Virus record (IMG/VR): IMGVR_UViG_3300021256_000068
DNA: 64,000 bases
Source of the DNA: an uncultured virus (IMG/VR IMGVR_UViG_3300021256_000068)
Lineage: Duplodnaviria > Heunggongvirae > Uroviricota > Caudoviricetes
Reading direction: 5' to 3' (one strand)
Shown: in pieces, positions 1 through 64,000 of the stretch
How the letters are laid out: each line of letters starts with the position of its first letter
Numbering within the stretch: the stretch's first letter is position 1
Notes under the pieces: model-generated
The model's database searches: none
Told to the model about the DNA's origin: nothing
The model's input: only the letters and a program-made list of their open reading frames with translations
Position numbers and translations under genes: made by a program

Positions 1-2
1 CA

Positions 3-296
3 GAAGAGAAGTTAGTTCCTGGTGGACCATTCGGTATGACAATGTACTCAAAGATTTTCAATCCAATGGGCAATATGGCAGGAGAGAATTCATTTGGTAA
101 TATGTTAATGATGCAAGCATTAATGGGTGATGATGGCTATGGTAATGGCAATGGTAATGGCTATGGTAATGGCAATAGTAATAATGGTTTGTTACTAGCT
201 ATGATGATGATGATGCAAGGTGGATTTAAGTTCCCTACATTTGAAATGCCAAACTTACCAACCGCAAGCGGCGAAAAAACTGCTGATAAGAAGTAA
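3..296 (+). CDS. Hypothetical protein, 5'-truncated by window; Met/Gly/Asn-rich low-complexity C-terminus
   Basis: Frame is open from the window edge; GYGNGN repeats; ends TAA. Confidence 0.7.
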   Translation, partial: EEKLVPGGPFGMTMYSKIFNPMGNMAGENSFGNMLMMQALMGDDGYGNGNGNGYGNGNSNNGLLLAMMMMMQGGFKFPTFEMPNLPTASGEKTADKK

Positions 297-302
297 TCTT
301 TG

Positions 303-331
303 TTGACAAAGACGAAAATTCATTATATAAT
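303..331 (+). promoter_or_regulatory. Sigma-A/70-type promoter
   Basis: TTGACA(303)-17 nt-TATAAT(326). Confidence 0.85.
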
Positions 332-354
332 ATAATTGTAAAAAATAAAAGAAA

Positions 355-547
355 GGTTAACTACCTGTAAAAAAATCGGTGAACCCAGTATGCAAATACC
401 GTGAGCGGGAAGAGTGGTTGAACTATGAATTTAGTTGATGCACTTTATCGGGTTAAACAGTTAGGGGAGAGCAAACCCTGCAGAATAGCGCCGCAGCGAT
501 AACAAGCTAATAGGTGGTGCGTAAAACCACCTCCTTCATTTAGGAGG
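355..547 (+). ncRNA. Structured 5' leader or small RNA, unassigned
   Basis: GC-richer non-coding stretch; helices TAACT/AGTTA, ACCTG/CGGGT, AGGTGG/CCACCT; CCTCCT/AGGAGG hairpin covers the SD of the next gene. Confidence 0.5.
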
Positions 548-552
548 TCTGT

Positions 553-1023
553 ATGAGAAAAAGATTGACTAAACAAGAGAAAAAGGATAGAAAACAATAC
601 CTTAAAACCTTTAAAAAGTACAAGAAAGAACTTATGGAAATAGTGAAAAAATATTACGGTCCATGGGATAATTTCTTAGGTAGTTTTTTTGAAGTTATAG
701 TTCAACATTGGAAGGATTATTATAAATTAGGTTATAATGTTTGGGGTATGGAAGTTAAAGATACACCTGAATTTGATGACCCTAACCGTCCAACAAGATA
801 TGAAATTGCTTGTGAATTAGAACGCCGCTATAAGGAGTGGCAAGATTTTTCTGGTATGGATTTAGTCCAATTAGAAGATGGAAAATGGGTAGCAAAATAT
901 CACAAGAGATATTTATTACCCGATGGAAAAATCAATATTGATTTGTTAAATCAAGACAATAGAGATTTAGAAAAGAATTTCTTTGATTATTACATAAAGT
1001 ATTCTCATGATATGTGGGATTAA
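553..1023 (+). CDS. Hypothetical protein
   Basis: 156-aa ORF with AGGAGG SD. Confidence 0.8.
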   Translation: MRKRLTKQEKKDRKQYLKTFKKYKKELMEIVKKYYGPWDNFLGSFFEVIVQHWKDYYKLGYNVWGMEVKDTPEFDDPNRPTRYEIACELERRYKEWQDFSGMDLVQLEDGKWVAKYHKRYLLPDGKINIDLLNQDNRDLEKNFFDYYIKYSHDMWD

Positions 1024-1035
1024 TCCCACTTAAAT

Positions 1036-1112
1036 AGTCTGTTGGTGGAATTGGTTAACACGTCGCCCTCTCAAGGCGAAGATTACGAGTTCGAGCCTCG
1101 TACGGACTACCA
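1036..1112 (+). tRNA. tRNA-Glu(CTC)
   Basis: Acceptor AGTCTGT/ACGGACT, anticodon arm TCGCC-CT CTC AA-GGCGA, GTTCGA T-loop, CCA end. Confidence 0.9.
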
Positions 1113-1278
1113 ATTTTGAAAAGTTTGAGAATTTTTGATATATTATTTTTGGATAGCTACCTGCAAAAAATTTCCTTTTCGACAGGTTCGTTAAGGTTAA
1201 ATAGCTAGGCATCACATACCTTGAATATTGTGCCCTAGGATATTGGGTTAAATATCTACTTTAAGGATTGGTGAGAAA

Positions 1279-1434
1279 ATGAAGCGACATTGTTTTATGA
1301 GTTATGAACAAATAAGTGATAGAATAGAAGCTTTACAAAAAGATTTTACACCAAAAACTAATCAAGAGTTGAAGAAACTTTTAAAGCGTAAACAACGCCT
1401 TGATAAGAAAGCGGCGAAAATCTTCTTGATGTAA
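1279..1434 (+). CDS. Small basic hypothetical protein (51 aa)
   Basis: MKRHCFMSYEQ...; GGTGA SD; below the ORF-track length cutoff. Confidence 0.55.
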   Translation: MKRHCFMSYEQISDRIEALQKDFTPKTNQELKKLLKRKQRLDKKAAKIFLM

Positions 1435-1501
1435 AGGATTTTTCCCGCAATTATTTTAACCTCTATTGTATCACATCAATTTATTTTCTCTTTTGATACA
1501 T

Positions 1502-1577
1502 GGTGAGGTTAGTCTAATGGTTAAGACACTGGATTGTGGCCCCAGGCATACGGGTTCGACTCCCGTACCTCACACCA
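1502..1577 (+). tRNA. tRNA-His(GTG)
   Basis: G-1 plus GTGAGGT/ACCTCAC acceptor, loop TT GTG GC, GGTTCGA, ACCA end. Confidence 0.9.
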
Positions 1578-1580
1578 AAT

Positions 1581-1655
1581 AGGGGTGTAGCATAATGATT
1601 AGTGCAGCGGACTTTGACTCCGCTTATGATGGTTTGATTCCATCCGCCCCTGCCA
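1581..1655 (+). tRNA. tRNA-Gln(TTG)
   Basis: AGGGGTG/CGCCCCT acceptor, GCGGA-CT TTG AC-TCCGC, GCCA end; T-loop variant GGTTTGA. Confidence 0.85.
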
Positions 1656-1677
1656 AAGAATAGATAGGAATGATAAA

Positions 1678-1971
1678 ATGGATATTTATGTTGTTAAACT
1701 ATTTCAACACACAATAGGTAGTTGTGAATATTGTGGCAATGTTGCATGGTTTTCTAATCATGATGATGCTATTAAATGTGTTGAAACAAATTCTTTTGAT
1801 ATTGCAGATGATGGATATTTTAATGTAGCTTTAATTGTTAAATTAAATGAGGGTTGTTATCCAATTTGTAATAAAGAAGACGAAGAATGGTTTGTATATG
1901 ACAAAAACGAAAAATGTTTTAAACGAACTGATTTAAGATTTGGTGAAGATTTTTTCGTATATAGCATTTAA
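1678..1971 (+). CDS. Hypothetical protein
   Basis: 97-aa ORF with AGGA SD. Confidence 0.75.
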   Translation: MDIYVVKLFQHTIGSCEYCGNVAWFSNHDDAIKCVETNSFDIADDGYFNVALIVKLNEGCYPICNKEDEEWFVYDKNEKCFKRTDLRFGEDFFVYSI

Positions 1972-1975
1972 TTTC

Positions 1976-2004
1976 TTGACAAAACTCAAGAAATAAGTTA
2001 TAAT
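1976..2004 (+). promoter_or_regulatory. Sigma-A-type promoter upstream of the large structured RNA and tmRNA
   Basis: TTGACA(1976)-17 nt-TATAAT(1999). Confidence 0.85.
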
Positions 2005-2010
2005 AAAATT

Positions 2011-3665
2011 AGATAAAAAAGTTGAGCTTAGACTTGGAAATTGGTTCTGCTGAGGTTCCTTGTTGCAGAGTTCAGATATAACTTGTAGTTATAGCAAATG
2101 GAAGGAAAACCATAAAAGCTCTTGTAAACAAATCAAGGTCTTTCAGAAAAGCACGATTGTGGCGAAGGATACAGTTTGTCTTGAGTAAACCCCTTTGGGC
2201 TGTTGCAACGGTCCACTCACCACTCAGGTTAAGCAGTGGGAACTCCAGGAGCAATTGTGCAAACTGCAAGATGGGGTTGTGCCCATTAAGTTAATTTTTA
2301 CTATCTAATCTGTCATAGGTGGTCTCGTGGGAATGGATGTTCCTTCATCTAACGGGTTAGATTTTTGAGACTGTGCTACACGATATGCACGTAAAATAAG
2401 GTCGTGTTCGAAATGTTTAAAGATTGAGCGAAGCATTGTGACTTCGGGACTACAATAGTAGGACTCTCCTTTTTTGGTGTCGAATACTCGAGTGGACATT
2501 TCTTATGGAGTTCAAGGTCGGAAGTGAATCAGACCTTGTAAATATAAAAGAAAACTAAGCACGTTCCGCTAAAATACAAGTGAATGAGAAGCATACTCAA
2601 CCTCGTGTCAACAACTCACAAAGTATGCAAGGTTGTAAAACCCGTAAGTTTTATAGTGTTAGTTTATATCAAAACTTTCAGTCGTAAACTCGATAAAATG
2701 CGCTTGAAAGATAGTCGTCGGATGAAATAAAGCCGTTTTAGGTAGGGTTCTGCCAGTATGAGCAATCAAGGACGTAACATCCCAGTTCACCTTTAAGCAA
2801 CTGCCTTGACAATTATAATAAAAGGCAATGGAGTCGGTGTTAACTGTCTTACATTGGATATATAGAAATATATAGCTCGGCGGAAAGAATGTTGATGTAT
2901 GTCAAACTATTTCTGTAACAGGACTGGCGGCTATGTCGAGGTCCTTAGATATAGCCTTATTGTGTATTCGTAAATACTCGTGCTTATACATTGAGATAAG
3001 TGCCGAATTTGATCCCATTGGCTTGGTTAGGGAAGTCATTGGAGTAGTTCGCGGCAAGGTGGCGCCTTGCAGGTTTCGCTAGTTGAGCCAGAGCCTATCT
3101 AGGTAGAGATACCGAAAGAAAAACTAGATATAGCCCGATTACGGCTGCGAATAGTAATCACTTGACAGTTTTAGTGTATGAGATAGACGGCACTTAAAAT
3201 AAATATCTATTAAGTGGGTATAGACACTTTAAACCTATACCATTACTCGTGTAAGAGAGTATAAACCTTACACAGCGACGCTGACCCGTATGCGTTGAAT
3301 AAATGGCGGGGTTGACTAGTCTTAAGGTTATGATTTTGGGATGAGCCCAACCTTGTCTTATGTGGACAAAAAAATCACTGACACAATTGACTTTCACAAT
3401 GTAGTCCAAGAAACATTGTACGTATAGTATATGGAAATATACTGAACTTGGCAACGTAGTTAACGTTGTGACGGCAGCAAGTGACCCAATCCAACTAGCC
3501 TTAAAGGGTGCGGGGCGTCAGTGGAAACTGCGGCGTTTCACTATAATCTAAAAGATCCGAGTGTTATGGCGTTTACTGTGGCAGGAAAGCGTCCATCGAA
3601 AGATGCGAGAGGTGGGTTGGTTTTTGATAAGTTTTCCAATTAGCCAAATAAACTTATTTCATTTT
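2011..3665 (+). ncRNA. Very large (~1.65 kb) structured non-coding RNA(s), family unrecognised
   Basis: No credible ORF, GC-richer than flanks, more than 20 hairpins, 3' H-type pseudoknot at 3617-3657; lies between a promoter and tmRNA. Confidence 0.7.
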
Positions 3666-3671
3666 ATACAT

Positions 3672-4064
3672 GGGCTAGTTTTATGGTATTCGCTTGGAGT
3701 TGAAAGAGAGAATAAGCATACGGAGTAGGCTCCGTTAAAAACGTCGAGGTTTAGAAATAAACGCAAACTCAATTAATATGGCAGCTGTAGCTGCAATGAA
3801 TGCTCCTAGAGCATACGCTTTCGCCTAATCTAGTAAAACTGTTAGGAAAAGAATATTAGAATACCCAATCTAATATTTCTTACATTTTAAGGGTTTTGGT
3901 CCCGAGGAAGAGTTAACATACCAGAGCGACCTAAGTTTAATTGTTAACCCTTTAATTCTTCTTTGTCTATTGAGAAAATTAAAGTGAAATAAAAATAGAC
4001 TAATATGTAGAAAGTTTGATTAATTGGCTTCAATACACGGGTTCGACTCCCGTCTGGTCCACCC
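3672..4064 (+). ncRNA. ssrA: tmRNA; tag ANSINMAAVAAMNAPRAYAFA*
   Basis: Acceptor GGGCTAG/CTGGTCC-A with G3:U70 pair, GGTTCGAC T-arm, ATAAAC-GCA resume context at 3763, tag ends YAFA-TAA at 3828. Confidence 0.9.
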
Positions 4065-4116
4065 AAAAGCTCAAGTTATTGATTTGAACTTTTGGTTGGG
4101 TTAGTTGAAAAATTAT

Positions 4117-4145
4117 TTGACAAAATCCAATAAATATTATATAAT
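4117..4145 (+). promoter_or_regulatory. Sigma-A-type promoter
   Basis: TTGACA-17 nt-TATAAT. Confidence 0.85.
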
Positions 4146-4174
4146 ATATATGTAAAGGAAAGGAAGTAATAACT

Positions 4175-4531
4175 ATGAAATGGAATGATTTATTGTATGA
4201 ATACGAAAGCAATCTTGCATTTATTAATCGTCAACGTAAATATTACTCAAAAGATTATGTAATAGGAATGTATCGCATGTTGCGATTGATGGTTCATCAA
4301 ATGCGCTTTGAGTGCGAAGATTTACCTGAAATTGACTATTCAACAAACACTTTCTTTTATAGAGGATATGAATATAAAGTAGAATTTGATGACGCTGGTC
4401 AACAAATGTATATTGATTTAGGCAATACTATTTTATCTGGTGGAGCTTTCAATAATTCTCCTGAGTCAGAGTGGATGGAAAGATTAGACGACATTCTTGA
4501 CGAGAAAGATTATCCTTGGTTGGTTGAATAA
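4175..4531 (+). CDS. Hypothetical protein
   Basis: 118-aa ORF with AAGGA SD, downstream of a promoter. Confidence 0.8.
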   Translation: MKWNDLLYEYESNLAFINRQRKYYSKDYVIGMYRMLRLMVHQMRFECEDLPEIDYSTNTFFYRGYEYKVEFDDAGQQMYIDLGNTILSGGAFNNSPESEWMERLDDILDEKDYPWLVE

Positions 4532-4559
4532 AATTTAATTAAAAATAATGAAAAATTTG

Positions 4560-4588
4560 TTGACAAAATCTAAAAAATATTGTATAAT
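4560..4588 (+). promoter_or_regulatory. Sigma-A-type promoter upstream of the ROOL-like RNA
   Basis: TTGACA-17 nt-TATAAT. Confidence 0.85.
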
Positions 4589-4624
4589 ATAAATGTAAAT
4601 AAAAAGTTAATAATTATCTTTATA

Positions 4625-5262
4625 ATTTAATTGTGCAACCTTATGAAAACGTCTTGTTTGACGATAAGGGCTCACGTCAGTAGTAGTGAAAGTAATGGGA
4701 TACTGTTATGAGTAGCAAAAACTGTGGTAGGTAACCAAGCAGTAATCCTCTCTGGTAATGAGGTTAGACGGGATGGCGCATAGAATAACTGTGAGATAAA
4801 CATAATCAACGAGGGCACCTATAAGCGGCTCTGCAGTAATGCATCCCACGACAGGACATTGTAAGAAGGGAAATCTTAGTGTTCCACGTATCTCCAAAAT
4901 ATGGTGTTAGGACTTGATGTTTCGTGAGAAACTATAACCTATGTTGATTGAACAAGTAGCCGTATGTCCATAAACCTTCTTTTAATTTTGATAGTCTAGT
5001 TTAAAAGATAATACAGCAAGAAGAAAAATTCTGAAGCTCGGTGAAAGTTGGCAAATACTGATTTTGCCCATTGTTCGGTTTAACCCATTTGAGAAGCCTT
5101 AGGGTAGCTCCCTTTTGCTCAGACTCAAGTGAATGTATGTTAATAATCTTACGTTGGAACGAATGTATATTGAAGAATAGCACGATTAAATTATAAAGAT
5201 AATTATTGCTTAGACATATATGTGTCCCAAGCATGACCGTTAAACTGCTTACCTCCTTTCCC
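4625..5262 (+). ncRNA. ~640-nt structured RNA, probably ROOL-class
   Basis: Non-coding, many hairpins, long-range AATCAAC/GTTGATT pairing; size and phage tRNA-cluster context fit ROOL; family call from memory, not a covariance-model search. Confidence 0.55.
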
Positions 5263-5366
5263 TAAAATATTATGGTGAAGGGTGCTGAACGTGGCGAGTG
5301 TTTACGTTTGAGTGACATAAACTTTCGCTTGTAAAAAATTTGAAATTATAACAAGAGGTAAAGAAA

Positions 5367-5432
5367 ATGATGTGGATAATAATGGCTAAAGTAAATAGAA
5401 ATTTTAATAACCATTATTTTACTATGTCATAA
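5367..5432 (+). CDS. Putative 21-aa leader peptide MMWIIMAKVNRNFNNHYFTMS
   Basis: GAGGT SD at 5355; precedes a terminator hairpin and tRNA(CAT). Confidence 0.35.
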   Translation: MMWIIMAKVNRNFNNHYFTMS

Positions 5433-5481
5433 GATTGACTTTTACTTTTGTTTGTAATGTAATAAGCTCACACAAATTGCG

Positions 5482-5513
5482 GCGTCACATCTATATGATA
5501 GTGACGCTTTTTT
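5482..5513 (+). terminator. Intrinsic terminator-like hairpin abutting a tRNA
   Basis: GCGTCAC/GTGACGC stem plus T6. Confidence 0.6.
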
Positions 5514-5588
5514 GTCAGTTTCGTTCAAAGGCTAGGACGAAGCGTTCATACCGCTTAGATACGGGTTCGAGTCCCTTAGCTGACACCA
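5514..5588 (+). tRNA. tRNA(CAT), probably elongator Met
   Basis: GTCAGTT/AGCTGAC acceptor, AAGCG-TT CAT AC-CGCTT, ACCA end; paired 1:72 so not initiator-like. Confidence 0.8.
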
Positions 5589-5616
5589 AAAATGCGGCAA
5601 AAATAATAAAATAATA

Positions 5617-5645
5617 TTGACAAAAAGAAAAAATTATTATATAAT
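5617..5645 (+). promoter_or_regulatory. Sigma-A-type promoter
   Basis: TTGACA-17 nt-TATAAT. Confidence 0.85.
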
Positions 5646-5678
5646 ATAATTGTAAAAGATAGAAAGAAGGTTTTTAAT

Positions 5679-6128
5679 ATGTTTCATAGAGATGAATATG
5701 ACAATAAGTTAATACTTGTATGTCACACTGATGGTGATTGGTGTTTTGATTTAGAAAGTCTTAGTGATAAACAAATCGAACAAATTAAAGAAATTTGGAA
5801 AGACGAAACATCTCCATTTTATTATGAATATCTACCTGATGCAGACAATAGATTAGTAGACAATTATACAGATTATTGTTTTAATTATGATTTTAGTGAT
5901 ATAGGATATTATTTAGCAGTTAAAGTATTAAAAACTTTACAAGTTTTGCTTTATGCAGATACACATGATTGGGCATATAAAGAAGTTGGTGATATGCTTC
6001 AAAGCGGAATTGACTTCGTTGAAAGTAAACAAGAAGGGGTTCACTATGCAACAGTCAAAGACGGTAATTGGCAACCAACATCATTAATTATTATTAGGAA
6101 GAGGTTAGAAAATAATGAGCAAAATTAA
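5679..6128 (+). CDS. Hypothetical protein
   Basis: 149-aa acidic ORF with SD. Confidence 0.8.
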   Translation: MFHRDEYDNKLILVCHTDGDWCFDLESLSDKQIEQIKEIWKDETSPFYYEYLPDADNRLVDNYTDYCFNYDFSDIGYYLAVKVLKTLQVLLYADTHDWAYKEVGDMLQSGIDFVESKQEGVHYATVKDGNWQPTSLIIIRKRLENNEQN

Positions 6129-6402
6129 TTTAGAATTAGATGTGGATTTAAAAACTTTAAGATTTTTCTTATATGAAACTTATAGTGACTTAGGAGAAGT
6201 ATTAGAGTATACAGATGAGCAAGTTATAGATAAGGCTCAAAAGAAAATTGCAAACTTATTATATAAGAAATATAATAAAGTAGCTGAAGAAATTATGACA
6301 AAGACTTCAGACAGAGAGTTAGTTAATAAGTTTATTGATTTCTTATTAGAAGAGAAAGATAAAGAGGAAGAACAACCAGAACAATTAAGTTTACCTTTAT
6401 AA
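6115..6402 (+). CDS. Hypothetical protein
   Basis: 95-aa ORF; C-terminal QLSLPL resembles a beta-clamp-binding motif. Confidence 0.75.
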   Translation: MSKINLELDVDLKTLRFFLYETYSDLGEVLEYTDEQVIDKAQKKIANLLYKKYNKVAEEIMTKTSDRELVNKFIDFLLEEKDKEEEQPEQLSLPL

Positions 6403-6421
6403 GAAAGGAATTGATGTAAAA

Positions 6422-7093
6422 ATGAGTAATGTGTATTTTGTATCAGATACCCATTTTCAACATAAAAATATATTAAAATATGAACCAATTCGTATTGATT
6501 TTGTAGCTCAATATATGTCAGAACACGGCAGTAGAAAAACTTTCGAGGAAGCTCGTGAATTTTTAATAAATTGTATTGAAACAGGAGAAAATACTGAAAC
6601 CATGCTTTATTGGCATGATGAAGCACTTATCGCCGCGTGGAACTCGCGAGTTAAGGACGATGATGTGGTATGGTTCTTAGGTGATTTTGGTTTTAAAGAT
6701 ACAAAGAAGATGCAAGAAATTGGTCATAGATTAAAAGGTCATAAGCGTATAATTATGGGTAATCACGATAGAGAAAAGCCTGAATTTTATTATACTTGTG
6801 GATTTGAATTTGTTAGTCCATATCCAGTAGTATTAAAGAGACATTTTATTCTATCTCATGCGCCTTTATTTAAGGAACAGGTTGAGGACGGAGTAACAAC
6901 TAGGGCTTTACCTATGGGACAATTCTTTAATATCTATGGTCACGTTCATAGCCATGGAGATTTTGCTACTCTTGATGAGAATAGTGCTTGTGTATGTGTA
7001 GAACGTATTAATTTTACTCCAACAACATTGTACGTATTTGATAGTTATGTTGAAGGTAGCGCAGGAAATCCCGCAAAGACTAGACAAAAGTAA
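6422..7093 (+). CDS. Calcineurin-like metallophosphoesterase
   Basis: SDTHFQH, FLGD, GNHD, LSHAP, GHVH motifs. Confidence 0.9.
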   Translation: MSNVYFVSDTHFQHKNILKYEPIRIDFVAQYMSEHGSRKTFEEAREFLINCIETGENTETMLYWHDEALIAAWNSRVKDDDVVWFLGDFGFKDTKKMQEIGHRLKGHKRIIMGNHDREKPEFYYTCGFEFVSPYPVVLKRHFILSHAPLFKEQVEDGVTTRALPMGQFFNIYGHVHSHGDFATLDENSACVCVERINFTPTTLYVFDSYVEGSAGNPAKTRQK

Positions 7094-7110
7094 TTCATTG
7101 CCTTGATAGT

Positions 7111-7300
7111 GGGCATTGTTGAGCTATTTGGCACACCTGAGCCACTTAACCAGAAAGAAAGGTCGCAGCGCACTGCGTAACAGGCGTACACGGTGTATTA
7201 GCTAATGCCTAATACCGGCACGGACTTGCCGCAGGTGGTTCCATGTCCATTTATATTTCGGCACGAACTTGTCGTCAGAGGGTAGTTCCCTCATGTTCAC
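7111..7300 (+). ncRNA. Structured RNA region: ~100-nt multibranch element plus two tandem pseudoknots
   Basis: GGGCATTG/TAATGCCT closing stem; CGGCA-CGRAC-TTGYCG...ATGTYCA repeated at 7216 and 7259. Confidence 0.55.
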
Positions 7301-7302
7301 TT

Positions 7303-7379
7303 GGACCTGTAGCTTAATTGGTTAGAGCAGCGGACTCATAACCCGCCGGTTCTCGGTTCGATCCCGAGCGGGTCCACCA
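7303..7379 (+). tRNA. tRNA(CAT), probably Ile2 (lysidine type)
   Basis: GGACCTG/CGGGTCC-ACCA, loop CT CAT AA; resembles Bacillota tRNA-Ile2. Confidence 0.85.
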
Positions 7380-7405
7380 AATTTTAAGATTGAGAGGAAT
7401 TAAAT

Positions 7406-8176
7406 ATGTACAAAGGATTATATGATAAGTTTTCAAATTGGTTTAGAGGCGGCAACATTTGGCTTTATTCAGACCCACATTTTGGTGATGAAGAAATGAA
7501 GTATATCCGCAAGAATTATATTGGTGATGATGAACAAGTAAAGCGTATCAATTCAAAAGTAGGAAAGAACGATACAATTATTTTCTTGGGTGATATTGGT
7601 GATGTTGAATGGGTTAAGAAGATTCGCGGCTACAAGGTATTGATTATGGGTAATCACGATGGCGGCGCATCAAACTACAAGAGAGTAATTGAAGAGAAAG
7701 AAACTTTTAACTCTGCTGAAATCACTGCTGAAGATTTAGACAAGGTACAAGAATTAGGTTTTGGTTTTGTTCACGAACCTGAAAAGTTAAAAGAATTAGG
7801 TTTAGATAAGTATTTCCATAAAGTAGTAAATGACAATCATTTATTTGATGAAGTATATGAAGGACCAGTATTTATTAATGATAAGGTAGTTTTATCTCAT
7901 GAACCATTCCCAATGGCAAGATTAACTTCAAGAGATGAAAAAGGATATTGTAAAGACGCTTATTGTTTCTACAATATTCACGGACACGATCATTCAAACA
8001 CTTTACAAAAATTCCCTGATGACCCTTTTATGAATGTTTGCGCAGAATGGATTGATTACACTCCTGTATCTTTACTAAATATGTTAAAAAAGGGAGCTTT
8101 CAGTAAGATTGATAATATCCATAGATTTACTATTGACAAAGCAACTGCAAAGAAGGGCGGCAAGAAAAATGGCTAA
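7406..8176 (+). CDS. Calcineurin-like metallophosphoesterase (second paralog)
   Basis: SDPHFG, FLGDIG, GNHD, LSHEP, HGHDH motifs. Confidence 0.9.
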   Translation: MYKGLYDKFSNWFRGGNIWLYSDPHFGDEEMKYIRKNYIGDDEQVKRINSKVGKNDTIIFLGDIGDVEWVKKIRGYKVLIMGNHDGGASNYKRVIEEKETFNSAEITAEDLDKVQELGFGFVHEPEKLKELGLDKYFHKVVNDNHLFDEVYEGPVFINDKVVLSHEPFPMARLTSRDEKGYCKDAYCFYNIHGHDHSNTLQKFPDDPFMNVCAEWIDYTPVSLLNMLKKGAFSKIDNIHRFTIDKATAKKGGKKNG

Positions 8177-8663
8177 TGAACAAACAAAATTATGCACATT
8201 AGAAGAATATTTGCGTTTCTATACCTTACTTGGTTGGGATGAAGAACATATTGTTGAATTATACATTAAAGAAAAAGGTTTAGAAATACAATATTCTAAT
8301 ATGCTTATGAGATTAATGCAAAATGCTTTATATAAAGAGCAATATAAAAATTCAAAAGCAAAAGAAGTTATACAATGTTACAATAACTGTTGCGGCGCAA
8401 TTCATAATACTGAGTGGACTCAAGAACAAAATAGCCTTTGGGATAAATGGCTTATTGAATATGCTTTAAATTTTGAATTGAGTGATAGCACTAAAAAACA
8501 AGTGCAAAAATTAGTACCAAATATGACAATGCCTAGATTTGGTTTTAGAGGACTATTGGCATATATTAATAAAGAATGTAATGTGTTTTTTAAAGACCAA
8601 ACGGAAGCTGATGATTTTGATTTATTAGAAATTCCAAAAGTAAATTTTATGACAAGGTGGTAG
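8169..8663 (+). CDS. Hypothetical protein
   Basis: Likely start MANEQ, overlapping the upstream stop. Confidence 0.7.
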   Translation: MANEQTKLCTLEEYLRFYTLLGWDEEHIVELYIKEKGLEIQYSNMLMRLMQNALYKEQYKNSKAKEVIQCYNNCCGAIHNTEWTQEQNSLWDKWLIEYALNFELSDSTKKQVQKLVPNMTMPRFGFRGLLAYINKECNVFFKDQTEADDFDLLEIPKVNFMTRW

Positions 8664-8679
8664 TAATGCCGCCTTAAAT

Positions 8680-8753
8680 GGGAGTTTAGTATAACGGTAT
8701 TATAGCGGTCTCCAAAACCGAAGATGTGGGTTCAATTCCTTCAACTCCTGCCA
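8680..8753 (+). tRNA. tRNA-Trp(CCA)
   Basis: GGGAGTT/AACTCCT-GCCA, CGGT-CT CCA AA-ACCG. Confidence 0.9.
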
Positions 8754-8773
8754 AAAAAGAAAGGACAATAAAA

Positions 8774-9070
8774 ATGAAAAGGATTATAGCGTATATTATT
8801 TTAGGAGTTGTGGTAATTGGTTTACTTGTATTGAATATATGGTTTAGTACTTATTGTTATAATTTAAATTATAATATGTGGTTAAATGAATTTAATACAC
8901 AAATGAGTGCATTTGGATTTTATAAAGAAGATGTACACATGCTTAATCAAATGAATGATGAAATTAAATTAGCTTGGTGTTTAGTTGCTAATGTTTTAAA
9001 TTATATTTTTATACTAATTGGTGGAGCTATTGCAGGATTTGCTATTTATGATTTTTTTGACTGGTGTTAG
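8774..9070 (+). CDS. Membrane protein, 2 predicted TM helices
   Basis: Start MKRIIAY with AAGGA SD; hydrophobic N- and C-terminal segments. Confidence 0.75.
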   Translation: MKRIIAYIILGVVVIGLLVLNIWFSTYCYNLNYNMWLNEFNTQMSAFGFYKEDVHMLNQMNDEIKLAWCLVANVLNYIFILIGGAIAGFAIYDFFDWC

Positions 9071-9099
9071 TAAATTCGATATTAATAATTATGAAAGTG

Positions 9100-9131
9100 G
9101 AGAAGAAATTATTGATTTTCTTCTCTTTTTT
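9100..9131 (+). terminator. Intrinsic terminator
   Basis: GAGAAGAAA/TTTCTTCTC plus T-run. Confidence 0.6.
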
Positions 9132-9132
9132 A

Positions 9133-9161
9133 TTGACAAAATGTGAAATTTGACTTATAAT
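9133..9161 (+). promoter_or_regulatory. Sigma-A-type promoter for the small-gene operon
   Basis: TTGACA-17 nt-TATAAT. Confidence 0.85.
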
Positions 9162-9201
9162 AATAATGTAAATAAAGATAAGGAAAGTAGGTATTAACAA
9201 T

Positions 9202-9657
9202 ATGTTAGAAAAAGAGATATTAGAAAATATTAAGGAAGACGATGTAATAATTTCTAAAAATCGTACATATCCAGGTGAGGAGTTTGTTTATGCAATAAAT
9301 AGAGTAATAGGAACTAGGGCTAATGAACGCAACTGTAATTCTATTACACAAGATTCAGTTCAAGTTGCAAGAGGCGGTCTAATTGAGTATAGTAAAATAG
9401 TTAAAGTATGTGACCCTAATAGCAACATATATTTATTATTTTCATATTTAGAAAATCTAGAATTTGAACTTAAGAGAGCAAAAGAATTAAAAAATGAATA
9501 TTCTGATAAAACATTGATTTCTATTTCACCTAGAGATGATTTTAATAATAGAATTTTAGATGAAGCCTTAGGTGATTATATTGCATCTCACGATGAATTA
9601 ATTAATAGTGTTAAACATAAAATAGTTAGAGAATTAAATCTTTTAAAGAAGCAATAG
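9202..9657 (+). CDS. Hypothetical protein
   Basis: 151-aa ORF with SD. Confidence 0.75.
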   Translation: MLEKEILENIKEDDVIISKNRTYPGEEFVYAINRVIGTRANERNCNSITQDSVQVARGGLIEYSKIVKVCDPNSNIYLLFSYLENLEFELKRAKELKNEYSDKTLISISPRDDFNNRILDEALGDYIASHDELINSVKHKIVRELNLLKKQ

Positions 9658-9687
9658 TTGTATAGATATGGAAAGTAGGTAGCAATT

Positions 9688-9921
9688 ATGAAAAAGAATA
9701 ATGGAATAATTCAAATTGGTGATTACGTAAGTTTTATATATCAAGATGATGAAGTGCTGTATAAAGTTTTAGATATACAAAAGGAAAATGATGAGACATA
9801 TATAAAATATTATGATGCAGGAAAAGAAGATTATTTTATTGAGCCGATAAGATTCGTTGATACAGTATTTACTGTAACTAAAAAAGAAACTATTGGTAGT
9901 TGGACAGAATTAATGAAATAA
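9688..9921 (+). CDS. Hypothetical protein
   Basis: 77-aa ORF; upstream GGAAAGTAGG also precedes the previous gene. Confidence 0.7.
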   Translation: MKKNNGIIQIGDYVSFIYQDDEVLYKVLDIQKENDETYIKYYDAGKEDYFIEPIRFVDTVFTVTKKETIGSWTELMK

Positions 9922-9934
9922 AAGGAGAAGTAAT

Positions 9935-10144
9935 ATGAATAATTTGTGGTTAGAATTTTTAGTAGATAAATTTGTAACGGAAGAAACTAAATTACGTTGT
10001 TGCGGCTCTTGTCAGGGCGGATGTCTTAATCCCGCAATTTGTGCTTTTGTTTGTTGTGGTATTCCAGTAGAGAAATTAAATGAATATTACAATAAAAATA
10101 AAGATAGATTAAGACAAGAATTTGACGCAAAGAATGATTTATAG
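9935..10144 (+). CDS. Cys-rich hypothetical protein
   Basis: CCGSCQGGC...CAFVCC; AAGGAG SD. Confidence 0.7.
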   Translation: MNNLWLEFLVDKFVTEETKLRCCGSCQGGCLNPAICAFVCCGIPVEKLNEYYNKNKDRLRQEFDAKNDL

Positions 10145-10154
10145 GAGGAACAGT

Positions 10155-10511
10155 ATGACAATTATAGATTGGAACAGTCCTGAAGTGTTAAATATGTTAA
10201 AAGAGGCAGCAGAAGAAATTCAAAGAGCAGAAGAACAGGAAGAAGCTCTTAGTAATATTGTATTTAAGGTAATGTGTAAGTATGGATATCTTGAGGATTC
10301 AGGAGATGATTTCACAAAGTATGAAGGAGATTGTGAATTAGTTGTTCAATTCGATTCAGACTATAAAATGTGCGATCATTTCGTATGTCCTCCTCGTATT
10401 TTTTCAAGTGAAGATATGCGAGATGTTGAGTCCGCTTTTAACACATTACAAGAAGATGTAAAAAATATCTCATTAGAAATAGAAGAGGAGAAAAAGAAAT
10501 GTCAGATTTAA
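10155..10511 (+). CDS. Hypothetical protein
   Basis: AGGAGG SD, start MTIID. Confidence 0.75.
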   Translation: MTIIDWNSPEVLNMLKEAAEEIQRAEEQEEALSNIVFKVMCKYGYLEDSGDDFTKYEGDCELVVQFDSDYKMCDHFVCPPRIFSSEDMRDVESAFNTLQEDVKNISLEIEEEKKKCQI

Positions 10512-10771
10512 CATTTGATTTTGAAGATAAATTAATTAAGTTTATTGAAGAGAATTGCGGCTACAATTTTAATATTGAAATCAAGAAAGACGCATCTGGA
10601 GTACATATCAATAGAGCAGTAGATAAAGATGTAATTTTTAAAGAATTAGAAAACATAGATTGCTGTTTATGTGATATGAGTGGCTACGAAAGAGAACATG
10701 AACAAGTTGAACTTGAAGATGAAATAGATGATAGCTGCGACAATATTAGAGATGCATTAAAAGGAGAATAG
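10499..10771 (+). CDS. Hypothetical protein
   Basis: 90-aa acidic ORF, GAGGAG SD. Confidence 0.7.
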   Translation: MSDLTFDFEDKLIKFIEENCGYNFNIEIKKDASGVHINRAVDKDVIFKELENIDCCLCDMSGYEREHEQVELEDEIDDSCDNIRDALKGE

Positions 10772-10773
10772 TT

Positions 10774-10965
10774 ATGTATATATTCGCTTGGATTTTATTT
10801 GGATTATTTATCGTTAGTTTTACTTTTAGAACTAGCGTAGTTATTGGAAAATGTATTGCAATTAATGATGGTAGGAATGTAACAGTTAATATCAATATAT
10901 ACAGAGTATTATTATTAGATATTCCTACTTTTGTATTCATTTGTATTTATTTATTTGTGAGGTAA
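10774..10965 (+). CDS. Small membrane protein
   Basis: Two hydrophobic segments; AAGGAG SD. Confidence 0.65.
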   Translation: MYIFAWILFGLFIVSFTFRTSVVIGKCIAINDGRNVTVNINIYRVLLLDIPTFVFICIYLFVR

Positions 10966-10967
10966 TT

Positions 10968-11222
10968 ATGGGTAAGATTTATGCAATTAAATTATGGTAT
11001 GATGGTGATAGTAGAATTGTTCACCGTTTCTTATATAAAGAAAATAGAGATATGAAATTTAATGAAATAGTTGAACGTGAAAAAGAATTGGCTCAACAAG
11101 GAAAAGTTATAAAATTAAAAATCAAGGATAATGAAATTAGTGGTAGAGATATACCATCTGGTTATAGTCCTGATAATTTGGATTGGACTTTTTATAAAGT
11201 TGATTTGGATTTAGACGATTAA
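10968..11222 (+). CDS. Hypothetical protein
   Basis: GAGGT SD, start MGKIY. Confidence 0.7.
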   Translation: MGKIYAIKLWYDGDSRIVHRFLYKENRDMKFNEIVEREKELAQQGKVIKLKIKDNEISGRDIPSGYSPDNLDWTFYKVDLDLDD

Positions 11223-11231
11223 GGAGTTTTT

Positions 11232-11636
11232 ATGGATTTAGAAAAAGCATATAATAAAATAGACAACCTTTGTTGTATTAATTCAATACGAGATGGTTAT
11301 TTTGATGCATATAAAGAAACACAAGATGATGACTTTTGCAAAGATGTACCTGAAATGATTGAAGCTTTAGAAACTATTAAAACAGTTGTTGATTTGCAAA
11401 AAGAAATTGGTTGTCCGTTAGAAATTAGAGAACGCGCATTAAAACAATGTGAATTTGAAGGTCTTTATTTTGAAACAACAGATACTGATGGTTTTGAAAG
11501 AGTTGGAGTTTATAAATGCTGTTTAGGCTATGATGCATTTAATAATAAATTTTATTGGAACTGCGGCTGGAATGCAGAAACTTGGCTAAATTGCTACAAG
11601 AAAACTTGGTGGCTTAGACCAGATAGGAGCGAATAA
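11232..11636 (+). CDS. Hypothetical phage protein
   Basis: AAGGAG SD; ends YKKTWWL..DRSE. Confidence 0.75.
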   Translation: MDLEKAYNKIDNLCCINSIRDGYFDAYKETQDDDFCKDVPEMIEALETIKTVVDLQKEIGCPLEIRERALKQCEFEGLYFETTDTDGFERVGVYKCCLGYDAFNNKFYWNCGWNAETWLNCYKKTWWLRPDRSE

Positions 11637-11637
11637 A

Positions 11638-11874
11638 ATGATTAAGATTATAAGAGAAGGTTATGATGAACCTAAAACTATAAATATTTATACTATTAAG
11701 TGTAGCACTTGTGGTTGTGTATTTGAAGCTTCTGGTGATGATTTTGAATGGAGAAATAGAGGCATTGATCCTATTGGTGGAATTAATTGCCCTCATTGTA
11801 AAAGGGAAATTGTAGTTAATCAATATACTCCAGTACGTAGAGAAATTGTCGACGACAAGGGTAGAAGTGAGTAA
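11638..11874 (+). CDS. Zn-ribbon protein
   Basis: CSTCGC...CPHC. Confidence 0.75.
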   Translation: MIKIIREGYDEPKTINIYTIKCSTCGCVFEASGDDFEWRNRGIDPIGGINCPHCKREIVVNQYTPVRREIVDDKGRSE

Positions 11875-11876
11875 GT

Positions 11877-12116
11877 ATGATAGTTAATATTGGAGATATT
11901 GTTTATCTTCAGAAGTATGATTTCTCTAATAGTGAAGAAGAATTTAAATACCTTCCATCTGAAGTTTATGCTATAAAAAAAAGAGATGGTAGAGTTTATG
12001 TCTATACAAAGTATGTTAATAACGGCTTGTCTTTTAAGATGTTAGAGAACGACATTTACACTATCAATAATAAAAAATATATTAATATGAGAAGTTATGA
12101 AAGTGCCGTTATTTAG
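11877..12116 (+). CDS. Hypothetical protein
   Basis: 79-aa ORF in a tightly packed operon. Confidence 0.65.
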   Translation: MIVNIGDIVYLQKYDFSNSEEEFKYLPSEVYAIKKRDGRVYVYTKYVNNGLSFKMLENDIYTINNKKYINMRSYESAVI

Positions 12117-12127
12117 AGGAGGATTTT

Positions 12128-12541
12128 ATGAGTAAAGAAGAATATGTAGGCGGAAGAATGGACGGTAAAGACATTATCAATTTACAGCACAGTATTGAGC
12201 AATGTAATGATGAACCAATACTTTATGTCAGTAAAAAATTCGGTAATAAGTACATTGTGCCGCAAAATAAGTATGTGAAGCCTGAAGATTATATCAAGTT
12301 ACAAAATAAATGTCAAGAGCAAGAAAAAATATTAGATATATTAAAATCTAATATATGTGATTGTAATGTTGCATTTGGAACCCCATTTGATGGCGAGGAT
12401 AGGGTAAGTTTTACTGTAAATATATGCAGGCTTAAGAATTATACAAATGAAAATACTGGTGAGAAACAGTATGTGATATTCCAAGATAATAATTTTGATT
12501 TAATTTTACAATGGCTACGAGATACATTAATTAAATGGTAG
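12128..12541 (+). CDS. Hypothetical protein
   Basis: AGGAGG SD. Confidence 0.75.
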   Translation: MSKEEYVGGRMDGKDIINLQHSIEQCNDEPILYVSKKFGNKYIVPQNKYVKPEDYIKLQNKCQEQEKILDILKSNICDCNVAFGTPFDGEDRVSFTVNICRLKNYTNENTGEKQYVIFQDNNFDLILQWLRDTLIKW

Positions 12542-12549
12542 GTGTTAAA

Positions 12550-12723
12550 ATGAAGAAAATAGAAATTCATAAAGGAGATAAATTATTATTAGTAACAGTT
12601 GTTACTGATTATGAAATTAATACATATGTAAATTCATTCGATATTATATGTAAAAATGAGGACATTGAAATCACATACAATATTCCTTTAAATAAAGGTT
12701 ATAAAATAGTAGCTGATGTTTAA
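12550..12723 (+). CDS. Hypothetical protein
   Basis: AGGTG SD, start MKKIE. Confidence 0.6.
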   Translation: MKKIEIHKGDKLLLVTVVTDYEINTYVNSFDIICKNEDIEITYNIPLNKGYKIVADV

Positions 12724-12729
12724 AAAGGA

Positions 12730-13017
12730 GTGAATGAAATGGAATATTTAGATTTATTAGATTTTATACAAGATGAAAAAAGATATGAAATAGACAAACA
12801 ATACAGTAATGCAATAGATACAATTAGAACACTATTTATACAAACATCTAAATCTTTAGTATTAAGTAAAAAGTATAATGTACGAGTATTTCATTCAAAT
12901 ATGTTAGATGAAGTGCATGAGTTTGAGACGTTACAAGCAGCACGTGATTACGCGGCAAAACAGAAGGATTTTTGCTTAATATCAATGGCTATTGAAGAAT
13001 GGTTCGGTGAAGATTAA
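12730..13017 (+). CDS. Hypothetical protein
   Basis: AAGGAG SD; exact start uncertain. Confidence 0.7.
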   Translation: MNEMEYLDLLDFIQDEKRYEIDKQYSNAIDTIRTLFIQTSKSLVLSKKYNVRVFHSNMLDEVHEFETLQAARDYAAKQKDFCLISMAIEEWFGED

Positions 13018-13322
13018 TGGGAGCTGGAACAATGAATGCGGCTTGGGCTGCAGCAAGACAAAGTAATGGAAAAGATTGGGCGGAAGGCTTTGGCTCTAAT
13101 TCAGACCAAAAATCAATTAATAGAAACACTCAATATTTATATAGAGTGAACATTGAACGTATTGTACGAGATAAGCTTCTTCCTTATAGTGATGAAAAAT
13201 TATCAAATAAAGGTCAAGTATACTCTATTGATATTGAAGTAAAAACAAAAGAAGAGTTATTAGATAAAGAAAAACTAATTGAAGGATTAGAAAGAATGCT
13301 TGAAAGTTTAAAGGAGGCATAA
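13017..13322 (+). CDS. Hypothetical protein
   Basis: TAATG stop/start coupling. Confidence 0.7.
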   Translation: MGAGTMNAAWAAARQSNGKDWAEGFGSNSDQKSINRNTQYLYRVNIERIVRDKLLPYSDEKLSNKGQVYSIDIEVKTKEELLDKEKLIEGLERMLESLKEA

Positions 13323-13323
13323 G

Positions 13324-13575
13324 ATGAGAAATAAAAATATAGAAGATGTTTTTACTTTTTCATTAATGATATTTATATTAATCTGTATAATGTTTGCTAT
13401 GTTTTTTATTGTAGCATTAGGTGTAGGAATTTTATCATTTCCATTGATACTTAGTGTAACTCAAAATAATTGGTATTTTATGCTATTGTATATAGTTGCA
13501 ATACCAATGTTCTTTGTTTATATTGGCGGCATTAATCTTATGCGTATGGAAATGAATTTTGAAAGTGAGGAATAA
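13324..13575 (+). CDS. Small membrane protein
   Basis: Long hydrophobic segments; AGGAGG SD. Confidence 0.7.
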   Translation: MRNKNIEDVFTFSLMIFILICIMFAMFFIVALGVGILSFPLILSVTQNNWYFMLLYIVAIPMFFVYIGGINLMRMEMNFESEE

Positions 13576-13580
13576 AAAAT

Positions 13581-14216
13581 ATGCCATATTATTATGAAAA
13601 CCATATGGGTGGTTGGTATACATCTGAAGAGGAATTAGATCATGATAGTTTATATTGTGAAACTTGCGGAGAAAGCGATTGGCCTTTAGGTTGGTATGAA
13701 GACGACGATGATTTTGCAAAGAATTCTGGTTATTATAATGACTATGAAGATTATGAAGCGGAATTAAAAGAACAAGAGAAAGAAAAAGAAAGATACGAAC
13801 AAATGACTACATATCCTGATGTACCTAAGGAAATTGTAGACATCAATAAGTATGGTCTAACTTTAAAAAATATTAAAACTTTAAAAGTTAATCGTGAACT
13901 TGTAAATGAACAAAACGGCTTTTGGCGTAATGAAGCAATGAAAGGTTGGTGTTTATCTGGCGCAGTTGGAGTTGATGACTATCCAATTTGTGATGCTACT
14001 GAATATTGGTTAGGTGTTTATGACAAGCCTAAAAAAGATGGAAGTGCAAAAATAGAATGCAACTTTTCTTGTTGGAGTGGTATGGGTACTTATAAGTTTG
14101 ATAAATTCTTCGATGAAAAAGATATTGAAAATCGTGATGAATACGCAATTCAATATCGTTTTATTGCCAGAATGAATGATTTAATTGAAAAAGGTGTTTT
14201 TGAAATTACTTGGTAA
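13581..14216 (+). CDS. Hypothetical protein with N-terminal CxxC motif
   Basis: 211 aa; YCETCGESDW. Confidence 0.8.
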   Translation: MPYYYENHMGGWYTSEEELDHDSLYCETCGESDWPLGWYEDDDDFAKNSGYYNDYEDYEAELKEQEKEKERYEQMTTYPDVPKEIVDINKYGLTLKNIKTLKVNRELVNEQNGFWRNEAMKGWCLSGAVGVDDYPICDATEYWLGVYDKPKKDGSAKIECNFSCWSGMGTYKFDKFFDEKDIENRDEYAIQYRFIARMNDLIEKGVFEITW

Positions 14217-14240
14217 ATGATAAATTTACCTTGTTTTTTC

Positions 14241-14269
14241 TTGACAAAAGGTAAAAAATATAATATAAT
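14241..14269 (+). promoter_or_regulatory. Sigma-A-type promoter
   Basis: TTGACA-17 nt-TATAAT. Confidence 0.8.
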
Positions 14270-14293
14270 ATTAATGTAGAAAGAAGTGATAAA

Positions 14294-14536
14294 ATGTTAA
14301 TTGAAATTAAACCAATAGATAAAGATATGGAAGAAGTATTAATGCAAGTGCAAGGAAGTAAAAAACAGGCAAATGGAAATTATATCTTAGATGTGATTGA
14401 CGAAAAGGCTGCGCTATTCATTGCCAAAGTATTGTATATTCCTAATGATATAGATAAATTAGAATATCGTCAAGAGGAAAGAAAAATCTATTATTACGAT
14501 AATGACTATAAATGTTTTATCACAATGATTGAGTAA
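14294..14536 (+). CDS. Hypothetical protein
   Basis: 80-aa ORF after a promoter. Confidence 0.7.
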   Translation: MLIEIKPIDKDMEEVLMQVQGSKKQANGNYILDVIDEKAALFIAKVLYIPNDIDKLEYRQEERKIYYYDNDYKCFITMIE

Positions 14537-14549
14537 AGAAGGTGAAAAT

Positions 14550-14813
14550 ATGAGAAATTTAGAAGTTGTAGTTCCTGCAGAAGCAGAAGCAATTAGAGTT
14601 AGTTTCGTTGCGCATTTAGTTTCAACAGCATCTCGTTTCGTTTCTGATATTACTATTAAAGATACAAGAAACAATATTGATTTAAAGTCAATTATGGGTA
14701 TGATGACATTAGTTTTTAACGCAGGTAAAGTATTTACTATTACAATTGATGGTAAAGACGAAGATATCGCCGCAGAGGCAATTTCAAATTTATTCCTTGA
14801 TAGAGGTATTTAA
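14550..14813 (+). CDS. HPr-family protein lacking the His15 phospho-acceptor
   Basis: LVSTASRFVSDITI, IDLKSIMGMMTL (Ser46 motif), IDGKDEDIA; GIHARPA region replaced by AIRVSFV. Confidence 0.8.
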   Translation: MRNLEVVVPAEAEAIRVSFVAHLVSTASRFVSDITIKDTRNNIDLKSIMGMMTLVFNAGKVFTITIDGKDEDIAAEAISNLFLDRGI

Positions 14814-14814
14814 T

Positions 14815-15060
14815 ATGACAGAAGACATTGAATTAGTTAATTTAAAATTAAGAGTTTGTAAGTTAAAAATTGTAGATTTTTTCATTTATCTTGCTATTGC
14901 TATAACATTATGTTTAGCTATTATTTTTAAATGGGAAATGTGTCGTTATATTGTTTGTATGATATTGGCATTTGTTGCAATTCTCGATTTGATGATAGAA
15001 AATTTAATATATAAAGATTTTATCTTCTTTCGCACAGAGGAAAATAATGAGAAACAGTAA
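14815..15060 (+). CDS. Small membrane protein
   Basis: GAGGT SD, two hydrophobic helices. Confidence 0.65.
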   Translation: MTEDIELVNLKLRVCKLKIVDFFIYLAIAITLCLAIIFKWEMCRYIVCMILAFVAILDLMIENLIYKDFIFFRTEENNEKQ

Positions 15061-15217
15061 GAGATTTAATAAAAGAGTGTCTAAAAAACACGTTAATCAA
15101 ATATCTTCATATAAGAGTTACGAAAGCCCGCTTCCTGAGTTTGTGTATTTTCTTTTGCTTGTAGGAATAGTCGCGGCGCTAATCGCTCTTATAGTCTATT
15201 GTAATTCATTAAAATAG
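15047..15217 (+). CDS. Small basic protein with C-terminal TM helix (56 aa)
   Basis: GAGG SD; MRNSKRFNKR...FVYFLLLVGIVAALIALIVYC. Confidence 0.55.
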   Translation: MRNSKRFNKRVSKKHVNQISSYKSYESPLPEFVYFLLLVGIVAALIALIVYCNSLK

Positions 15218-15336
15218 TAAGGAGTGGTGTAATTGTTTTGTTCATTAACAACCACTTCAGCTATATATACATACATAATTGTAGGCTTAATAGTGGTTGG
15301 TATTATCTGCACTATTAGTTTTATGAAAAAGTAAAA

Positions 15337-15365
15337 TTGACAATTAAATAGAAAAATGCTATACT
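15337..15365 (+). promoter_or_regulatory. Sigma-A-type promoter
   Basis: TTGACA-17 nt-TATACT with TGn extension. Confidence 0.75.
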
Positions 15366-15371
15366 AATAAT

Positions 15372-15527
15372 GCAGTGATAGAGTGATTTGTGAGTCGTGG
15401 TAGACTTAAGCAACTTAGGCTCGCGGTGAAATCATCGAAAGTCGGGGGAGACTACTGATGCGTTTCTAACTAAGGCGCAGGGGTGTAACGCTGCCGCTAT
15501 GTTTCGTCCTCAAGCAGACGACACTGT
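15372..15527 (+). ncRNA. ~155-nt multibranch small RNA, unassigned
   Basis: Ends pair (GCAGTG/CACTGT); internal stems TGATTT/AAATCA, AGTC/GACT, TGCGTTT/AAGGCGCA, TCGTC/GACGA; bracketed by a promoter and a terminator. Confidence 0.65.
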
Positions 15528-15552
15528 AGGGACTTTGTCCCTTTATTTTTTT
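15528..15552 (+). terminator. Intrinsic terminator
   Basis: AGGGAC-TTT-GTCCCT plus T-run. Confidence 0.7.
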
Positions 15553-15565
15553 AAGGGGTGATATA

Positions 15566-17320
15566 ATGGGTAGAAAAGTATATAAGGCAAGAACCGATTA
15601 TTTCGAAATACCCGAACAAGGAGCAAGTGCTGGATATATTTATTTAATGTATACCGATAAAGCAAAAAGTAATTTATGTTATGTTGGTCAATCTACAGCT
15701 AATGGTATTAGTCGTTTAAAAGACCATTTTACTAATACGTATACGGAATCAGGTAGTTCGAAAGACCCATCAACTCAAATAATAAGACAATGACCACTAA
15801 AGTTTATTAATTTTGATTGCTATTTTAGTAAGGGCGGTCGATATTATGGCTTTTCTAGAGAAGTCTATGTTGAATTTTTTAGTAAATTTAGAAAGAAAGG
15901 TGGGGCGAGAATCGATCCAAAAGATTCAGCTACTGCTATTAAACAAAGTGGTAGCTTAATAAAAATAAAATTGGAGTATCTAAAAAATGACGATGGCTCT
16001 GATTATTACGTTACCGTAGGAGACCTTTTAAACGTAGCTGAAATTTTATGAGCTTGCAAAATGAAATTGCTTGGTTATCAAATGACAAATAACGATATGG
16101 GTGGTCAACAAATAGTTTGAGAATATCAAGACTTAAATGGTCAATGAATTCCTATTACGGCTAATGTAACAACTATTGACCAGTTTATTAAAATCATTTT
16201 GTCTACTAATTTAAGCGAGATTGATAAACAGATGCTTTTATCAGTAAAAAATAAAATTGACCCCTTATTAGAAAAAATGCTAGATGAAAATTTAGCAGAT
16301 ATATTAACTTATGCTATAATTGACACAATAAAAAATTGTAAAAATCTAATGTCAAAAGAGTCATCTATTTATTTAAGAGACGTAGTAAAAAACGTTATTG
16401 TTGAAATGTTTTCTGGAGGACGTAAAAAACGACTAAAAGAACTTAGCGGTAAGACTATGCAAGCATTTGAAAAATTTAAACAAGACCTAAATGCAGTATT
16501 AACTCCAGATGAAAAAATGTACGTAGGACTTATTGATATAGAAGAACAAATTGCTATAGAACAACCTATTATAGAGGATTTTATGAATAGTTTAATTTCA
16601 GACATTGCTGGTAAATTAACAACAAGCTTTTTACAGTTAAAGAAAAATTTAACAAAAGTATCTGAATTAGATTGGAAATTTTATATAAAAGACCATTTAA
16701 TATCTGTTAAAGGAAAAAATGGAGTAAATAAAGAAAGCGATATTAGAAAATCTTTCACTGCCTCAATTGAACAATATTTAAGACTTCCAACAGTGCAAAA
16801 TCTTTCAAATACAGGAACTTTATTGAGTGGAGATTTTCCAATTCCAGATGCTAAAATAACTGATGAAGAAAAATGAAATTGGACTGTAGAAAGATTTGAT
16901 ATAATCATGCGAAGAGTTATTGATAGCAATAAAAGTTTAATAGGTTTAGCATCAGCACCTGATGCCGCATCTCATTTCTTTCTTTATGATGATGAACACG
17001 CGCTATTAAGTTCTACCAAAGTAAAAACATCAACAGACACTTTAAGTTATCAAGTGAGAAAAGAATACTTTAAATGATTATCTCCTATGAATAGAATTTT
17101 AACTGAATGACGAGATTTCTTTTCTACTCTTTATGCTTTAGGAGATGCTAGATGGGATACTGAAGAAACAAGCGATGGTCAGATAGCAATATTAAAAGAA
17201 AGTTATAAAGTTGAGGGAGTATCAGAAGACCCTGTAAAAATTGGTTTTTTCTTAAAAGAGCCAGGTACTTTCTTTACACATACAGATAAAAATATGAGTG
17301 TTAAAACAGTAACATTCTAA
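15566..17320 (+). CDS. 584-aa protein with N-terminal GIY-YIG nuclease domain (TGA=Trp, 7 in-frame TGA)
   Basis: GYIYLMY...YVGQST...RLKDH...AEIL(W)...TNNDMGG; single frame with no TAA/TAG until 17318. Confidence 0.75.
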
Positions 17321-17344
17321 TATTTTAGAAAGGAAATTAATTAA

Positions 17345-17860
17345 ATGATTAAATTATTATGGAAAAGATTGAATAGTGAAGCTACTATTCCTACAAAGAG
17401 AGATGAAGATATCGGTTATGATATTTATGGAGTTTACAAGGAAGGTATTGATTTAGAAATACCACCACATCACACACAAATGATTCCTACTGGTTTAGTG
17501 GTAGCAATTTGTAATGAGGATAACACACTAAACTTCAATTATGGTTTAATTGCTAAAGACCGCGGCAGTACAGGTAGTGTAGGATTGCACACATATTGCG
17601 GCGTTATCGATGCTGGATATAGAGGAGAAATCTTTATTGCAATTCACAACTCTAACGAGTATCCTGTATATATTACCGATAGATTAAATAAAGTTTACGT
17701 TACTGATGATGCTTTATTTTATCCAAAGACAAAAGCCATTACACAGTTAATGGTAGTTGAAAATATAAAGACGAAATCAATTGAGGTTGATGAAGCAACT
17801 TTCGCCGCGCTAGCTAACACAGAGCGTGGAACTGGTAAGTTAGGTTCAAGTCAGAAATAG
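17345..17860 (+). CDS. dut: Trimeric dUTPase
   Basis: GYDIY, IPTG, RGSTG, GVIDAGYRGE, ERGTGKLGSS. Confidence 0.95.
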   Translation: MIKLLWKRLNSEATIPTKRDEDIGYDIYGVYKEGIDLEIPPHHTQMIPTGLVVAICNEDNTLNFNYGLIAKDRGSTGSVGLHTYCGVIDAGYRGEIFIAIHNSNEYPVYITDRLNKVYVTDDALFYPKTKAITQLMVVENIKTKSIEVDEATFAALANTERGTGKLGSSQK

Positions 17861-17925
17861 TCAGGAACGTGGCGTTGAATTTGAGATGCAGCGCATAAAC
17901 TTTCGCATAAAATTCTAAAACTTTC

Positions 17926-17954
17926 TTGACTTTTGCAGGAAAAAATAGTATAAT
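17926..17954 (+). promoter_or_regulatory. Sigma-A-type promoter
   Basis: TTGACT-17 nt-TATAAT. Confidence 0.7.
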
Positions 17955-17971
17955 ATATATGTATTAAGGAA

Positions 17972-18157
17972 GTGATAATATTGAAAGCAAAGAATTTAAT
18001 TAAGATTTTAAATCGTGAAAAGGATGCTGAAATAACAATTTGCGGCAAACCTATCAGCGGCTTCAATATTACTTACTCTTGTGATTCAAATGGAGATTGG
18101 TATATTAATTTAGAACCAAAAGATGATTCACAAGAAGAAAAAATTATTAAAAAATAG
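17972..18157 (+). CDS. Hypothetical protein
   Basis: ~60-aa ORF after a promoter. Confidence 0.55.
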   Translation: MIILKAKNLIKILNREKDAEITICGKPISGFNITYSCDSNGDWYINLEPKDDSQEEKIIKK

Positions 18158-18168
18158 TCAAAAACTTC

Positions 18169-18197
18169 TTGACAATATAGAAAAAATTTTATATAAT
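18169..18197 (+). promoter_or_regulatory. Sigma-A-type promoter followed by a ~200-nt leader
   Basis: TTGACA-17 nt-TATAAT. Confidence 0.8.
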
Positions 18198-18402
18198 AAT
18201 AATGTAAATAAGAAAAAGAAAAAGTTTGACCTAAGCAAGTCGTTAAACTGTTAGATAATAACATACTCACGAAGCCTCTGTTGTTATTGGGAAAATGATA
18301 GTCGTTCCTTAAAGTATTATCAAGTGCGCACACAGACGGAAATATATAGTGAAATTACTATATTAACCTCAAAGAAAATCATTAAGAAAAATTAAGAAAA
18401 GG

Positions 18403-18702
18403 ATGTATTTACAAATGGAAAACGAAGTAAAAGTAACAAAATCAAATAAGGCAACTGAGATTAAGTACACTGATGGTGAATTAGCAGCTATTGCTAAGTT
18501 ACAAGCTGAAGCAGTAGGTGTTGAAAATGCTAAGACTTACTCTGAATTAGGTTTAACTTCTGCAGTTTTAACTTCTTTAGTTAAAAAGGCTACTGACGAA
18601 AGACCAATGGCTGAAGGCTTCACAAGAGCTAACGTTTGCAAGGTTGACGTTGAGAGAGAAATCACTGAAGTTAAGACTTTCAAGGGTTATTTCATCGACT
18701 AA
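18403..18702 (+). CDS. Hypothetical protein, codon usage of a highly expressed gene
   Basis: AAG/TTC/ATC/AAC-rich codons; followed by hairpin at 18729-18760; start may be 18415. Confidence 0.75.
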   Translation: MYLQMENEVKVTKSNKATEIKYTDGELAAIAKLQAEAVGVENAKTYSELGLTSAVLTSLVKKATDERPMAEGFTRANVCKVDVEREITEVKTFKGYFID

Positions 18703-18821
18703 TTAGTCCATCATTCTAATAGATTAATAAGAGTTGACACCTTTTACTCCGTCAACTCTTCACTAAATCTATTTAAAAATTAAATCAATAAATTAAAATT
18801 TTTAGTTGCAAGGGAGAAATA

Positions 18822-19268
18822 ATGGAAGAAGTAAAACAATCACTTGCTTTTAAAGATTTCTTACATAAGTTAGAAGAACTACCATTAGAAGTAAAAGAGA
18901 AAACTAATGGCACAGCAACAATTCAACAGACAACACGTAATCAACTTCGTGAAGAAGGCGTTGCCGCATTATTAAGCGATTTAACTAATTTATATGGCGA
19001 TGAGTTCGATATTGTTGAGACTGCTGATGGAATTTGCTTTGTAGCGGAAAACGAAAAAAGTGACATCACAATCACATGAGAGCTTAAGTCTACAATTAAA
19101 TCAATTGACTATGACCCTTTTGTAGAGGCTAGCAATTATGATGAAATGCGTGCTGAAAAGGTTGCGAAGAAAGAAGCCAGAGATAAAGAAAAGGCAGAAA
19201 AAGAAGAGCTTGTAAGAATTAAAAGAGCGCAAAAGTTGGCTGAAATTGAAGCTAGAAATAATAAGTAA
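18822..19268 (+). CDS. Hypothetical protein with charged C-terminal tail (148 aa, 1 TGA)
   Basis: Reading through TGA at 19077 extends the ORF to a TAA just before a terminator. Confidence 0.75.
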
Positions 19269-19276
19269 TAAAATAT

Positions 19277-19312
19277 ACCTACATACAAACATGTGTGTAG
19301 GTTTTTATTTTT
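19277..19312 (+). terminator. Intrinsic terminator
   Basis: ACCTACATAC/GTGTGTAGGT plus T-run. Confidence 0.65.
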
Positions 19313-19345
19313 GATTTTTCTATAAAGTAAAGCTATAATATAAAT

Positions 19346-19468
19346 GGGTAAGAAAAAAATTAAAGAGGTGAACAATAAAATGTCAAAAAAATTAAACGAT
19401 TGGCTTGATGAATTCGTTGAGAATGGTGCTAGTCCTAATAGAGTAACTGAATGGCCAGATGAGGCTGG
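19346..19468 (+). repeat. ~120-nt dispersed repeat (UTR, SD and N-terminal module); second copy at ~20808-20930
   Basis: Shared GGGTAAGAAAAAAA..AAAGAGGTGAA.AATAAA...TTCGTTGAGAATGGTGCT...AGTAACTGAATGGCC. Confidence 0.75.
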
Positions 19469-19919
19469 AAGAGGTGGCACAACTGTAGTTGCTAATCCAG
19501 AATTAGAAGGAACTGAACCTGACCTAACAGGTCTAGAAGTCGATGGTACTAAGTATAAAGTACCTGTTCCTCCTACTCCTGTAGCTACTAAGCTTTATAC
19601 ACATATGTATGGTGTAAAGGGTAATGATAGAAATATGGTATTTACTTTATTAAGAAGTGATGACACAGAACTTACTGTACAAGAAGTTATAGATAAATTA
19701 CAATCTTTAGGTTGTGCTTATTATGGTGTTGGAAATAAGGAAGCTTCAATAATGTATCCAGCAAGTGGAATAGATTATGGTAATAAACAAATTATTGGTG
19801 TATCAGTTAGTGAAGAATATGGACAAAAGCAATTAGTTTTTATAGATAGTGATTTTAATCCATCAACAACTCTTGCTTCAGCACTATCATTTGATATACA
19901 CGTTGTAGCACAATTATAA
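19380..19919 (+). CDS. LNxWLDEF-module protein 1, putative virion surface protein
   Basis: MSKKLNDWLDEFVENGASPNRVTEWP shared with three other full genes; VVANP...LTGLEVDGTKY segment. Confidence 0.75.
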   Translation: MSKKLNDWLDEFVENGASPNRVTEWPDEAGRGGTTVVANPELEGTEPDLTGLEVDGTKYKVPVPPTPVATKLYTHMYGVKGNDRNMVFTLLRSDDTELTVQEVIDKLQSLGCAYYGVGNKEASIMYPASGIDYGNKQIIGVSVSEEYGQKQLVFIDSDFNPSTTLASALSFDIHVVAQL

Positions 19920-19921
19920 TA

Positions 19922-20629
19922 ATGAGTAATGTCTTGCACTGTTGGGATACTTCGGTAATTAACTTAGCTAATTTATTTAAAAATATAGTATATAAAAGAA
20001 TTAATGTTTCAAGTGATATAACTATAATATCAATAATGAATTTACCTTGTTATAATAATTCATTTTTAGTCAAGCAATCTATTAATAGTAATTTTAAATT
20101 ACTTGTTCCAGATGATGCTTTAAATGTATCTAGTAATGATTGGACTAATATTTTGAAAATTAAATGCTTAGTCGATGCCTTGCCAAAAGTTAAAACTAAG
20201 TATGTTCTTGTATTAGATGGAAAAGATACAGTATTAGTTAATGATTTGAATAATGATTTTATAGCTAATTTCATTAATACTAAATGTGATTTAATATTTA
20301 ATAAGCAAATTATCAAGTATCCTAATATTAAGTTTGATGGTGAAAAAGAGTTTAATTATATTAATGCTGGAGTATGTTTTGGTTATACAGATATTGTATA
20401 TGAGTTTTATAAAGAATGTGAAGATTTATCTTCACGAGAAACTTATATATCAGAATATACTAATAAACCAAGTGAGCAATATATTGTGAGAAAGGTTGCA
20501 TCAAAAACTAAATTAAATGTAGGTATAGATGAACATTACATATTATTCAGTACAAGAGAATGCTTTGGTCAATGTTCAGAATATTTAAATACAAATTATA
20601 AGGATACTAAAGTAGACAAAACAGAATAG
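19922..20629 (+). CDS. Glycosyltransferase-like protein (PLOD/GT-A-type motifs)
   Basis: KYVLVLDGKDTV, YINAGVCFG, SEQYI. Confidence 0.65.
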   Translation: MSNVLHCWDTSVINLANLFKNIVYKRINVSSDITIISIMNLPCYNNSFLVKQSINSNFKLLVPDDALNVSSNDWTNILKIKCLVDALPKVKTKYVLVLDGKDTVLVNDLNNDFIANFINTKCDLIFNKQIIKYPNIKFDGEKEFNYINAGVCFGYTDIVYEFYKECEDLSSRETYISEYTNKPSEQYIVRKVASKTKLNVGIDEHYILFSTRECFGQCSEYLNTNYKDTKVDKTE

Positions 20630-20760
20630 TTAGAAGATTGCCTTTCTTCATAGATTATTTAGATGAATTAAATATATCTTATGAGGAAGCAAATAAGTAT
20701 AAAAACGAATTAATTCAATTAATGAATAAAAATTTTGAATGTAAACTAGAAGAAAAATAA
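20611..20760 (+). pseudogene. Out-of-frame copy of the GT C-terminal module
   Basis: RRLPFFIDYLDELNISYEEANKYKNELIQLMN matches the C-termini of the genes at 21678 and 22288; no own start. Confidence 0.65.
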
Positions 20761-20841
20761 CATTTCCCCATTTGAAAAAATGGGGTATTTTTATTATACT
20801 ATATTTAGGGTAAGAAAAAAAACAAAAGAGGTGAATAATAA

Positions 20842-21678
20842 ATGCCAAAACAATTAAATGAATGGCTTAACGAGTTCGTTGAGAATGGTGCTGACCCTAA
20901 GAAAGTAACTGAATGGCCTGAAGAAGCTGGTGGCGGTTCTCCAATCGAAGAAGGTACAGGAATCAAGATTACTGGTGAAGATACTAAAACAATTAGTATT
21001 GATGAAGATGTAGTTGCAAAGAAGTCTGATATAGGTAATGGAGATATTGATATATATCAAGGAGGTATTTACAAAGGAGGGTTTAAATTAAATCAAAAAG
21101 TTAATGAAAGTATTGAGTTAGATTTAGGTGCAACAGAATGCAAAGTTAGAACTCTAGGTTCAATACTAGCAGAAGGTTTTAATAAAGTAATGGTAGCTGG
21201 AATTGTTAGTTATGAGGGACTTCGTAATTTGGTAAAACAACATAGTATTGATGCCGCACTTTCAAATGATTGCTACTTACATATTTTACCTATAATAAAC
21301 AGCAACGATTTATCTAATCCTAGAGGATTATTATCTATTCATTATTGGTATAATTCTTGCGACAATTGTTATGTTATAGACATTAAAGTTGATAGTTCTT
21401 ATGGTAGTTTGTCGGGACAAACATCTATAGAGGTAGAAAATGATTTAGATTTCTTATCTGACCTAGTAGATTATTTATATGACAATTCAATTAACACTGA
21501 AGTAACTGTAAAAGGTGGAAGTGGATATGTTACTGGACCACAGAATAACACTCTTTGTGTTAATTCAATAAGGTTTGAGGAGTCTTCTTCTGACTACACA
21601 GGATACGACTCTAGGAGTGAATCAGCACTAGATACTTCTAGTATTATTAGCACCATATTTACTTCTTCTGCTTCATAA
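20842..21678 (+). CDS. LNxWLDEF-module protein 2, putative virion surface protein
   Basis: MPKQLNEWLNEFVENGADPKKVTEWP; EGTGIKI...TISID fibre-like segment. Confidence 0.75.
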   Translation: MPKQLNEWLNEFVENGADPKKVTEWPEEAGGGSPIEEGTGIKITGEDTKTISIDEDVVAKKSDIGNGDIDIYQGGIYKGGFKLNQKVNESIELDLGATECKVRTLGSILAEGFNKVMVAGIVSYEGLRNLVKQHSIDAALSNDCYLHILPIINSNDLSNPRGLLSIHYWYNSCDNCYVIDIKVDSSYGSLSGQTSIEVENDLDFLSDLVDYLYDNSINTEVTVKGGSGYVTGPQNNTLCVNSIRFEESSSDYTGYDSRSESALDTSSIISTIFTSSAS

Positions 21679-22295
21679 TGAAATATTATGTTAGAACAAC
21701 TGGTGAGAGGACTCTAGATGAGTCCTTTTCACAAATTGAATATACTCTATTAGTTGATGTTGAGCATAAAAATGGAGTTACGTTTGCTAAGTGGTTCAAA
21801 GAATATTTTTGTAAAGAAGATTGTGTTATATTAGAAGATGACATTGTTTTATGTAAAGATTTCAAATCTCGTATAGAAGAAGTTATATCTCAACATCCCG
21901 ATGATGTAGTTAATTTCTTTGAAGATATATGGAAGTATTTACCTACAATAAAGAGATTATATTTTCACCATTGTCAATGTTTATATTTTCCTAAGGAGAT
22001 TAGTCAAAAGATTGTAGACACAATAGAAAAATATAACATATCATCTTATTATAATGCAGAATTACTTAGATTATGCTTTGAGAAAATGAATTATGAGCAT
22101 CTATTGTACAGACCTTGTTTAGTTCAACACATAGGTAATAAAAGTTTAGTAGGGCATAACAATTCTAAACTAAGAAGAGGAACTTTCTACTTTATAGATT
22201 ATTTAGATAAATTAAATCTCACATATGATGAAGCAAAATATCACATATCTGAGTTAAAGAATTTAATGGAAGAGCAGTTGAGTAGATATGATTAA
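21678..22295 (+). CDS. Glycosyltransferase-like protein (GT25-like)
   Basis: VILEDDIVL, RPCLVQHIG. Confidence 0.7.
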   Translation: MKYYVRTTGERTLDESFSQIEYTLLVDVEHKNGVTFAKWFKEYFCKEDCVILEDDIVLCKDFKSRIEEVISQHPDDVVNFFEDIWKYLPTIKRLYFHHCQCLYFPKEISQKIVDTIEKYNISSYYNAELLRLCFEKMNYEHLLYRPCLVQHIGNKSLVGHNNSKLRRGTFYFIDYLDKLNLTYDEAKYHISELKNLMEEQLSRYD

Positions 22296-22920
22296 AATAT
22301 ATATTAGAACAACTAGTGAAAGAAAATTAGATGAGTCTATTAGCAGAGAATTAGGTTCTGATTATGAACTATTAATAGATTATGAGCATAAGCCTACTAA
22401 GGCATTTATTGATTCATTAAAGAAAGTCAAAGGTGAAGATGTTATCTTTTTGGAAGATGATGTTATATTATGTAGAAACTTTAAAAAGAGAATTTTTGAT
22501 GTCATACTGCATAATCAAAATAGTTTGATTAACTTTTTTACTTTTCCAACACTATACAAATTTAAAATTTTAACTCCTAGCCAATTTTGTTATAATCAAT
22601 GCACATACTATCCAAAAGATATTATTGATTTAATGTTAGATTATATCGACAAGCATATTGATATTTATGAAGAAACTTCTCCTGAAAAGGTGTGCAAAAG
22701 AATTTTTACTGAATTAAATATTTTAAGCATTACTTATAGACCTTGTTTAGTTCAACATATAGATAAAGGTAGTCTTATGAATCACAATCGACCTTCTTCT
22801 AGAAGGACTCCTTACTTCATTGATTATCTAGACGAGTTAGGAATAACCTACGAAGAAGCGAATGAGCATAAAAAGGAATTGATTCAATTAATGAATGAAA
22901 AATTTAACGAGGTGAAATAA
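22288..22920 (+). CDS. Glycosyltransferase-like protein, paralog of the preceding gene
   Basis: IFLEDDVIL, RPCLVQHID, shared C-terminal FIDYLD module. Confidence 0.7.
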   Translation: MIKIYIRTTSERKLDESISRELGSDYELLIDYEHKPTKAFIDSLKKVKGEDVIFLEDDVILCRNFKKRIFDVILHNQNSLINFFTFPTLYKFKILTPSQFCYNQCTYYPKDIIDLMLDYIDKHIDIYEETSPEKVCKRIFTELNILSITYRPCLVQHIDKGSLMNHNRPSSRRTPYFIDYLDELGITYEEANEHKKELIQLMNEKFNEVK

Positions 22921-22924
22921 TAAA

Positions 22925-22966
22925 ATGGCAAAGAAACTCAATGAATGGTTAGATGACTACTGCTAA
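22925..22966 (+). pseudogene. Truncated LNxWLDEF-module remnant
   Basis: GAGGTG SD plus MAKKLNEWLDDYC*. Confidence 0.65.
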
Positions 22967-23214
22967 TAATGCTTTATATATTTTCGGCGGCAAGAATGGT
23001 TTAAATCAAACTTTAGATACTATTTATAGATATAGAGCTGAGTAATAAAAGTCTGAGTTTTACTTTTGAAAAACTAAATATTTTCTGCTATATTAATAAT
23101 AGAAGAAAAGGATAAAGGCACGCAACTCCACAATTTTATTTATATGTAGTTTATTTTAGTTGGCTGCATAATACCTTTTCTTCTTTATTTTAATTGTAGT
23201 TTTGGAGTGGTATA

Positions 23215-23916
23215 ATGGCGAAAAATAATAAGACCGAAATGAAATTTGACTTTAACAAAGAACAAAAGGAATTGTCAAGGTTAATTCTAGAACGTAATGA
23301 CGACGGCAAAATAATTTTTTGTGAAGGAAGAGCGGGAACAGGTAAGAACTTTACTGCGATTTGAAGTTGTATTAAAAAGAAAGAAGATTTACAACACATT
23401 GAACTATACTATACACGTGCAATCGTAGGTGTAGATGATGAAGAGATAGGATTTTTACCTGGCGATGTAAAAGATAAATTTGATGAATATACCTATCCAT
23501 TGATAGATAACTTACACGCAATTGAGGAATTATCTTGCGGAACTTATAATGCTAATAGTTTAAAAGCTCAATGGCAAACTTCTCCAATTGCTTTTATAAG
23601 AGGTAGAACTTTTAACCAATCAATGTTTATTATAGATGAATGTCAAAATCTAAGCTATATGCAATTAAAAACTATTTTAACGAGAATTGGACAATATAGT
23701 ACATTTATTTTATTAGGCGATCCAGATCAAATAGATAACGTTAAACAACAAAAGAAAAAGAAAAGACGTGGTTATTGTGATTTTGAAATGGTAATGAATT
23801 GGCTAAGTAAAAAAGGTATTAGTGTAGTTCATATGACTGAAGTTAGAAGAAGCGGCATGGCTGGACAATTGAATGATTGGTTTGAAGAATTAGAAAAACA
23901 AGAAGATATGGAATAA
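23215..23916 (+). CDS. phoH: PhoH-family ATPase (TGA=Trp at codon 50)
   Basis: GRAGTGK Walker A, IGFLPGD, RGRTF, IIDECQN, LTRIG, GDPDQID. Confidence 0.9.
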
Positions 23917-23938
23917 TCCATTTTATGAGGTGATTTAA

Positions 23939-24925
23939 ATGGCGAAAAATTTAAGCAAATGGCTTGATGAATTCGCAGAAGGCGGCGCTGATGTAACAGC
24001 ACCAGAAAATTGACCACAAACTTATAACAGTTCTGAACAAGTGCAAGCGGATTGAAATCAAACAGATAATACTGCAAAAGATTTCATTAAAAATAAGCCA
24101 GAGATTCCCGCCGCACAAGTACAAGCTGATTGGAATCAAACAAACACAGAAGCAAAAGATTTTATTAAAAATAAGCCTGAAATTCCTGCCGCAGTAAGTG
24201 GTACAAATGATGGTACAAATTGAACAAGTATAACAATAGGTAATGATACTTATCCAATTCCTGCTGGTGGAGAAACAAAATATTTACACATTGTAAAACT
24301 TCGCGGCGCTAATGTTTATAGACCTGGTGGAACAAAACTTGCTCAAACTTTTGATATGGCTATTGCCTTTGTAAATAATAAATCAGCTGCATATGCAAGT
24401 AATCAAGGACATACTGCAATTTATGATTATTTAGGTGTAACTCAAGGAACAACATCTCAATTTAAGCCGCTATTATATGGTTGGGTTTGAACTCAAATGG
24501 GAGAAACAACTGTTAGTGGTTTAACATCAACAGACTCTTGGAGAATAGACCTTACTTACGTAGATAGTAATAGTAATGAAACTTATTATGGTTATAGTAC
24601 TACTCATTCACTATTGTATCAACACGGAGGCGTAGCACCTGCAGTTACAGCTTTCCCTCCAACATTACTTTTCTCTAGTGATGGAACAAAGTTTAAAGTT
24701 GTAAAAATGACTAATAGTGTTATTACTGATAGCGATAATACTGATATTACAAGTAGCGTAACTTTAACTCAAACCCCTCTAAGTTGCGGAACTTTAGGAG
24801 TTTATAGATTGTTTGAAATTCAATCTTCAGGTTATCAAATAGCTTTTAGAGGAGAATTAGCTCCATATAGCACTTATGCTGGCGATTTTACTGCATATGA
24901 TACTGTAATACAAATTAAACAGTAG
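23939..24925 (+). CDS. LNxWLDEF-module protein 3 with QADWNQTD...IKNKP fibre repeats (328 aa, TGA=Trp)
   Basis: Single frame through TGAs at 24011, 24053, 24221, 24488; internal 26-aa repeat. Confidence 0.8.
24039..24193 (+). repeat. Two 78-nt tandem coding repeats
   Basis: QVQAD[TGA]NQTDNTAKDFIKNKPEIPAA / QVQAD[TGG]NQTNTEAKDFIKNKPEIPAA. Confidence 0.9.
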
Positions 24926-24943
24926 AGCTTTTATTTCTTCTGT

Positions 24944-24970
24944 AGACCTAGAAATAGGTCTTTTATTTTA
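24944..24970 (+). terminator. Intrinsic terminator
   Basis: AGACCTA-GAAA-TAGGTCT plus T-run. Confidence 0.75.
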
Positions 24971-24990
24971 TTTTTTAATTCTATTTTTTC

Positions 24991-25019
24991 TTGACAAAAC
25001 CTCAAAATTTTTATATAAT
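24991..25019 (+). promoter_or_regulatory. Sigma-A-type promoter of the unit ending in tRNA(UCA)
   Basis: TTGACA-17 nt-TATAAT. Confidence 0.85.
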
Positions 25020-25063
25020 ATATTTGTAAATAGAAATACAAACAATAGAAAGGAAGAAATTGT

Positions 25064-25345
25064 ATGGAATTAAAAGATTTATTAGACTACGTAGAAGGAC
25101 TAGGCTCTAACTTAACTAAGATTGAGATTAAGGTTGCGGCGCAAGATGGTTCATATTTCGTCGATGAAACAAAGGAAACCTATGTTTACGAAGATGAAGC
25201 AGATGCTAATGAAAAAGTAGATGAAGTTCGTCAAAATAGCGGTTTCAAAGGCGTAGATAAGAAAGATAAGGAAGCCAAGTATAATAAAGATGGCGATATG
25301 ACTAAACCTGAAAGTCATACAGTAGTAGCAAAGTTACTACACTAA
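25064..25345 (+). CDS. Hypothetical protein
   Basis: 93-aa ORF, AAGGA SD. Confidence 0.75.
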   Translation: MELKDLLDYVEGLGSNLTKIEIKVAAQDGSYFVDETKETYVYEDEADANEKVDEVRQNSGFKGVDKKDKEAKYNKDGDMTKPESHTVVAKLLH

Positions 25346-25366
25346 TTAATTAAGGGTGGTGATGCT

Positions 25367-25726
25367 ATGGCATACGGTAGTTCTGGTATCTATTGTATCA
25401 CAAATAGTTTAACAGGTAAAAAATATATTGGACAAACAAATAATCTTGCAAAACGTAAAGTACAGCATTTATCCGCATTAAGAACTCATGTTCACGACAA
25501 TCGTCTAATGCAAGCAGACTGAGATGCGGACCCAAATGCAGAAAAACATTTTACTTTTGAAATTATTGAAAAATGTCCACAATGTAAAATGAACGAGCGA
25601 GAAAACTATTGGATTCAAGAATTAGAAACTTGGGCGCCAAATGGTTATAATATAAATTGGAAACCTGTCAATAGAGAAAAAATTAGAGAAATGAAAAAGA
25701 AAAAAGGTTACCATAAAACTCGTTAA
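25367..25726 (+). CDS. GIY-YIG endonuclease (119 aa, TGA=Trp at codon 52)
   Basis: SGIYCITNSLTGKKYIGQT, MQAD(W), ERENYWI, NGYN. Confidence 0.85.
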
Positions 25727-25743
25727 AAAAATGAAAATTGCAT

Positions 25744-25774
25744 GTAAGCGTGAGTTTTGCTCCGCTTACTTTTT
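25744..25774 (+). terminator. Terminator-like hairpin directly before tRNA(UCA)
   Basis: GTAAGCG..GAG/CTC..CGCTTAC plus T5. Confidence 0.5.
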
Positions 25775-25870
25775 AGGGGCTTAGTGTAATGGCAGCACAG
25801 AGGTCTTCAAAACCTTAGAAAGCCGAGTCCAAACCGGCTGGTGCGGGTTCGAGTCCTGCAGCCCCTGCCA
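25775..25870 (+). tRNA. UGA-decoding tRNA (anticodon TCA), Trp-type body with long variable arm
   Basis: AGGGGCT/AGCCCCT-GCCA acceptor, GAGGT-CT TCA AA-ACCTT, extra AGCCG/CGGCT arm, GGTTCGAG. Confidence 0.85.
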
Positions 25871-25873
25871 TCT

Positions 25874-25906
25874 AAAGGTTGATAAAAATATCAACCTTTT
25901 ATTTTT
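25874..25906 (+). terminator. Intrinsic terminator
   Basis: AAAGGTTGATA/TATCAACCTTT plus T-run. Confidence 0.75.
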
Positions 25907-25913
25907 ATAAATA

Positions 25914-25942
25914 TTGACAAAATCAAAAAAATTGACTACAAT
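25914..25942 (+). promoter_or_regulatory. Sigma-A-type promoter
   Basis: TTGACA-17 nt-TACAAT. Confidence 0.75.
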
Positions 25943-25976
25943 ACTATTATAAAGGAAGTATAAGGAGTAATTATAA

Positions 25977-26573
25977 ATGATAATTAAATGTTATAATGAG
26001 AAACATCCTTGGCTATTATTCCTAGATATTGAGTTTGACCAAACACAATTAGTTCAGTTTTCAGGTGCACTATTCAAAAGAATAGATGAAGATACTTATC
26101 AACTAGCATCTACTATAACTCAATATGTTACAGCATCAGTTAGTGTTTATTTTCAAGATTACACTAGAATAACTCAAGATTTTCTTGCTACTAATGGAGT
26201 TCCACTAGATAGTTTGAAAGATTTAATTTTTGGTGAAGTTCTTAAAGACATTAATATGGATGATTTAATGATTATTAGCCACGGACTTAAAAATGATAGA
26301 TTAGTATTAAAAGAAAATGGAATTAATTTTAATTATTATATAGATGCAGAAGGAAAAACAAAACCTATTGATGGCTACTGCACTTTTAATAATGCTAAAC
26401 GAATTCTTGAAAGAGAAAAGAAATTAAAACTTGAAGACATTGCGGAAGAAGCAGGCTACTATCTAAGTTGCGCGCATAATGCTTATAATGATATGTGGGC
26501 TACTGTTTCAGTATTTACATTCTTAAAGAAAATAGATTATGAAAGGAAGATGTTAAAGAATGAAAGTAATTAA
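25977..26573 (+). CDS. DEDDh-family 3'-5' exonuclease-like protein
   Basis: FLDIEFD, SHGLKND, AHNAYND. Confidence 0.75.
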   Translation: MIIKCYNEKHPWLLFLDIEFDQTQLVQFSGALFKRIDEDTYQLASTITQYVTASVSVYFQDYTRITQDFLATNGVPLDSLKDLIFGEVLKDINMDDLMIISHGLKNDRLVLKENGINFNYYIDAEGKTKPIDGYCTFNNAKRILEREKKLKLEDIAEEAGYYLSCAHNAYNDMWATVSVFTFLKKIDYERKMLKNESN

Positions 26574-27036
26574 TTTAAGCGACTTAAAAATTGAGAATTT
26601 AGAAGGAGAACATTTTACATTAGTAACTAATTTAGAATGTCCAGATTTAGATGATAGTTTAGTAAATATTGATAAGTATATTTATAACACTATAAGAAAA
26701 AATTTTGAAAATTATGTTGAAGGACATACTATTACTAAACCAATAGTGTTTGAATTCGTTGTGAATACAAGCGGCGCAAAACTTGATGAATATGATATAA
26801 AATCTATTGTTGATATCATTTTAGGTTCATTTAATCGCTTACTTGTTGAAACAGAAAGAAGAAATAGAGAGTATCGTTTTGGATTAACATATATTCCTGA
26901 TTTTAATCAAATTAAAGATACTCAACTTCATATTATGAAGATGATTAATTATAAAACTAAGTTTGATACTTTTAATGTAATTATTAAATTTGAAACAGGC
27001 GATTCAGATATATATTATTACAATCTAATTGATTAG
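26560..27036 (+). CDS. Hypothetical protein
   Basis: 158-aa ORF overlapping the upstream stop. Confidence 0.75.
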   Translation: MKVINLSDLKIENLEGEHFTLVTNLECPDLDDSLVNIDKYIYNTIRKNFENYVEGHTITKPIVFEFVVNTSGAKLDEYDIKSIVDIILGSFNRLLVETERRNREYRFGLTYIPDFNQIKDTQLHIMKMINYKTKFDTFNVIIKFETGDSDIYYYNLID

Positions 27037-27047
27037 GCGGTGAAATT

Positions 27048-27536
27048 ATGGATAACGCACAAAGATTTATGCGACATCTTGATATTTATACAGACGGTGC
27101 TTGTTCATCTAAGACAGAGATGGGTGGTTGAGCATTAGTTGTTGTTGAAAATGACAATATTATTTACACACAAAGTGGATATGAACCATATTCAACTAAC
27201 AATAGAATGGAATTGACTGCAATTTTAAACGCATTAAGGATTGCGAATGAAGTTGAATCATCAAGAACTGAAATATCAATCATAACTGATTCCGCTTACT
27301 GTTGCAATGCTTTTTTACAAAAATGGTATGTAAATTGGATGAACAACGGCTGGAAGACAGCAGATAAGAAAGATGTTAAAAATCAAGACCTTTGGGGTGA
27401 AGCAATTAGTTTATATATTAAAAACAAAGATAAACACACTATCACTTTTGAAAAAGTAAAAGGTCACGCAGGTCAACAATATAATGAATATGTTGATAAG
27501 TTAGCAGTAAAGAAAAGAAAAGAGTTGGAGGGATAA
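27048..27536 (+). CDS. rnhA: Ribonuclease HI (TGA=Trp at codon 28)
   Basis: IYTDGAC, GG(W)A, TNNRMELTA, TDSAY, VKNQDLW, VKGHAG, NEYVDKLA. Confidence 0.95.
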
Positions 27537-27537
27537 A

Positions 27538-28134
27538 ATGAGAATATTGGTGTTAGTACCAAATAATTTAACAAACTTAGAATATTGTATGAAAATATGG
27601 GAAAAATTAAGTCCAGAAATTCAACAAAAGAGCTTTTGTATTCCTATGTATATGCAATATTTAGTTGATACAAAACAAGTAAAAGACCAAACAGAAGCGT
27701 TCTTTTATGCAATGCGCGCGGCAGAAATGGTTTATAAAGATATTAAACTTGGCGATACTGGAATTATATTTGGAAATATGAGTAAAGATTATCGTTTTGA
27801 TACAGTTTTTAATTTCCAAAATAATAAATATGCTATGTATAAAGATTATTTTATTGAAGCATTAAATGAAGTAATTAAACCAGATGGCGAAGATGATTCC
27901 GCTTACAAGATATTATCTCAATACACATCAAATTTACATGAAGCGAACGAAAGTACATTGATATTAATGGATATTGACGCCGCTTCTGAGTTCTTAAATA
28001 AATATGCCGCAACGGATGTAGAACAAACATTGAAAGATTTACGAACACAATATTTAGAAAAATTAGATACAATTAAAGCAGAAGGTAAAGCTTCTATGGA
28101 AGCGAAGGTATTAAACAATGGCGGAATTAACTAG
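27538..28134 (+). CDS. Hypothetical protein
   Basis: 198-aa ORF, GGAGG SD. Confidence 0.8.
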   Translation: MRILVLVPNNLTNLEYCMKIWEKLSPEIQQKSFCIPMYMQYLVDTKQVKDQTEAFFYAMRAAEMVYKDIKLGDTGIIFGNMSKDYRFDTVFNFQNNKYAMYKDYFIEALNEVIKPDGEDDSAYKILSQYTSNLHEANESTLILMDIDAASEFLNKYAATDVEQTLKDLRTQYLEKLDTIKAEGKASMEAKVLNNGGIN

Positions 28135-29458
28135 AGTAACCACAAAGAAACCTAATCTAGATATGCTTGATGATACACAAAGACTTGCTGTTGAAAGCGT
28201 AGTAAATGAAAATGAACAAAATGTAGTTATTCAAGCGAACGCAGGTAGTGGCAAAACACTTACGTTGACTATGGCTATTGGTAATTACAGATACGAGTAT
28301 ATCAACGACTCTATTGTAGCAATCACATTTACTCGTGCGGCAAAAGCGGAGATGGAAGATAGATTACATACAATGGGCATTTATGACGTTGATGTTGCTA
28401 CAATTCACGCGTGGGCAAAAACAAGATTAGATAAGTTTGCAAAACAATATAATATTGAATTAGCAATTATACAAGAGCCTGAAATTAAGAAAATTTTAAA
28501 AGAAAAAATAATTCCTGAATATTTAAGAACACATAGAGCAATTAGAACAGTAAATGTTGAAATTCTTTATAGTTTTATTGCAGGAGCAAAGAATATGGAT
28601 GTAAGTGATAATTACAAGAAAACTCTTTTGGCTCTTGAAGAGAGATATAAAGCTTACAAAAAAGAAAATGGTTTATATGATTTTGGAGATTATCCTAAAT
28701 ATTTACTTGATATAATGCTACAATATGATGAATATATTTATGATATTGATGCATTATTTGTAGATGAATTCCAAGATGTAGACCCTGACCAATTTGATGT
28801 ATTTACAAGAGTAGATACAAAAAAGAAGTTTTATATTGGTGATTTAAAACAATCAATCTATCAATTCCGCGGCGCTGATGGCGAGGTTTTTGATAAATTA
28901 GATGACTTTAAACAATATAACTTACAGTATAATTATCGTAGCTATCAAGCAATTATTGATTTTGCTACTGAATTTTATATGAGTAATAGAGCGGCTCTAG
29001 ATATGGGCATAGAAAATACTATTACAGACTTTGTTCCTACTGGACGTAATAATGGTTTGGTTACTTGTGCTAGAGGAGATGGCGGCGAAGTTTATGTAAT
29101 GTATGAACCAAATTGGACTGATGAGTATAATTGTGATAAACATACAGAAAAAGGTAGTTCGACTCTTGAAGGTGTCGCCGCGTTTAAATATTTTATGAGT
29201 TTAAATCCTCAAGTTTTATGTAGAACAAATAAACAAGTTCGTGAGTTATGTGCAAGCGGACTTAATGCTACTACAATACATCAAGCAAAAGGATTGGAAT
29301 ATAAAAATGTATTAATTGTTGACTTTACTGTTGGTACAGAAGAAGACTTAAATATTGCTTATGTAGGATTAACAAGAGCAGAAGATAAATTAATGATTAT
29401 TAGTTATAAAGTTTTATTAGAACTATTACAAACAAGTTATAAAAAATCTTTATTTTAG
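28118..29458 (+). CDS. UvrD/PcrA-like SF1 helicase
   Basis: ANAGSGKT, ITFTRAA, VDEFQD, IGDLKQSIYQFRGA, NYRS, TIHQAKGLE, YVGLTRA. Confidence 0.92.
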   Translation: MAELTRVTTKKPNLDMLDDTQRLAVESVVNENEQNVVIQANAGSGKTLTLTMAIGNYRYEYINDSIVAITFTRAAKAEMEDRLHTMGIYDVDVATIHAWAKTRLDKFAKQYNIELAIIQEPEIKKILKEKIIPEYLRTHRAIRTVNVEILYSFIAGAKNMDVSDNYKKTLLALEERYKAYKKENGLYDFGDYPKYLLDIMLQYDEYIYDIDALFVDEFQDVDPDQFDVFTRVDTKKKFYIGDLKQSIYQFRGADGEVFDKLDDFKQYNLQYNYRSYQAIIDFATEFYMSNRAALDMGIENTITDFVPTGRNNGLVTCARGDGGEVYVMYEPNWTDEYNCDKHTEKGSSTLEGVAAFKYFMSLNPQVLCRTNKQVRELCASGLNATTIHQAKGLEYKNVLIVDFTVGTEEDLNIAYVGLTRAEDKLMIISYKVLLELLQTSYKKSLF

Positions 29459-29468
29459 AGGTGATGAT

Positions 29469-29789
29469 ATGGACTTACAACACGCATATCACGATATAAA
29501 TAAACCTTTGTTGCATTATAAACGAGAAGTGTGATATAATGATAGTAAAGGAATTAACAGATTAAGTGAACTCACTAATATACTTGGATTAAAAAGTTTA
29601 AAAATATGCGGCGAAAAAGATAATGAAAGTGACATTGCTATTATTAAAACTAATAATGCTGGCGATGGATTAATTCTTGAAAATTGTCATCTTGAAGTTG
29701 AAATTTTTGATTATTATGAAAGTATGTTGGTAAAAGATAAGGAAGGCAATAAGACTTCTCTTAAACGAGGTGAGAAGAATGTCATATAG
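29469..29789 (+). CDS. Hypothetical protein (106 aa, 1 TGA)
   Basis: GAGGTG SD; open frame when TGA=Trp. Confidence 0.65.
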
Positions 29790-32718
29790 TAATGATTGGA
29801 GTATAAGTGGAATTACAGGATTAACTGATTTGAAAGATGCATACAAAAGTGGCGGAGTGTCTATTTTACAAAAAGTTGGATGTCCTCGTCTTGAAGATCC
29901 CGCTTTAGTATCAGACAATAGCGTAAAATTATATAATCCTGTTAACAGTCCAGTTAAGACATATAATGATGTACGTTTTTATAGCATACCTAAATATTTA
30001 ATTGGTAATTTAAGTTTTGGTGCTTATGGAGATGTTTCTTTAGATGAGGGAATGACTAGTGGAAATTATACCTATAATACTGAAATAAAATATAAGGATA
30101 ACTATTCATATTCTGCGGCAAAATGATGGAATTTTGATTATATACCAGCTATTTTCTTTGATACTTTAACAAAGTATGATAATTTACTTGATTATGAAAT
30201 AGAACAAAAAAGTCAATCTATAAAAATAAGAATAAAAGAATCTGTTTTTACGAGAAATACTTATGTTATACCTAAAAGTGTATGTAAATCTCTTTATTTA
30301 ATTGAAGAACCAGGGCTAACCTTAAATAGAGTTGATGTAAGATTAAAGACTTTCTCTCTTTTTCATACTGTTAGCTATAACATACAAACAGACCGTAAGT
30401 ATTCTTTTCCATATTTTACTTTATCTTCTGGTTTTCAAACAGTAGATTATACTGCCGGCAGCTCATATTGAAATGGAGAAGGAATTTGAGTTGATATGGA
30501 ACATATTTTTTATACAAATACTACTAATTTATATTTTGAAAAATTATATGGCGTATACATTGATACGGATAAATGGAAAGACAGTCTGTATAGTTTAAAA
30601 GGTACAGGAGTTTATGTAGTAGGCGATAGTGTAAACACTCCAAATTACGAAATGGATGTAGAAGGAAACCCTCAATATTCACACGGTACTGTGCTTTCTC
30701 CTTTTATTGGTCATCTTGGTATTAGTCGTATGTCTAATTCGACCTATTTTGGATACGGAGGTCCAATAGTATGAGATGGTCGTACTGAATATTTGAATTT
30801 AAAACCTTACTCATGGATACATACAAAAATAGCAACAGATGGAGGGTTTAGTATTTATTACGGTGCGCTTGCAACTCACCAGATTTATTTTGTTTGTCCA
30901 AAATATGTTTGATTATTTGCACAACCAGGAAGCTATCCAAATTATTCAGAAGGAAGCAATTTCTTAGTAGAGACAACGTCTAACGTAAATCAATATAAAA
31001 ATGACAACAATGAATGAGTTGACGTTTATCAAGTTGAGAACATCATAAAAAACGCAATAGTCCCTCATGCTTCTTCCGATCCTTCTGCACCTTTAAATGT
31101 TTGTGTTGCATATTATAAACATGGACCTATATCTTATGCTCCAGGAAGTTCTTTTAGTCATACAACAAAATCTGAGAGTGTTAAATATGTAAAGATTACA
31201 AGCTATCCTACAGGAAGCAATATCAATTTGCCGTTTCCGTATAGATATGTAAATTCTAATGTTAATACAGTATCAAATTCAGATTTTATTACTGGTGATA
31301 CTTCACTTAGATTTAGTAATGGAAATAAATATCTATATTGGTTTGGAAATAGATTTTGGCAAGAAGATTACACTCCTAATCCTAATAATCCTACTATAAT
31401 ATATGGGAAGAATGTACTGCATGGTATAGTAATAAATGCAAGTGCAAATTCAGGAGAAAGATATTTGGGTGTTATAGATGGATATGATCCTCATAGTGGT
31501 TTTGTTGATGCGTGTGCAATAGATGTTGGATTGAATTTAGCAAGTTCTTCAAGTGCTAAATTAAGACGAGCCGTTGTGGGTTTTATGACTGAACCAGTTT
31601 GATTTGAATATATCGGTAGTACAAAACAGTATGCTTTACGCACTGGCTATAGAAATACAGTAGCTGAATATCCTATCAAAATACGTCTAACATTATATAC
31701 ACCACAAAAAGCGTATGTATTAACGGTTAGTTTTGATACTGGTAGTCATACATATACTCAAGATGATAATGGTCAAGCAATTGATGGTTATTTTTATGTA
31801 AACAGTGAACGTTTAACATATTTTATAGATGGAACTGAACAAGGTTTTGAAACTGGATATGCTAGTTTGACAGATATGCCTGAGCCACAAAGAATTGTAT
31901 ATGTAGATAAATTCAGCGGATATAGCGGAACATTAACAAGTGCTACCGCAACTTTAGATGGCCAGATTTATACAAGCTCAGTAATAGAAAATGGAAAAAT
32001 TAAATTTACTTTACCAAATGATGGATATTTTACTGTTACGTCAATAACAACATCTGATGATTATGTATTACTTGAAAGCAATACAATATCTGTTACTTAT
32101 GGAACTCAGACTTGCTATATTAGAACTACTTCATACTCTTGGAGTAGTGTTGGTAGTATAACTGTTCGTTCTACAGGTGGTAGTAGCACTGATACAGTAT
32201 ATTATGAAATTCAAAGTACTCCTCCTGGTTTTGTTGTGTCTTGAAGCGGATATTATTCAGATAATGGCGGAACAATACATAATATTTCTAGTAGTGTTCC
32301 TAGCAGTGCTAATGAAATCACTATATTGTCTCCTACAGCCGAAGATGACGATGTTAATTATATTTATATTACTTTAACTAATTATCAAGGTGAAACTCAA
32401 GTAAGAACATATGGAACTGTCCCAGCCACACCGACATTTAAGCAACAAACTGTTGGTGGCGGTGCACGTCTTCAAGCCGGCTGGTATCCAGGTGGTCGTG
32501 GAGGAACATTCTATGGAAGAATGTCAATTACAGCTTCTATAGACGGCGTTGAAAATACAAGAACTGACGATACAGTTCAGACTTTCTCAAGCTGACATTA
32601 TTTCTCATATCCAATTATGACACCTACTAGTGAAAGAATTGTTGAAATCATTTCAAGTAGACTTGAATGAGGATTAAGTGCAGATAATCTAGATCGAGTA
32701 AGTGAATGACATGAATAA
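29779..32718 (+). CDS. 979-aa Ser/Thr/Tyr/Gly-rich putative virion or receptor-binding protein (11 in-frame TGA)
   Basis: Five track fragments share one frame with no TAA/TAG until 32716; followed by a terminator. Confidence 0.8.
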
Positions 32719-32720
32719 TT

Positions 32721-32750
32721 AAAAGACCTATTCTTAGGTCTTTTCTTTTC
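32721..32750 (+). terminator. Intrinsic terminator
   Basis: AAAAGACCTA/TAGGTCTTTT. Confidence 0.7.
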
Positions 32751-32772
32751 GCTAAAAATTCCATAAAAATAT

Positions 32773-32801
32773 TTGACAAACACTAAATTTTATTCTATAA
32801 T
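32773..32801 (+). promoter_or_regulatory. Sigma-A-type promoter
   Basis: TTGACA-17 nt-TATAAT. Confidence 0.85.
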
Positions 32802-32842
32802 AATAATAGAATGAAATATAGGAAGAAAGAAGGAAATAGAAA

Positions 32843-33025
32843 ATGTTTATAGAATTTCACGACCCTAATCCAATAGTAATCAATGTAGATAATATACAAG
32901 GTTTTTGGTATGACGAAAATTATGAACGTACTTGTATTGCAATGATAAATGATTATGAGTTTAAAGTTACAGAAAGTTATCAAGAAGTAATAGATAAAAT
33001 TACAAAAGCATTAAGTTATGAATAA
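32843..33025 (+). CDS. Small FlbD-like hypothetical protein
   Basis: MFIEF...IVINVDNI...VTESYQEV pattern. Confidence 0.6.
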   Translation: MFIEFHDPNPIVINVDNIQGFWYDENYERTCIAMINDYEFKVTESYQEVIDKITKALSYE

Positions 33026-33039
33026 GAAAGGAAATAACA

Positions 33040-34182
33040 ATGAGAACAATAGAAGATTTTGCAATGCTTGAACCTATGCGTTATTATGATAATCCAGAGC
33101 CAACTACACCATCAGCAATACAAAAACGTCAAGATATGATAGATAATAAAGATAATAAATATATTGCTACTGAGAAACACGATGGTGATTGGGGAATGTT
33201 TATTCATTACTCAAAAGGCAATAATTTAATTCGTAGTCGTAGTATTAGTAAGGTTACAGGTAAATATGGAGATTTAACTGCTAAACTACCACATCTTGCG
33301 GCAGAAATGGACGAATGGCCTGATAATAGCGTTGTGTTAGCGGAAATTTGTTGGGAACAATACGGAACTAATGCTAATACAGTAGGAACAATATTAAGAT
33401 GTTTGCCACCAAAGGCAGTAGAAAGACAAAAAGAAAATAAATTATATGGTTTGGTTTTTGATATACTTATGTGGGATAATAATGATTTAACTTCAACGCC
33501 TTATTATGACCGCACTAATATATTCTGCACTGAATTTAATAGTGAACGAGGATATAATGCCCATTACTTTAAACCAACAGATGTTTTCTTTGATAACTTC
33601 GCCGAAGAGGCAGACAGAATTATTTCCGCAGGTGGAGAAGGATTAGTTATACAATTAAAGAATAATCAATATGCGCCAGGCACTAGAACTGCTTGGAATA
33701 CATTAAAAATGAAGCAAAGTTTGCCGCATATGGAATTAAAAGTAGTATCAACAATAGAGCCAAACAAATTATATGATGGTATGATGCCAGAAAGTTGGAG
33801 ATATTTTGAAGTTCGCGATGAAAATGGTATTCATAAATATGACAAGAACTTTACCGACGCACAAGGAGATTTTGAAAATCCAGATTGGGAAGGAGTAGGT
33901 ATTCACGAAACTCAGTATGAACCTCTTCCTAATGCTGTTTTTACTCCTGTCACTAAACCTTATTATATGGGTTGGAAAAATGGCGTCAATGTTGATTTTA
34001 ATGGTGTAACTGTTTCTGTCACTTCTGGTTTAACAGATGAGGATAGAGAATGGCTCGCAACAGAGCAAGCGGCGCAAATGATTGCTAATGGAGAACTTTT
34101 TGCCGAGATTAAGGCAATGAGTGTTAATAGTCAAAATAGTTTAAGACATCCTTGTTTAGTGCGTTTAAGAAATGATATGTAA
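33040..34182 (+). CDS. ATP-dependent DNA ligase
   Basis: TEKHDG motif I, VFDIL, EGLVI, LKMK, SLRHP. Confidence 0.88.
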   Translation: MRTIEDFAMLEPMRYYDNPEPTTPSAIQKRQDMIDNKDNKYIATEKHDGDWGMFIHYSKGNNLIRSRSISKVTGKYGDLTAKLPHLAAEMDEWPDNSVVLAEICWEQYGTNANTVGTILRCLPPKAVERQKENKLYGLVFDILMWDNNDLTSTPYYDRTNIFCTEFNSERGYNAHYFKPTDVFFDNFAEEADRIISAGGEGLVIQLKNNQYAPGTRTAWNTLKMKQSLPHMELKVVSTIEPNKLYDGMMPESWRYFEVRDENGIHKYDKNFTDAQGDFENPDWEGVGIHETQYEPLPNAVFTPVTKPYYMGWKNGVNVDFNGVTVSVTSGLTDEDREWLATEQAAQMIANGELFAEIKAMSVNSQNSLRHPCLVRLRNDM

Positions 34183-34260
34183 TCACTTTAAAATTTGCTT
34201 TATCTTCAAAACTCTACTATAATATATTTAAAGCTGGTGAAGTTTTGGAGTTGATGAAGT

Positions 34261-34464
34261 ATGATTTTTCAAGGCGATTTTGAAACTCTAATGCAGTTAG
34301 GTTATCATACAGATGTTTATTGTACATATTTCTTCAAAACAGTAACACGCTGAGGAGGTATTTTTATAGATGTTAGAACTCGTGAAATTACAACCGAAGG
34401 AGTTAGTATAGATGACCTTACTGTAAGACAAGAGTTAGAAAAGATAAAAGAATATATAGATTAG
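34261..34464 (+). CDS. Hypothetical protein (67 aa, 1 TGA)
   Basis: GGAG SD; open frame with TGA=Trp. Confidence 0.5.
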
Positions 34465-34481
34465 AAAGGAATAGAATATAA

Positions 34482-34694
34482 ATGGATAGTAATAGTAGCG
34501 GTGGCATTACCTTATCTGGAATTGGTTTTATTGTATGGCTGGTATTCTTTATATTAAAATGCTGTGACGTTTTATCTCCATCTTTTAGTTGGTTCTGGGT
34601 TTGGTTTCCATTATGGATTATACCAGCAATTAATTTAGCACTTTTAATTGTATTTGGTATTATATATTTTTTTACACATTTAGATGAAATGTAG
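34482..34694 (+). CDS. Small membrane protein
   Basis: VFFILK...SWFWVWFPLWI phage TM-protein pattern. Confidence 0.75.
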   Translation: MDSNSSGGITLSGIGFIVWLVFFILKCCDVLSPSFSWFWVWFPLWIIPAINLALLIVFGIIYFFTHLDEM

Positions 34695-34709
34695 AAAGGA
34701 AAAGAAGAA

Positions 34710-35297
34710 ATGAAAGATAATGATGTAGTAAATCACCCATCTCATTACACAGATGGTAAAATTGAAGTAATTGATTTTATTGAAGATAAAGGATTAGGTT
34801 TTTGCTTAGGAAATGCAGTTAAATACATTTCAAGAGCAGGTAAGAAATATCCTGATAAAGAAATCGAAGATTTAGAAAAGGCAATTTGGTATATCAAGCG
34901 CCGCATTAAAGAGTTAAAAAGTGGTGAGTCAGAAAAGATTAATGAACGTCTTGAGGAAATGATTGAAAAAGAAGGATTAAATAAAGATTTAACACCTACA
35001 TGTCCTGAAGTTAAAGTAGTACCACCAGACAATTCAAAAGGAATTACCGATATGGCTGATACAGCACCTAGAGGTCTTCGTGCTAAAACTAATGTTTATG
35101 ATGAAGTAATTCCAACAGCGACAAAGGTTTTATCAAAAGAAGAAGAAAAAGAAATTTGGAATTCTTTATATAACCTTCTGCATAGTGTAGATCCAAATTA
35201 CACTCGTGAACAATTTGACAAAGATTTAGATGAGGCAAAACAAACAGTTAAAAAAGAAATGCCAACTTTAATGGATTTTTCAAAACTTTATAAATAA
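34710..35297 (+). CDS. DUF3310-domain protein
   Basis: VNHPSHY, IEVIDFI, GNAVKYISRAGKK, EDLEKAIWY. Confidence 0.85.
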   Translation: MKDNDVVNHPSHYTDGKIEVIDFIEDKGLGFCLGNAVKYISRAGKKYPDKEIEDLEKAIWYIKRRIKELKSGESEKINERLEEMIEKEGLNKDLTPTCPEVKVVPPDNSKGITDMADTAPRGLRAKTNVYDEVIPTATKVLSKEEEKEIWNSLYNLLHSVDPNYTREQFDKDLDEAKQTVKKEMPTLMDFSKLYK

Positions 35298-35393
35298 TTC
35301 GAATTTTAACGGCTTCGTGCCGTTTTTGAATCTGAGCAATGAATGTACAAACCATTCTAGTACATTTATCTCATAATGGAAGGTGATTAAAGG

Positions 35394-37916
35394 ATGGGAC
35401 AACAAATTAAAATTAAAAAAATTAGAAAAAGAAATGGCACTGAACAAGCATTTGATATTAATAAGGTAAAAAATGCTATAAAGAAAGCCAATGAATCTGT
35501 TGAAGAACAATACAGATTAAATGAGCCTACTTTTAACAGTGTCATTAATACGTTAATAGGAATATTAAATAGATATTCCGTAATTGACGTAGAAACAGTA
35601 CAAGACTTTGTTGAAAAAACACTTATGAAATATAATTGTTATGAAGTAGCAAAATCTTATGTACTTTATCGAGAAGAAAGAAAGAAAAGCAAACTCTTAA
35701 ATGATGATGAGGAAAAAATTGTATCTATTTGTAATACAATAAATGAAGACGTAAGCGGCGATAATGCAAACAAAAGACCTACACAAAATAACACTATGCG
35801 TGATTATATTGCTGGTGTAGAATGTAAGTCAATCGCACGTAAAATATTACCAAAAAGCATTATTCAAGCGCACGATTCAGGTTTAATTCATTACCACGAT
35901 ATGGATTATGCTCCAGTGCAACCAATGAGTAATTGTTGTTTAGTAAACACATTTGATATGATAACAAATGGATTTCAAATGGGTGATGCAAAGATAGAGC
36001 CACCTCATACTTTCTCAACAGGAGAAAATTTAATGGCACAAACTGCATTACACATTAGTAGCACTCAATATGGCGGACAAACTCACTCTGTTGCCGCATT
36101 AGCTCACTTAGTTGAAAGAACAAGACAAAAGGCAAGACAAAAATATCAAGGATATACAAGTTTATCTGAAGAAGATAGACAATTATTGGTAGAACAAGAT
36201 GTATATGAAGATATTAAAAAAGGCGTTCAAACTTTCCAATATCAAGTAATTACAATGAGTTCTGCAAATGGTCAAACTCCTTTTATCTCTCTTGTTCTAA
36301 ATTTGGCTGAAGCAATGACAGTAGAAGAGAGAAGAGATTTAGCCGCAATTATTGAAGAAGTATTAACTCAAAGAAAACAAGGTATTAAAAATAATCGAGG
36401 AAAATGGATTGGACCTTTATTCCCAAAATTATTATATTTTATGTGTGATGGTTTAAATGTTAAACCAACTGACCCTTATTACTATTTGACTGAACTTGCG
36501 GCAGAATGTGAAGTAACTCGTATGCAACCAGATGTTGTTAGTGAAAAGAAGAGTCGTGAAGCTAAAGATGGATTAATGATACCAAGTATGGGTTGCCGCA
36601 GTTTCTTAACTCCATATTGGACAACAAAGAAATATTATCAAAATCGTAATACTCCAGGTTGTGTCGGAGCTGATATAGATAGCATTAAGAGATTTGGTTT
36701 AAATGTAGAGTTTTTAGATAAACCAAATGATAAAACTCTTTGTAAAAGTTTAAAACCTTTAAGCTTAGAAGAAATATTGAAAGGCATTTTAGATAAATAT
36801 CCAAACTTACCAATAGAAGAAGAAAATAATGTAAAAGTTATTCATCTGCCTGAGCATTTGGTAATTTATAATTATCTAGGAAACACAGGTTGGATTGACA
36901 CTATTATTTGGGACAATTTTATCATTACAGTAAAATGTCGTGAGCCAAAAACTTATGGACGTTGGAATCAAGGTGTTGTTACAATTAATTTGCCTTGGAT
37001 TGCGTTAGAGTCAATAGAAAAAGGAGAAGATTTCTTTACTTTATTAGGCGAACGTTCTGAATTAGTAAGAGAAGCTTTAAGAACAAGACACCAAAGATGC
37101 CGCGAAATTCGTGCAGAAAATGCGCCTGTCTTATGGATGTACGGAGCTTTATCTCGTTTACAACCAAAAGATGATTTAAGTAGTATGTTAGATGATGTAA
37201 ATTACACAACTATTTCTTATGGTTATGTAGGATTATATGAAACTTGTATGGCTTTAATAGGAAAATCAAATACTACTGAAGAAGGACAAAAATTATCAAT
37301 CAAAATATTAAACTTTATTAATGATTTATTAGCTAAATGGAAAGAGGAAGATGGTATTCCTTACTCTATTTATGGAACTCCTGAAGAACAAACTACTGAA
37401 AAGTTCGCAAAAGCATTAAAGAAAAGATTTGTTGAAATGGGAGAAGTAAAAGGCGTAACTGACCACGATTACGTAACAAACAGCTATCACGTAAATCCTG
37501 CCGAAAAAATTAATGCTTTTGATAAATTACGTATCGAAGGTAAATTCTTACAATTAAGTAAAGGCGGCGCTGTTAGTTATGTTGAATGTTCTAGTGAATT
37601 AGATAGAAACATACCAGCAATTACAACATTATTTGAATATATGTATAATAATATTCTTTATAGTGAATTGAATTTTACTAATGAAGATTATTGTGATAAC
37701 TGTGGTTATCAAGGAGAGTTAATATTAGATAATACATTAAATGGAAAATTCTTATTCCGTTGTCCAAAATGTGGTTGTCACGATGCTACTAAACTACACG
37801 CAACCCGTAGATTGTGTGGATATTTAGGTGAAGTTGCAAATGGTATCGGTCCAGACAGTCCTAATGCAAATCAAGGACGTTTAGCTGATATTTTTGCAAG
37901 AGTAAAACATATTTAG
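35394..37916 (+). CDS. nrdD: Anaerobic (class III) ribonucleoside-triphosphate reductase with ATP cone
   Basis: IRKRNG ATP cone, HYHD, NCCL, GCRSFL, YVTNSYHV, CDNC/CPKC, RRLCGYLG. Confidence 0.95.
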   Translation: MGQQIKIKKIRKRNGTEQAFDINKVKNAIKKANESVEEQYRLNEPTFNSVINTLIGILNRYSVIDVETVQDFVEKTLMKYNCYEVAKSYVLYREERKKSKLLNDDEEKIVSICNTINEDVSGDNANKRPTQNNTMRDYIAGVECKSIARKILPKSIIQAHDSGLIHYHDMDYAPVQPMSNCCLVNTFDMITNGFQMGDAKIEPPHTFSTGENLMAQTALHISSTQYGGQTHSVAALAHLVERTRQKARQKYQGYTSLSEEDRQLLVEQDVYEDIKKGVQTFQYQVITMSSANGQTPFISLVLNLAEAMTVEERRDLAAIIEEVLTQRKQGIKNNRGKWIGPLFPKLLYFMCDGLNVKPTDPYYYLTELAAECEVTRMQPDVVSEKKSREAKDGLMIPSMGCRSFLTPYWTTKKYYQNRNTPGCVGADIDSIKRFGLNVEFLDKPNDKTLCKSLKPLSLEEILKGILDKYPNLPIEEENNVKVIHLPEHLVIYNYLGNTGWIDTIIWDNFIITVKCREPKTYGRWNQGVVTINLPWIALESIEKGEDFFTLLGERSELVREALRTRHQRCREIRAENAPVLWMYGALSRLQPKDDLSSMLDDVNYTTISYGYVGLYETCMALIGKSNTTEEGQKLSIKILNFINDLLAKWKEEDGIPYSIYGTPEEQTTEKFAKALKKRFVEMGEVKGVTDHDYVTNSYHVNPAEKINAFDKLRIEGKFLQLSKGGAVSYVECSSELDRNIPAITTLFEYMYNNILYSELNFTNEDYCDNCGYQGELILDNTLNGKFLFRCPKCGCHDATKLHATRRLCGYLGEVANGIGPDSPNANQGRLADIFARVKHI

Positions 37917-37932
37917 TAATGGAGGTATAGTT

Positions 37933-38433
37933 ATGAATTATATTAAAGTTACTGAATGTGATATAATGAACGGTATTGGCGTCGGTGTCGTATTATGGGT
38001 TAGCGGATGTAGATGTCACTGTGAAGGTTGTTATAATCAAGAGTCTTGAGATTTTTGTGCAGGGCAACCTTTCACAAAAGAAACCGAAGAATATATAATT
38101 AATTTATTAAAAGAAAAGCCTTATTATACAAGAATAACTCTTTCTGGTGGACATCCATTTGAGCCAGAAAATCAACAAGCTTGTGAAGAATTGTGCGGCA
38201 AAATTAAACAAGAATGCCCTAACGTAAAAATTTGGGCTTACAGTGGTTTTTATTGGGATAAAATTAAAAATAGTCCAATAATGAAATATGTCGATATCTT
38301 AGTCGATGGGCCATTTGTTGCCGCGCTATATGACGCAAACTTAAAATGGCGTGGAAGTTCTAATCAATCTGTTATTGATGTTCAAAAGACTATAAAACAA
38401 AATGAAATCGTGATTGCGGAGGAGTTAATATAA
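37933..38433 (+). CDS. nrdG: Class III RNR activating radical-SAM enzyme (TGA=Trp at codon 39)
   Basis: [12 protein letters not shown](W)[24 protein letters not shown]. Confidence 0.93.
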
Positions 38434-38666
38434 TGAGTCAAAGAGTAGATAATTTAGTAAATATGTTAGATGGATATGTTAGTGATGGTGGTTTTCATCT
38501 TAATGTAAATGTATTTAATAGAGACACTTTATTAGATGCACAAGCGCATCCTGAGAAATATCCTCAATTAACAATAAGAGTTAGTGGTTATGCTGTAAAT
38601 TTCATAAAATTAACAAAAGAACAACAAGATGATGTGATAAGTAGAACCATTCACGAGTCTATGTAG
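38433..38666 (+). CDS. Stand-alone PFL glycyl-radical domain (GrcA-like)
   Basis: [34 protein letters not shown]. Confidence 0.92.
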
Positions 38667-38677
38667 GAGGTATTCTT

Positions 38678-40705
38678 ATGTGGAATAAAGAATGGGAAGG
38701 ATTTATTGCGGGAAAATGAAGTAATGATGAAATAGATGTTAGAGATTTTATCCAATTAAACTATAAACCTTATGAAGGTAATAGTAAGTTTTTAAGCGGT
38801 CCAACTGAAGCCACTTTAACATTATGGCAACAAATTTGTGATTTACAAAAGGAAGAATTAGAAAGAGGCGGCGTTTTTGATGCTGATACTGATATAATTT
38901 CTACTATTGATAGTCATAAACCTGGCTACTTAAATAAAGATTTAGAAAAAATAGTTGGTTTACAAACTGATAAACCATTTAAACGTGCATTAATGCCTTT
39001 TGGTGGTATTAAAATGGCGCGTCAAGCGTGTGAGAATTATGGTTATTATGTTTCAGATAGAGTTAACGACATTTTCAAATATAGAAAAACTCATAATGAT
39101 GGAGTATTTGACGCTTATACTGAAGAAATGAGACTTGCAAGAAAATCTCATATCTTAACAGGTTTACCTGATACTTATGGTAGAGGTAGAATTGTTGGTG
39201 ATTATAGAAGAATTGCGTTATACGGTATTGACTATTTAATTGCCAAAAAAGAAGAAGATAAAAAATTAATTTGCGGCGAAATGACACCAGATCGCATTAG
39301 AGATAGAGAAGAAGTTGCGGAACAAATTAAAGCACTTAAAGCATTAAAGAATATGGCAGCTAAATATGGTTGCGATATATCTAGACCAGCTAAAAATGCA
39401 CAAGAAGCAATTCAATGGTTGTATTTCGGTTATTTAGGTGCAGTAAAAGACCAAAATGGTGCCGCAATGAGTATTGGTCGTAATAGTAACTTTTTAGATA
39501 TTTATATTGAAAGAGATTTGCAAAATGGCACTCTAACAGAGCAAGCGGCGCAAGAGTTGATTGATCATTTTGTAATGAAGCTTCGTATAGTTAAATTTAT
39601 GCGTATTCCATCATATAATGAATTGTTTAGCGGCGACCCAGTATGGGTTACTGAATCTATTGGTGGTATGGGTGTTGATGGTAGACCTTTAGTTACAAAA
39701 ACATCTTATCGTATATTACATACATTAGACAATCTTGGACCCGCACCAGAACCAAATTTAACTGTTTTATGGGATAGAAGATTGCCGCTTGCTTTTAAAC
39801 GATTCTGTGCTGACATCTCAATTAGAACATCTGCAATTCAATATGAATCAGATGAGTTAATGAGACCAAAGATGGGTGATGATTATTGTATCGCTTGTTG
39901 TGTATCTTCAATGAGAGTTGGAAAAGATATGCAATTCTTTGGTGCAAGAGCTAATTTAGCAAAATGTTTATTATATGCTTTAAATGGTGGACAAGATGAG
40001 TTAATGTTTGATGAACATGGAAATCATTTACAAGTCGGTCCAAAATATCGACCAATAGAAGATTTAGATAATCCATTAGATTTTGAAGAAGTAAAGCAAA
40101 AGTATATTGATATGATGGAATGGTTGGCGGGTTTGTATGTTAATACATTAAATCTAATCCATTATATGCACGATAAGTATTCTTATGAAGCTCTTGAAAT
40201 GGCTTTACACGATACAAATGTTCATAGATACTTTGCAACAGGTATCGCGGGATTATCTTGTGCGGTTGATTCACTATCTGCAATTAAATATGCAAAAGTC
40301 TATCCTATTGTAGATGACCGCGACGTAATTGTTGATTTTAATATTGTAGGAGATTATCCTCAGTATGGAAATAATGATGATAGAGTTGATGAAATTGCTG
40401 TTTGGTTAGTAAAAACTTTTATGAATATGATAAAGAAACATTATACATATCGTAATAGTGAACCAACAATGTCTATCTTAACTATAACTTCTAATGTTGT
40501 TTATGGTAAAAAGACAGGTAATACTCCAGATGGACGTCGTGCAGGAACACCTTTAGCTCCAGGTGCAAATCCAATGCATGGTCGAGATAGAAACGGAGCT
40601 TTAGCATCATTATCTTCTGTGGCAAAAATACCTTATGATTATGCAAGAGATGGAATTTCTAATACGTTCTCTGCAACGCAAGAGTCATTAGGTAGAGATG
40701 ATTAA
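38678..40705 (+). CDS. pflB: Pyruvate formate-lyase catalytic part, lacking the C-terminal Gly-radical domain (TGA=Trp at codon 14)
   Basis: [44 protein letters not shown]; stops after ISNTFS. Confidence 0.93.
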
Positions 40706-40929
40706 TGTATAACTTGCAATTAGGAGATAACTTATTTGTCGACATAGATGACGGAGATATATTCATATATAAGTATGGTGATAATCACTTTGCAATAAAA
40801 ACAGTTAAAAATGATTATCATCCACCTGTTGATGAATATACTGTTGAAATACTATCTTTGCACAGTAAGCGTCATTTTCTTTTTAAACGTCAAAATGGCG
40901 CTTATTGGTGGGAAGAAATAAAATATTAG
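40705..40929 (+). CDS. Hypothetical protein
   Basis: TAATG coupling. Confidence 0.65.
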   Translation: MYNLQLGDNLFVDIDDGDIFIYKYGDNHFAIKTVKNDYHPPVDEYTVEILSLHSKRHFLFKRQNGAYWWEEIKY

Positions 40930-40939
40930 AGGTAAAGAT

Positions 40940-41371
40940 ATGAAAAAAGTAATATTATATACATTGTATTGAATTTGGTCTTTTACTTGAGGAATCATTA
41001 TGACATTAATAGGATTTTTCGCCGCTTGCGGTCTTGCAATCTCAGGTCATAAGCCAAAACATTTAGGTCCAAACATTTACTTCGTTGTTGGTAAAGATTG
41101 AGGCGGCGTAAATTTTGGTCCATTCTTCTTAACTAGTGAAAGCGGAGAAGATTCAACTAAATATCATGAGTCTGGTCACGGATTACAAAATCTAATATGA
41201 GGTCCACTTTTCCCTTTTGTTATAGCAATACCAAGTGCAATTAGATATTGGTATAGAGAATTAAAATATTATCGTAAAGGATTATGTCCTGATACTGATT
41301 ACGATAGTATTTGGTTTGAAGGTCAAGCAACAGAATGGGGAAATAAAGTTTACAATAGAAAGGAAAAATAA
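40940..41371 (+). CDS. Membrane-associated HExxH protein (143 aa, 4 TGA)
   Basis: GAGGT SD; hydrophobic N-terminus, HESGHG, WFEGQATEWG; absent from the standard-code track. Confidence 0.75.
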
Positions 41372-41374
41372 TTA

Positions 41375-42040
41375 ATGATAGACAAAAGCAAAATTAAAGT
41401 AGAAATATTAAAACACCCTACTGAACAAGATTGATTATGGGCAAAAACTTGTACTTTAAATACAGTAGGTAAAAAGTTAAAATCTTCAACTACATCAGTA
41501 GATTTAGAATATAAACAAAAATTACTTGCTTCTGAACATAGTCCAATAAGAGAATTATGATTTGGTATTAAATTAACTATTCCATATTTCATTTCAGTTC
41601 ACATTGTTCGTCATCACATTGGTTGTAATCATTATGTTTCAACTCAAAGAGATGATAGACACCCTGAAAGAGAAGTTTCTCGTGAAGATTTACCACAAGG
41701 AACATTTGTATCTCACATCTTATCAATTAATGCGCAGGAACTTATGTTCTTTATGAGAAAAAGATTGTGTAACCAAGCGGACCCACTTATGCGCTATGTA
41801 GCAAATTTGATTAAGAAAGCCGTATTAGAAACAAATCCTGAGTTTGAAGGTTTACTTGTGCCGCTTTGTGAATACAGAAATGGAATGTGTACAGAAATGT
41901 TCCCTTGCGAAAAGGCAAAAACTTTCCGTGCTGGTCTTGCTCAAATCTTAAAAATTCTTGGTAATGATGAACTTTCAAAAGATGAGCTTGAAAAGATTGT
42001 TGAAATTTTATACAAGATAAAAGAAAAAGAGTCTATATAG
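41375..42040 (+). CDS. thyX: Flavin-dependent thymidylate synthase (TGA at codons 20 and 62)
   Basis: SEHSPIRE, VRHH...STQRDDR, INAQEL, KRLC. Confidence 0.85.
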
Positions 42041-42050
42041 GCTCTTTTTT
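42024..42050 (+). terminator. Intrinsic terminator
   Basis: AAAAGAGTCT/AGGCTCTTTT plus T-run. Confidence 0.7.
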
Positions 42051-42124
42051 GATTCATTTTTGAACCAAATTTTATTCTGTTTTTAGAAACTTTATAAAAC
42101 ACTAATATAGAAGTGAAAAAATAT

Positions 42125-42153
42125 TTGACAAAAGGGAAATTTTATCATATAAT
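42125..42153 (+). promoter_or_regulatory. Sigma-A-type promoter
   Basis: TTGACA-17 nt-TATAAT. Confidence 0.85.
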
Positions 42154-42193
42154 ATATTTATAAATAAAAGTAAAGGAGTAATAATAGATAATT

Positions 42194-44143
42194 ATGGCTG
42201 TAAAATATGATGAAAACAGTATAACCACATTGGATTATCGTGAAGCAGCTCGTCAATCTATAGGTATGTATATTGGTGGTAATAGTGCCGAAAATATGCA
42301 ACATTTAGTAACCGAAATTGTTTCTAACGCTATGGATGAAGCCGCAGAAGGTTATGGTAAATTAATTCAAGTAATTGTTAATACAAATGATAATTCAGTA
42401 GAAGTAATTGACCAAGGTCGTGGTATACCTTATAAGAAAAATAAAGCAGGTAAATTCGCAATTGTTGAAATGTGTACTAGTTTACACTCAGGAGGAAAGT
42501 TTGAAGGACAAGGAAACTACAAGTCTTCTCTTGGTTTAAATGGTGTAGGTGCAACAATCACAAACGCATTATCAACAACATTTATAATTAACGTATGGAG
42601 AGATGGCGAACATTGTACATTCTCTGTATTAGATGGAAAACATGGTGACCCAGTCGTTGAAAAATATAGCGGCACAAAACAGGGTTCAAGTGTATATTTT
42701 ATTCCAGATGCAAAAGTATTTAGTAATGCAAAATGGGATATTGAAAAGATTAGAGAAGAACTTCAACTTCACGCATTACTTAACAATGGTATCACTTTTG
42801 AACTTATTGTTAATACTGATGGAAAGAAAGTTCAAGACATTAAATATTTATACAAGTCTGGTTTAAAGGATTTATTATTAATCAAGAGTGAAGGAAAGAA
42901 GATGTTAACTGACATTACTTACTTCAAGACAACTACTGAACATGATAGCGAAAATGTATCCGCTGACGTAGAAATTGCTTTTGCTTATACTGATGAACCA
43001 GGTGAACGTATTTATTCATTCGTTAATGGTGGTTATACACCAAATGATGGAACTCACGTAACAGGTTTTAAGACTGCATTTACTTCATTAATGAATAAAA
43101 TGGGTAAAGAATTAGGTTTCTTAAAAGATGATAAGAAATTTAGCGGCGATAGTGTTAGACGTGGATTAGTATTATGTTTAAGTATTAAAATGACACAAAG
43201 ACCAATGTTTGCTGAACAAACTAAGAAAACTTTAAATAGCCCTTGTGCTAGACAGTTAGTAAGTAAAGCAGTTGGTAAATTACAAATAGAAAATAATGTA
43301 ATTAAACAAATATTAAAGAAAATTGAAAATGAGCAAAAAGCCGAAGAAGCAGCACAACGTAAACGTGAAGCACAAGAAAAGATAGCTAAGGGTGGTCACT
43401 CAATGAATAGTTTAAGAGACTTACCTGAAAAATTAGCGGACGCAAGTGACTTCACAAATGCAGAAATCTTCTTCTGTGAGGGAGACTCAGCTGCTGGTGG
43501 CGCAAAGACAGTTAAAGCAAAAAATCAAGCAATTATGCCTTTAAGAGGTAAGATTTTAAACACAACTTGTAAAGAACTTGCGGACATAATTAAGTCAGAT
43601 ATCATTAAAGATATATTAACTTGTCTTGGTTGCGGAATTGGAGATAATTTTAATATTAAAAATCTTCGTTATGATAAGTTAATTATTATGACAGATGCGG
43701 ATTCAGATGGTAAGCATATTGAACTATTATTAATGACATTATTCTTACATCACTTACCTGAGTTAGTAAAACAAGGTAAAGTTTATGTAACAACACCACC
43801 ATTATTTAAAACTACAACAAGTCGCGGAGAAGTTAAGTATTGGTATGAAGAGAATAGTGAATTTAAAAAATATGTAAGAAATCACTCTGGATTAGATATA
43901 ATTCGTTATAAAGGTCTTGGTGAGCAAGATGCAAAAGAATTATATTCAACTACAATGGACCCAGCAAATCGTAAGTTAGTACAATTAACTACTAATGATA
44001 TTGAAAAAACATTAGAATTATATTCAAAATTAATGGGTAAGAGTGCCGCAGAACGCCGCAATTATATTATTTCTCATAATATGTTAGCTTATGATGCTGC
44101 AGATGATGACTTTGAAGATTTAGAGGATTTTGATGAGGAATAG
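42194..44143 (+). CDS. gyrB: Type IIA topoisomerase B subunit (GyrB/ParE-like)
   Basis: GMYIG, EIVSNAMDE, DQGRGIP, LHSGGKF, EGDSA, PLRGKILN, MTDADSDG, RYKGLGE. Confidence 0.93.
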   Translation: MAVKYDENSITTLDYREAARQSIGMYIGGNSAENMQHLVTEIVSNAMDEAAEGYGKLIQVIVNTNDNSVEVIDQGRGIPYKKNKAGKFAIVEMCTSLHSGGKFEGQGNYKSSLGLNGVGATITNALSTTFIINVWRDGEHCTFSVLDGKHGDPVVEKYSGTKQGSSVYFIPDAKVFSNAKWDIEKIREELQLHALLNNGITFELIVNTDGKKVQDIKYLYKSGLKDLLLIKSEGKKMLTDITYFKTTTEHDSENVSADVEIAFAYTDEPGERIYSFVNGGYTPNDGTHVTGFKTAFTSLMNKMGKELGFLKDDKKFSGDSVRRGLVLCLSIKMTQRPMFAEQTKKTLNSPCARQLVSKAVGKLQIENNVIKQILKKIENEQKAEEAAQRKREAQEKIAKGGHSMNSLRDLPEKLADASDFTNAEIFFCEGDSAAGGAKTVKAKNQAIMPLRGKILNTTCKELADIIKSDIIKDILTCLGCGIGDNFNIKNLRYDKLIIMTDADSDGKHIELLLMTLFLHHLPELVKQGKVYVTTPPLFKTTTSRGEVKYWYEENSEFKKYVRNHSGLDIIRYKGLGEQDAKELYSTTMDPANRKLVQLTTNDIEKTLELYSKLMGKSAAERRNYIISHNMLAYDAADDDFEDLEDFDEE

Positions 44144-44152
44144 AAAATTTCC

Positions 44153-44181
44153 TTGACAAAAGCGAAAAAATATAATATACT
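44153..44181 (+). promoter_or_regulatory. Sigma-A-type promoter
   Basis: TTGACA-17 nt-TATACT. Confidence 0.75.
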
Positions 44182-44227
44182 ATATTAGTAAAAGAAAATA
44201 ATAAAAAACAAAAGGACGGATTTAAAA

Positions 44228-44542
44228 ATGGAAGAAAACAAACAACAAACACCTCAATTCAATGGTTGGAAAGATGCAAAGATTGATGCAAATATGCCAA
44301 TTCAAGGAATTGTTGAATTATTAAATATTATTAATCAAAGATTAATTTTAATTGAAGACCAATTAACTATTAAAGTTGGTGAAGGTCAAAATATTACTTT
44401 AACTCAATATTGGATTGAAGTTCAAAAACAAGAATATCAAAGAATGATGGAAGAATATCAAAAGCAAATGGAAGCTCAAAAAGCACAAGCAAAAGAACAA
44501 GCTAATGAGCAACCAACTGAAAATCCATCAGAAGTACAATAA
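44228..44542 (+). CDS. Hypothetical Gln/Glu-rich protein
   Basis: 104-aa ORF between the topoisomerase subunit genes. Confidence 0.75.
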   Translation: MEENKQQTPQFNGWKDAKIDANMPIQGIVELLNIINQRLILIEDQLTIKVGEGQNITLTQYWIEVQKQEYQRMMEEYQKQMEAQKAQAKEQANEQPTENPSEVQ

Positions 44543-44564
44543 TTAAGAAAGGGCATAGATAACA

Positions 44565-46802
44565 ATGGATATAAAAGATGAAAATTATTTAAACGAACGT
44601 AGTTCACAAGACTTTGGTATTTATGCCAATAGTGTAATTAAAGCAAGAGCAATCAGTAGTGTAGAAGATAATTTAAAACCTATTCATAGAAAAGTTCTTT
44701 GGACTTTATTTGAAGATAAGGTTTATGATAAAGGTAAAACTGTAAAATGCGCAAGAATTGTCGGTGATGCAATGAAATATTCACCACACGGCGATTCTTC
44801 AATTTATGGTGCATTAGTTCGTTTAGGACAATGGTGGAAATTAAAATATCCACTAATCACTATGCAAGGTAATATGGGTAATATTCTAGGTGATGGTCCT
44901 GCGGCAATGCGTTATACTGAATGTAAGTTAAGTTCTATTGGAATGGCAATGCTTGATGGTATCAAGAATGATTGTGTTCCATTTAAGAAGAATTATGATG
45001 GTACTTGCGAAGAACCAATAATGCTACCATCTAAGTTCCCATTCTTATTATGTGGAAATAATATGGGTATTGCAGTAGGTTTAAGTGCTAGTTTAGTTTC
45101 GCATAATTTTAGTGAAGTATATAATGCAATCTGTTATTATATGGAACACAAAGATTGTTCTGTTGCAGATTTACTTCAGTTCATTCAAGGTCCAGATTTC
45201 CCAACTGGCGGAAAAATATTAAATGGTGAAGATTTGCTATCAATTTACACTAATGGTGTTGGTGCGGTAAAAGTTCAAGCACATTATGAAATTTTGAAAG
45301 AAAATCAAAAGACTAAAATTATTTTTACTGATTTACCTTATGGTGTTGAAGTAGAAAATGGCGTTAAAAAACAACTTAAAAAGTTAGTTTTAGATGATGG
45401 TAATACTGAATTTGAAGATATTATTGTTGAAGGTGGAGACACATTAGATAGCTTAAAGATAACTGTTGTACTATCAAAGAATGCTAATGTAGGCAAGTGT
45501 CTAGAAATGTTATTTCAAAAAACAGGATTACAATCAACTATTAAAATAAATCAAACAGTAATTGTAAATGGTCAACCAAGAACTTTATCATTAAAAGAAA
45601 TGGTTTCTTCTTGGGTAGATTATAGAAGTTCAATTATCAAAAAGATAAAAGAAGATGAGTATGGTAAGACAAATCATAAATTAACTGTAGTAATTGGTCT
45701 ACAAAAGTGTATGAGTGATATTGATAAATTAATTAATCTTATCCGTAATGCCGCAAATCGTACATATGCACGTGATGCAATTATGAAAGAATTTGAACTT
45801 ACTGTTGAACAAGCAGATGCGGTTTTAGATATGAAATTAAGTAAATTAAGTAAGTTAGATTTGACTGAACTTAATGATGAAGAAAGTAATTTGGAGCAAA
45901 CTTTAGCCGCATTAAAGAAAGTTATTGAAGATGAAACATTACGTTTCGATATCATCAAAAAAGAACTTCAAGAAATTAAAAAGACTATTGGTGAAGATAA
46001 CCGTTTAACTGAGATTTTATATAACAGACCTGTTGAAGGAACTGTTGCCGCAGATATCGCAGTTAAAAAAGAATATCTAGTATATCCTAATGGATTAAGA
46101 CCATTTGTTGATGGAAACATTACAGTTGATAATGATTTAGTTGCATCTGTAATGAGTTATAATTCACAAGACATTTATGGTTATAATAAGGCAGGAGATA
46201 TTATGCCAATTAATATGGCAACAGACATAATTGGTGCTTGTGTTAAGAGTGATAAGAAAGATAAGATTGTTAGTGTTACAAAGAATGGTAATGTAAAGGT
46301 GTCATTAGTATCTCAATATAAGCTAAATAAAGTTGAAAAAGTTATGAAACTTAAAGATGATGATGAATTAGTATTTGCATCATTCTGCGGCGACAATGAC
46401 TACTTAATCTTATTTGATGCACAAGAATGTAAAGTATTAAAATTAGCAGTAAAGGATTTAACAGTAGCAAGTAAAGCTACATTGGGCGTAAAGAGTGGTC
46501 ATGAGAATATCACTAGCGCCGCAATAGTTACCGATAATGATGTATTGCTTTGTATTATTGGCGGAAGTAAAGGAAAGTTTACATCAGTAAAAGATTTCTC
46601 AGTAGATAATAGAGGAAATAAGGGACAAACTGTTGCAGAGAACACAACATCTATAACTGCTTTTGAAAATGGTAGAACTAATATCTATGTAATTCCAAAG
46701 ATGGGAAAAGTAGCATTAGTTGATAGCAAAAAGTTGTCAATTAAAGGCAAGACAGCAAGCGGCGCTAGTTTGTCAAATAAAGTTATTGTAAAAACTGTAT
46801 AA
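44565..46802 (+). CDS. gyrA: Type IIA topoisomerase A subunit (GyrA/ParC-like)
   Basis: LKPIHRK, SPHGDSSIY, AAMRYTE, GIAVG, GPDFPTGG, QADAVLDMKL. Confidence 0.93.
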   Translation: MDIKDENYLNERSSQDFGIYANSVIKARAISSVEDNLKPIHRKVLWTLFEDKVYDKGKTVKCARIVGDAMKYSPHGDSSIYGALVRLGQWWKLKYPLITMQGNMGNILGDGPAAMRYTECKLSSIGMAMLDGIKNDCVPFKKNYDGTCEEPIMLPSKFPFLLCGNNMGIAVGLSASLVSHNFSEVYNAICYYMEHKDCSVADLLQFIQGPDFPTGGKILNGEDLLSIYTNGVGAVKVQAHYEILKENQKTKIIFTDLPYGVEVENGVKKQLKKLVLDDGNTEFEDIIVEGGDTLDSLKITVVLSKNANVGKCLEMLFQKTGLQSTIKINQTVIVNGQPRTLSLKEMVSSWVDYRSSIIKKIKEDEYGKTNHKLTVVIGLQKCMSDIDKLINLIRNAANRTYARDAIMKEFELTVEQADAVLDMKLSKLSKLDLTELNDEESNLEQTLAALKKVIEDETLRFDIIKKELQEIKKTIGEDNRLTEILYNRPVEGTVAADIAVKKEYLVYPNGLRPFVDGNITVDNDLVASVMSYNSQDIYGYNKAGDIMPINMATDIIGACVKSDKKDKIVSVTKNGNVKVSLVSQYKLNKVEKVMKLKDDDELVFASFCGDNDYLILFDAQECKVLKLAVKDLTVASKATLGVKSGHENITSAAIVTDNDVLLCIIGGSKGKFTSVKDFSVDNRGNKGQTVAENTTSITAFENGRTNIYVIPKMGKVALVDSKKLSIKGKTASGASLSNKVIVKTV

Positions 46803-46809
46803 AAAAATA

Positions 46810-46838
46810 TTGACAACAATGAAAAAATATGCTATAAT
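46810..46838 (+). promoter_or_regulatory. Sigma-A-type promoter
   Basis: TTGACA-17 nt-TATAAT with TGn extension. Confidence 0.85.
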
Positions 46839-46872
46839 ATATATGTAACTGAGTTACAAAGGAGTTTTATAA

Positions 46873-47157
46873 ATGGAAAATTTCATTTTAACCCCAAATT
46901 GTAGGATAGTATTAGATTATATGTATAAAAACGAACAAACTTTTGTCGGCAAGGATTTGATAGACCTTGTCGGCATAAAAGGTATTTATCCTGTATTGAG
47001 GTCATTATGCGACAAAGGTTTAATTGAAAAGAAAGAACCTATCATAAGAGATTTCACATCAAAAGATGGAAAAGTTTGTCAAAATGAGTATAAGACTTAT
47101 CGAATAACTGATAGCGGAAAAAGTTATGTTGATAGTGGCTTAAATAAAATAGTATAA
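46873..47157 (+). CDS. Winged-helix DNA-binding protein
   Basis: IYPVLRSLCDKGLIE...YRITDSGK (PadR/MarR-like pattern). Confidence 0.7.
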   Translation: MENFILTPNCRIVLDYMYKNEQTFVGKDLIDLVGIKGIYPVLRSLCDKGLIEKKEPIIRDFTSKDGKVCQNEYKTYRITDSGKSYVDSGLNKIV

Positions 47158-47207
47158 AATAACACTAACCAAAAGAAAAAATTAGAAAGAAAAGAGAGAA
47201 AAGAAAA

Positions 47208-48104
47208 ATGGCAGAAAAGAAAAATTTAACAAACACATTTACAGTAGTAGGACACTTAAAGTCAGTTGAGTACAGAAACAAGGAAAAGTTAGCAGAGCAA
47301 GTATCAGCTAAGGCTACTATTGAATCTGAAATCGGCGGACAAACAAAGGAATATGAAATTGAATTCTTCTCAAAAGCAACAACTGCAGCTGGTGCACCTA
47401 ATAAGTTATATGCAACTTATGTTGACTTAGAAAAGAATATTGGTAAGAAAATTAAAGTAACAGGTGAATTTAGAGAGAACCGTTACTACAGCTCAACTAA
47501 GGAAGCAGTAGTTAGTGTAAATGTATTAAGTGGACGTTTCATTAACTATGATGTAAAAGATGCTGATACAGCAACTTTCGAATTCCAAGGTTTCGTAATT
47601 AAGGAGTTAGCTGAAAAGACAAATAAAGAGGGAGAAATCTATCAATATAATATTGGTATTGCTCAAGAGGGTTATAAGGAAAATTCATTAACAGTTATCA
47701 ACTTTAATGTATCTACTGAACCTGAAAGCTCTGAAATTGTTAATATTATTAGAGACCAATATTTAATTGGTAACTCTGTAACTATTACAGGTGACTTAGA
47801 TTTCTATAGTGAAACTACAACTTCTGAAATTAATCAAGAGGGTGGTTTCGGTAAGCCAATTGTAAGAGAATATACTAATACTTATAGAAATTACTTTATT
47901 ACTGGTGGTTTAGCTCCATTCTCACCAGATGATGAGAAAGCATTCTATAATGATGACAAGATTGCTACTTTAGTACAAGCTTATAAAGCTCATGATGTAG
48001 AACTAGAGAAGGAAGCAAAAGAGAAAGAAAACACTACAACTCCTACTCAATCTACAACTCCTGCGGCAAAACCTGCTGCTAAGAGAACTGGTAGTTTAAT
48101 TTAA
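47208..48104 (+). CDS. Putative single-stranded DNA-binding protein
   Basis: Position in the replication operon, duplicated beta-rich (OB-like) segments, flexible C-terminal tail. Confidence 0.55.
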   Translation: MAEKKNLTNTFTVVGHLKSVEYRNKEKLAEQVSAKATIESEIGGQTKEYEIEFFSKATTAAGAPNKLYATYVDLEKNIGKKIKVTGEFRENRYYSSTKEAVVSVNVLSGRFINYDVKDADTATFEFQGFVIKELAEKTNKEGEIYQYNIGIAQEGYKENSLTVINFNVSTEPESSEIVNIIRDQYLIGNSVTITGDLDFYSETTTSEINQEGGFGKPIVREYTNTYRNYFITGGLAPFSPDDEKAFYNDDKIATLVQAYKAHDVELEKEAKEKENTTTPTQSTTPAAKPAAKRTGSLI

Positions 48105-48106
48105 TT

Positions 48107-48135
48107 GAAGGGGAGTAATCCCCTTCTTATTTTTT
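48107..48135 (+). terminator. Intrinsic terminator
   Basis: GAAGGGGA-GTAA-TCCCCTTC plus T-run. Confidence 0.75.
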
Positions 48136-48166
48136 CAAATGACAAACGATAGAGAGGAGAAGAATT

Positions 48167-49108
48167 ATGAATCTTTGGGAATTAGAACCACAAAAAATAA
48201 CATCAACATTAAATGATAAGATATTCCAATTTTATGGCGACAACTCAACTCGTAAGACATCTGTTGCCGCAAAATTTCCTGGCAGTATAATCTTTGGTTT
48301 TGAAAAAGGTTATCAATGTATTGATGGAGTTTATGCAATTCCAGTAGATACTTGGTCAAAATTTAAAGATTATTTAAGACAATTAAAAGACCCACGTTCA
48401 AAAGCAAAGTTCAAGACAGTTGTTATTGATACAACTAGAATTGCATACGATTGCTGTACAACTTGGTTATTAAACACATATGAAAAGACTGATATTACTG
48501 ACATTGGAACAAAAGGTAAAGGTTGGTCTTTATTAAAGAAAGAGTTTAGTGATGTATTAAATAGTATTCCTAAGATGGGATATGGTTTAATTTTAATTAC
48601 TCACGCAGATGAGTCTGAAAAAGATGGAAAATTAACAATTAAGACTGACTTAGATAAAGTTGCTACTGCAGTTGTTAATAAGTTAGTTGACTTCCAACTT
48701 TATGTTCGTAAGGAAACAAAAACTGAGGGAGAACAAGAGGAATTAACTGTATTTGCATATTCTGACTTAGACTTCGCAGATACAAAGCATAGACTTCGTT
48801 ACTTCCCAAAAAGATTTGAATTTACTTATGACAATTTATTAGACGCATATAATTATGCTCTTGAACAAGAAGTAGCGCACGGTGCAGTATTAGATAATGA
48901 GGGTTCAAATCTAGCAAAAGAGTCTGAAACATTAGAAGACGTAAGAAATACAGTTATCGAATTAGTAAAACAAGACCCTGAAAATGAGCAAGTAGTTGAG
49001 TATATATCATCTCATTTCGATGTAAGACTTAGTGAAACTACTGAAAAGGACTATGATAAATTAGTTGCGGCTAGAGATTTCTTAGAGTCCTTATTTAACG
49101 CAGAATAG
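48167..49108 (+). CDS. AAA_24/Sak4-like NTPase (recombination)
   Basis: YGDNSTRKTS degenerate P-loop, FEKGY, VVIDT, LITHA. Confidence 0.75.
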   Translation: MNLWELEPQKITSTLNDKIFQFYGDNSTRKTSVAAKFPGSIIFGFEKGYQCIDGVYAIPVDTWSKFKDYLRQLKDPRSKAKFKTVVIDTTRIAYDCCTTWLLNTYEKTDITDIGTKGKGWSLLKKEFSDVLNSIPKMGYGLILITHADESEKDGKLTIKTDLDKVATAVVNKLVDFQLYVRKETKTEGEQEELTVFAYSDLDFADTKHRLRYFPKRFEFTYDNLLDAYNYALEQEVAHGAVLDNEGSNLAKESETLEDVRNTVIELVKQDPENEQVVEYISSHFDVRLSETTEKDYDKLVAARDFLESLFNAE

Positions 49109-49536
49109 TGGACCCAAAACTTTTTACTAAAACACAACTTGAAGAATTAATATTGGAGTTATCTGGATTAACTAAGATGACTCCAATGATTAATAGACAA
49201 ATTAGCCGCTTTGTTATTGACAATAAAATGTCATATCTAGAAATAGCAAGATGTGTAGATTATTATGTAGAAATTTTAGGACATGAAATTAAGCCAGAGT
49301 ATGGAATTGCTTTTGTTACAAGCATCCGTGAACCTGCGGCAGAATATTTTAAAAAGCTTGAGCTTGACAAGCAAAAACAGCAACAAGAAGCTGAAAAAGT
49401 TATTAAATATCAAGACAAGAATATTATTATCAACATAAAGTCGTATAATTTGTTAAATAAACCTAGACCGCCAAAGAGTTTTGATATGAGTGCGATAAAG
49501 GTTTGCGAAGATGACGACACAAACGATTCAAATTAA
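49108..49536 (+). CDS. Hypothetical protein upstream of the helicase
   Basis: GTG start overlapping the previous stop. Confidence 0.7.
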   Translation: MDPKLFTKTQLEELILELSGLTKMTPMINRQISRFVIDNKMSYLEIARCVDYYVEILGHEIKPEYGIAFVTSIREPAAEYFKKLELDKQKQQQEAEKVIKYQDKNIIINIKSYNLLNKPRPPKSFDMSAIKVCEDDDTNDSN

Positions 49537-49561
49537 ATAGAAGTAAAAAGGAGCAGGTCTG

Positions 49562-51166
49562 ATGTATCAAAAAGGTAAATTAGATAAATTATATGATAGC
49601 CAGGCAGCATTATATGTATTAAGTAGTATAATGAAAGACCCTCTTCTTATTCAGGACGACAGTTATGTATTGGACCCAACAGACTTTTTCAAGCCAATAC
49701 ATAAAATGATTTTTGTGGCAATTTACAATTTAGAGCAACAAGGAATTGAAGTTATTGAACCATCTGGCATTGATTTGTATTTAAGTCACTATGATGCGCA
49801 ATATAGTTTTTATAAGGCGCAAAATGGTTATTCTTTAGTACAAGAATGTTCTCGTATGGCTCTTAGTATGGACCCAAAAGAGTTTTTATACTATTATAAT
49901 CGTCTAAAAAAGTTTTCTTTATTAAGAGATTTAGAGAGTAGTGGAATTGATACTGGAACATTCTACAACACTGAAGTAAGTTCTTTAGATAAGGATGCAG
50001 AAGAGGATAAATTAGATAAAACACCAATACAAGCTATTCCTAATGCTGTTCGTGGCATTTTAGTTGATATAGAGAAAAAGCATATTGGAAAAGATAACGG
50101 AAGTGCTCAAAATGCAAGTAAAGGATTAAGAGATTTAGTTCAAAGATATAGAGAGATGCCTGAAGTTGGTTTACCACTTGAGGGTTCTATTGTTAATTTT
50201 GCATTAAGAGGTTTACGTTTAGGAAAATTATATACTTATTCGGCTCCTACAGGAGCAGGTAAAACTCGTTTTATGCTTAGTGCTGCAGCATCTATTAGTA
50301 TGCCATATATAGATAAAAATGGTCAAGTTGTAATGCGCGGCGAAGCAGGAGACGAATATGAAAAAGTTGTATTCGTAACAACCGAACAAGCTGCGGACGA
50401 AATACAAACTATGCTACTTGCTTATGTAAGCGGCGTTCCAGAGAATAAGGTTTTAATGGGAGATTATACTCCTGAAGAATTGGATAGAGTAAATAAAGCA
50501 TTAAATATTATAGATGCGCATCAAGACAATTTTATGATTGAAGCAGTTCCAGACCCATCAATTGCGGAAATAAAAGTCTTATTAACAAAATATATTATTC
50601 AAAACCAAGTCAGATATATATTCTACGATTACATTTTCTCAAGTCCAGGTCTATTGGGAGAATTTAGAGATGTAGGCGTTCGTGAAGATGTTGCATTAAT
50701 GATGTTATCAAATAGTTTAAAAGAGGTTGCGATGACTCACAATGTTCATATTACATCTGCGACACAATTGAATGAAAACTGGTCTAAAAAAGAAATCGGA
50801 CCACGTGACCAAAACTGTTTAAGAGGTTCAAAGGCTATTGCGGATAAAATTGACGGTGGTTTAATCGGTGTAAGATTGCAACCAGCTGAACGTGAAAAAA
50901 TTCAAGAAATTTGGAATAGAATTAAAGTAGCAAAAGGTTATGATAAAGACCCTAACATTGTAATAGATATTTATAAAAACAGACGTGGAGAATTAAACTG
51001 CGTTAAAATCTTTAGATATTTTGATTATGCAACTTGTCATTGTATTGATTACTTTGTAACTGATGGCGAATATCATACAGTTGAAAATGTAAAAGAAATT
51101 AAATGTGTAGAAAAAATTGTAGATTATAGTACATTAAAATACACAGAAGGGGAGAAGGTAGTATAG
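49562..51166 (+). CDS. dnaB: Replicative DnaB-like helicase
   Basis: APTGAGKT, FYDYI, SATQLN, LRGSKAIADKID, YKNRRG. Confidence 0.88.
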   Translation: MYQKGKLDKLYDSQAALYVLSSIMKDPLLIQDDSYVLDPTDFFKPIHKMIFVAIYNLEQQGIEVIEPSGIDLYLSHYDAQYSFYKAQNGYSLVQECSRMALSMDPKEFLYYYNRLKKFSLLRDLESSGIDTGTFYNTEVSSLDKDAEEDKLDKTPIQAIPNAVRGILVDIEKKHIGKDNGSAQNASKGLRDLVQRYREMPEVGLPLEGSIVNFALRGLRLGKLYTYSAPTGAGKTRFMLSAAASISMPYIDKNGQVVMRGEAGDEYEKVVFVTTEQAADEIQTMLLAYVSGVPENKVLMGDYTPEELDRVNKALNIIDAHQDNFMIEAVPDPSIAEIKVLLTKYIIQNQVRYIFYDYIFSSPGLLGEFRDVGVREDVALMMLSNSLKEVAMTHNVHITSATQLNENWSKKEIGPRDQNCLRGSKAIADKIDGGLIGVRLQPAEREKIQEIWNRIKVAKGYDKDPNIVIDIYKNRRGELNCVKIFRYFDYATCHCIDYFVTDGEYHTVENVKEIKCVEKIVDYSTLKYTEGEKVV

Positions 51167-51167
51167 T

Positions 51168-52250
51168 ATGCCAACATTAGCTGAATTAAGAGAACAATTA
51201 ACTGATGAAACAATTAAGGATATACTTATACAATATAATGTTGAACCAGTTAAAGAAGACGATGTTCAAATAGTATTCCCTACTTGTTGTCATAATTTAG
51301 AGGGCGGAAGTCCAAAATTATATTATTATAAAAATAATCACTTATTCCACTGTTATACTAAATGTAATAATAGTTTTGATATATTTGATTTGTTAATTAA
51401 GATGCATAAATTAAGAGGCGAAGAAATTACCCTTAAGCAAGCAATTAGTTTGTGTAATTTAGATACAAGTTATATGCAAGATGCAGATTTAGCAAGATAT
51501 AACATAAGTGATGATTTACGTTTTTTAAAAATAAGTAATAATCATAGATTGATAGATATAGATGAACTTCAATTTAAAATCTATGATAAAGATATATTAA
51601 GAAAATTCTCTTTTGATTATTTAGGTTTACAGCCTTGGATACAAGAAGGAATTAGCGTAGAAATGTTGCAAAAGTTCAATATTAAATGGGATTCTTTTAG
51701 ACAATGTATTATCATTCCTAATTTTGATATTAATGGCAATTTAATTGGACTAAGAGGAAGATTTTTCCGCACAGAAGATATTGCAAAAGGTAAATACAGA
51801 CCAATATATGACAATGGTACATTGTATAGTTACCCAACAGGAAAGAGCTTTTATGGTATTTATGAAAACCATAAAGCAATAGAAAGAAAGAAAATGTGTA
51901 TCATATTCGAAGGAGAAAAGAGCGTACTTTTATTCGGGTCTATTTATGGTGCAGATAATAATATTGCATTAGCAACATTAGGACAAAATATAACAAGAGA
52001 GCAAATTCAATATCTAAGACAAATGAGAGTAAGAGATGTAATCTTAGCATATGATACTGATTATGAAGATATAGAACAACTAAAAGAAGTAAAGCAAAAA
52101 TATATTGAAAAAGCAAAGATTTTTGCACCTTACTTTAATGTTAGTGTCTTAATTGACTATCATTTCTTATTACCATATAAAAGCAGTCCTATTGACGGTG
52201 GTAGAGAAATTTTTGAAAAAATATTAAGTGAACAATTAAAAGTAAGTTAG
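51168..52250 (+). CDS. dnaG: DNA primase (Zn finger plus TOPRIM)
   Basis: TCCHN...FHCYTKC, IIIP, IFEGEKS, AYDTD. Confidence 0.85.
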   Translation: MPTLAELREQLTDETIKDILIQYNVEPVKEDDVQIVFPTCCHNLEGGSPKLYYYKNNHLFHCYTKCNNSFDIFDLLIKMHKLRGEEITLKQAISLCNLDTSYMQDADLARYNISDDLRFLKISNNHRLIDIDELQFKIYDKDILRKFSFDYLGLQPWIQEGISVEMLQKFNIKWDSFRQCIIIPNFDINGNLIGLRGRFFRTEDIAKGKYRPIYDNGTLYSYPTGKSFYGIYENHKAIERKKMCIIFEGEKSVLLFGSIYGADNNIALATLGQNITREQIQYLRQMRVRDVILAYDTDYEDIEQLKEVKQKYIEKAKIFAPYFNVSVLIDYHFLLPYKSSPIDGGREIFEKILSEQLKVS

Positions 52251-52258
52251 AGGTAAAA

Positions 52259-54061
52259 ATGAAACCAATTAAGTTAAAACAAAACAGTTTAGAAAAAATA
52301 ACTATGAAAGACTATTTACAATTATGCGGCATCAATGAAGCTGATTGTGATAGTTTTATAGTAGCTCCAAAAGATTCTGACGAACTTAATCCAATTTTAT
52401 TAAAAAATATGCATCTTGCGGCGAAGACAGTGTATGAAAAATTAAATGATGATAATACAGTTGTCTTTGTTCAAGTTGATAGCGATATGGATGGTTGGAC
52501 ATCCGCTTGCGAATTTATCCAATATGTTCATATCCGTTTTCCTAAGATTAAGTTAATTTGGAGATTACATACAGGTAAACAGCATGGCGTTATTTTGGAC
52601 ACCGTTCCATCAGAAGCCAATTTAATCATTATTCCTGATGCAGGTTCAAATCAAGTTGAAGAATTAACCGCATTAGTTAATATGGGAAAGACTGTTGTAG
52701 TACTTGACCACCACCAAGTAGAAGATGAGATTGCGAGTGAAGCAAGCGGCGCAATTATCGTTAATAATCAAATGAGTCCAGACTTCCCTAATAAATCTTT
52801 AAGTGGTGCAGGTGTAGTTTATAAGTTCTTACAATATTTTGATACTTATTACTACAAATCTGATTTATATAAACAATTTGCAGATATTGCTACTTTTGGT
52901 ATATTAGCAGATGCAATGGATATGAGAACTTTAGATAATAACTTTATTGCATATGAAGGATTAAATCATATTCATAATAAACTAATCCGAGCAGTTATAA
53001 ATCGTCAAGCGGGAGATGGATTGTATGCGCGAATTGTAGATAAAGAGTCACCTACTAAAACTGAAGCAGTATTCTATGTTGCTCCTGTGTTTAATGGTTT
53101 AATTAGATATGGAGAACAAGAGGAAAAAGAAAAAGTATTTGATGCTTTTACTACTCCTGATAGTAGTGAAATAATTGAAACTATTTATAGAGGAACTAAA
53201 CGTAGTGAAAGCTTATATGATTATTGCGCGAGAATTGCAGTCAATGCAAAAAGTAGACAAGACAATGCGAAGAAAAAGAGTATGGCATTACTTGCTGAAA
53301 AAATTAATGAAGAAAATCACGACAAAGATAATTTAATTATAGTTACTCTATCTGGCAAAGAAACTGAAAAAGTTAGTCCAAATATTACAGGTCTTGTAGC
53401 TATGGATTTAGTTAAAGAATACAATCGTCCTGCTTTGGTTTTACGTGAAACTGAAGTTGATGGTAAAAAGCTATTTAGTGGTAGTGGTAGAAATGGTTGT
53501 TTTAGCGGTCTTGAAAGTTTATTAGATTTCTTACACGAAAGTAATTTAGTTGATTTCGCACAAGGTCATGATGGTGCTTTTGGTGTAATGGTTGAACCTG
53601 ATAAAGTTGAACAACTACGTGAGTATGCGGAAACTCATATTGATAAAAAAATGTTTGATGACCAAAACATTTTTGTTGATTATTATTTCTATGGATTAGA
53701 TAGTATAGATGTAAATGGACTTGCAGAGTTCGCTGAAGGACAAAAAATTTACTGCGGCACAATTCCTTCTCCAACTTTTGCATTTGAATTCGATATTGAT
53801 ACAAATGATTGTAGTTTAATGGGAAAAGAATCAAGTTCAATAAAATTTGCTAATAAATTCAATGATTTTATCGTATTTAAGCGTCCAGATATCGCCGCCT
53901 TAATTATGGACAATAGAGGAAGTAAAATTCACGTTACATTAGTAGGAAAACCTTCAATGTCACCATATGGTAGATTACAAATCACCGCTAGTGATTGTGA
54001 AGTTAGTAAAATAATAGCACAAACAACACCTGTAAAAAGGTCAGCATTAGATTTAATATAA
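52259..54061 (+). CDS. recJ: RecJ-like DHH ssDNA exonuclease
   Basis: DSDMDG, PDAG, LDHH, LSGAGVVYK, SGSGR, QGHDGAFG. Confidence 0.9.
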   Translation: MKPIKLKQNSLEKITMKDYLQLCGINEADCDSFIVAPKDSDELNPILLKNMHLAAKTVYEKLNDDNTVVFVQVDSDMDGWTSACEFIQYVHIRFPKIKLIWRLHTGKQHGVILDTVPSEANLIIIPDAGSNQVEELTALVNMGKTVVVLDHHQVEDEIASEASGAIIVNNQMSPDFPNKSLSGAGVVYKFLQYFDTYYYKSDLYKQFADIATFGILADAMDMRTLDNNFIAYEGLNHIHNKLIRAVINRQAGDGLYARIVDKESPTKTEAVFYVAPVFNGLIRYGEQEEKEKVFDAFTTPDSSEIIETIYRGTKRSESLYDYCARIAVNAKSRQDNAKKKSMALLAEKINEENHDKDNLIIVTLSGKETEKVSPNITGLVAMDLVKEYNRPALVLRETEVDGKKLFSGSGRNGCFSGLESLLDFLHESNLVDFAQGHDGAFGVMVEPDKVEQLREYAETHIDKKMFDDQNIFVDYYFYGLDSIDVNGLAEFAEGQKIYCGTIPSPTFAFEFDIDTNDCSLMGKESSSIKFANKFNDFIVFKRPDIAALIMDNRGSKIHVTLVGKPSMSPYGRLQITASDCEVSKIIAQTTPVKRSALDLI

Positions 54062-54073
54062 AAGGAGTTTACA

Positions 54074-54289
54074 ATGGAAGATTTAATGGAAACACAAAGC
54101 CGTCTTTGGGAACAAATAGAAAAAGAATATGGTATTAAATTCAAATTAGCAGATGGTAGTTTTAGACCTGTTAATGAATGGCTAGATGATATTTATCTAC
54201 AAAATCCTAGTCGTTTTGAAGAAATGATGGAAGATATATTTATTTATGGTGATGTTTTATTCGCCGATTTAATTGAACATAAGGAGTAA
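54074..54289 (+). CDS. Hypothetical protein
   Basis: AAGGAG SD; DGSFRPVNEWL. Confidence 0.7.
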   Translation: MEDLMETQSRLWEQIEKEYGIKFKLADGSFRPVNEWLDDIYLQNPSRFEEMMEDIFIYGDVLFADLIEHKE

Positions 54290-54292
54290 AAA

Positions 54293-54541
54293 ATGGATAA
54301 AACAATTAAAAATATTATTATTGATTATATAATGACAGCAATAATCTTTATCATATTAGAAACTATTCTAGTTGTAATCTCATATTACAATCCTAATTCT
54401 TGGTTAGCATCACATATAATTTATCGATATTGGTGGGCTTATGATTTAGGAGTCGTATTGGGATTATGTATTGTAGCATCAATTAAAATTGCTATTTATA
54501 TGTATAAGGTTAATCATAAAAAAGATAACGAAGAAAAGTAA
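54293..54541 (+). CDS. Small membrane protein
   Basis: Two hydrophobic helices; AAGGAG SD. Confidence 0.7.
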   Translation: MDKTIKNIIIDYIMTAIIFIILETILVVISYYNPNSWLASHIIYRYWWAYDLGVVLGLCIVASIKIAIYMYKVNHKKDNEEK

Positions 54542-54547
54542 TTTTCA

Positions 54548-54576
54548 TTGACAAACAGTAAAAAATATTCTATAAT
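54548..54576 (+). promoter_or_regulatory. Sigma-A-type promoter
   Basis: TTGACA-17 nt-TATAAT. Confidence 0.85.
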
Positions 54577-54603
54577 AATAATATAGAAAGGAAAAGTGAT
54601 ATT

Positions 54604-57600
54604 ATGAAAAGAGATTATATTTCTATTCATAACCACACTGAGTTCTCTAACATTAAAGTTATTGATAGTATCAATAGAGCTCCTGAGCTAATAGATTATG
54701 CTTGGGAGCTTAATTTAGGAGGATTAGCAATCACAGAACATGATTGTCTAAGTGGTGTAATTAAATTAATAGAAGCATATAGAAAAAAACTTGATAAGGA
54801 ATGGGAAGCCGCTTACCCTGATAAAGAAAATGTTCACGATTACGAACAAATGTCTAAAGATTTAGATTTTAAAGTAATTATTGGTAATGAGATTTATCTT
54901 AGTGAAGAAGGATTATGCGAAGGTGGCTATGGTCATTTTTGGCATTTAATTTTATTAGCAAAAGATGAAGAAGGTTGGAAACAATTAAAGCAATTAAGTT
55001 CTGCCGCATGGAAACGTGCTTGGTTTAGAGGAATTTTAAGAACTCCAACATATCCAAGTGATTTATTTGAGTTTGTTAAAGGTGGACATTTAATTTGTTC
55101 TACTGCTTGTTTAGGTAGTTATCCAGCTTGGTGTTGGAAACAAATAAGTAATATTAGTGACGATGCAGATGAGTGGGATTTAGATTATGACTATAATGAA
55201 GATGGAACTAAGACTTTAAAAGATAAACAGTATTATTTAGATAAGTTAGATAATCATCTTGCCGCAATGGAAGAGTTATTTGGTGTAGGAAACTTTTTTA
55301 TTGAACTTCAACCAAATGAACTCGGTAGCGAACAAAATGAATATAATGAGTTTATGATTAATAGATATAAGGGACAATATCCTTTTGTATTTAGTACTGA
55401 CTCTCATTATATGAAAGAAGATTTAAGACAAATCCATACCGATTTCTTAGCATCAAAGAGTTCAGAAGATAGAGAAATAACATCTTTCTATAAGTATGCT
55501 TATATGATGAGCCAAGAAGAAGTTCATAGCCGTATGATTGATTATATGACAGAAGAATTCTTTGAAGATATGGTTAAAAACACAAAATATATTGGCGAAC
55601 AATGTCATTATTATCCTCTTGAACAACCAAAAGTTATTGCAAAAGTAGAATATGAGCATTATGATGAATACGAGTCTGATTTGGAAGTATTCAATGATGT
55701 AACTGCGGACGAATATCCATATTTTTATGAATATTTGCACACAGATAATAGAGCAGACCATTATTTTATGGAATTAATAGCCCATGGTTTTATTAATAAG
55801 TATCAAGAAAGTTGGGATACTGAAGTTTATTATAAGCGACTTGAAGAAGAACTATGGACAATTAGAGAAGTAGGTAACGGTATCAATCAATCAATGAGTG
55901 ATTACTTTACTTGTATGAGTAAAATGGTTAACTTGATGTGGGAAGCCGGTTCTTTAGTTGGTCCAAGCCGTGGTTCAGCAGGAGCATTATTAATAAATTA
56001 TTTATTAGATATAACACAAATAGACCCAATCTTTTTAGATTTACCTTATGTATGGCGTTTTATGCACCCATCTAGACCTGACTATCCAGATATTGACGTT
56101 GACTCTGAGTCAGATAAGCGTCAAGCAGTATTTAATAAAATAAGAGATTATTTTAGAAGTATTGGTGGAGATGTTATTAACGTTTGTACATTTGGTACTG
56201 AAGGAACTAAGTCCGCATTAAAAACTGCGGCAAGAGGTCTTAATATTAACTTAGATGAAGTTGCTTATGTAAGTTCAATGGTTCCAAATGAAAGAGGTTT
56301 TGATTGGAGCTTACATGATTGTTATTATGGTAATGGCGACGATCGTATGCCTATTAGTGCGTTCAAAAAAGAAATGGATGCAAATCCGCAATGGTGGAAA
56401 TTAGCACAAAGTATTGAAGGATTAGTAACTAGACTTGGTGTTCACGCATCAGGAGTTGTCTGTGTTAATGGAGATTTCATTGAACACGGAAGTTATATGA
56501 AGACAAATAGTGAGCAATTAGTAACTGCATTTGACTTACATGACCAAGAAAAATGTGCATTAATTAAATATGATATGTTAACTGTTTCCGCACTTGACCG
56601 TATTCATCAATGTATGAATTATATGTTGGAAACAGGAGATATGGAATGGAAAGGTTCATTAAAAGAAACTTATGATTATTATATCAATCCTAATAAGTTA
56701 GATTACGAGACACCTGAAATGTGGGATATGGCAGCTCAAGGTAAAATTAGAGCGTTATTCCAGTTCGATACAATCGTAGGTGGTCAAAGTATTAAGTATA
56801 TTGAGCCTAAAAACTTACAACAATTAGCTATCGCAAACTCAATAATGAGACTAATGGCACCAGAGGGTGAAGACCAGCCAATAGATATTTATGTAAAATA
56901 CAAAAGAGTTCCGCAATTATGGTATAATGATATGAAAAATGCGGGATTAAATGATGATGAGATAAAAGTGCTTGAAAAGTATTTAAAAGTTAAAAATGGT
57001 GTTGCTGACTCACAAGAAGTAGTTATGCAATTATCAATGGACCCACAAATTAGTGGATTCTCAATGAAAGACGCCAATAGATTAAGAAAGATTATTGCAA
57101 AGAAAAACTTCAAAGATATTGAAAGTATGCATGAGTTCTATCTTGAAAGCGGCGCAAAACTTGGTACAAGTAAAGCAATGTTAAATTATGTTTGGGATAA
57201 ACAATTTAAGTTATCATTTGGTTATTCATTCTCTACAATTCACACTACTGGTTATAGCGTTATTGCCGTTCAAGAAATGAATTTAGCTTATCATTATCCA
57301 TCAATTTATTGGAACTGTGCTTGTTTAAGTGTAGATAGTAGTGCAATTAGTGCGCAAGACTTCTATAATTTAATTGATGATGGTGTAATTGAAGTTGATG
57401 AAGATGAAAAGAAAAAAGTAGCAAGTAAGATGGATTATTCAAAGATTGCGGCAGCACTTAGTGACTTCCGTAATAGTACATCAATTTTATTGCCAGATGT
57501 AAATAAGTCAAGATTAAGTTTTACACCAGATGCAGAAGATAACACAATTTTATATGGTTTAAAAGGTATCACAAAAGTAACTGACCCAGCAATAGAAGAA

Positions 57601-58644
57601 ATAATGATGAATAGACCATTCGCATCATTAAATGACTTTTTAGATAGAACAACTAAAAAGACAGTGTCATCTGATAAAGTATTAAACTTAATTAAAGCAG
57701 GTGCATTTAATGAAATTGAGGGTAAGTCAACAAGAGAAATATTAACTAAATATATTGATATGACAAGTGATAAAAAGAATAGGTTAACTCTTCAAAATGC
57801 AAATGCGTTAATAGATAGAAACTTGTTTCCTGATGAATTATATAAAGAGTGTGAAGTATATAAATTAACAAAAGAATTAAGAAAACATAGAACTGCGGAT
57901 AAACTTTGGTATAGAGTAGATTTTAGTTTCCCAGGAGAAAAAGAAGATATTTGGAGAGAAGTATTTAAAGCTTCTAATCCAAAGATTGAATATATTGATG
58001 ATGCTCCAGTTATCAACTCTGATGCTTGGGATAATTATTATGACCGCAATATGGATAAGTTAAGAGTTTATATTAAGAATAATAGTGCGGAATTATTAGA
58101 GAAATTAAATAACTCATTATTCCAAGAAAGATGGGATAAATATTGTCAAGGAGATGAACTTGATTGGCAACTTGAAAGTTTAAACTTCTTCTTTGATGGT
58201 CACCCATTAAGTATTGCCGCGCGTGAACTTGGTATAGAGTTAACTCCTTTAAAATATTTAGAGGAAGATGCACAAGACGGATTTTTTGTTATAAAAGGTA
58301 AAGAAATACCTAAGATGAAATTATATAGTATTGCGGGAACAGTTATTGATAGTAATACAACAAAAGGTACTGTAACTATTCAAACTCCAGATGGCGTTAT
58401 AACATTAAAGATTTTTAAGAGTTTATATGCAATCTTTGATAAAGTAGTATATAGCGCAGATGGAATGGAAATAGTTCAAGATAGTTTCTTCGCAAAAGGA
58501 ACAAATCTATTAGTCACTGGTATTAAAAGAGGTTCAACTTTTGTTCCTAAGGTATACAAATCAACAGGTAGAAAAGCAATATTAAAAATAAACTTAACTG
58601 AAGATAGACATTTTAAAAACTTTGAAGAAAAAATGGAGGCTTAA
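54604..58644 (+). CDS. dnaE: DNA polymerase III alpha subunit (family C)
   Basis: PHP HNHTEFS and TDSHY, GPSRGSAG, PDIDVD, GVHASGV, KYDML, YSFSTIH. Confidence 0.95.
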   Translation: MKRDYISIHNHTEFSNIKVIDSINRAPELIDYAWELNLGGLAITEHDCLSGVIKLIEAYRKKLDKEWEAAYPDKENVHDYEQMSKDLDFKVIIGNEIYLSEEGLCEGGYGHFWHLILLAKDEEGWKQLKQLSSAAWKRAWFRGILRTPTYPSDLFEFVKGGHLICSTACLGSYPAWCWKQISNISDDADEWDLDYDYNEDGTKTLKDKQYYLDKLDNHLAAMEELFGVGNFFIELQPNELGSEQNEYNEFMINRYKGQYPFVFSTDSHYMKEDLRQIHTDFLASKSSEDREITSFYKYAYMMSQEEVHSRMIDYMTEEFFEDMVKNTKYIGEQCHYYPLEQPKVIAKVEYEHYDEYESDLEVFNDVTADEYPYFYEYLHTDNRADHYFMELIAHGFINKYQESWDTEVYYKRLEEELWTIREVGNGINQSMSDYFTCMSKMVNLMWEAGSLVGPSRGSAGALLINYLLDITQIDPIFLDLPYVWRFMHPSRPDYPDIDVDSESDKRQAVFNKIRDYFRSIGGDVINVCTFGTEGTKSALKTAARGLNINLDEVAYVSSMVPNERGFDWSLHDCYYGNGDDRMPISAFKKEMDANPQWWKLAQSIEGLVTRLGVHASGVVCVNGDFIEHGSYMKTNSEQLVTAFDLHDQEKCALIKYDMLTVSALDRIHQCMNYMLETGDMEWKGSLKETYDYYINPNKLDYETPEMWDMAAQGKIRALFQFDTIVGGQSIKYIEPKNLQQLAIANSIMRLMAPEGEDQPIDIYVKYKRVPQLWYNDMKNAGLNDDEIKVLEKYLKVKNGVADSQEVVMQLSMDPQISGFSMKDANRLRKIIAKKNFKDIESMHEFYLESGAKLGTSKAMLNYVWDKQFKLSFGYSFSTIHTTGYSVIAVQEMNLAYHYPSIYWNCACLSVDSSAISAQDFYNLIDDGVIEVDEDEKKKVASKMDYSKIAAALSDFRNSTSILLPDVNKSRLSFTPDAEDNTILYGLKGITKVTDPAIEEIMMNRPFASLNDFLDRTTKKTVSSDKVLNLIKAGAFNEIEGKSTREILTKYIDMTSDKKNRLTLQNANALIDRNLFPDELYKECEVYKLTKELRKHRTADKLWYRVDFSFPGEKEDIWREVFKASNPKIEYIDDAPVINSDAWDNYYDRNMDKLRVYIKNNSAELLEKLNNSLFQERWDKYCQGDELDWQLESLNFFFDGHPLSIAARELGIELTPLKYLEEDAQDGFFVIKGKEIPKMKLYSIAGTVIDSNTTKGTVTIQTPDGVITLKIFKSLYAIFDKVVYSADGMEIVQDSFFAKGTNLLVTGIKRGSTFVPKVYKSTGRKAILKINLTEDRHFKNFEEKMEA

Positions 58645-58646
58645 TT

Positions 58647-59762
58647 ATGAATATAATGATATGAGATATAGAATGATATTATGCCGAAGATAAAACTAAT
58701 TTAATAAATGTTGATGCTATGAAAATAAGTAGTTATCATAAACAACGCGGCGATAATACTTATCTTGTAAAATCAAAATATGATATTAAGCGTGAGTGGG
58801 ATATGATGTATATAATTAAAGATACGACAGAGAGTCCCACTCCTCCATTAAGTTTAACATTAAACAATCCAAAAATAATAAAAATTGGTCGTGGCTGGAA
58901 TAATTCATCTTCATTAAGCAATATTGTCGCCGCTTGTCGTCCCGACTATTTACTATATCCAAATATGCAAAAACAAGATAATACTGCTCTTGAAAGGTCT
59001 GAGTATTGGCGTTTTCTTGATGATGAAGGAAATTTGTTGCCGCTTATTCAAGATGCTTCAAGAAAAGAAAAAAGAAACTTTGCGGTCGTTGCAGATAAAG
59101 GTTTGTGAGAAAAAGATGAAAAAATTATTTTACAAGTTCTTAAAAAAGTACAAAGATTAGGAAAATTTGTTTCATTTTTAGAACCAATTTCAATCAAAAA
59201 GTTATTATCTAATAAAATACTAACACAAGAGTTTTTAAAATTAAAATTTAAGCAAAATAATAATATTAGATGGGCAGATTTTAATCCCGATACGGCAGAT
59301 AATTTTATATACTATTTTTACAATGATTTCAAAAGAGAACATAAAAATGTAGTATTTGCACCTATTGAAATCAATGCAAAAGATATAAATGAAGATAATA
59401 TATTAAAATATACTCACGTTTTAGCTAGAAGTATGTTAAATGGATTGAAAGTTATTATAGTTTGTGATAAAAATAAAAAGTATCCTCAAATTGTGAAGAT
59501 ACTAAGCGATTATAGTAAATGCGGCAAAAATTTATCTTGATTAGAATATATTACGTATCGTTATCATAAGAATATTAAGGACAATTCGTCCGCTATTAAG
59601 TTGTGGCTTAGTCCTAGTAGATGGGATAGTAATTTTAGAGAATTATTAAGATTAACTTATAAAGATTTTGCTTTTTTATGTGTTAGACCAAATAAAACAA
59701 TTTTAAATGGTAATGATATACCTTTAAACGTTATAGCAAAAACTTTTAAATATAATATATAG
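58647..59762 (+). CDS. Hypothetical protein, N-terminus like phage radical-SAM-associated proteins (371 aa, 4 TGA)
   Basis: GGAGG SD; AMKISSYHKQRGD; no CxxxCxxC seen. Confidence 0.7.
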
Positions 59763-59771
59763 GAGTTAAAG

Positions 59772-60365
59772 ATGAGATATAAAAAGAGTAATTATATTTG
59801 TGTATTAGATACTGAAACAACAAATGTATATTGAAATACTTGCGCACCAATCCAAATCGCCGCAGAGATATGTGATGCAGAAGGAAATATAGTAGATACT
59901 TTCAATGAGAGAATTAAAACAACTCATAAAATCGATCCAGGCGCAAGCGAAGTTCATGGAATTTATGCTGAAGATTTAGTTAATTGCCGAAAAGAAAGTG
60001 AAGTTATTTATGATTTTTGTGCATGAATGCAGAATTGAAATTGTGATATGATTTTAAGTTATAATGGCGAAACTTTTGATAGACCAATGCTTAACTTAAG
60101 ATGTCAATTATTTAAGATTGATACTCCTTATTTTGATAAAGACAAATATGGTGTTGATGTTTATGCAAGAGATGTAAAAGATGCAAAAAAGCAAGACCTA
60201 TTTGGTTTAAAATCATTAGGAAGAAAATGGAAATTAACTTTAGTTGCTGAAAAACTTGGTATTAGTACAGAACATGCTCACGATGCACTTGCGGACGTAG
60301 ATATGACTAGACAAGTATTTTATAAACTTGACCCATTAATTTACCCTGAAGATTGGGAAGAATAA
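59772..60365 (+). CDS. DnaQ-like 3'-5' exonuclease (3 TGA)
   Basis: LDTETT, SEVHGI, YNGETFD, AHDALADV. Confidence 0.9.
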
Positions 60366-60395
60366 AAAGACTAGGTTAAACCTAGTCTTTATTTT
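60364..60395. terminator. Bidirectional terminator between convergent genes
   Basis: AAAGACTAGG/CCTAGTCTTT. Confidence 0.75.
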
Positions 60396-61482
60396 ATCTT
60401 TGTGACCCAAAAGATATATACGTGTTTTTAGTAATAGTAATATCAAAACTAAAATTATGAGAAGCTATATTTTCGATATACTCCCCATTAACCTCTATAT
60501 AAGGCACTAAACCAGAAGGAGAATCATTCATTTCACCTTCAAAATGAAGAATATCTCCGCTATGTAATCCTTCTATTGTATATCCCACAGAATATCCATA
60601 CACAAGATCATTTATTCGAGTTTTAAATTCATCTCAATATCCTTCTTCTGAATCCATTATATCTTGTGGAGCTATATCTAATAAATAAGCGAATGGACCT
60701 TTTGGCTTAAGCCCTACGGCTTCACCATTAATAGTAATATTAACATATTTGTATTCATGATCTTCTGGAACAGCATCAGTATATAATATAAGTTCATCAA
60801 AAGACATTTCGCCATTTACTTTTTTCCAACCTTCATTAATAGTAGTAACTATTTCATAATGGTCAATTTCTCCAATCAAGAATATAGAAATATCTTCTAA
60901 AGATAATCCATTACTACTTAAACTATCAACAAATTGTTGTGTAATTCTAAATTGTAGCGGATTAGGAATAGGATCATCATCCCAAGTACCACCAAATTTT
61001 AATGTATCATAAGCTATATCATCATTATATCAATGTACTGCACAAGGATTATAATTTAGTTCAGCAAGAGGGTCATCAAAATCAAATGTAATTTCCATAC
61101 TTCCATCTTCATCTGAATATCTTTTTCTAAAAGTTCTTAATACTGGTACAGTATCAACAAAATTATCTAAAGTAAAATCGAAATCTGCATTATAAGTTCC
61201 TTGATATGATTCTGTAGGAATGTCTTCTTGTTTAACAGATACAATATCATTAACTTCAATTTCTTTATATACTGGAACTTGATTACTTGTTTCTTCATGA
61301 AACCAGCTATATATATCACCATTAGGTAATTTATATAATTTATTAACGTTTCCTGTAGTTGGTAATGTATTTACTAATTCAATTCCACTACCACTAACAT
61401 TATCTGGTCATTCTGGCACTTCATTTGGATTTGCGCCATTTACAACGAATTCATCTAACCAGTCATTTAATTTCTTTCCCAT
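60394..61482 (-). CDS. LNxWLDEF-module protein 4, putative virion surface protein (362 aa, 3 TGA)
   Basis: MGKKLNDWLDEFVVNGANPNEVPE(W)PD; VNTLPTTG fibre-like motif; frame checked free of TAA/TAG. Confidence 0.8.
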
Positions 61483-61496
61483 TATTATCTACCTCA

Positions 61497-61892
61497 TTAG
61501 TTTAATTTATTTTTTGCATTATTAATTTGAACTTCAGCTTGTTGCTTAATCCAAGCTTCTAAATCACCATAATTTGCTACAATATAATCTTTTGCTTGTT
61601 GTGTTAAAGTACCTTTTACATAATCAACGGTCTTCTTCATTGCAGCCGCTTGTGCTTCTTTATCCCATACAGTTGTGCCTTTAATTGCTTCAACGTATGT
61701 TTGATAAGTATATTTTACACCATCAAATACAATATCTTTTGCACCAGAAAGAATTTTTTGAATTTTCTCATCTTTAATACCTGCAATCTTTGCATTTACC
61801 CATCTAACTATGAAACCACCTACAACAGTAAGCACTGTGGTAATTACCCAAAATGCAATTTGATTTGCTAAATTTTCAAACATAATATTCAT
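61497..61892 (-). CDS. Putative holin (LL-H-like)
   Basis: N-terminal TM helix followed by VKYTYQTYVEAIK...WDKEAQ. Confidence 0.6.
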   Translation of the reverse strand: MNIMFENLANQIAFWVITTVLTVVGGFIVRWVNAKIAGIKDEKIQKILSGAKDIVFDGVKYTYQTYVEAIKGTTVWDKEAQAAAMKKTVDYVKGTLTQQAKDYIVANYGDLEAWIKQQAEVQINNAKNKLN

Positions 61893-61903
61893 CCCCTATC
61901 CAA

Positions 61904-62341
61904 TTATTTAATTAAAGCTAAAACTACAGCGGTAACGGCAGTTAATACTGCTGTAATAGTTGCGGCAAAAAATGCTCATTTACCCTTAATAGTCTCTTTT
62001 CTCTCTTCAGAAGTTGTTTGTTGTTGTTCTTGTATCGCTTTCATCTGACCTTCTAGTTTACTAATTTTATCTTCTAGTTCGTCTGTTTTCTTAAAAAGTT
62101 CTTTTGTTCTATTCTTATTATCTACATAGTGAATAGTGTCTTTCTCTTCAATCTCTTTAATTGTTTCACCTTGAGTTGTTTGTAAATTTAATAACTTCCC
62201 TTGATTAATAACTACATCATCTAATTTTTTAGATATATTGTCTAAAGATTTCGAAGTTAAAGCCAAACTAGATTCTGTCTTTCCTATACTTTCCGTAAGA
62301 GAGAATAGACGCGCGAGTACTGTTTGTTCGTCCATTATCAT
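61904..62341 (-). CDS. Coiled-coil protein with C-terminal TM helix (XhlA-like lysis-cassette protein; 145 aa, TGA at 61976)
   Basis: GGTGGTGA SD; readthrough adds (W)AFFAATITAVLTAVTAVVLALIK. Confidence 0.7.
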
Positions 62342-62459
62342 ATAATCACCACCGCAATAAATGCCTCTCTTATTCTACTTTTATTATAGTTCGTTTCTAC
62401 GAAATTAGCAATTTTCGGAAAACAAGATTATACTATTTATGTGTAAGGAGATGATAATT

Positions 62460-62633
62460 ATGGAAATTACCATTAACGGAATAGAAAAAAATATTAGCGA
62501 CTTTTCAACTGATGTATTATCAGTAGAAGAAAAGAGAATTGAAAGAAAAATGTTTAATATGGAATTTGTTTCTGATGAAGAACAAGCCGCTTTTATTGCT
62601 ATTAAAGAAGAATTAGAAAGAAGAAGTGAGTAA
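62460..62633 (+). CDS. Hypothetical protein
   Basis: AAGGAG SD. Confidence 0.6.
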   Translation: MEITINGIEKNISDFSTDVLSVEEKRIERKMFNMEFVSDEEQAAFIAIKEELERRSE

Positions 62634-62635
62634 TT

Positions 62636-63364
62636 ATGGCAAAGTTATCTGCGGAAAAAATTAATGAAGAATTACGCAAAAAAGACTTTGAATTAGTTGA
62701 TTGTAGTGGATATGAAAATTTAACAAGTTTTATCACAGTCAAATGTCCTAAAGGTCATATTACTCAAACTAATTTAAAAAGTTTTAGACACGAAAGTTAT
62801 CAATGTCCAGAGTGCGATAAAAGTATAGATTTTAGCAATCCTACTGAAGTTCCTGATAAAGGAGGCAAATTTCGTGTAATTGCTTTCGACCAAGCAACTG
62901 AACACTTTGGATTGAGTATTTTTGATGATGGAAAATTAATATACTATAAATTATTTGTATTTACTGGCTCTGCTATCAATAGAATGGTAAAGATTAGAAA
63001 AATGATAGATGAACTTGTAATTAAACAATGAAAACCAAATTATATTGTTTTTGAAGATATACAATATCAAAATGGATATATTACTTTCAAAACTCTTGCT
63101 ATGTTATTAGGTGTAGTTCACGAAGTATGTCAAGCTAATGACATTCCTTTTGAATGTGTTAGTCCTAACGTATGACGTAAATATGCGGGAACGTGCGGCA
63201 AAACTAGACAGGAAGAGAAAATGTTGTCGATAGCAGTAGTAAAAGAAAAGTATAATGTATCTGTAACTGATGACGTTGCGGAAGCAATATTGATTGGTAG
63301 ATACGGTGCAGCGCACCATTACGCTGAAGCACCAATATTATTTGGAAAGAAAAAAACCTCTTAA
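62636..63364 (+). CDS. ruvC: RuvC-like Holliday junction resolvase with N-terminal Zn finger (242 aa, 2 TGA)
   Basis: CPKGH..CPEC; IAFDQAT, IVFEDIQ, SPNV(W)RK, DDVAEAILIG. Confidence 0.8.
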
Positions 63365-63381
63365 TTGAGGTTTTATTTTTT
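63353..63381. terminator. Bidirectional terminator
   Basis: AAAACCTC/GAGGTTTT between convergent genes. Confidence 0.65.
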
Positions 63382-64000
63382 ATTTTTGGATTAACTTGTT
63401 TACTAATTCACTTAATTGATTTATTTGTTCTTGTTGCTTATCAATTATTTCTTGTTGTTCTTGAATAGCCTTCCAAGCAATATACACAAGCTTTGACTCT
63501 TTTACTGTCATATAATTGCCATTTTCGCCGCTTGCCTGTGGATTACATACAAGACCGAAATCACCAGCTGAAACATTTAATGCTTCTTGAGCAATAATAC
63601 CTATTGAATCTGAACCATCTGACTTATATTTGAAATTATAAATTGGAAGAGCTTTGATAAGACCTAATGCAGAGAAAGTAGAGCGAGTAATATTTGTTTT
63701 TGCTCGTTTATCTGATGTCGCATTGAAATATAATGCTTGAACATAGTTATCTACATCAATATATCCATTAGCATTACTGCTGTTTTTTCTAACTCTGATA
63801 TAGTCATGTACATATAATGGACAGTCTGTCAAAATTTTAGTTTGTTCTATACTAGAGCTAGATGAATAGCTACCACTAGTATCGACAAAACAAGCAACTG
63901 AAAAACCTTTATAAACATCTACGTTGTTAGTTTTTCCTTTCAAACCAAACCAAATTGGATTATCATATGCATTAGTATTATTGTAAAGTCTAGATGGACT
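63380..64000 (-). CDS. Tail fibre/spike C-terminus with intramolecular chaperone (peptidase S74-like) domain; 5'-truncated by window
   Basis: TSDKRAKTNI, IGIIAQE, AIQEQQ coiled coil; frame open to the window edge. Confidence 0.85.
   Translation of the reverse strand, partial: SPSRLYNNTNAYDNPIWFGLKGKTNNVDVYKGFSVACFVDTSGSYSSSSSIEQTKILTDCPLYVHDYIRVRKNSSNANGYIDVDNYVQALYFNATSDKRAKTNITRSTFSALGLIKALPIYNFKYKSDGSDSIGIIAQEALNVSAGDFGLVCNPQASGENGNYMTVKESKLVYIAWKAIQEQQEIIDKQQEQINQLSELVNKLIQK

What the first reader, a model, noticed from the sequence alone, without database searches (positions are those of the whole stretch)
1..64000. Strong genome-wide over-representation of GCGGC/GCCGC (GCSGC; core GCGG/CCGC)
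Seen: manual count of 12 sites in 42194-46802 (42341, 42669, 43143, 44045, 44055, 44901, 45750, 45906, 46047, 46387, 46518, 46759), where under 1 is expected at ~30% GC. The AT-richer GCWGC occurs only about four times there. Sites arise in Ala-Ala, Cys-Gly, Ser-Gly and Arg-Arg codon pairs, on both strands, and between genes (5594, 8668, 22987), so they are not simply protein-driven. Known: Bacillota Chi sites contain GCGG (B. subtilis AGCGG, S. aureus GAAGCGG). Inference: Chi-like protection from AddAB, a modification or self-recognition mark, or a dispersed protein-binding site.
Basis: partly seen in the sequence, partly recalled or inferred. Interest (0 to 1): 0.7.

Follow-up and report, generated by a model that had tools for sequence, protein, structure and literature searches.

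The report
Iterated GCSGC word in phage DNA
A gut phage related to Bacillus phage SPbeta keeps the five-letter DNA word GCGGC/GCCGC about ten times more often than chance, written mainly into silent codon positions on both strands, so something appears to read the DNA itself, though what reads it is not yet known.

Summary
GCGGC (69) plus GCCGC (49) give 118 sites in 64 kb against about 11 expected. In 50 ORFs the count is 77 against 16.8 under a synonymous-codon shuffle (z 17), making it the most over-represented 5-mer. Its one-letter neighbour GCWGC is the most depleted (17 vs 47.4).

- **Placement:** sites lie on both strands, in all usable frames and between genes. Spacing is Poisson-like.
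- **Asymmetric flank:** GCGGC-R-N-N-A, with A at the fourth base after the word in 83 of 118 sites.
- **Retention:** silent G/C letters inside sites are kept better between relatives (75% vs 55%).
- **Relatives:** the word is shared by relatives down to 60% polymerase identity. More distant lineages carry other GC-only words (CGCGC up to about 7 per kb) or none.
- **Controls:** SPbeta and AT-rich Clostridia show the opposite pattern.
- **Methyltransferase:** none is encoded in the window or in two complete relatives.
- **Chi:** there is no orientation bias, so the known phage Chi pattern is not met.

Best reading (about 0.4): a positively maintained recognition word for a DNA-reading protein, alongside restriction-type avoidance of GCWGC. 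The reader protein and its function are unknown. The closest known case is the HIP-type GCsGC of Cyanothece.

The parts
1..64000 (.). 118 dispersed GCSGC sites (69 GCGGC, 49 GCCGC on the + strand), about 1.84 per kb, in every 4-kb bin (4-14 per bin)
   Evidence: Counts and bins. Top 5-mers under M0/M1/M2. 77 vs 16.8 under synonymous shuffle in 50 ORFs. Spacing not different from random: cv 0.96 vs 0.99, gaps under 50 bp 5 vs 10.1.
42194..46802 (+).
   Evidence: Coordinates verified. Gene identity.
5594..5598 (+). Intergenic GCGGC followed by an A run, just 3' of tRNA-Met (5514-5588)
8668..8672 (-). Intergenic site (GCCGC on +) just before tRNA-Trp (8680-8753)
22987..22991 (+). Intergenic GCGGC
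44045..44059 (-). Closest pair of sites (GCCGC at 44045 and 44055, 10 bp apart); such close pairs are rare
47208..58644 (+). Context: phage replication module in the SPbeta yorF-yorL order (unknown protein, Sak4-like, unknown, DnaB-like, primase, RecJ-like, PolIII-alpha-like). It carries sites at the usual density and encodes candidate DNA-acting readers.
   Evidence: PHROG/Pfam hits. SPbeta order from the annotation. Polymerase 36-37% identical to SPbeta YorL.

Best explanation
GCSGC is a real, DNA-level iterated word of this phage lineage. It is written mostly into silent codon positions and kept there. The phage resembles SPbeta in its replication module (polymerase 36-37% identical, same gene order), encodes no detectable methyltransferase and comes from ruminant gut samples. 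Its sequence is shaped in two ways. (1) It purges short palindromes (GATC, CATG, GTAC, TCGA, GGCC, CCGG) and, most strongly of all 5-mers, GCWGC; I read this as restriction-site avoidance. (2) It positively maintains the S-centred form GCSGC at about 1.8 per kb on both strands. The second effect is not just what is left when GCWGC is avoided. The xGC-GGC frame is enriched about 8-fold and cannot arise from GCWGC by silent changes, and total GCNGC is also in excess. The word is read asymmetrically: T before it, then GCGGC, R, N, N, A. I therefore think it is the recognition word of a protein that reads duplex DNA anywhere in the genome, in either orientation. Shown: the enrichment, both-strand placement, flank, retention, lineage specificity and absence of a phage methyltransferase. 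Within this reading I cannot choose between a self-mark or DNA-organising site, a replication or priming signal, and a recombination signal.
For: - **Enrichment under codon-aware nulls:** 77 vs 16.8 (z 17.4), top of all 5-mers.
- **Not a by-product of GCWGC avoidance:** by frame, xGC GGC is 27 vs 3.2, xGC CGC 6 vs 0.3 and xxG CCG C 5 vs 0.7. In the xGY-GGN table, CC is 27, CT 4, TT 28 and TC 8. GCNGC in total is 94 vs 64.0+-2.5.
- **Ala-Ala pairs:** the first codon ends in G/C in 69% of 56 pairs vs 19% overall.
- **Both orientations:** sense O/E 3.9, antisense 6.7. Stretches outside ORF calls hold 16 vs 2.1.
- **Flank (oriented as GCGGC):** the next base is never C (0 of 118) and is R in 100 of 118. 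A at the fourth base after the word occurs in 83 of 118, and T before it in 58 of 118.
- **Flank by frame:** the A holds in sense frame 0 (14 of 17), sense frame 1 (19 of 27) and antisense frame 0 (19 of 22), against 35-42% background.
- **Flank in independent relatives:** 69%, 64% and 53%, but not after GCGGT, GCAGC or GGCGG (40-42%).
- **Centre-flank coupling in Ala-Ala sites:** Fisher p 0.008 and 0.005.
- **Retention:** third-position G/C inside sites is conserved in 69 of 92 cases between the window and an 88%-identical relative, against 861 of 1570 elsewhere (p 1.3e-4). Inside GCGG that is not GCSGC it is 33 of 60.
- **Relatives at 60% polymerase identity:** 16 of 39 window sites with unchanged amino acids are again GCSGC, 6 of them with the centre flipped.
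- **Lineage specificity (79 related loci):** GCCGC is the top word in 10, CCGCA in 14 and CGCGC in 7, and a group of 12 shows no GC-only word. CGCGC/GCGCG occurs at 7-59 per 4 kb (at least 12 in 23 of 24 bins) across a 94-kb relative.
- **Controls lack it:** SPbeta has GCSGC O/E about 1 and GCWGC about 3. An AT-rich Clostridia genome (32.5% GC, 400 kb) has 111 GCSGC and 759 GCWGC. Bacterial loci under 31% GC among 80 examined have GCSGC O/E 0-1.6. None of 151 Clostridia genomes combines phage-like density with a high pattern/control ratio.
- **No phage methyltransferase found:**
Against: - No reader protein is identified, and no window ORF has a domain that points to one.
- At maximal Markov order the 5-mer is explained by its 4-mers, so part of the signal is a broader GCGG/CGGC excess. 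TGCGG/CCGCA (74 vs 21.5) and GCGGA/TCCGC (49 vs 22.3) are also enriched.
- The flank A fails in one small class: antisense frame 1, 0 of 6.
- Orientation flips at homologous positions (6 of 16). These fit a symmetric reader or a mutational drive better than an asymmetric site.
- Spacing is random, with no sign of selection for even coverage.
- In relative G001 a 12-kb head-gene block and a 3-kb block have 4 and 1 sites and many GCWGC (25 and 5). A reader that needs sites everywhere would not allow this.
- Only 9.5% of site positions (17 of 179) are shared with 60%-identity relatives. The density is kept, not individual sites, as also expected from biased mutation or repair.
- The host is unknown, so a host-imposed cause is not excluded. 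151 genomes is a thin sample of Clostridia, and other classes were not sampled.
- My ORF set is a crude longest-ORF call under table 11 in a phage that reads TGA through in some genes.
Confidence: 0.4

Rival explanations
1. Methylation-linked repair ratchet (the HIP model). A host m5C methyltransferase with GCSGC specificity, plus methyl-directed or very-short-patch mismatch repair, converts one-off sequences into GCSGC during phage replication. The word then accumulates without any function of its own.
For: - GCsGC is the most over-represented palindromic 5-mer in Cyanothece PCC 7822, which carries GCsGC-specific methyltransferases. HIP words occur at 1000-2000 per Mb (PMC4390886, passages read); the window has 1844 per Mb.
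- GCSGC methyltransferases exist, e.g. M.CglI and M.NgoAVII (PMC4267653, passages).
- The transition neighbour GCWGC is the most depleted 5-mer. This is what repair of a T:G mismatch at the centre would give.
- One-off intermediates GCGGT (4) and GTGGC (8) are scarce in the xGY-GGN table.
- Random spacing, high turnover of positions and centre flips fit a drive.
- Words enriched in related lineages (CGCGC, GCGCC, CCGCG) look like typical m5C methyltransferase targets.
Against: - No C5 methyltransferase is found in the window or in nine related contigs, two of them complete.
- No bacterial genome sampled shows the signature.
- Other transition neighbours (GTGGC/GCCAC 16 vs 17.6, GCGGT/ACCGC 16 vs 15.8, GCGAC/GTCGC 14 vs 13.4, ACGGC/GCCGT 9 vs 9.5) are not depleted.
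- The asymmetric flank and the enrichment of GCGGA are not expected for a GCSGC methyltransferase site.
- Mismatch repair in Bacillota is not methyl-directed (established knowledge, recalled).
- A uniform mutational drive does not by itself explain the site-free head block of G001.
Confidence: 0.2
2. Chi-like signal. The word, or its GCGG core, is recognised by the host AddAB/RecBCD-type helicase-nuclease. It protects phage DNA ends and promotes recombination. Both orientations are needed because ends are not fixed (permuted genome, random breaks).
For: - The word is GC-rich and asymmetric once the flank is counted.
- The phage is SPbeta-like, so its host is probably in Bacillota.
- Phages with abundant Chi exist (PMC12315714, passages; PMC3784561, listing only).
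- Words with a GCGG core are enriched across many related lineages.
Against: - There is no orientation bias and no clustering towards an end. Chi-rich phages show 20 of 23 and 32 of 32 in one orientation and terminal clustering. SPbeta itself has AGCGG 33 vs CCGCT 4 without over-representation.
- GCGG outside GCSGC shows no extra retention.
- Orientation flips at homologous sites.
- The phage has its own recombination genes (Sak4-like, RecJ-like, UvrD-like), unlike the Chi-rich class described.
- Palindromic (CG)n words at about 7 per kb in related lineages do not look like Chi.
Confidence: 0.12
3. Pure side effect of restriction avoidance. The phage avoids GCWGC and many other sites, and the rare G/C-ending codons it still uses simply pile up in the few permitted contexts.
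For: - There is strong avoidance of GATC (11 vs 80.8), CATG (32 vs 87.6), GTAC, TCGA, GGCC and GCWGC (17 vs 47.4).
- In Ala-Ala pairs the loss of W-centred forms (17 seen vs about 44 expected) nearly equals the gain of S-centred forms (39 vs about 12).
- The absence of C after GCGGC is explained by GGCC avoidance.
Against: - Non-Ala-Ala frames give 38 sites vs 4.2 expected and cannot come from silent replacement of GCWGC.
- GCNGC in total is in excess (94 vs 64.0).
- The word survives the dinucleotide-preserving shuffle.
- The flank signal, the better retention of the silent letters, and the excess outside ORFs where GCWGC is not depleted (14 vs 4.6) are unexplained.
Confidence: 0.1
4. Start or recognition site of the phage's own replisome, e.g. 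a template word for the DnaG-like primase. A GC-rich short primer is stable in AT-rich DNA, so sites are selected to about one per kb per strand.
For: - The phage encodes its own DnaB-like helicase, primase, RNase H, ligase and polymerase.
- Per-strand density is one per 0.9-1.3 kb, in the range of Okazaki fragment sizes (recalled).
- T7 primase reads pentameric template words (title and abstract of PMC2910064 in the listing; details recalled).
- A lineage-specific word could track a lineage-specific primase.
Against: - Spacing is random rather than even.
- G001 has a 9-kb stretch with no site on either strand.
- About 7 CGCGC per kb in a related lineage is far more than priming needs.
- There is no direct evidence of any kind.
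Confidence: 0.08

Closest known systems
Highly iterated palindromes (HIP1 GCGATCGC) and the 'alternative HIP' GCsGC of Cyanothece PCC 7822 (Elhai 2015, PMC4390886; passages read)
   Same: It is the same five-letter word, GC-only and quasi-palindromic. It is the most over-represented word of its genome, at a density in the stated HIP range (1000-2000 per Mb; here 1844). It lies inside genes on both strands, and different related genomes carry different GC-rich words.
   Different: Here the carrier is a phage, not a cyanobacterium. No cognate methyltransferase is found in the phage or in two complete relatives, whereas every HIP-rich cyanobacterium in that study had one. The word carries an asymmetric flank, and the W-centred sister word is strongly depleted.
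Chi sites and Chi-rich phages (LLS, MD8; PMC12315714, passages read)
   Same: A short GC-rich word, greatly enriched in a phage genome, plausibly read by a DNA-processing enzyme.
   Different: Chi-rich phages carry the word almost only in one orientation, clustered near one end, and lack recombination genes. Here both orientations are equally enriched, placement is uniform, and recombination genes are present.
Restriction-site avoidance in phages (PMC6286503, search listing only); GCWGC is the site of TseI/ApeKI-type enzymes (recalled)
   Same: The depletion of GCWGC, GATC, CATG, GTAC, TCGA, GGCC and CCGG under a codon-aware null fits this known strategy in a phage without its own methyltransferase.
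   Different: Avoidance explains the depleted words, not the 4.6-fold excess of GCSGC.
GCSGC/GCNGC-reading enzymes: CglI and NgoAVII (methyltransferase reads GCSGC, nuclease reads GCCGC asymmetrically; PMC4267653, passages); prophage methyltransferase M.BatI, GCDGC (PMC8936443, abstract); the methyltransferase mtbP of SPbeta (annotated; its GGCC/GCNGC specificity is recalled)
   Same: These show that proteins can tell GCSGC from GCWGC and can read GCCGC in an oriented way. They also show that SPbeta-type phages deal with GCNGC sites.
   Different: Those are modification or cleavage targets that phages protect or avoid. No such enzyme is encoded here, and the sites are accumulated rather than avoided.

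Membership tests
Chi-type recombination hotspot as seen in Chi-rich phages | Word present predominantly in one orientation relative to the DNA end or the direction of replication | tested here: not met
   69 vs 49 on the two strands against 6.6 vs 4.5 expected from composition. O/E is 3.9 sense and 6.7 antisense under the codon null. Reference phages show 20 of 23 and 32 of 32.
Chi-type recombination hotspot as seen in Chi-rich phages | Recognised by the host RecBCD/AddAB enzyme, and over-represented and skewed in the host genome | not testable with these tools
   The host is unknown. No polymerase relative was found in 399 sampled Clostridia genomes. An AT-rich Clostridia genome taken as an example shows no excess beyond composition.
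Chi-type recombination hotspot as seen in Chi-rich phages | Clustering towards the open genome end | tested here: not met
   4-14 sites in every 4-kb bin of the window; uniform in complete relative G005. The window itself is not a complete genome.
HIP-type highly iterated palindrome | GC-rich short (quasi-)palindrome that is the outlier among words of its length, at about 1000-2000 per Mb, inside genes | tested here: met
   Top 5-mer under M0, M1, M2 and the codon shuffle; 1844 per Mb; 102 of 118 sites in ORFs.
HIP-type highly iterated palindrome | A methyltransferase able to methylate the word is encoded in the same genome | tested here: not met
   No PF00145 in G001-G009. No PF01555 in G001-G004. 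No methyltransferase family among 81 window ORFs or 126 ORFs of complete relative G005. The host genome was not testable.
HIP-type highly iterated palindrome | One-off variants depleted, as expected from a ratchet | tested here: inconclusive
   Only the centre variant GCWGC is depleted (17 vs 47.4); the other transition neighbours are at expectation. GCGGT and GTGGC are low in the xGY-GGN table.
Restriction-site avoidance (for the GCWGC part) | Depletion of the site against a codon-aware null, together with other short palindromes | tested here: met
   GCWGC 17 vs 47.4 (z -9.3); GATC 11 vs 80.8; CATG 32 vs 87.6; GTAC 57 vs 93.7; TCGA 28 vs 55.0; GGCC 5 vs 19.4.
Restriction-site avoidance (for the GCWGC part) | Host carries a restriction enzyme for the avoided site | not testable with these tools
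   Host unknown.
SPbeta-like phage (context) | PolIII-alpha-type polymerase (YorL) with the yorF-yorL replication gene order | tested here: met
   Polymerase 36-37% identical over 98% of its length to SPbeta-group YorL. The same order of Sak4-like, helicase, primase-like, RecJ-like and polymerase genes is seen. This is a distant relative, not a member of the genus.

The most novel reading that the evidence does not exclude
A whole family of SPbeta-like gut phages, which also reassign stop codons, each maintain a lineage-specific GC-only 'signature word' in an AT-rich genome at 2-8 copies per kb. Examples are GCSGC here, (CG)n in another lineage and GGCGC/CCGCG-type words in others. The word works without any methyltransferase. 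It would be a sequence-encoded self mark read by a phage protein, for example to tell phage DNA from host DNA during host DNA breakdown, replication restart or packaging. Its specificity would drift between lineages.
Probability: 0.2. Interest if true: 0.85.

Novelty: new variant of a known kind. Interest (0 to 1): 0.62.

Why it matters
Over-represented short words are among the few ways to find DNA-reading systems from sequence alone; Chi, uptake sequences, KOPS and HIP1 were found this way. Here an AT-rich phage spends rare codons to keep about 200 copies per genome of a GC-only word, and its relatives keep other words at up to about 7 per kb. None of them encodes the methyltransferase that the only published model for such words requires. 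If a phage protein reads the word, this is a new kind of sequence-encoded identity mark in phages. If a host enzyme imposes it, the word becomes a host-prediction signal for uncultured gut phages and a test case for the HIP ratchet model outside cyanobacteria. Either way, the paired signal (GCSGC up, GCWGC down) is a clean, quantitative phenotype for experiments.

Tried and rejected
- **Whole genome of the window:** not held. 'Genome-wide' had to be tested on relatives.
- **Near-identical phage records:** none in the phage collection.
- **Host through the PFL gene:** the best homologues (77-80%) are in uncultured Clostridia of 44-61% GC. These show only GCSGC O/E 1.3-2.3, although two share the strong GGCC/CCGG avoidance. 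This is not enough to name a host.
- **Host through prophage relatives:** no polymerase match at E<=1e-80 in 399 sampled Clostridia genomes; 2 further genomes were not scored.
- **Pattern scan of 151 Clostridia genomes:** pattern/control ratios of 3-5.6 occur only in genomes with 20-100 sites per Mb, and dense genomes have ratios near 1. The apparent one-strand runs in some genomes turned out to be composition skew when 400 kb of one genome was analysed.
- **Regular spacing:** rejected.
- **Position within genes:** uniform, KS p 0.99.
- **Head-gene block of G001 as a recent import:** it still avoids GATC, CATG, GGCC and CCGG, though GATC less strongly, so import is not supported. Stronger codon selection in late genes is my guess and was not tested.
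- **Sequencing runs:** 20 rows from 14 studies hold the stretch (animal gut, sheep and bovine by label). All are kept as contigs, so read ends, nicks or modification could not be examined, and I did not lay them.
- **Earlier notes of this scan:** nothing on this genome.
- **Literature searches:** 'GCGGC' + overrepresented + phage, 'GCSGC', GCWGC/avoidance/phage, primase recognition/overrepresented/bacteriophage and Chi/phage genomes. None returned a report of GCSGC enrichment in a phage. This covers only the held library.
- **Left open:** a table of extended IUPAC patterns against the shuffle null was not obtained. The flank signal therefore rests on frame-specific backgrounds and control words, not on shuffled sequences.
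- **Translation-level (codon-pair) cause:** rejected, because the antisense orientation and non-coding sites show the same excess.

Full report
**What the window is.** It is 31.3% G+C with a steady G>C skew and genes almost all on the + strand up to about 60 kb.
- It carries seven tRNA genes, a tmRNA and a ROOL RNA.
- It carries a replication and nucleotide-metabolism block: UvrD-like helicase, RNase H, ATP ligase, NrdD, a pyruvate formate-lyase, two topoisomerase II subunits, Sak4-like protein, DnaB-like helicase, primase, RecJ-like exonuclease and a 1346-aa PolIII-alpha-type polymerase.
- The polymerase is 36-37% identical to YorL of the Bacillus SPbeta group, and the gene order matches SPbeta yorF-yorL. 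This is a distant SPbeta-like phage.
- No whole genome is held.
- Close relatives are viral contigs G001 (79 kb) and G002 (73 kb), about 88-89% identical over 27-37 kb. G003, G005, G006 and others are about 60% identical in the polymerase.
- Runs holding the stretch are animal gut metagenomes, sheep and bovine by label. All are kept as contigs only.

**The observation.**
- GCGGC occurs 69 times and GCCGC 49 times, against 6.6 and 4.5 expected from composition. They are the two top 5-mers under order-0, order-1 and order-2 Markov models.
- Among the 32 G/C-only 5-mers they stand alone at about 10-fold. The next are CGGCG (5.6) and CGCCG (4.2), which overlap them. Words with GGCC, CCGG, GGG or CCC are depleted.
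- Under the maximal-order model the 5-mers are explained by their 4-mers, so GCGG, CCGC, CGGC and GCCG already carry the excess.

I used 50 ORFs of at least 100 aa.

| Null model | GCGGC observed vs null | GCCGC observed vs null |
|---|---|---|
| Synonymous-codon shuffle | 44 vs 11.7 | 33 vs 5.0 |
| Dinucleotide-preserving synonymous shuffle | 44 vs 19.6 | 33 vs 15.1 |
| Codon-order permutation | 44 vs 7.3 | 33 vs 3.4 |

Ranked over all strand-symmetrised 5-mers under the synonymous shuffle, GCSGC is first (77 vs 16.8, z 17.4) and GCWGC is last (17 vs 47.4, z -9.3).

**Other word biases.** The same null shows heavy avoidance of GATC (11 vs 80.8), CATG (32 vs 87.6), GTAC, TCGA and GGCC. No methyltransferase turned up among 81 window ORFs. 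This is the usual picture of a phage that escapes restriction by losing sites, and I read the GCWGC depletion in that light.
- In Ala-Ala pairs the first codon ends in G or C in 69% of 56 cases against 19% overall.
- That swap accounts for the in-frame sites (GCG GCN 17 vs 8.2; GCC GCN 22 vs 3.9).

**Avoidance of GCWGC does not explain the rest.**
- The frame xGC GGC has 27 sites against 3.2 expected, xGC CGC 6 vs 0.3 and xxG CCG C 5 vs 0.7. None can be reached from GCWGC by silent change.
- In xGY-GGN pairs the two silent letters are coupled (CC 27, CT 4, TT 28, TC 8).
- GCNGC as a whole is in excess (94 vs 64.0+-2.5), and stretches outside my ORF calls hold 16 GCSGC vs 2.1 expected while GCWGC there is not depleted (14 vs 4.6).
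- No other single-step neighbour is depleted. GCGGA/TCCGC (49 vs 22.3) and TGCGG/CCGCA (74 vs 21.5) are also enriched.

**Anatomy of a site.** Oriented as GCGGC, the base before is T in 58 of 118 sites. The next base is never C and is A or G in 100 of 118. The fourth base after the word is A in 83 of 118, against 37% background.
- The A holds where it falls on a third codon position (14 of 17), on a first position (19 of 27) and, as T, on a third position of the opposite orientation (19 of 22). It fails in a class of six (0 of 6) and is 3 of 5 in another.
- It recurs in sequence not homologous to the window: the late half of G001 (69% of 54 sites), G003 (64% of 44) and L004 (53% of 19). After GCGGA it is 55%. 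After GCGGT, GCAGC and GGCGG it is 40-42%.
- In Ala-Ala sites the choice of G or C at the centre goes with the side on which the A/T lies (Fisher p 0.008 and 0.005).
- The word is therefore read, or created, asymmetrically. 72 of 118 sites fit GCGGC-R-N-N-A.
- I could not finish a test of these extended patterns against shuffled genes.

**Placement.**
- Sites are in every 4-kb bin.
- Gap statistics match random placement: cv 0.96 vs 0.99; gaps under 50 bp 5 vs 10.1, P 0.048.
- Sites are uniform along genes (KS p 0.99). They are as dense inside ORFs as outside: 102 of 118 in 82% of the bases.
- The strand ratio 69:49 equals the ratio expected from the G>C skew. Against the codon null the antisense form is, if anything, more enriched.

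**Evolution.**
- Between the window and G002 (87.6% identity over 37 kb), GCGGC is intact in 29 of 46 and GCCGC in 25 of 35 aligned sites. This compares with 58% for all 5-mers, 33% for GGCGG and 38% for GCGCA.
- Third-position G/C letters inside sites are conserved in 69 of 92 cases, against 861 of 1570 elsewhere (p 1.3e-4). Those in GCGG outside the 5-mer are conserved in 33 of 60, so the 5-mer, not GCGG, is the retained unit.
- Against eight relatives at about 60% polymerase identity, only 17 of 179 site comparisons are again GCSGC. Where the amino acids are unchanged the figure is 16 of 39, six of them with G and C swapped at the centre.
- Density is therefore maintained, positions turn over, and orientation is not fixed.

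**Relatives and controls.**
- All loci at 59% polymerase identity or more have GCSGC at 4-13 times expectation. In the complete relative G005, 27 of 29 4-kb bins hold 5-23 sites against 1.0-4.3 expected.
- G001 has an exception. Its head-gene block (39-51 kb) holds 4 sites and 25 GCWGC, and the 60-63 kb block holds 1 site and 5 GCWGC, mostly GCT GCN on the coding strand. That block still avoids GATC, CATG, GGCC and CCGG, though GATC less strongly.
- Across 79 related loci the top word is GCCGC in 10, CCGCA in 14 and CGCGC in 7. Twelve loci of one group show no GC-only word and do not avoid GATC.
- In G008, CGCGC/GCGCG runs at 7-59 per 4 kb over 94 kb (at least 12 in 23 of 24 bins), with GCGCGC 49 vs 0.7 expected in 24 kb.
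- SPbeta itself has GCSGC at expectation and GCWGC at about 3-fold.
- A 32.5% G+C Clostridia genome has 111 GCSGC and 759 GCWGC in 400 kb, against 118 and 37 in the 64-kb window.
- Bacterial loci under 31% G+C have GCSGC O/E 0-1.6 and GCWGC 1.9-5.9.
- None of 151 Clostridia genomes combines a high density with a high ratio to the control pattern.

**What reads it.** No C5 methyltransferase family match exists in nine related contigs, two of them rated complete. There is no N4/N6 family match in four, and none in Pfam scans of the window (81 ORFs) and of G005 (126 of 130 ORFs called).
- The published model for such words needs a cognate methyltransferase. That model is Elhai's HIP ratchet, which names GCsGC in Cyanothece PCC 7822 and a density of 1000-2000 per Mb. 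Only a host enzyme could supply one here, and no sampled bacterium shows the signature.
- The Chi reading fails its best-documented hallmark in phages, which is one orientation and terminal clustering. A two-orientation version for variable ends stays possible.
- I therefore favour a recognition word for a lineage-specific reader of duplex DNA, at about 0.4, and I rank the rivals in the fields above. That a protein reads the word, and every proposed function, is inference.

**Limits.**
- ORFs were called crudely under table 11, although this phage reads TGA through in some genes. The 50 ORFs used are open frames of at least 100 aa and should be in the right frame, but some are fragments.
- The window is not a whole genome.
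- W, G001 and G002 are not independent of each other.
- Host identity, methylation and binding were not testable.

Noticed in passing
window 25775-25870 (+); ORFs 15566-17320, 23215-23916, 23939-24925, 29770-32718, 38678-40705, 41375-42040, 58647-59762, 60394-61482 (-), 62636-63364: A 96-nt tRNA with anticodon TCA (called tRNA-SeC by ARAGORN, tRNA by Rfam), together with genes that become long open frames only if TGA is read through (1-11 in-frame TGA each; for example a 982-aa frame with 11). The replication genes have none. This looks like partial TGA recoding with a phage suppressor tRNA.
   Followed up: partly
G001 27-65 kb, G006 1-32 kb (TGA); G008 28-94 kb (TAG): In relatives, coverage by open frames of at least 150 codons jumps when one stop is read through: G001 late region 0.63 to 0.96 with TGA, G006 0.61 to 0.96 with TGA, G008 0.31 to 0.74 with TAG. 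Different lineages of this phage family seem to reassign different stops.
   Followed up: partly
window 4615-5198 (+): Full-length ROOL RNA (Rfam RF03087, 166 bits, gathering 99.1) in the poorly coding, GC-richer first 5.4 kb, beside the tmRNA and tRNA genes.
   Followed up: no
window 3672-4064 (+): Phage-borne tmRNA; predicted tag peptide ANSINMAAVAAMNAPRAYAFA, ending in AFA rather than the common LAA.
   Followed up: no
window 38191-40705 (+): A cluster of glycyl-radical pieces: an 80-aa 4Fe-4S fragment, a 77-aa stand-alone glycyl-radical domain, and a pyruvate formate-lyase. The lyase is 570 aa under table 11 and 675 aa with one TGA read through. It is 77-80% identical to PFL of uncultured Clostridia of 44-61% G+C.
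   Followed up: partly
whole window, coding part: Strong depletion under the codon null of GATC (11 vs 80.8), CATG (32 vs 87.6), GTAC, TCGA, GGCC, GANTC-type and GGATG words, and of A6/T6 runs (79 vs 168.8).
   Followed up: partly
G008 (loci L185-L189; also L157, L154, L127): A related lineage carries CGCGC/GCGCG at 7-59 per 4 kb (at least 12 in 23 of 24 bins) across 94 kb, with GCGCGC and CGCGCG about 70 times expectation in the 24-kb locus. Both strands are equal. This is a much denser GC-only word than in the window.
   Followed up: partly
L097 (G006), 20-kb locus: GGACC is the top word (58 vs 10.4). Unlike GCSGC it is strongly one-stranded (52:6) and sits in a long conserved context, i.e. 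a dispersed or tandem repeat of another kind.
   Followed up: no
L190, L191 (Bacillus phage SPBc2, 100 kb): In SPbeta, AGCGG outnumbers its complement 33 to 4 without being over-represented. TACTA-type words are the most depleted (72 vs 195 and 49 vs 188).
   Followed up: no
G001 39-51 kb and 60-63 kb (loci L006-L008): Head-gene blocks of a close relative lack both the GCSGC excess and the GCWGC depletion, while the rest of that genome has them.
   Followed up: partly
window 268 and 41021: Two sites share a longer identical context (about 18 bases around the word), unlike the other sites, whose flanks are diverse. This may be a small repeat.
   Followed up: no

What the first reader, a model, noticed from the sequence alone, without database searches (positions are those of the whole stretch)
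15566..63364. TGA reassigned to Trp, but only in a subset of genes: two codon regimes in one genome
Seen: about 18 genes need TGA readthrough at positions where Trp fits (rnhA GG*A, nrdG ES*DF, RuvC PNV*RK, GIY-YIG QAD*). Internal evidence: the tandem repeat has TGA at 24053 where its copy has TGG at 24131, and paralogs have EWP (TGG) versus N*P and E*P. I found no confident gene ending in TGA. Yet dnaE (about 26 Trp by my count), nrdD, gyrA/B, helicase, primase, recJ, ligase and all genes in 0-15 kb use only TGG, although an AT-rich genome should favour TGA. Known: stop-codon recoding is described in gut phages and proposed to time late and lytic genes. Inference: TGA-free genes can be translated at once in a standard-code host, while TGA genes need the phage tRNA(UCA).
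Basis: partly seen in the sequence, partly recalled or inferred. Interest (0 to 1): 0.8.

Follow-up and report, generated by a model that had tools for sequence, protein, structure and literature searches.

The report
Phage TGA-Trp recoding, two-headed suppressor tRNA
This is part of a large gut phage that spells some tryptophans with the stop codon TGA but keeps TGA out of its early and DNA-replication genes, a pattern already described for such phages, and it reads TGA with an odd tRNA that carries a second hairpin copying the normal tryptophan anticodon.

Summary
From 15566 on, 18 ORFs carry 51 in-frame TGA. TGA swaps with TGG between orthologues and aligns with Trp in solved PFL and RNase H homologues. 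The spread over genes is non-random (0 of 20,000 permutations). In TGA-free genes TGG never became TGA in a relative about 60% identical (0 of 41), while G-ending Lys/Glu/Gln codons became A-ending in 87 of 128. The replisome is also TGA-free in G029 and G033, and a relative's structural genes are TGA-rich.

This matches the published model for TGA-recoded gut phages, with replication genes in standard code and late genes recoded (Borges et al. preprint). The codon pattern is a new member of a known kind.

The decoding device looks new. The tRNA(UCA) at 25775-25870 has a Trp-type acceptor and a second arm whose 7-nt loop reads U-CCA-AA. Of 42 unique Trp-type long-arm tRNA(UCA) in an unbiased IMG/VR sample, 41 share it, with stem covariation. 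Amber suppressors carry a Gln-anticodon counterpart. I found no paper describing it. This scan noted the design before on other DNA. Its function, recruiting host TrpRS, is inferred.

The parts
1..15500 (+). Early region: small ORFs, tRNAs, tmRNA and ROOL RNA behind perfect sigma-70 consensus promoters; effectively TGA-free
   Evidence: 52 TGG against 2 TGA, both in the doubtful 5' end of ORF 12972. Eight perfect TTGACA-17-TATAAT sites lie on the + strand at 303, 1976, 4117, 4560, 5617, 9133, 14241.
8680..8753 (+). Phage tRNA-Trp(CCA) with a G-A mismatch at the top of the anticodon stem
   Evidence: ARAGORN, Rfam, sequence and fold. The mismatch is my reading of the sequence.
15566..17320 (+). 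First TGA-using ORF (584 aa, 7 TGA and 3 TGG), no family match
   Evidence: The G002 orthologue has 9 TGA.
23939..24925 (+). ORF with an internal tandem repeat in which TGA (24053) and TGG (24131) fill the same repeat position
24991..25019 (+). Perfect sigma-70 consensus promoter heading the unit that ends with the tRNA(UCA)
   Evidence: 0 mismatches. Two ORFs (25064, 25367) lie between it and the tRNA.
25775..25870 (+). Suppressor tRNA(UCA), 96 nt: 7-bp Trp-type acceptor, G73, decoding arm 25800-25816 with anticodon UCA at 25807-25809
   Evidence: ARAGORN labels it 'SeC'. Rfam tRNA scores 57.1 bits with a 23-nt insertion in the variable region. The MFE fold shows five helices.
25821..25839 (+). 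Second anticodon-like arm of the tRNA: 5-bp stem, loop G-U-C-C-A-A-A flanked by an A/C mismatch, CCA at 25829-25831
25874..25913 (+). Hairpin followed by a T-rich run just after the tRNA (terminator-like)
   Evidence: Sequence. The same hairpin is picked up incidentally.
29770..32718 (+). Largest TGA-rich ORF of the window (982 aa, 11 TGA and 8 TGG), no family match
33040..37916 (+). Ligase (0 TGA of 9 Trp codons) and NrdD (0 of 8), TGA-free, behind the perfect promoter at 32773, with a 3-TGA small ORF (34195) between them
37933..42040 (+). Low-TGA metabolic genes: NrdG (1 TGA), GrcA-like piece (0), PFL body (1), small ORF (0), membrane ORF (4), ThyX (2)
42194..58644 (+). Replisome block, TGA-free: GyrB, GyrA, AAA_24, DnaB, primase, RecJ, DnaE (0 TGA of 43 Trp codons in these seven), behind perfect promoters at 42125, 46810 and 54548
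   Evidence: The block is TGA-free in relatives as well.
58647..60365 (+). Two TGA-using ORFs (4 and 3 TGA) that start 2 and 9 nt after the preceding stop, directly downstream of dnaE
60394..64000 (-). Start of the opposite-strand late and structural module (tail-fibre-like genes), with the plus-strand RuvC-like ORF 62636-63364 (2 TGA) embedded in it
   Evidence: The continuation in relative G001 holds portal and tail-fibre families and is TGA-rich.

Best explanation
The window is roughly 60% of a 110-120 kb phage of ruminant-gut Firmicutes. The family includes IMG/VR records G001-G004 and the complete G029 and G033.

The phage reads TGA as tryptophan through its own suppressor tRNA(UCA) at 25775-25870. 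That tRNA sits in a unit headed by a perfect host-type sigma-70 promoter.

The host probably uses the standard code and release factor 2. Genes that must be translated before the suppressor has built up are therefore kept free of TGA by purifying selection. These are the small early genes, ligase, NrdD, gyrase, DnaB, primase, RecJ and DnaE.

Accessory, unknown and structural genes drift towards TGA under the genome's strong A/T pressure. They can be made full-length only once suppression works. This gives a translational delay that acts even inside shared operons.

Shown: TGA = Trp, the uneven and conserved distribution, selection against TGA in the replisome, and the tRNA with its promoter.

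Inferred: the standard-code host, the timing, and the idea that the tRNA's second CCA arm lets host TrpRS charge it.
For: TGA = Trp:
- Window TGA aligns in G002 with TGA 29, TGG 3 and other codons 5 (three of them Tyr or Phe).
- Window TGG aligns with G002 TGA 18 times.
- PFL codon 14 aligns with W in the 2 shown alignments that cover it.
- RNase H codon 28 aligns with W in 3h08 and with Y in E. coli-type chains.

Uneven use: 0 of 20,000 permutations reach the observed heterogeneity. The same holds in 8 of 8 genomes tested, each 0 of 5000.

Selection rather than codon bias:
- 4060 A-ending against 901 G-ending two-fold purine codons, with dnaE at 83% A.
- In TGA-free genes, G to A at Lys/Glu/Gln is 87 of 128 in G003 against 0 of 41 for TGG to TGA (p = 1e-16).
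- The figures are 29 of 48 against 0 of 27 in G004, and 154 of 345 against 3 of 80 in G002.
- In TGA-using genes the constraint is weak: 12 of 37 against 50 of 87.

Conservation: DnaE, GyrA, GyrB, DnaB, primase, RecJ and ligase are TGA-free in G029. In G033 they are also TGA-free apart from 1 TGA in a split DnaE piece.

Late genes: G001's portal, terminase-like and tail genes carry TGA, for example 16 TGA against 6 TGG and 17 against 5.

Code-4 signature: plus-strand ORF content rises from 15,778 to 18,774 aa, and crude coding density from 0.706 to 0.848.

Promoters: 19 sites with at most 1 mismatch against 1.95 expected. 14 are perfect, and one lies at 24991 upstream of the tRNA.

No phage TrpRS or RF domain was found in the window or in G001, G002, G003, G060, G025.

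Host lead: PFL is 77-78% identical to uncultured Clostridia. All 5 such genomes tested have a prfB match, 4 of them over the cut-off.

Published model: passages of Borges et al..
Against: - The host is not identified. PFL similarity shows a donor lineage only.
- There are no expression or proteome data, and no RNA run holds the stretch.
- TGA-bearing genes are not a separate transcription class. They sit in the same sigma-70-type units as TGA-free genes. NrdG starts 16 nt after NrdD, and ORF 58647 starts 2 nt after dnaE. NrdD's own activase carries a TGA.
- The boundary between regimes drifts among relatives. The UvrD-like helicase is TGA-free here but has 2 TGA in G029 and G033. The exonuclease and RuvC-like genes use TGA here but not in G029.
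- The number of TGA-free ORFs alone is not extreme: 24 of 42 against a permutation maximum of 25.
- Only 2 of 6 structure-database queries gave informative TGA sites.
- The closest relative, G002, uses more TGA, yet its tRNA(UCA) arm lacks the CCA loop.
Confidence: 0.75

Rival explanations
1. There is no timing programme. Suppression always competes with RF2 and is never complete. Genes that need a high yield of full-length product, or that hold many Trp codons (DnaE has 26), avoid TGA because of the cumulative loss. Other genes tolerate it.
For: TGA-using and TGA-free genes share promoters and operons. The tRNA itself lies behind an early-type promoter. Even TGA-using genes hold less TGA (about 30-50% of Trp codons) than the 82% A share of comparable codons. 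The capsid-like gene of G001 (phrog_4088) has 0 TGA among its 2 Trp codons.
Against: Very long virion proteins that must be made full-length carry many TGA: 1773 aa with 16, 1579 aa with 7, 564 aa with 17. Portal and terminase-like genes carry TGA too. The whole 15-kb early region of short, Trp-poor genes is also TGA-free, which a cumulative-loss argument does not predict.
Confidence: 0.17
2. The host itself reads TGA as Trp, and the TGA/TGG pattern reflects expression level or tRNA supply rather than incompatibility.
For: The host was not identified. The phage carries both a CCA and a UCA Trp tRNA, as code-4 bacteria do.
Against: In a code-4 host there is no reason for absolute exclusion of TGA from the replisome over long divergence (0 of 41 and 0 of 27 against 68% and 60% at comparable codons). 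The PFL donors carry prfB. The published survey predicts standard-code hosts for such clades.
Confidence: 0.05
3. TGA-free genes are recent imports from standard-code genomes, so the pattern is history and not selection.
For: PFL and NrdD look host-derived. PFL has 1 TGA here and 3 in G001 and G002, as if TGA were accumulating.
Against: The replisome genes are TGA-free in six divergent family members at 42-67% protein identity, while synonymous A/G sites in the same genes are largely randomised.
Confidence: 0.02
4. The extra arm of the tRNA is not a TrpRS handle. It could be a leftover of an anticodon-arm duplication, a site for a modification enzyme or a phage factor, a shield against host anticodon nucleases, or the second state of a bistable tRNA that also reads UGG.
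For: G002 lacks the CCA loop yet uses TGA heavily. Phages with short-variable tRNA(UCA) and no TrpRS exist: 2 of 3 records that are at least 90% complete. Both arms sit in canonical junction contexts. The UCA arm follows the D arm by 1 nt. The CCA arm lies 4 nt before the T stem in 42 of 52. Two folds are therefore conceivable.
Against: The loop sequence and the stem pairing are conserved across very different tRNA bodies, with covariation, so the arm is not a mere leftover. Amber suppressors show the parallel Gln-anticodon arm, which fits a synthetase-identity role: both TrpRS and GlnRS read the anticodon (review PMC9976931, passages). None of 43 long-arm records holds a TrpRS.
Confidence: 0.4

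Closest known systems
TGA-recoded (code 4) gut phages of Borges et al., especially the ~127 kb 'Agate' lineage from cattle and pigs (preprint 10.1101/2021.08.26.457843; passages read)
   Same: TGA is read as Trp. TGA accumulates in structural and lysis genes while the replication machinery stays in standard code. A suppressor tRNA(UCA) is present. The setting is the animal gut, with a similar genome size. The model is that standard-code genes are translated first.
   Different: Clade membership was not tested, as no reference sequences are held here. TGA-using genes here are interleaved with TGA-free ones inside sigma-70-type operons. No TrpRS/RF1 'code change operon' like that of the Jade phages was found. 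The passages I read do not mention the second-arm structure of the tRNA. Their supplementary tables could not be opened.
crAss-like phages with TAG or TGA reassigned, mostly in late genes (Yutin et al. 2021, PMC7886860; passages)
   Same: Block-wise use of a reassigned stop codon and phage-encoded suppressor tRNAs.
   Different: A different phage order and host phylum. Here the partition holds gene by gene within operons.
tRNA-Trp(UCA) of code-4 bacteria such as Mycoplasma and Spiroplasma (established knowledge, recalled)
   Same: A UCA anticodon on a Trp-type body decodes UGA as Trp.
   Different: Those tRNAs are ordinary class I tRNAs working with a co-adapted TrpRS and no RF2. Here a 23-nt second arm is present, and the tRNA must work in a host that probably has RF2.
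Bacterial selenocysteine tRNA (the label ARAGORN gives)
   Same: UCA anticodon, long variable arm, G73.
   Different: The acceptor stem has 7 bp, not 8. The general tRNA model wins in Rfam. TGA sits at Trp positions at a rate of about 1 in 4 Trp codons. The true Sec-type phage tRNAs in the same sample form a separate class with 8-bp acceptors and no CCA loop.
Anticodon-arm mimics that bind synthetases outside tRNAs (for example the thrS operator; recalled; the term appears in review PMC9976931)
   Same: A stem-loop that copies a cognate anticodon loop is enough to recruit a synthetase.
   Different: Those are regulatory mRNA elements. Here the mimic is built into a decoding tRNA.
tRNA-Trp(CCA) with a 4-bp anticodon stem that reads UGA (PMC13092985; abstract start and passages)
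   Same: Another route to UGA = Trp. The window's own tRNA-Trp(CCA) has a mismatch at the top pair of its anticodon stem.
   Different: That is near-cognate reading by a CCA anticodon. No function was tested for the phage tRNA.

Membership tests
Stop-codon-recoded phage, TGA to Trp, with standard-code replication genes | In-frame TGA in conserved genes at positions that are Trp in relatives | tested here: met
   29 TGA/TGA, 3+18 TGA/TGG swaps with G002; W at the aligned site.
Stop-codon-recoded phage, TGA to Trp, with standard-code replication genes | Longer, contiguous ORFs and higher coding density when TGA is sense | tested here: met
   The measure is crude: reading TAA as sense also raises it to 0.835, against 0.848 for TGA.
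Stop-codon-recoded phage, TGA to Trp, with standard-code replication genes | Phage-encoded suppressor tRNA with anticodon UCA | tested here: met
Stop-codon-recoded phage, TGA to Trp, with standard-code replication genes | TGA enriched in structural or lysis genes and absent from replication genes | tested here: met
   Lysis genes were not identified.
Stop-codon-recoded phage, TGA to Trp, with standard-code replication genes | Host uses the standard code | tested here: inconclusive
   The only evidence is a donor-lineage lead and the inference from selection against TGA.
Agate clade (Borges et al.) | Placement within the clade in a large-terminase tree | not testable with these tools
   No Agate reference sequences are held. 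There was no megablast match in the phage collection.
Selenocysteine tRNA | 8-bp acceptor stem with 5-bp T stem, and SECIS-dependent use at rare UGA codons | tested here: not met
   The acceptor has 7 bp. The Sec-type class in the same sample differs. 53 TGA lie at Trp-type positions in 64 kb.
Bacterial tRNA-Trp (identity set as in review PMC9976931) | G73, A1-U72 and G-C pairs 2-71 to 5-68 | tested here: met
   Sequence. G73 is present in 51 of 52 and A-U at 1-72 in 39 of 52 relatives. Identity elements are from passages.
Bacterial tRNA-Trp (identity set as in review PMC9976931) | C34 C35 A36 in the anticodon arm, and a short variable loop | tested here: not met
   The decoding arm has UCA. 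CCA is present only in the second arm. The variable region is 23 nt longer than the model.
Class II tRNA (Leu, Ser, Tyr type long variable arm) | A variable arm with a small loop and no anticodon-loop signature | tested here: not met
   The arm has a 7-nt loop N-U-CCA-A-A on a 5-bp covarying stem.

The most novel reading that the evidence does not exclude
The suppressor is a 'two-headed' tRNA. One anticodon arm (UCA) reads the stop codon on the ribosome. A second, tandem arm shows the cognate CCA anticodon loop to the host's tryptophanyl-tRNA synthetase. Amino-acid identity is thereby uncoupled from the codon read, and a phage can rewrite the code of a standard-code cell with a single RNA gene, without its own synthetase. 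The same design with a Gln anticodon loop in amber suppressors would make this a general phage device. Because each arm sits in a canonical junction on one side, the molecule might even switch between two L-shapes.
Probability: 0.5. Interest if true: 0.85.

Novelty: new variant of a known kind. Interest (0 to 1): 0.58.

Why it matters
The codon pattern adds a well-quantified case to a published model. It gives a direct measure of selection against a reassigned stop codon in early and replisome genes, and it shows that the gating works gene by gene inside operons driven by host-type promoters.

The tRNA bears on a question the published survey left open: how standard-code hosts charge phage suppressor tRNAs when no phage synthetase is present. 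If the second arm is the synthetase handle, three things follow.
- It explains why such tRNAs are missed or mislabelled. ARAGORN of 52 'SeC' and misses 5.
- It gives a natural design for suppressor tRNAs that are charged by unmodified host enzymes.
- It is testable with simple aminoacylation and reporter assays.

Tried and rejected
- No whole genome is held for the window.
- Megablast of 23 kb against the phage collection found nothing. tblastn with DnaE found only SPbeta-like polymerases at about 36% identity.
- NrdG and ThyX have no solved relatives by sequence. The TGA sites of PhoH and the exonuclease fall in unconserved positions.
- Pfam gave no family for the TGA-rich ORFs 15566, 29770, 58647, 62636 and 40940. 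It also gave none for three TGA-free minus-strand genes of G001.
- TrpRS association test: 0 of 15 long-arm records at least 90% complete hold a TrpRS, against 1 of 3 short-arm ones. The direction fits, but the test is far too small to count.
- A 1339-aa, TGA-rich gene of G012 looked like a recoded DnaE by size but is unrelated.
- The crude coding-density measure is confounded in A/T-rich DNA. It is weak for G022, G033 and G059.
- No RNA holder was listed for the tRNA region.
- The double-arm pattern was not found in 401 genomes of the class of the PFL donors. That is a sample, not proof of absence.
- Selenocysteine was rejected as the meaning of TGA.
- Six literature searches found no description of a second anticodon-like arm in suppressor tRNAs (and the listing in 54). 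Passages of eight papers gave none either. Figures and bioRxiv supplements could not be seen.

Full report
**What the window is.** It is 31% G+C. Nearly all genes lie on the plus strand up to about 60.4 kb, and a minus-strand module starts after that. It encodes seven tRNAs, a tmRNA and a ROOL RNA. It also encodes a full replication set: DnaE-type polymerase, GyrA and GyrB, DnaB, primase, RecJ, ligase, NrdD and NrdG, plus PFL and ThyX. No whole genome is held, and the phage collection has no close relative.

IMG/VR holds relatives. G001 and G002 are about 89% identical in DNA. G003 and G004 are about 60% identical in DnaE protein. The complete, terminally repeated G029 (118 kb) and G033 (113 kb) are 57-59% identical in DnaE. 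G001 runs 52 kb past the window's end through a structural module with portal and tail-fibre families. Sequencing runs that hold the tRNA region are sheep, goat and bovine gut metagenomes, all DNA.

**The observation.** With TGA read as sense, 18 ORFs from 15566 on hold 51 in-frame TGA. DnaE has 26 TGG and no TGA. Ten replication and nucleotide genes together have 0 TGA among 62 Trp codons. The first 15.5 kb has 52 TGG and 2 TGA, and both TGA lie in a doubtful ORF start.

I counted 77 ORFs of 60 aa or more and left out minus-strand ORFs before 60390 as shadow frames. Heterogeneity of TGA over genes exceeds all 20,000 permutations, for the whole window and for 15566 onwards. The number of TGA-free ORFs by itself is not extreme (24 of 42, permutation maximum 25). 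The signal comes from the Trp-rich genes.

**What TGA means.** Across orthologues, window TGA aligns in G002 with TGA 29 times, with TGG 3 times and with other codons 5 times, three of which are Tyr or Phe. Window TGG aligns with G002 TGA 18 times. G001, G003 and G004 behave alike. The alignments scored TGA as W, which can help only at the margin for such close pairs.

I also translated with X at TGA and searched solved structures. The PFL site aligns with W in both shown alignments that cover it. The RNase H site aligns with W in one chain and with Y in the E. coli type. Two further queries had no hits, and two had the site in unconserved positions. Selenocysteine, which is ARAGORN's label for the tRNA, does not fit these data.

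**Selection, not bias or history.** Two-fold purine-ending codons are 82% A-ending in the window and 83% in dnaE. Mutation pressure should therefore favour TGA.

| Comparison | G-ending Lys/Glu/Gln to A-ending | TGG to TGA |
|---|---|---|
| TGA-free genes, G003 | 87 of 128 | 0 of 41 (p = 1e-16) |
| TGA-free genes, G004 | 29 of 48 | 0 of 27 |
| TGA-free genes, G002 | 154 of 345 | 3 of 80 |
| TGA-using genes, G002 | 50 of 87 | 12 of 37 |

DnaE, GyrA, GyrB, DnaB, primase, RecJ and ligase are TGA-free in G029. In G033 they are TGA-free apart from one TGA in a split DnaE piece. Recent import of these genes is thus excluded. A code-4 host would give no reason for such exclusion.

The partition is not rigid. 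The UvrD-like helicase has TGA in G029 and G033 but not here. The exonuclease and the RuvC-like gene show the reverse.

**Transcription context.** The window has 19 matches to TTGACA-17-TATAAT with at most one mismatch, against 1.95 expected and a shuffle maximum of 6. Fourteen are perfect, and 13 of those lie on the plus strand. They head the early region and the ligase/NrdD, GyrB, replisome and DnaE units. A near-perfect site precedes ORF 15566.

TGA-using genes lie inside these units. NrdG starts 16 nt after NrdD. ORF 58647 starts 2 nt after dnaE, and the exonuclease starts 9 nt further on. Any gating by TGA therefore acts at translation, not through a separate promoter class.

The tRNA(UCA) lies at the end of a unit headed by the perfect promoter at 24991. 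A hairpin and a T-run follow it.

**Comparison with what is known.** The preprint of Borges et al. (passages) reports TGA-recoded clades in animal guts with standard-code predicted hosts. [quoted passage not shown] It proposes that standard-code-compatible genes are translated first. Yutin et al. describe the same logic for crAss-like phages.

The host here remains a lead only. PFL is 77-78% identical to uncultured Clostridia. All five such genomes tested have a prfB match, four of them over the cut-off.

**The tRNA.** Its body matches the bacterial Trp identity set given in a review (passages): G73, A1-U72 and G-C pairs at 2-71 to 5-68. The Rfam tRNA model aligns the UCA arm as the anticodon arm and places a 23-nt insertion in the variable region. 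That insertion folds into a 5-bp stem (25821-25839) with a loop reading U-C-C-A-A-A, which is the loop of a Trp(CCA) anticodon arm.

In an IMG/VR sample fixed only by the UCA arm and the T arm (91 loci), variable regions are either 9-11 nt or 26-33 nt, with none between. By unique tRNA there are three classes:
- 16 short.
- 41 long with a CCA hairpin. All 41 have G73, and 32 have A-U at 1-72.
- 24 long without a CCA hairpin. Of these, 23 have the extra acceptor pair of Sec-type tRNAs.

The single Trp-type exception is G002's tRNA. So 41 of 42 Trp-type long arms carry the CCA loop.

In a wider set of 52 unique tRNAs, stem pairs 2-4 are paired in 52 of 52, with many pair types. In this set the TCCAAA loop was imposed by the search pattern. 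On 44 distinct rows, 93.2% of cells pair against 54.7% after shuffling (0 of 500), and 29-49% when the partner is slid. All five pairs change on both sides. The CCA arm lies 4 nt before the T stem in 42 of 52, which is the normal variable-loop length. The two arms are 2-7 nt apart in 51 of 52.

ARAGORN labels 45 of the 52 as SeC, 2 as unknown, and misses 5.

**A parallel in amber suppressors.** A pattern search gave 54 loci, 44 of them unique, of tRNA(CUA) with a second hairpin whose loop reads C-U-C-U-G-A-A. The two loop-proximal pairs are formed in 43 of 44. Of the 38 long ones, 28 show a Gln-type YUG loop closed by at least two pairs. By eye, four more show a CUG or UUG loop with a variant flank.

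**How it may work.** None of 43 records with the two-arm tRNA(UCA) encodes a TrpRS (0 of 15 among those at least 90% complete). One of 7 records with a short-variable tRNA(UCA) does, right beside the tRNA. That contrast is too small to count. The window family has neither a TrpRS nor a release-factor domain. The pattern was not found in 401 genomes of the PFL donors' class.

My reading, at about even odds, is that the second arm presents the cognate anticodon to the host synthetase. G002 speaks against it being indispensable: it lacks the CCA loop and uses TGA freely.

Searches and passages of eight papers gave no description of such an arm. I could not see figures or bioRxiv supplements. After I had reached this reading, the scan's index showed that earlier agents had noted the same design on other genomes, for both UCA and CUA tRNAs. 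Those notes are not independent evidence.

**Verdict.** The timing step and the host code remain inferred. The codon pattern is ordinary for this kind of phage. The decoding tRNA is the unusual part and deserves bench tests.

Noticed in passing
window 38433-40929: PFL appears split. The 675-aa body (38678-40705) matches only positions 2-47 of the 106-position glycyl-radical domain. A separate 77-aa ORF just upstream (38433-38666) matches positions 52-106, like a GrcA-type spare part. A 74-aa ORF with no family follows. G001 and G002 have the same layout.
   Followed up: partly
window 8680-8753: The phage's own tRNA-Trp(CCA) has a G-A mismatch at the top of its anticodon stem, leaving 4 pairs. 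G002's copy is weaker still. A 4-bp stem is reported to let CCA read UGA (PMC13092985), so this could be a second TGA-reading device placed in the early region.
   Followed up: no
window 3672-5198: A phage-borne tmRNA (3672-4063) and a full-length ROOL RNA (4615-5198, 166 bits) sit among the early genes. Perfect promoters lie at 4117 and 4560.
   Followed up: no
window, 14 sites (303 to 54548): There are fourteen perfect TTGACA-17-TATAAT promoters. Most have the extended form TTGACAAAA and an A-rich spacer, which is far more uniform than a consensus requires.
   Followed up: partly
L010 14051-14148 (G002): The closest relative's tRNA(UCA) keeps the same body and arms but has an unrelated 33-nt variable region without a CCA loop and without a clear stem. 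ARAGORN calls it tRNA-Phe(aaa).
   Followed up: partly
L299-L352 and L353-L466 (IMG/VR loci): Amber suppressor tRNA(CUA) genes carry a second hairpin showing a Gln (CUG or UUG) anticodon loop. This is the counterpart of the Trp design.
   Followed up: partly
L467-L557 (IMG/VR loci): Twenty-three unique phage tRNA(UCA) genes have an extra acceptor pair and an ordinary long arm. They look like genuine selenocysteine-type or allo-tRNAs carried by phages.
   Followed up: no
G001 58373-62918 (L008/L009), minus strand: Three large genes (538, 461 and 478 aa; 0 TGA of 18 Trp codons) with no family match sit TGA-free next to the TGA-rich structural module. They may be needed early, for example for late transcription.
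   Followed up: partly
G033 50713-53019: The DnaE homologue of G033 aligns over only 764 residues as one ORF. The gene may be split by an intron, an intein or a frameshift.
   Followed up: no
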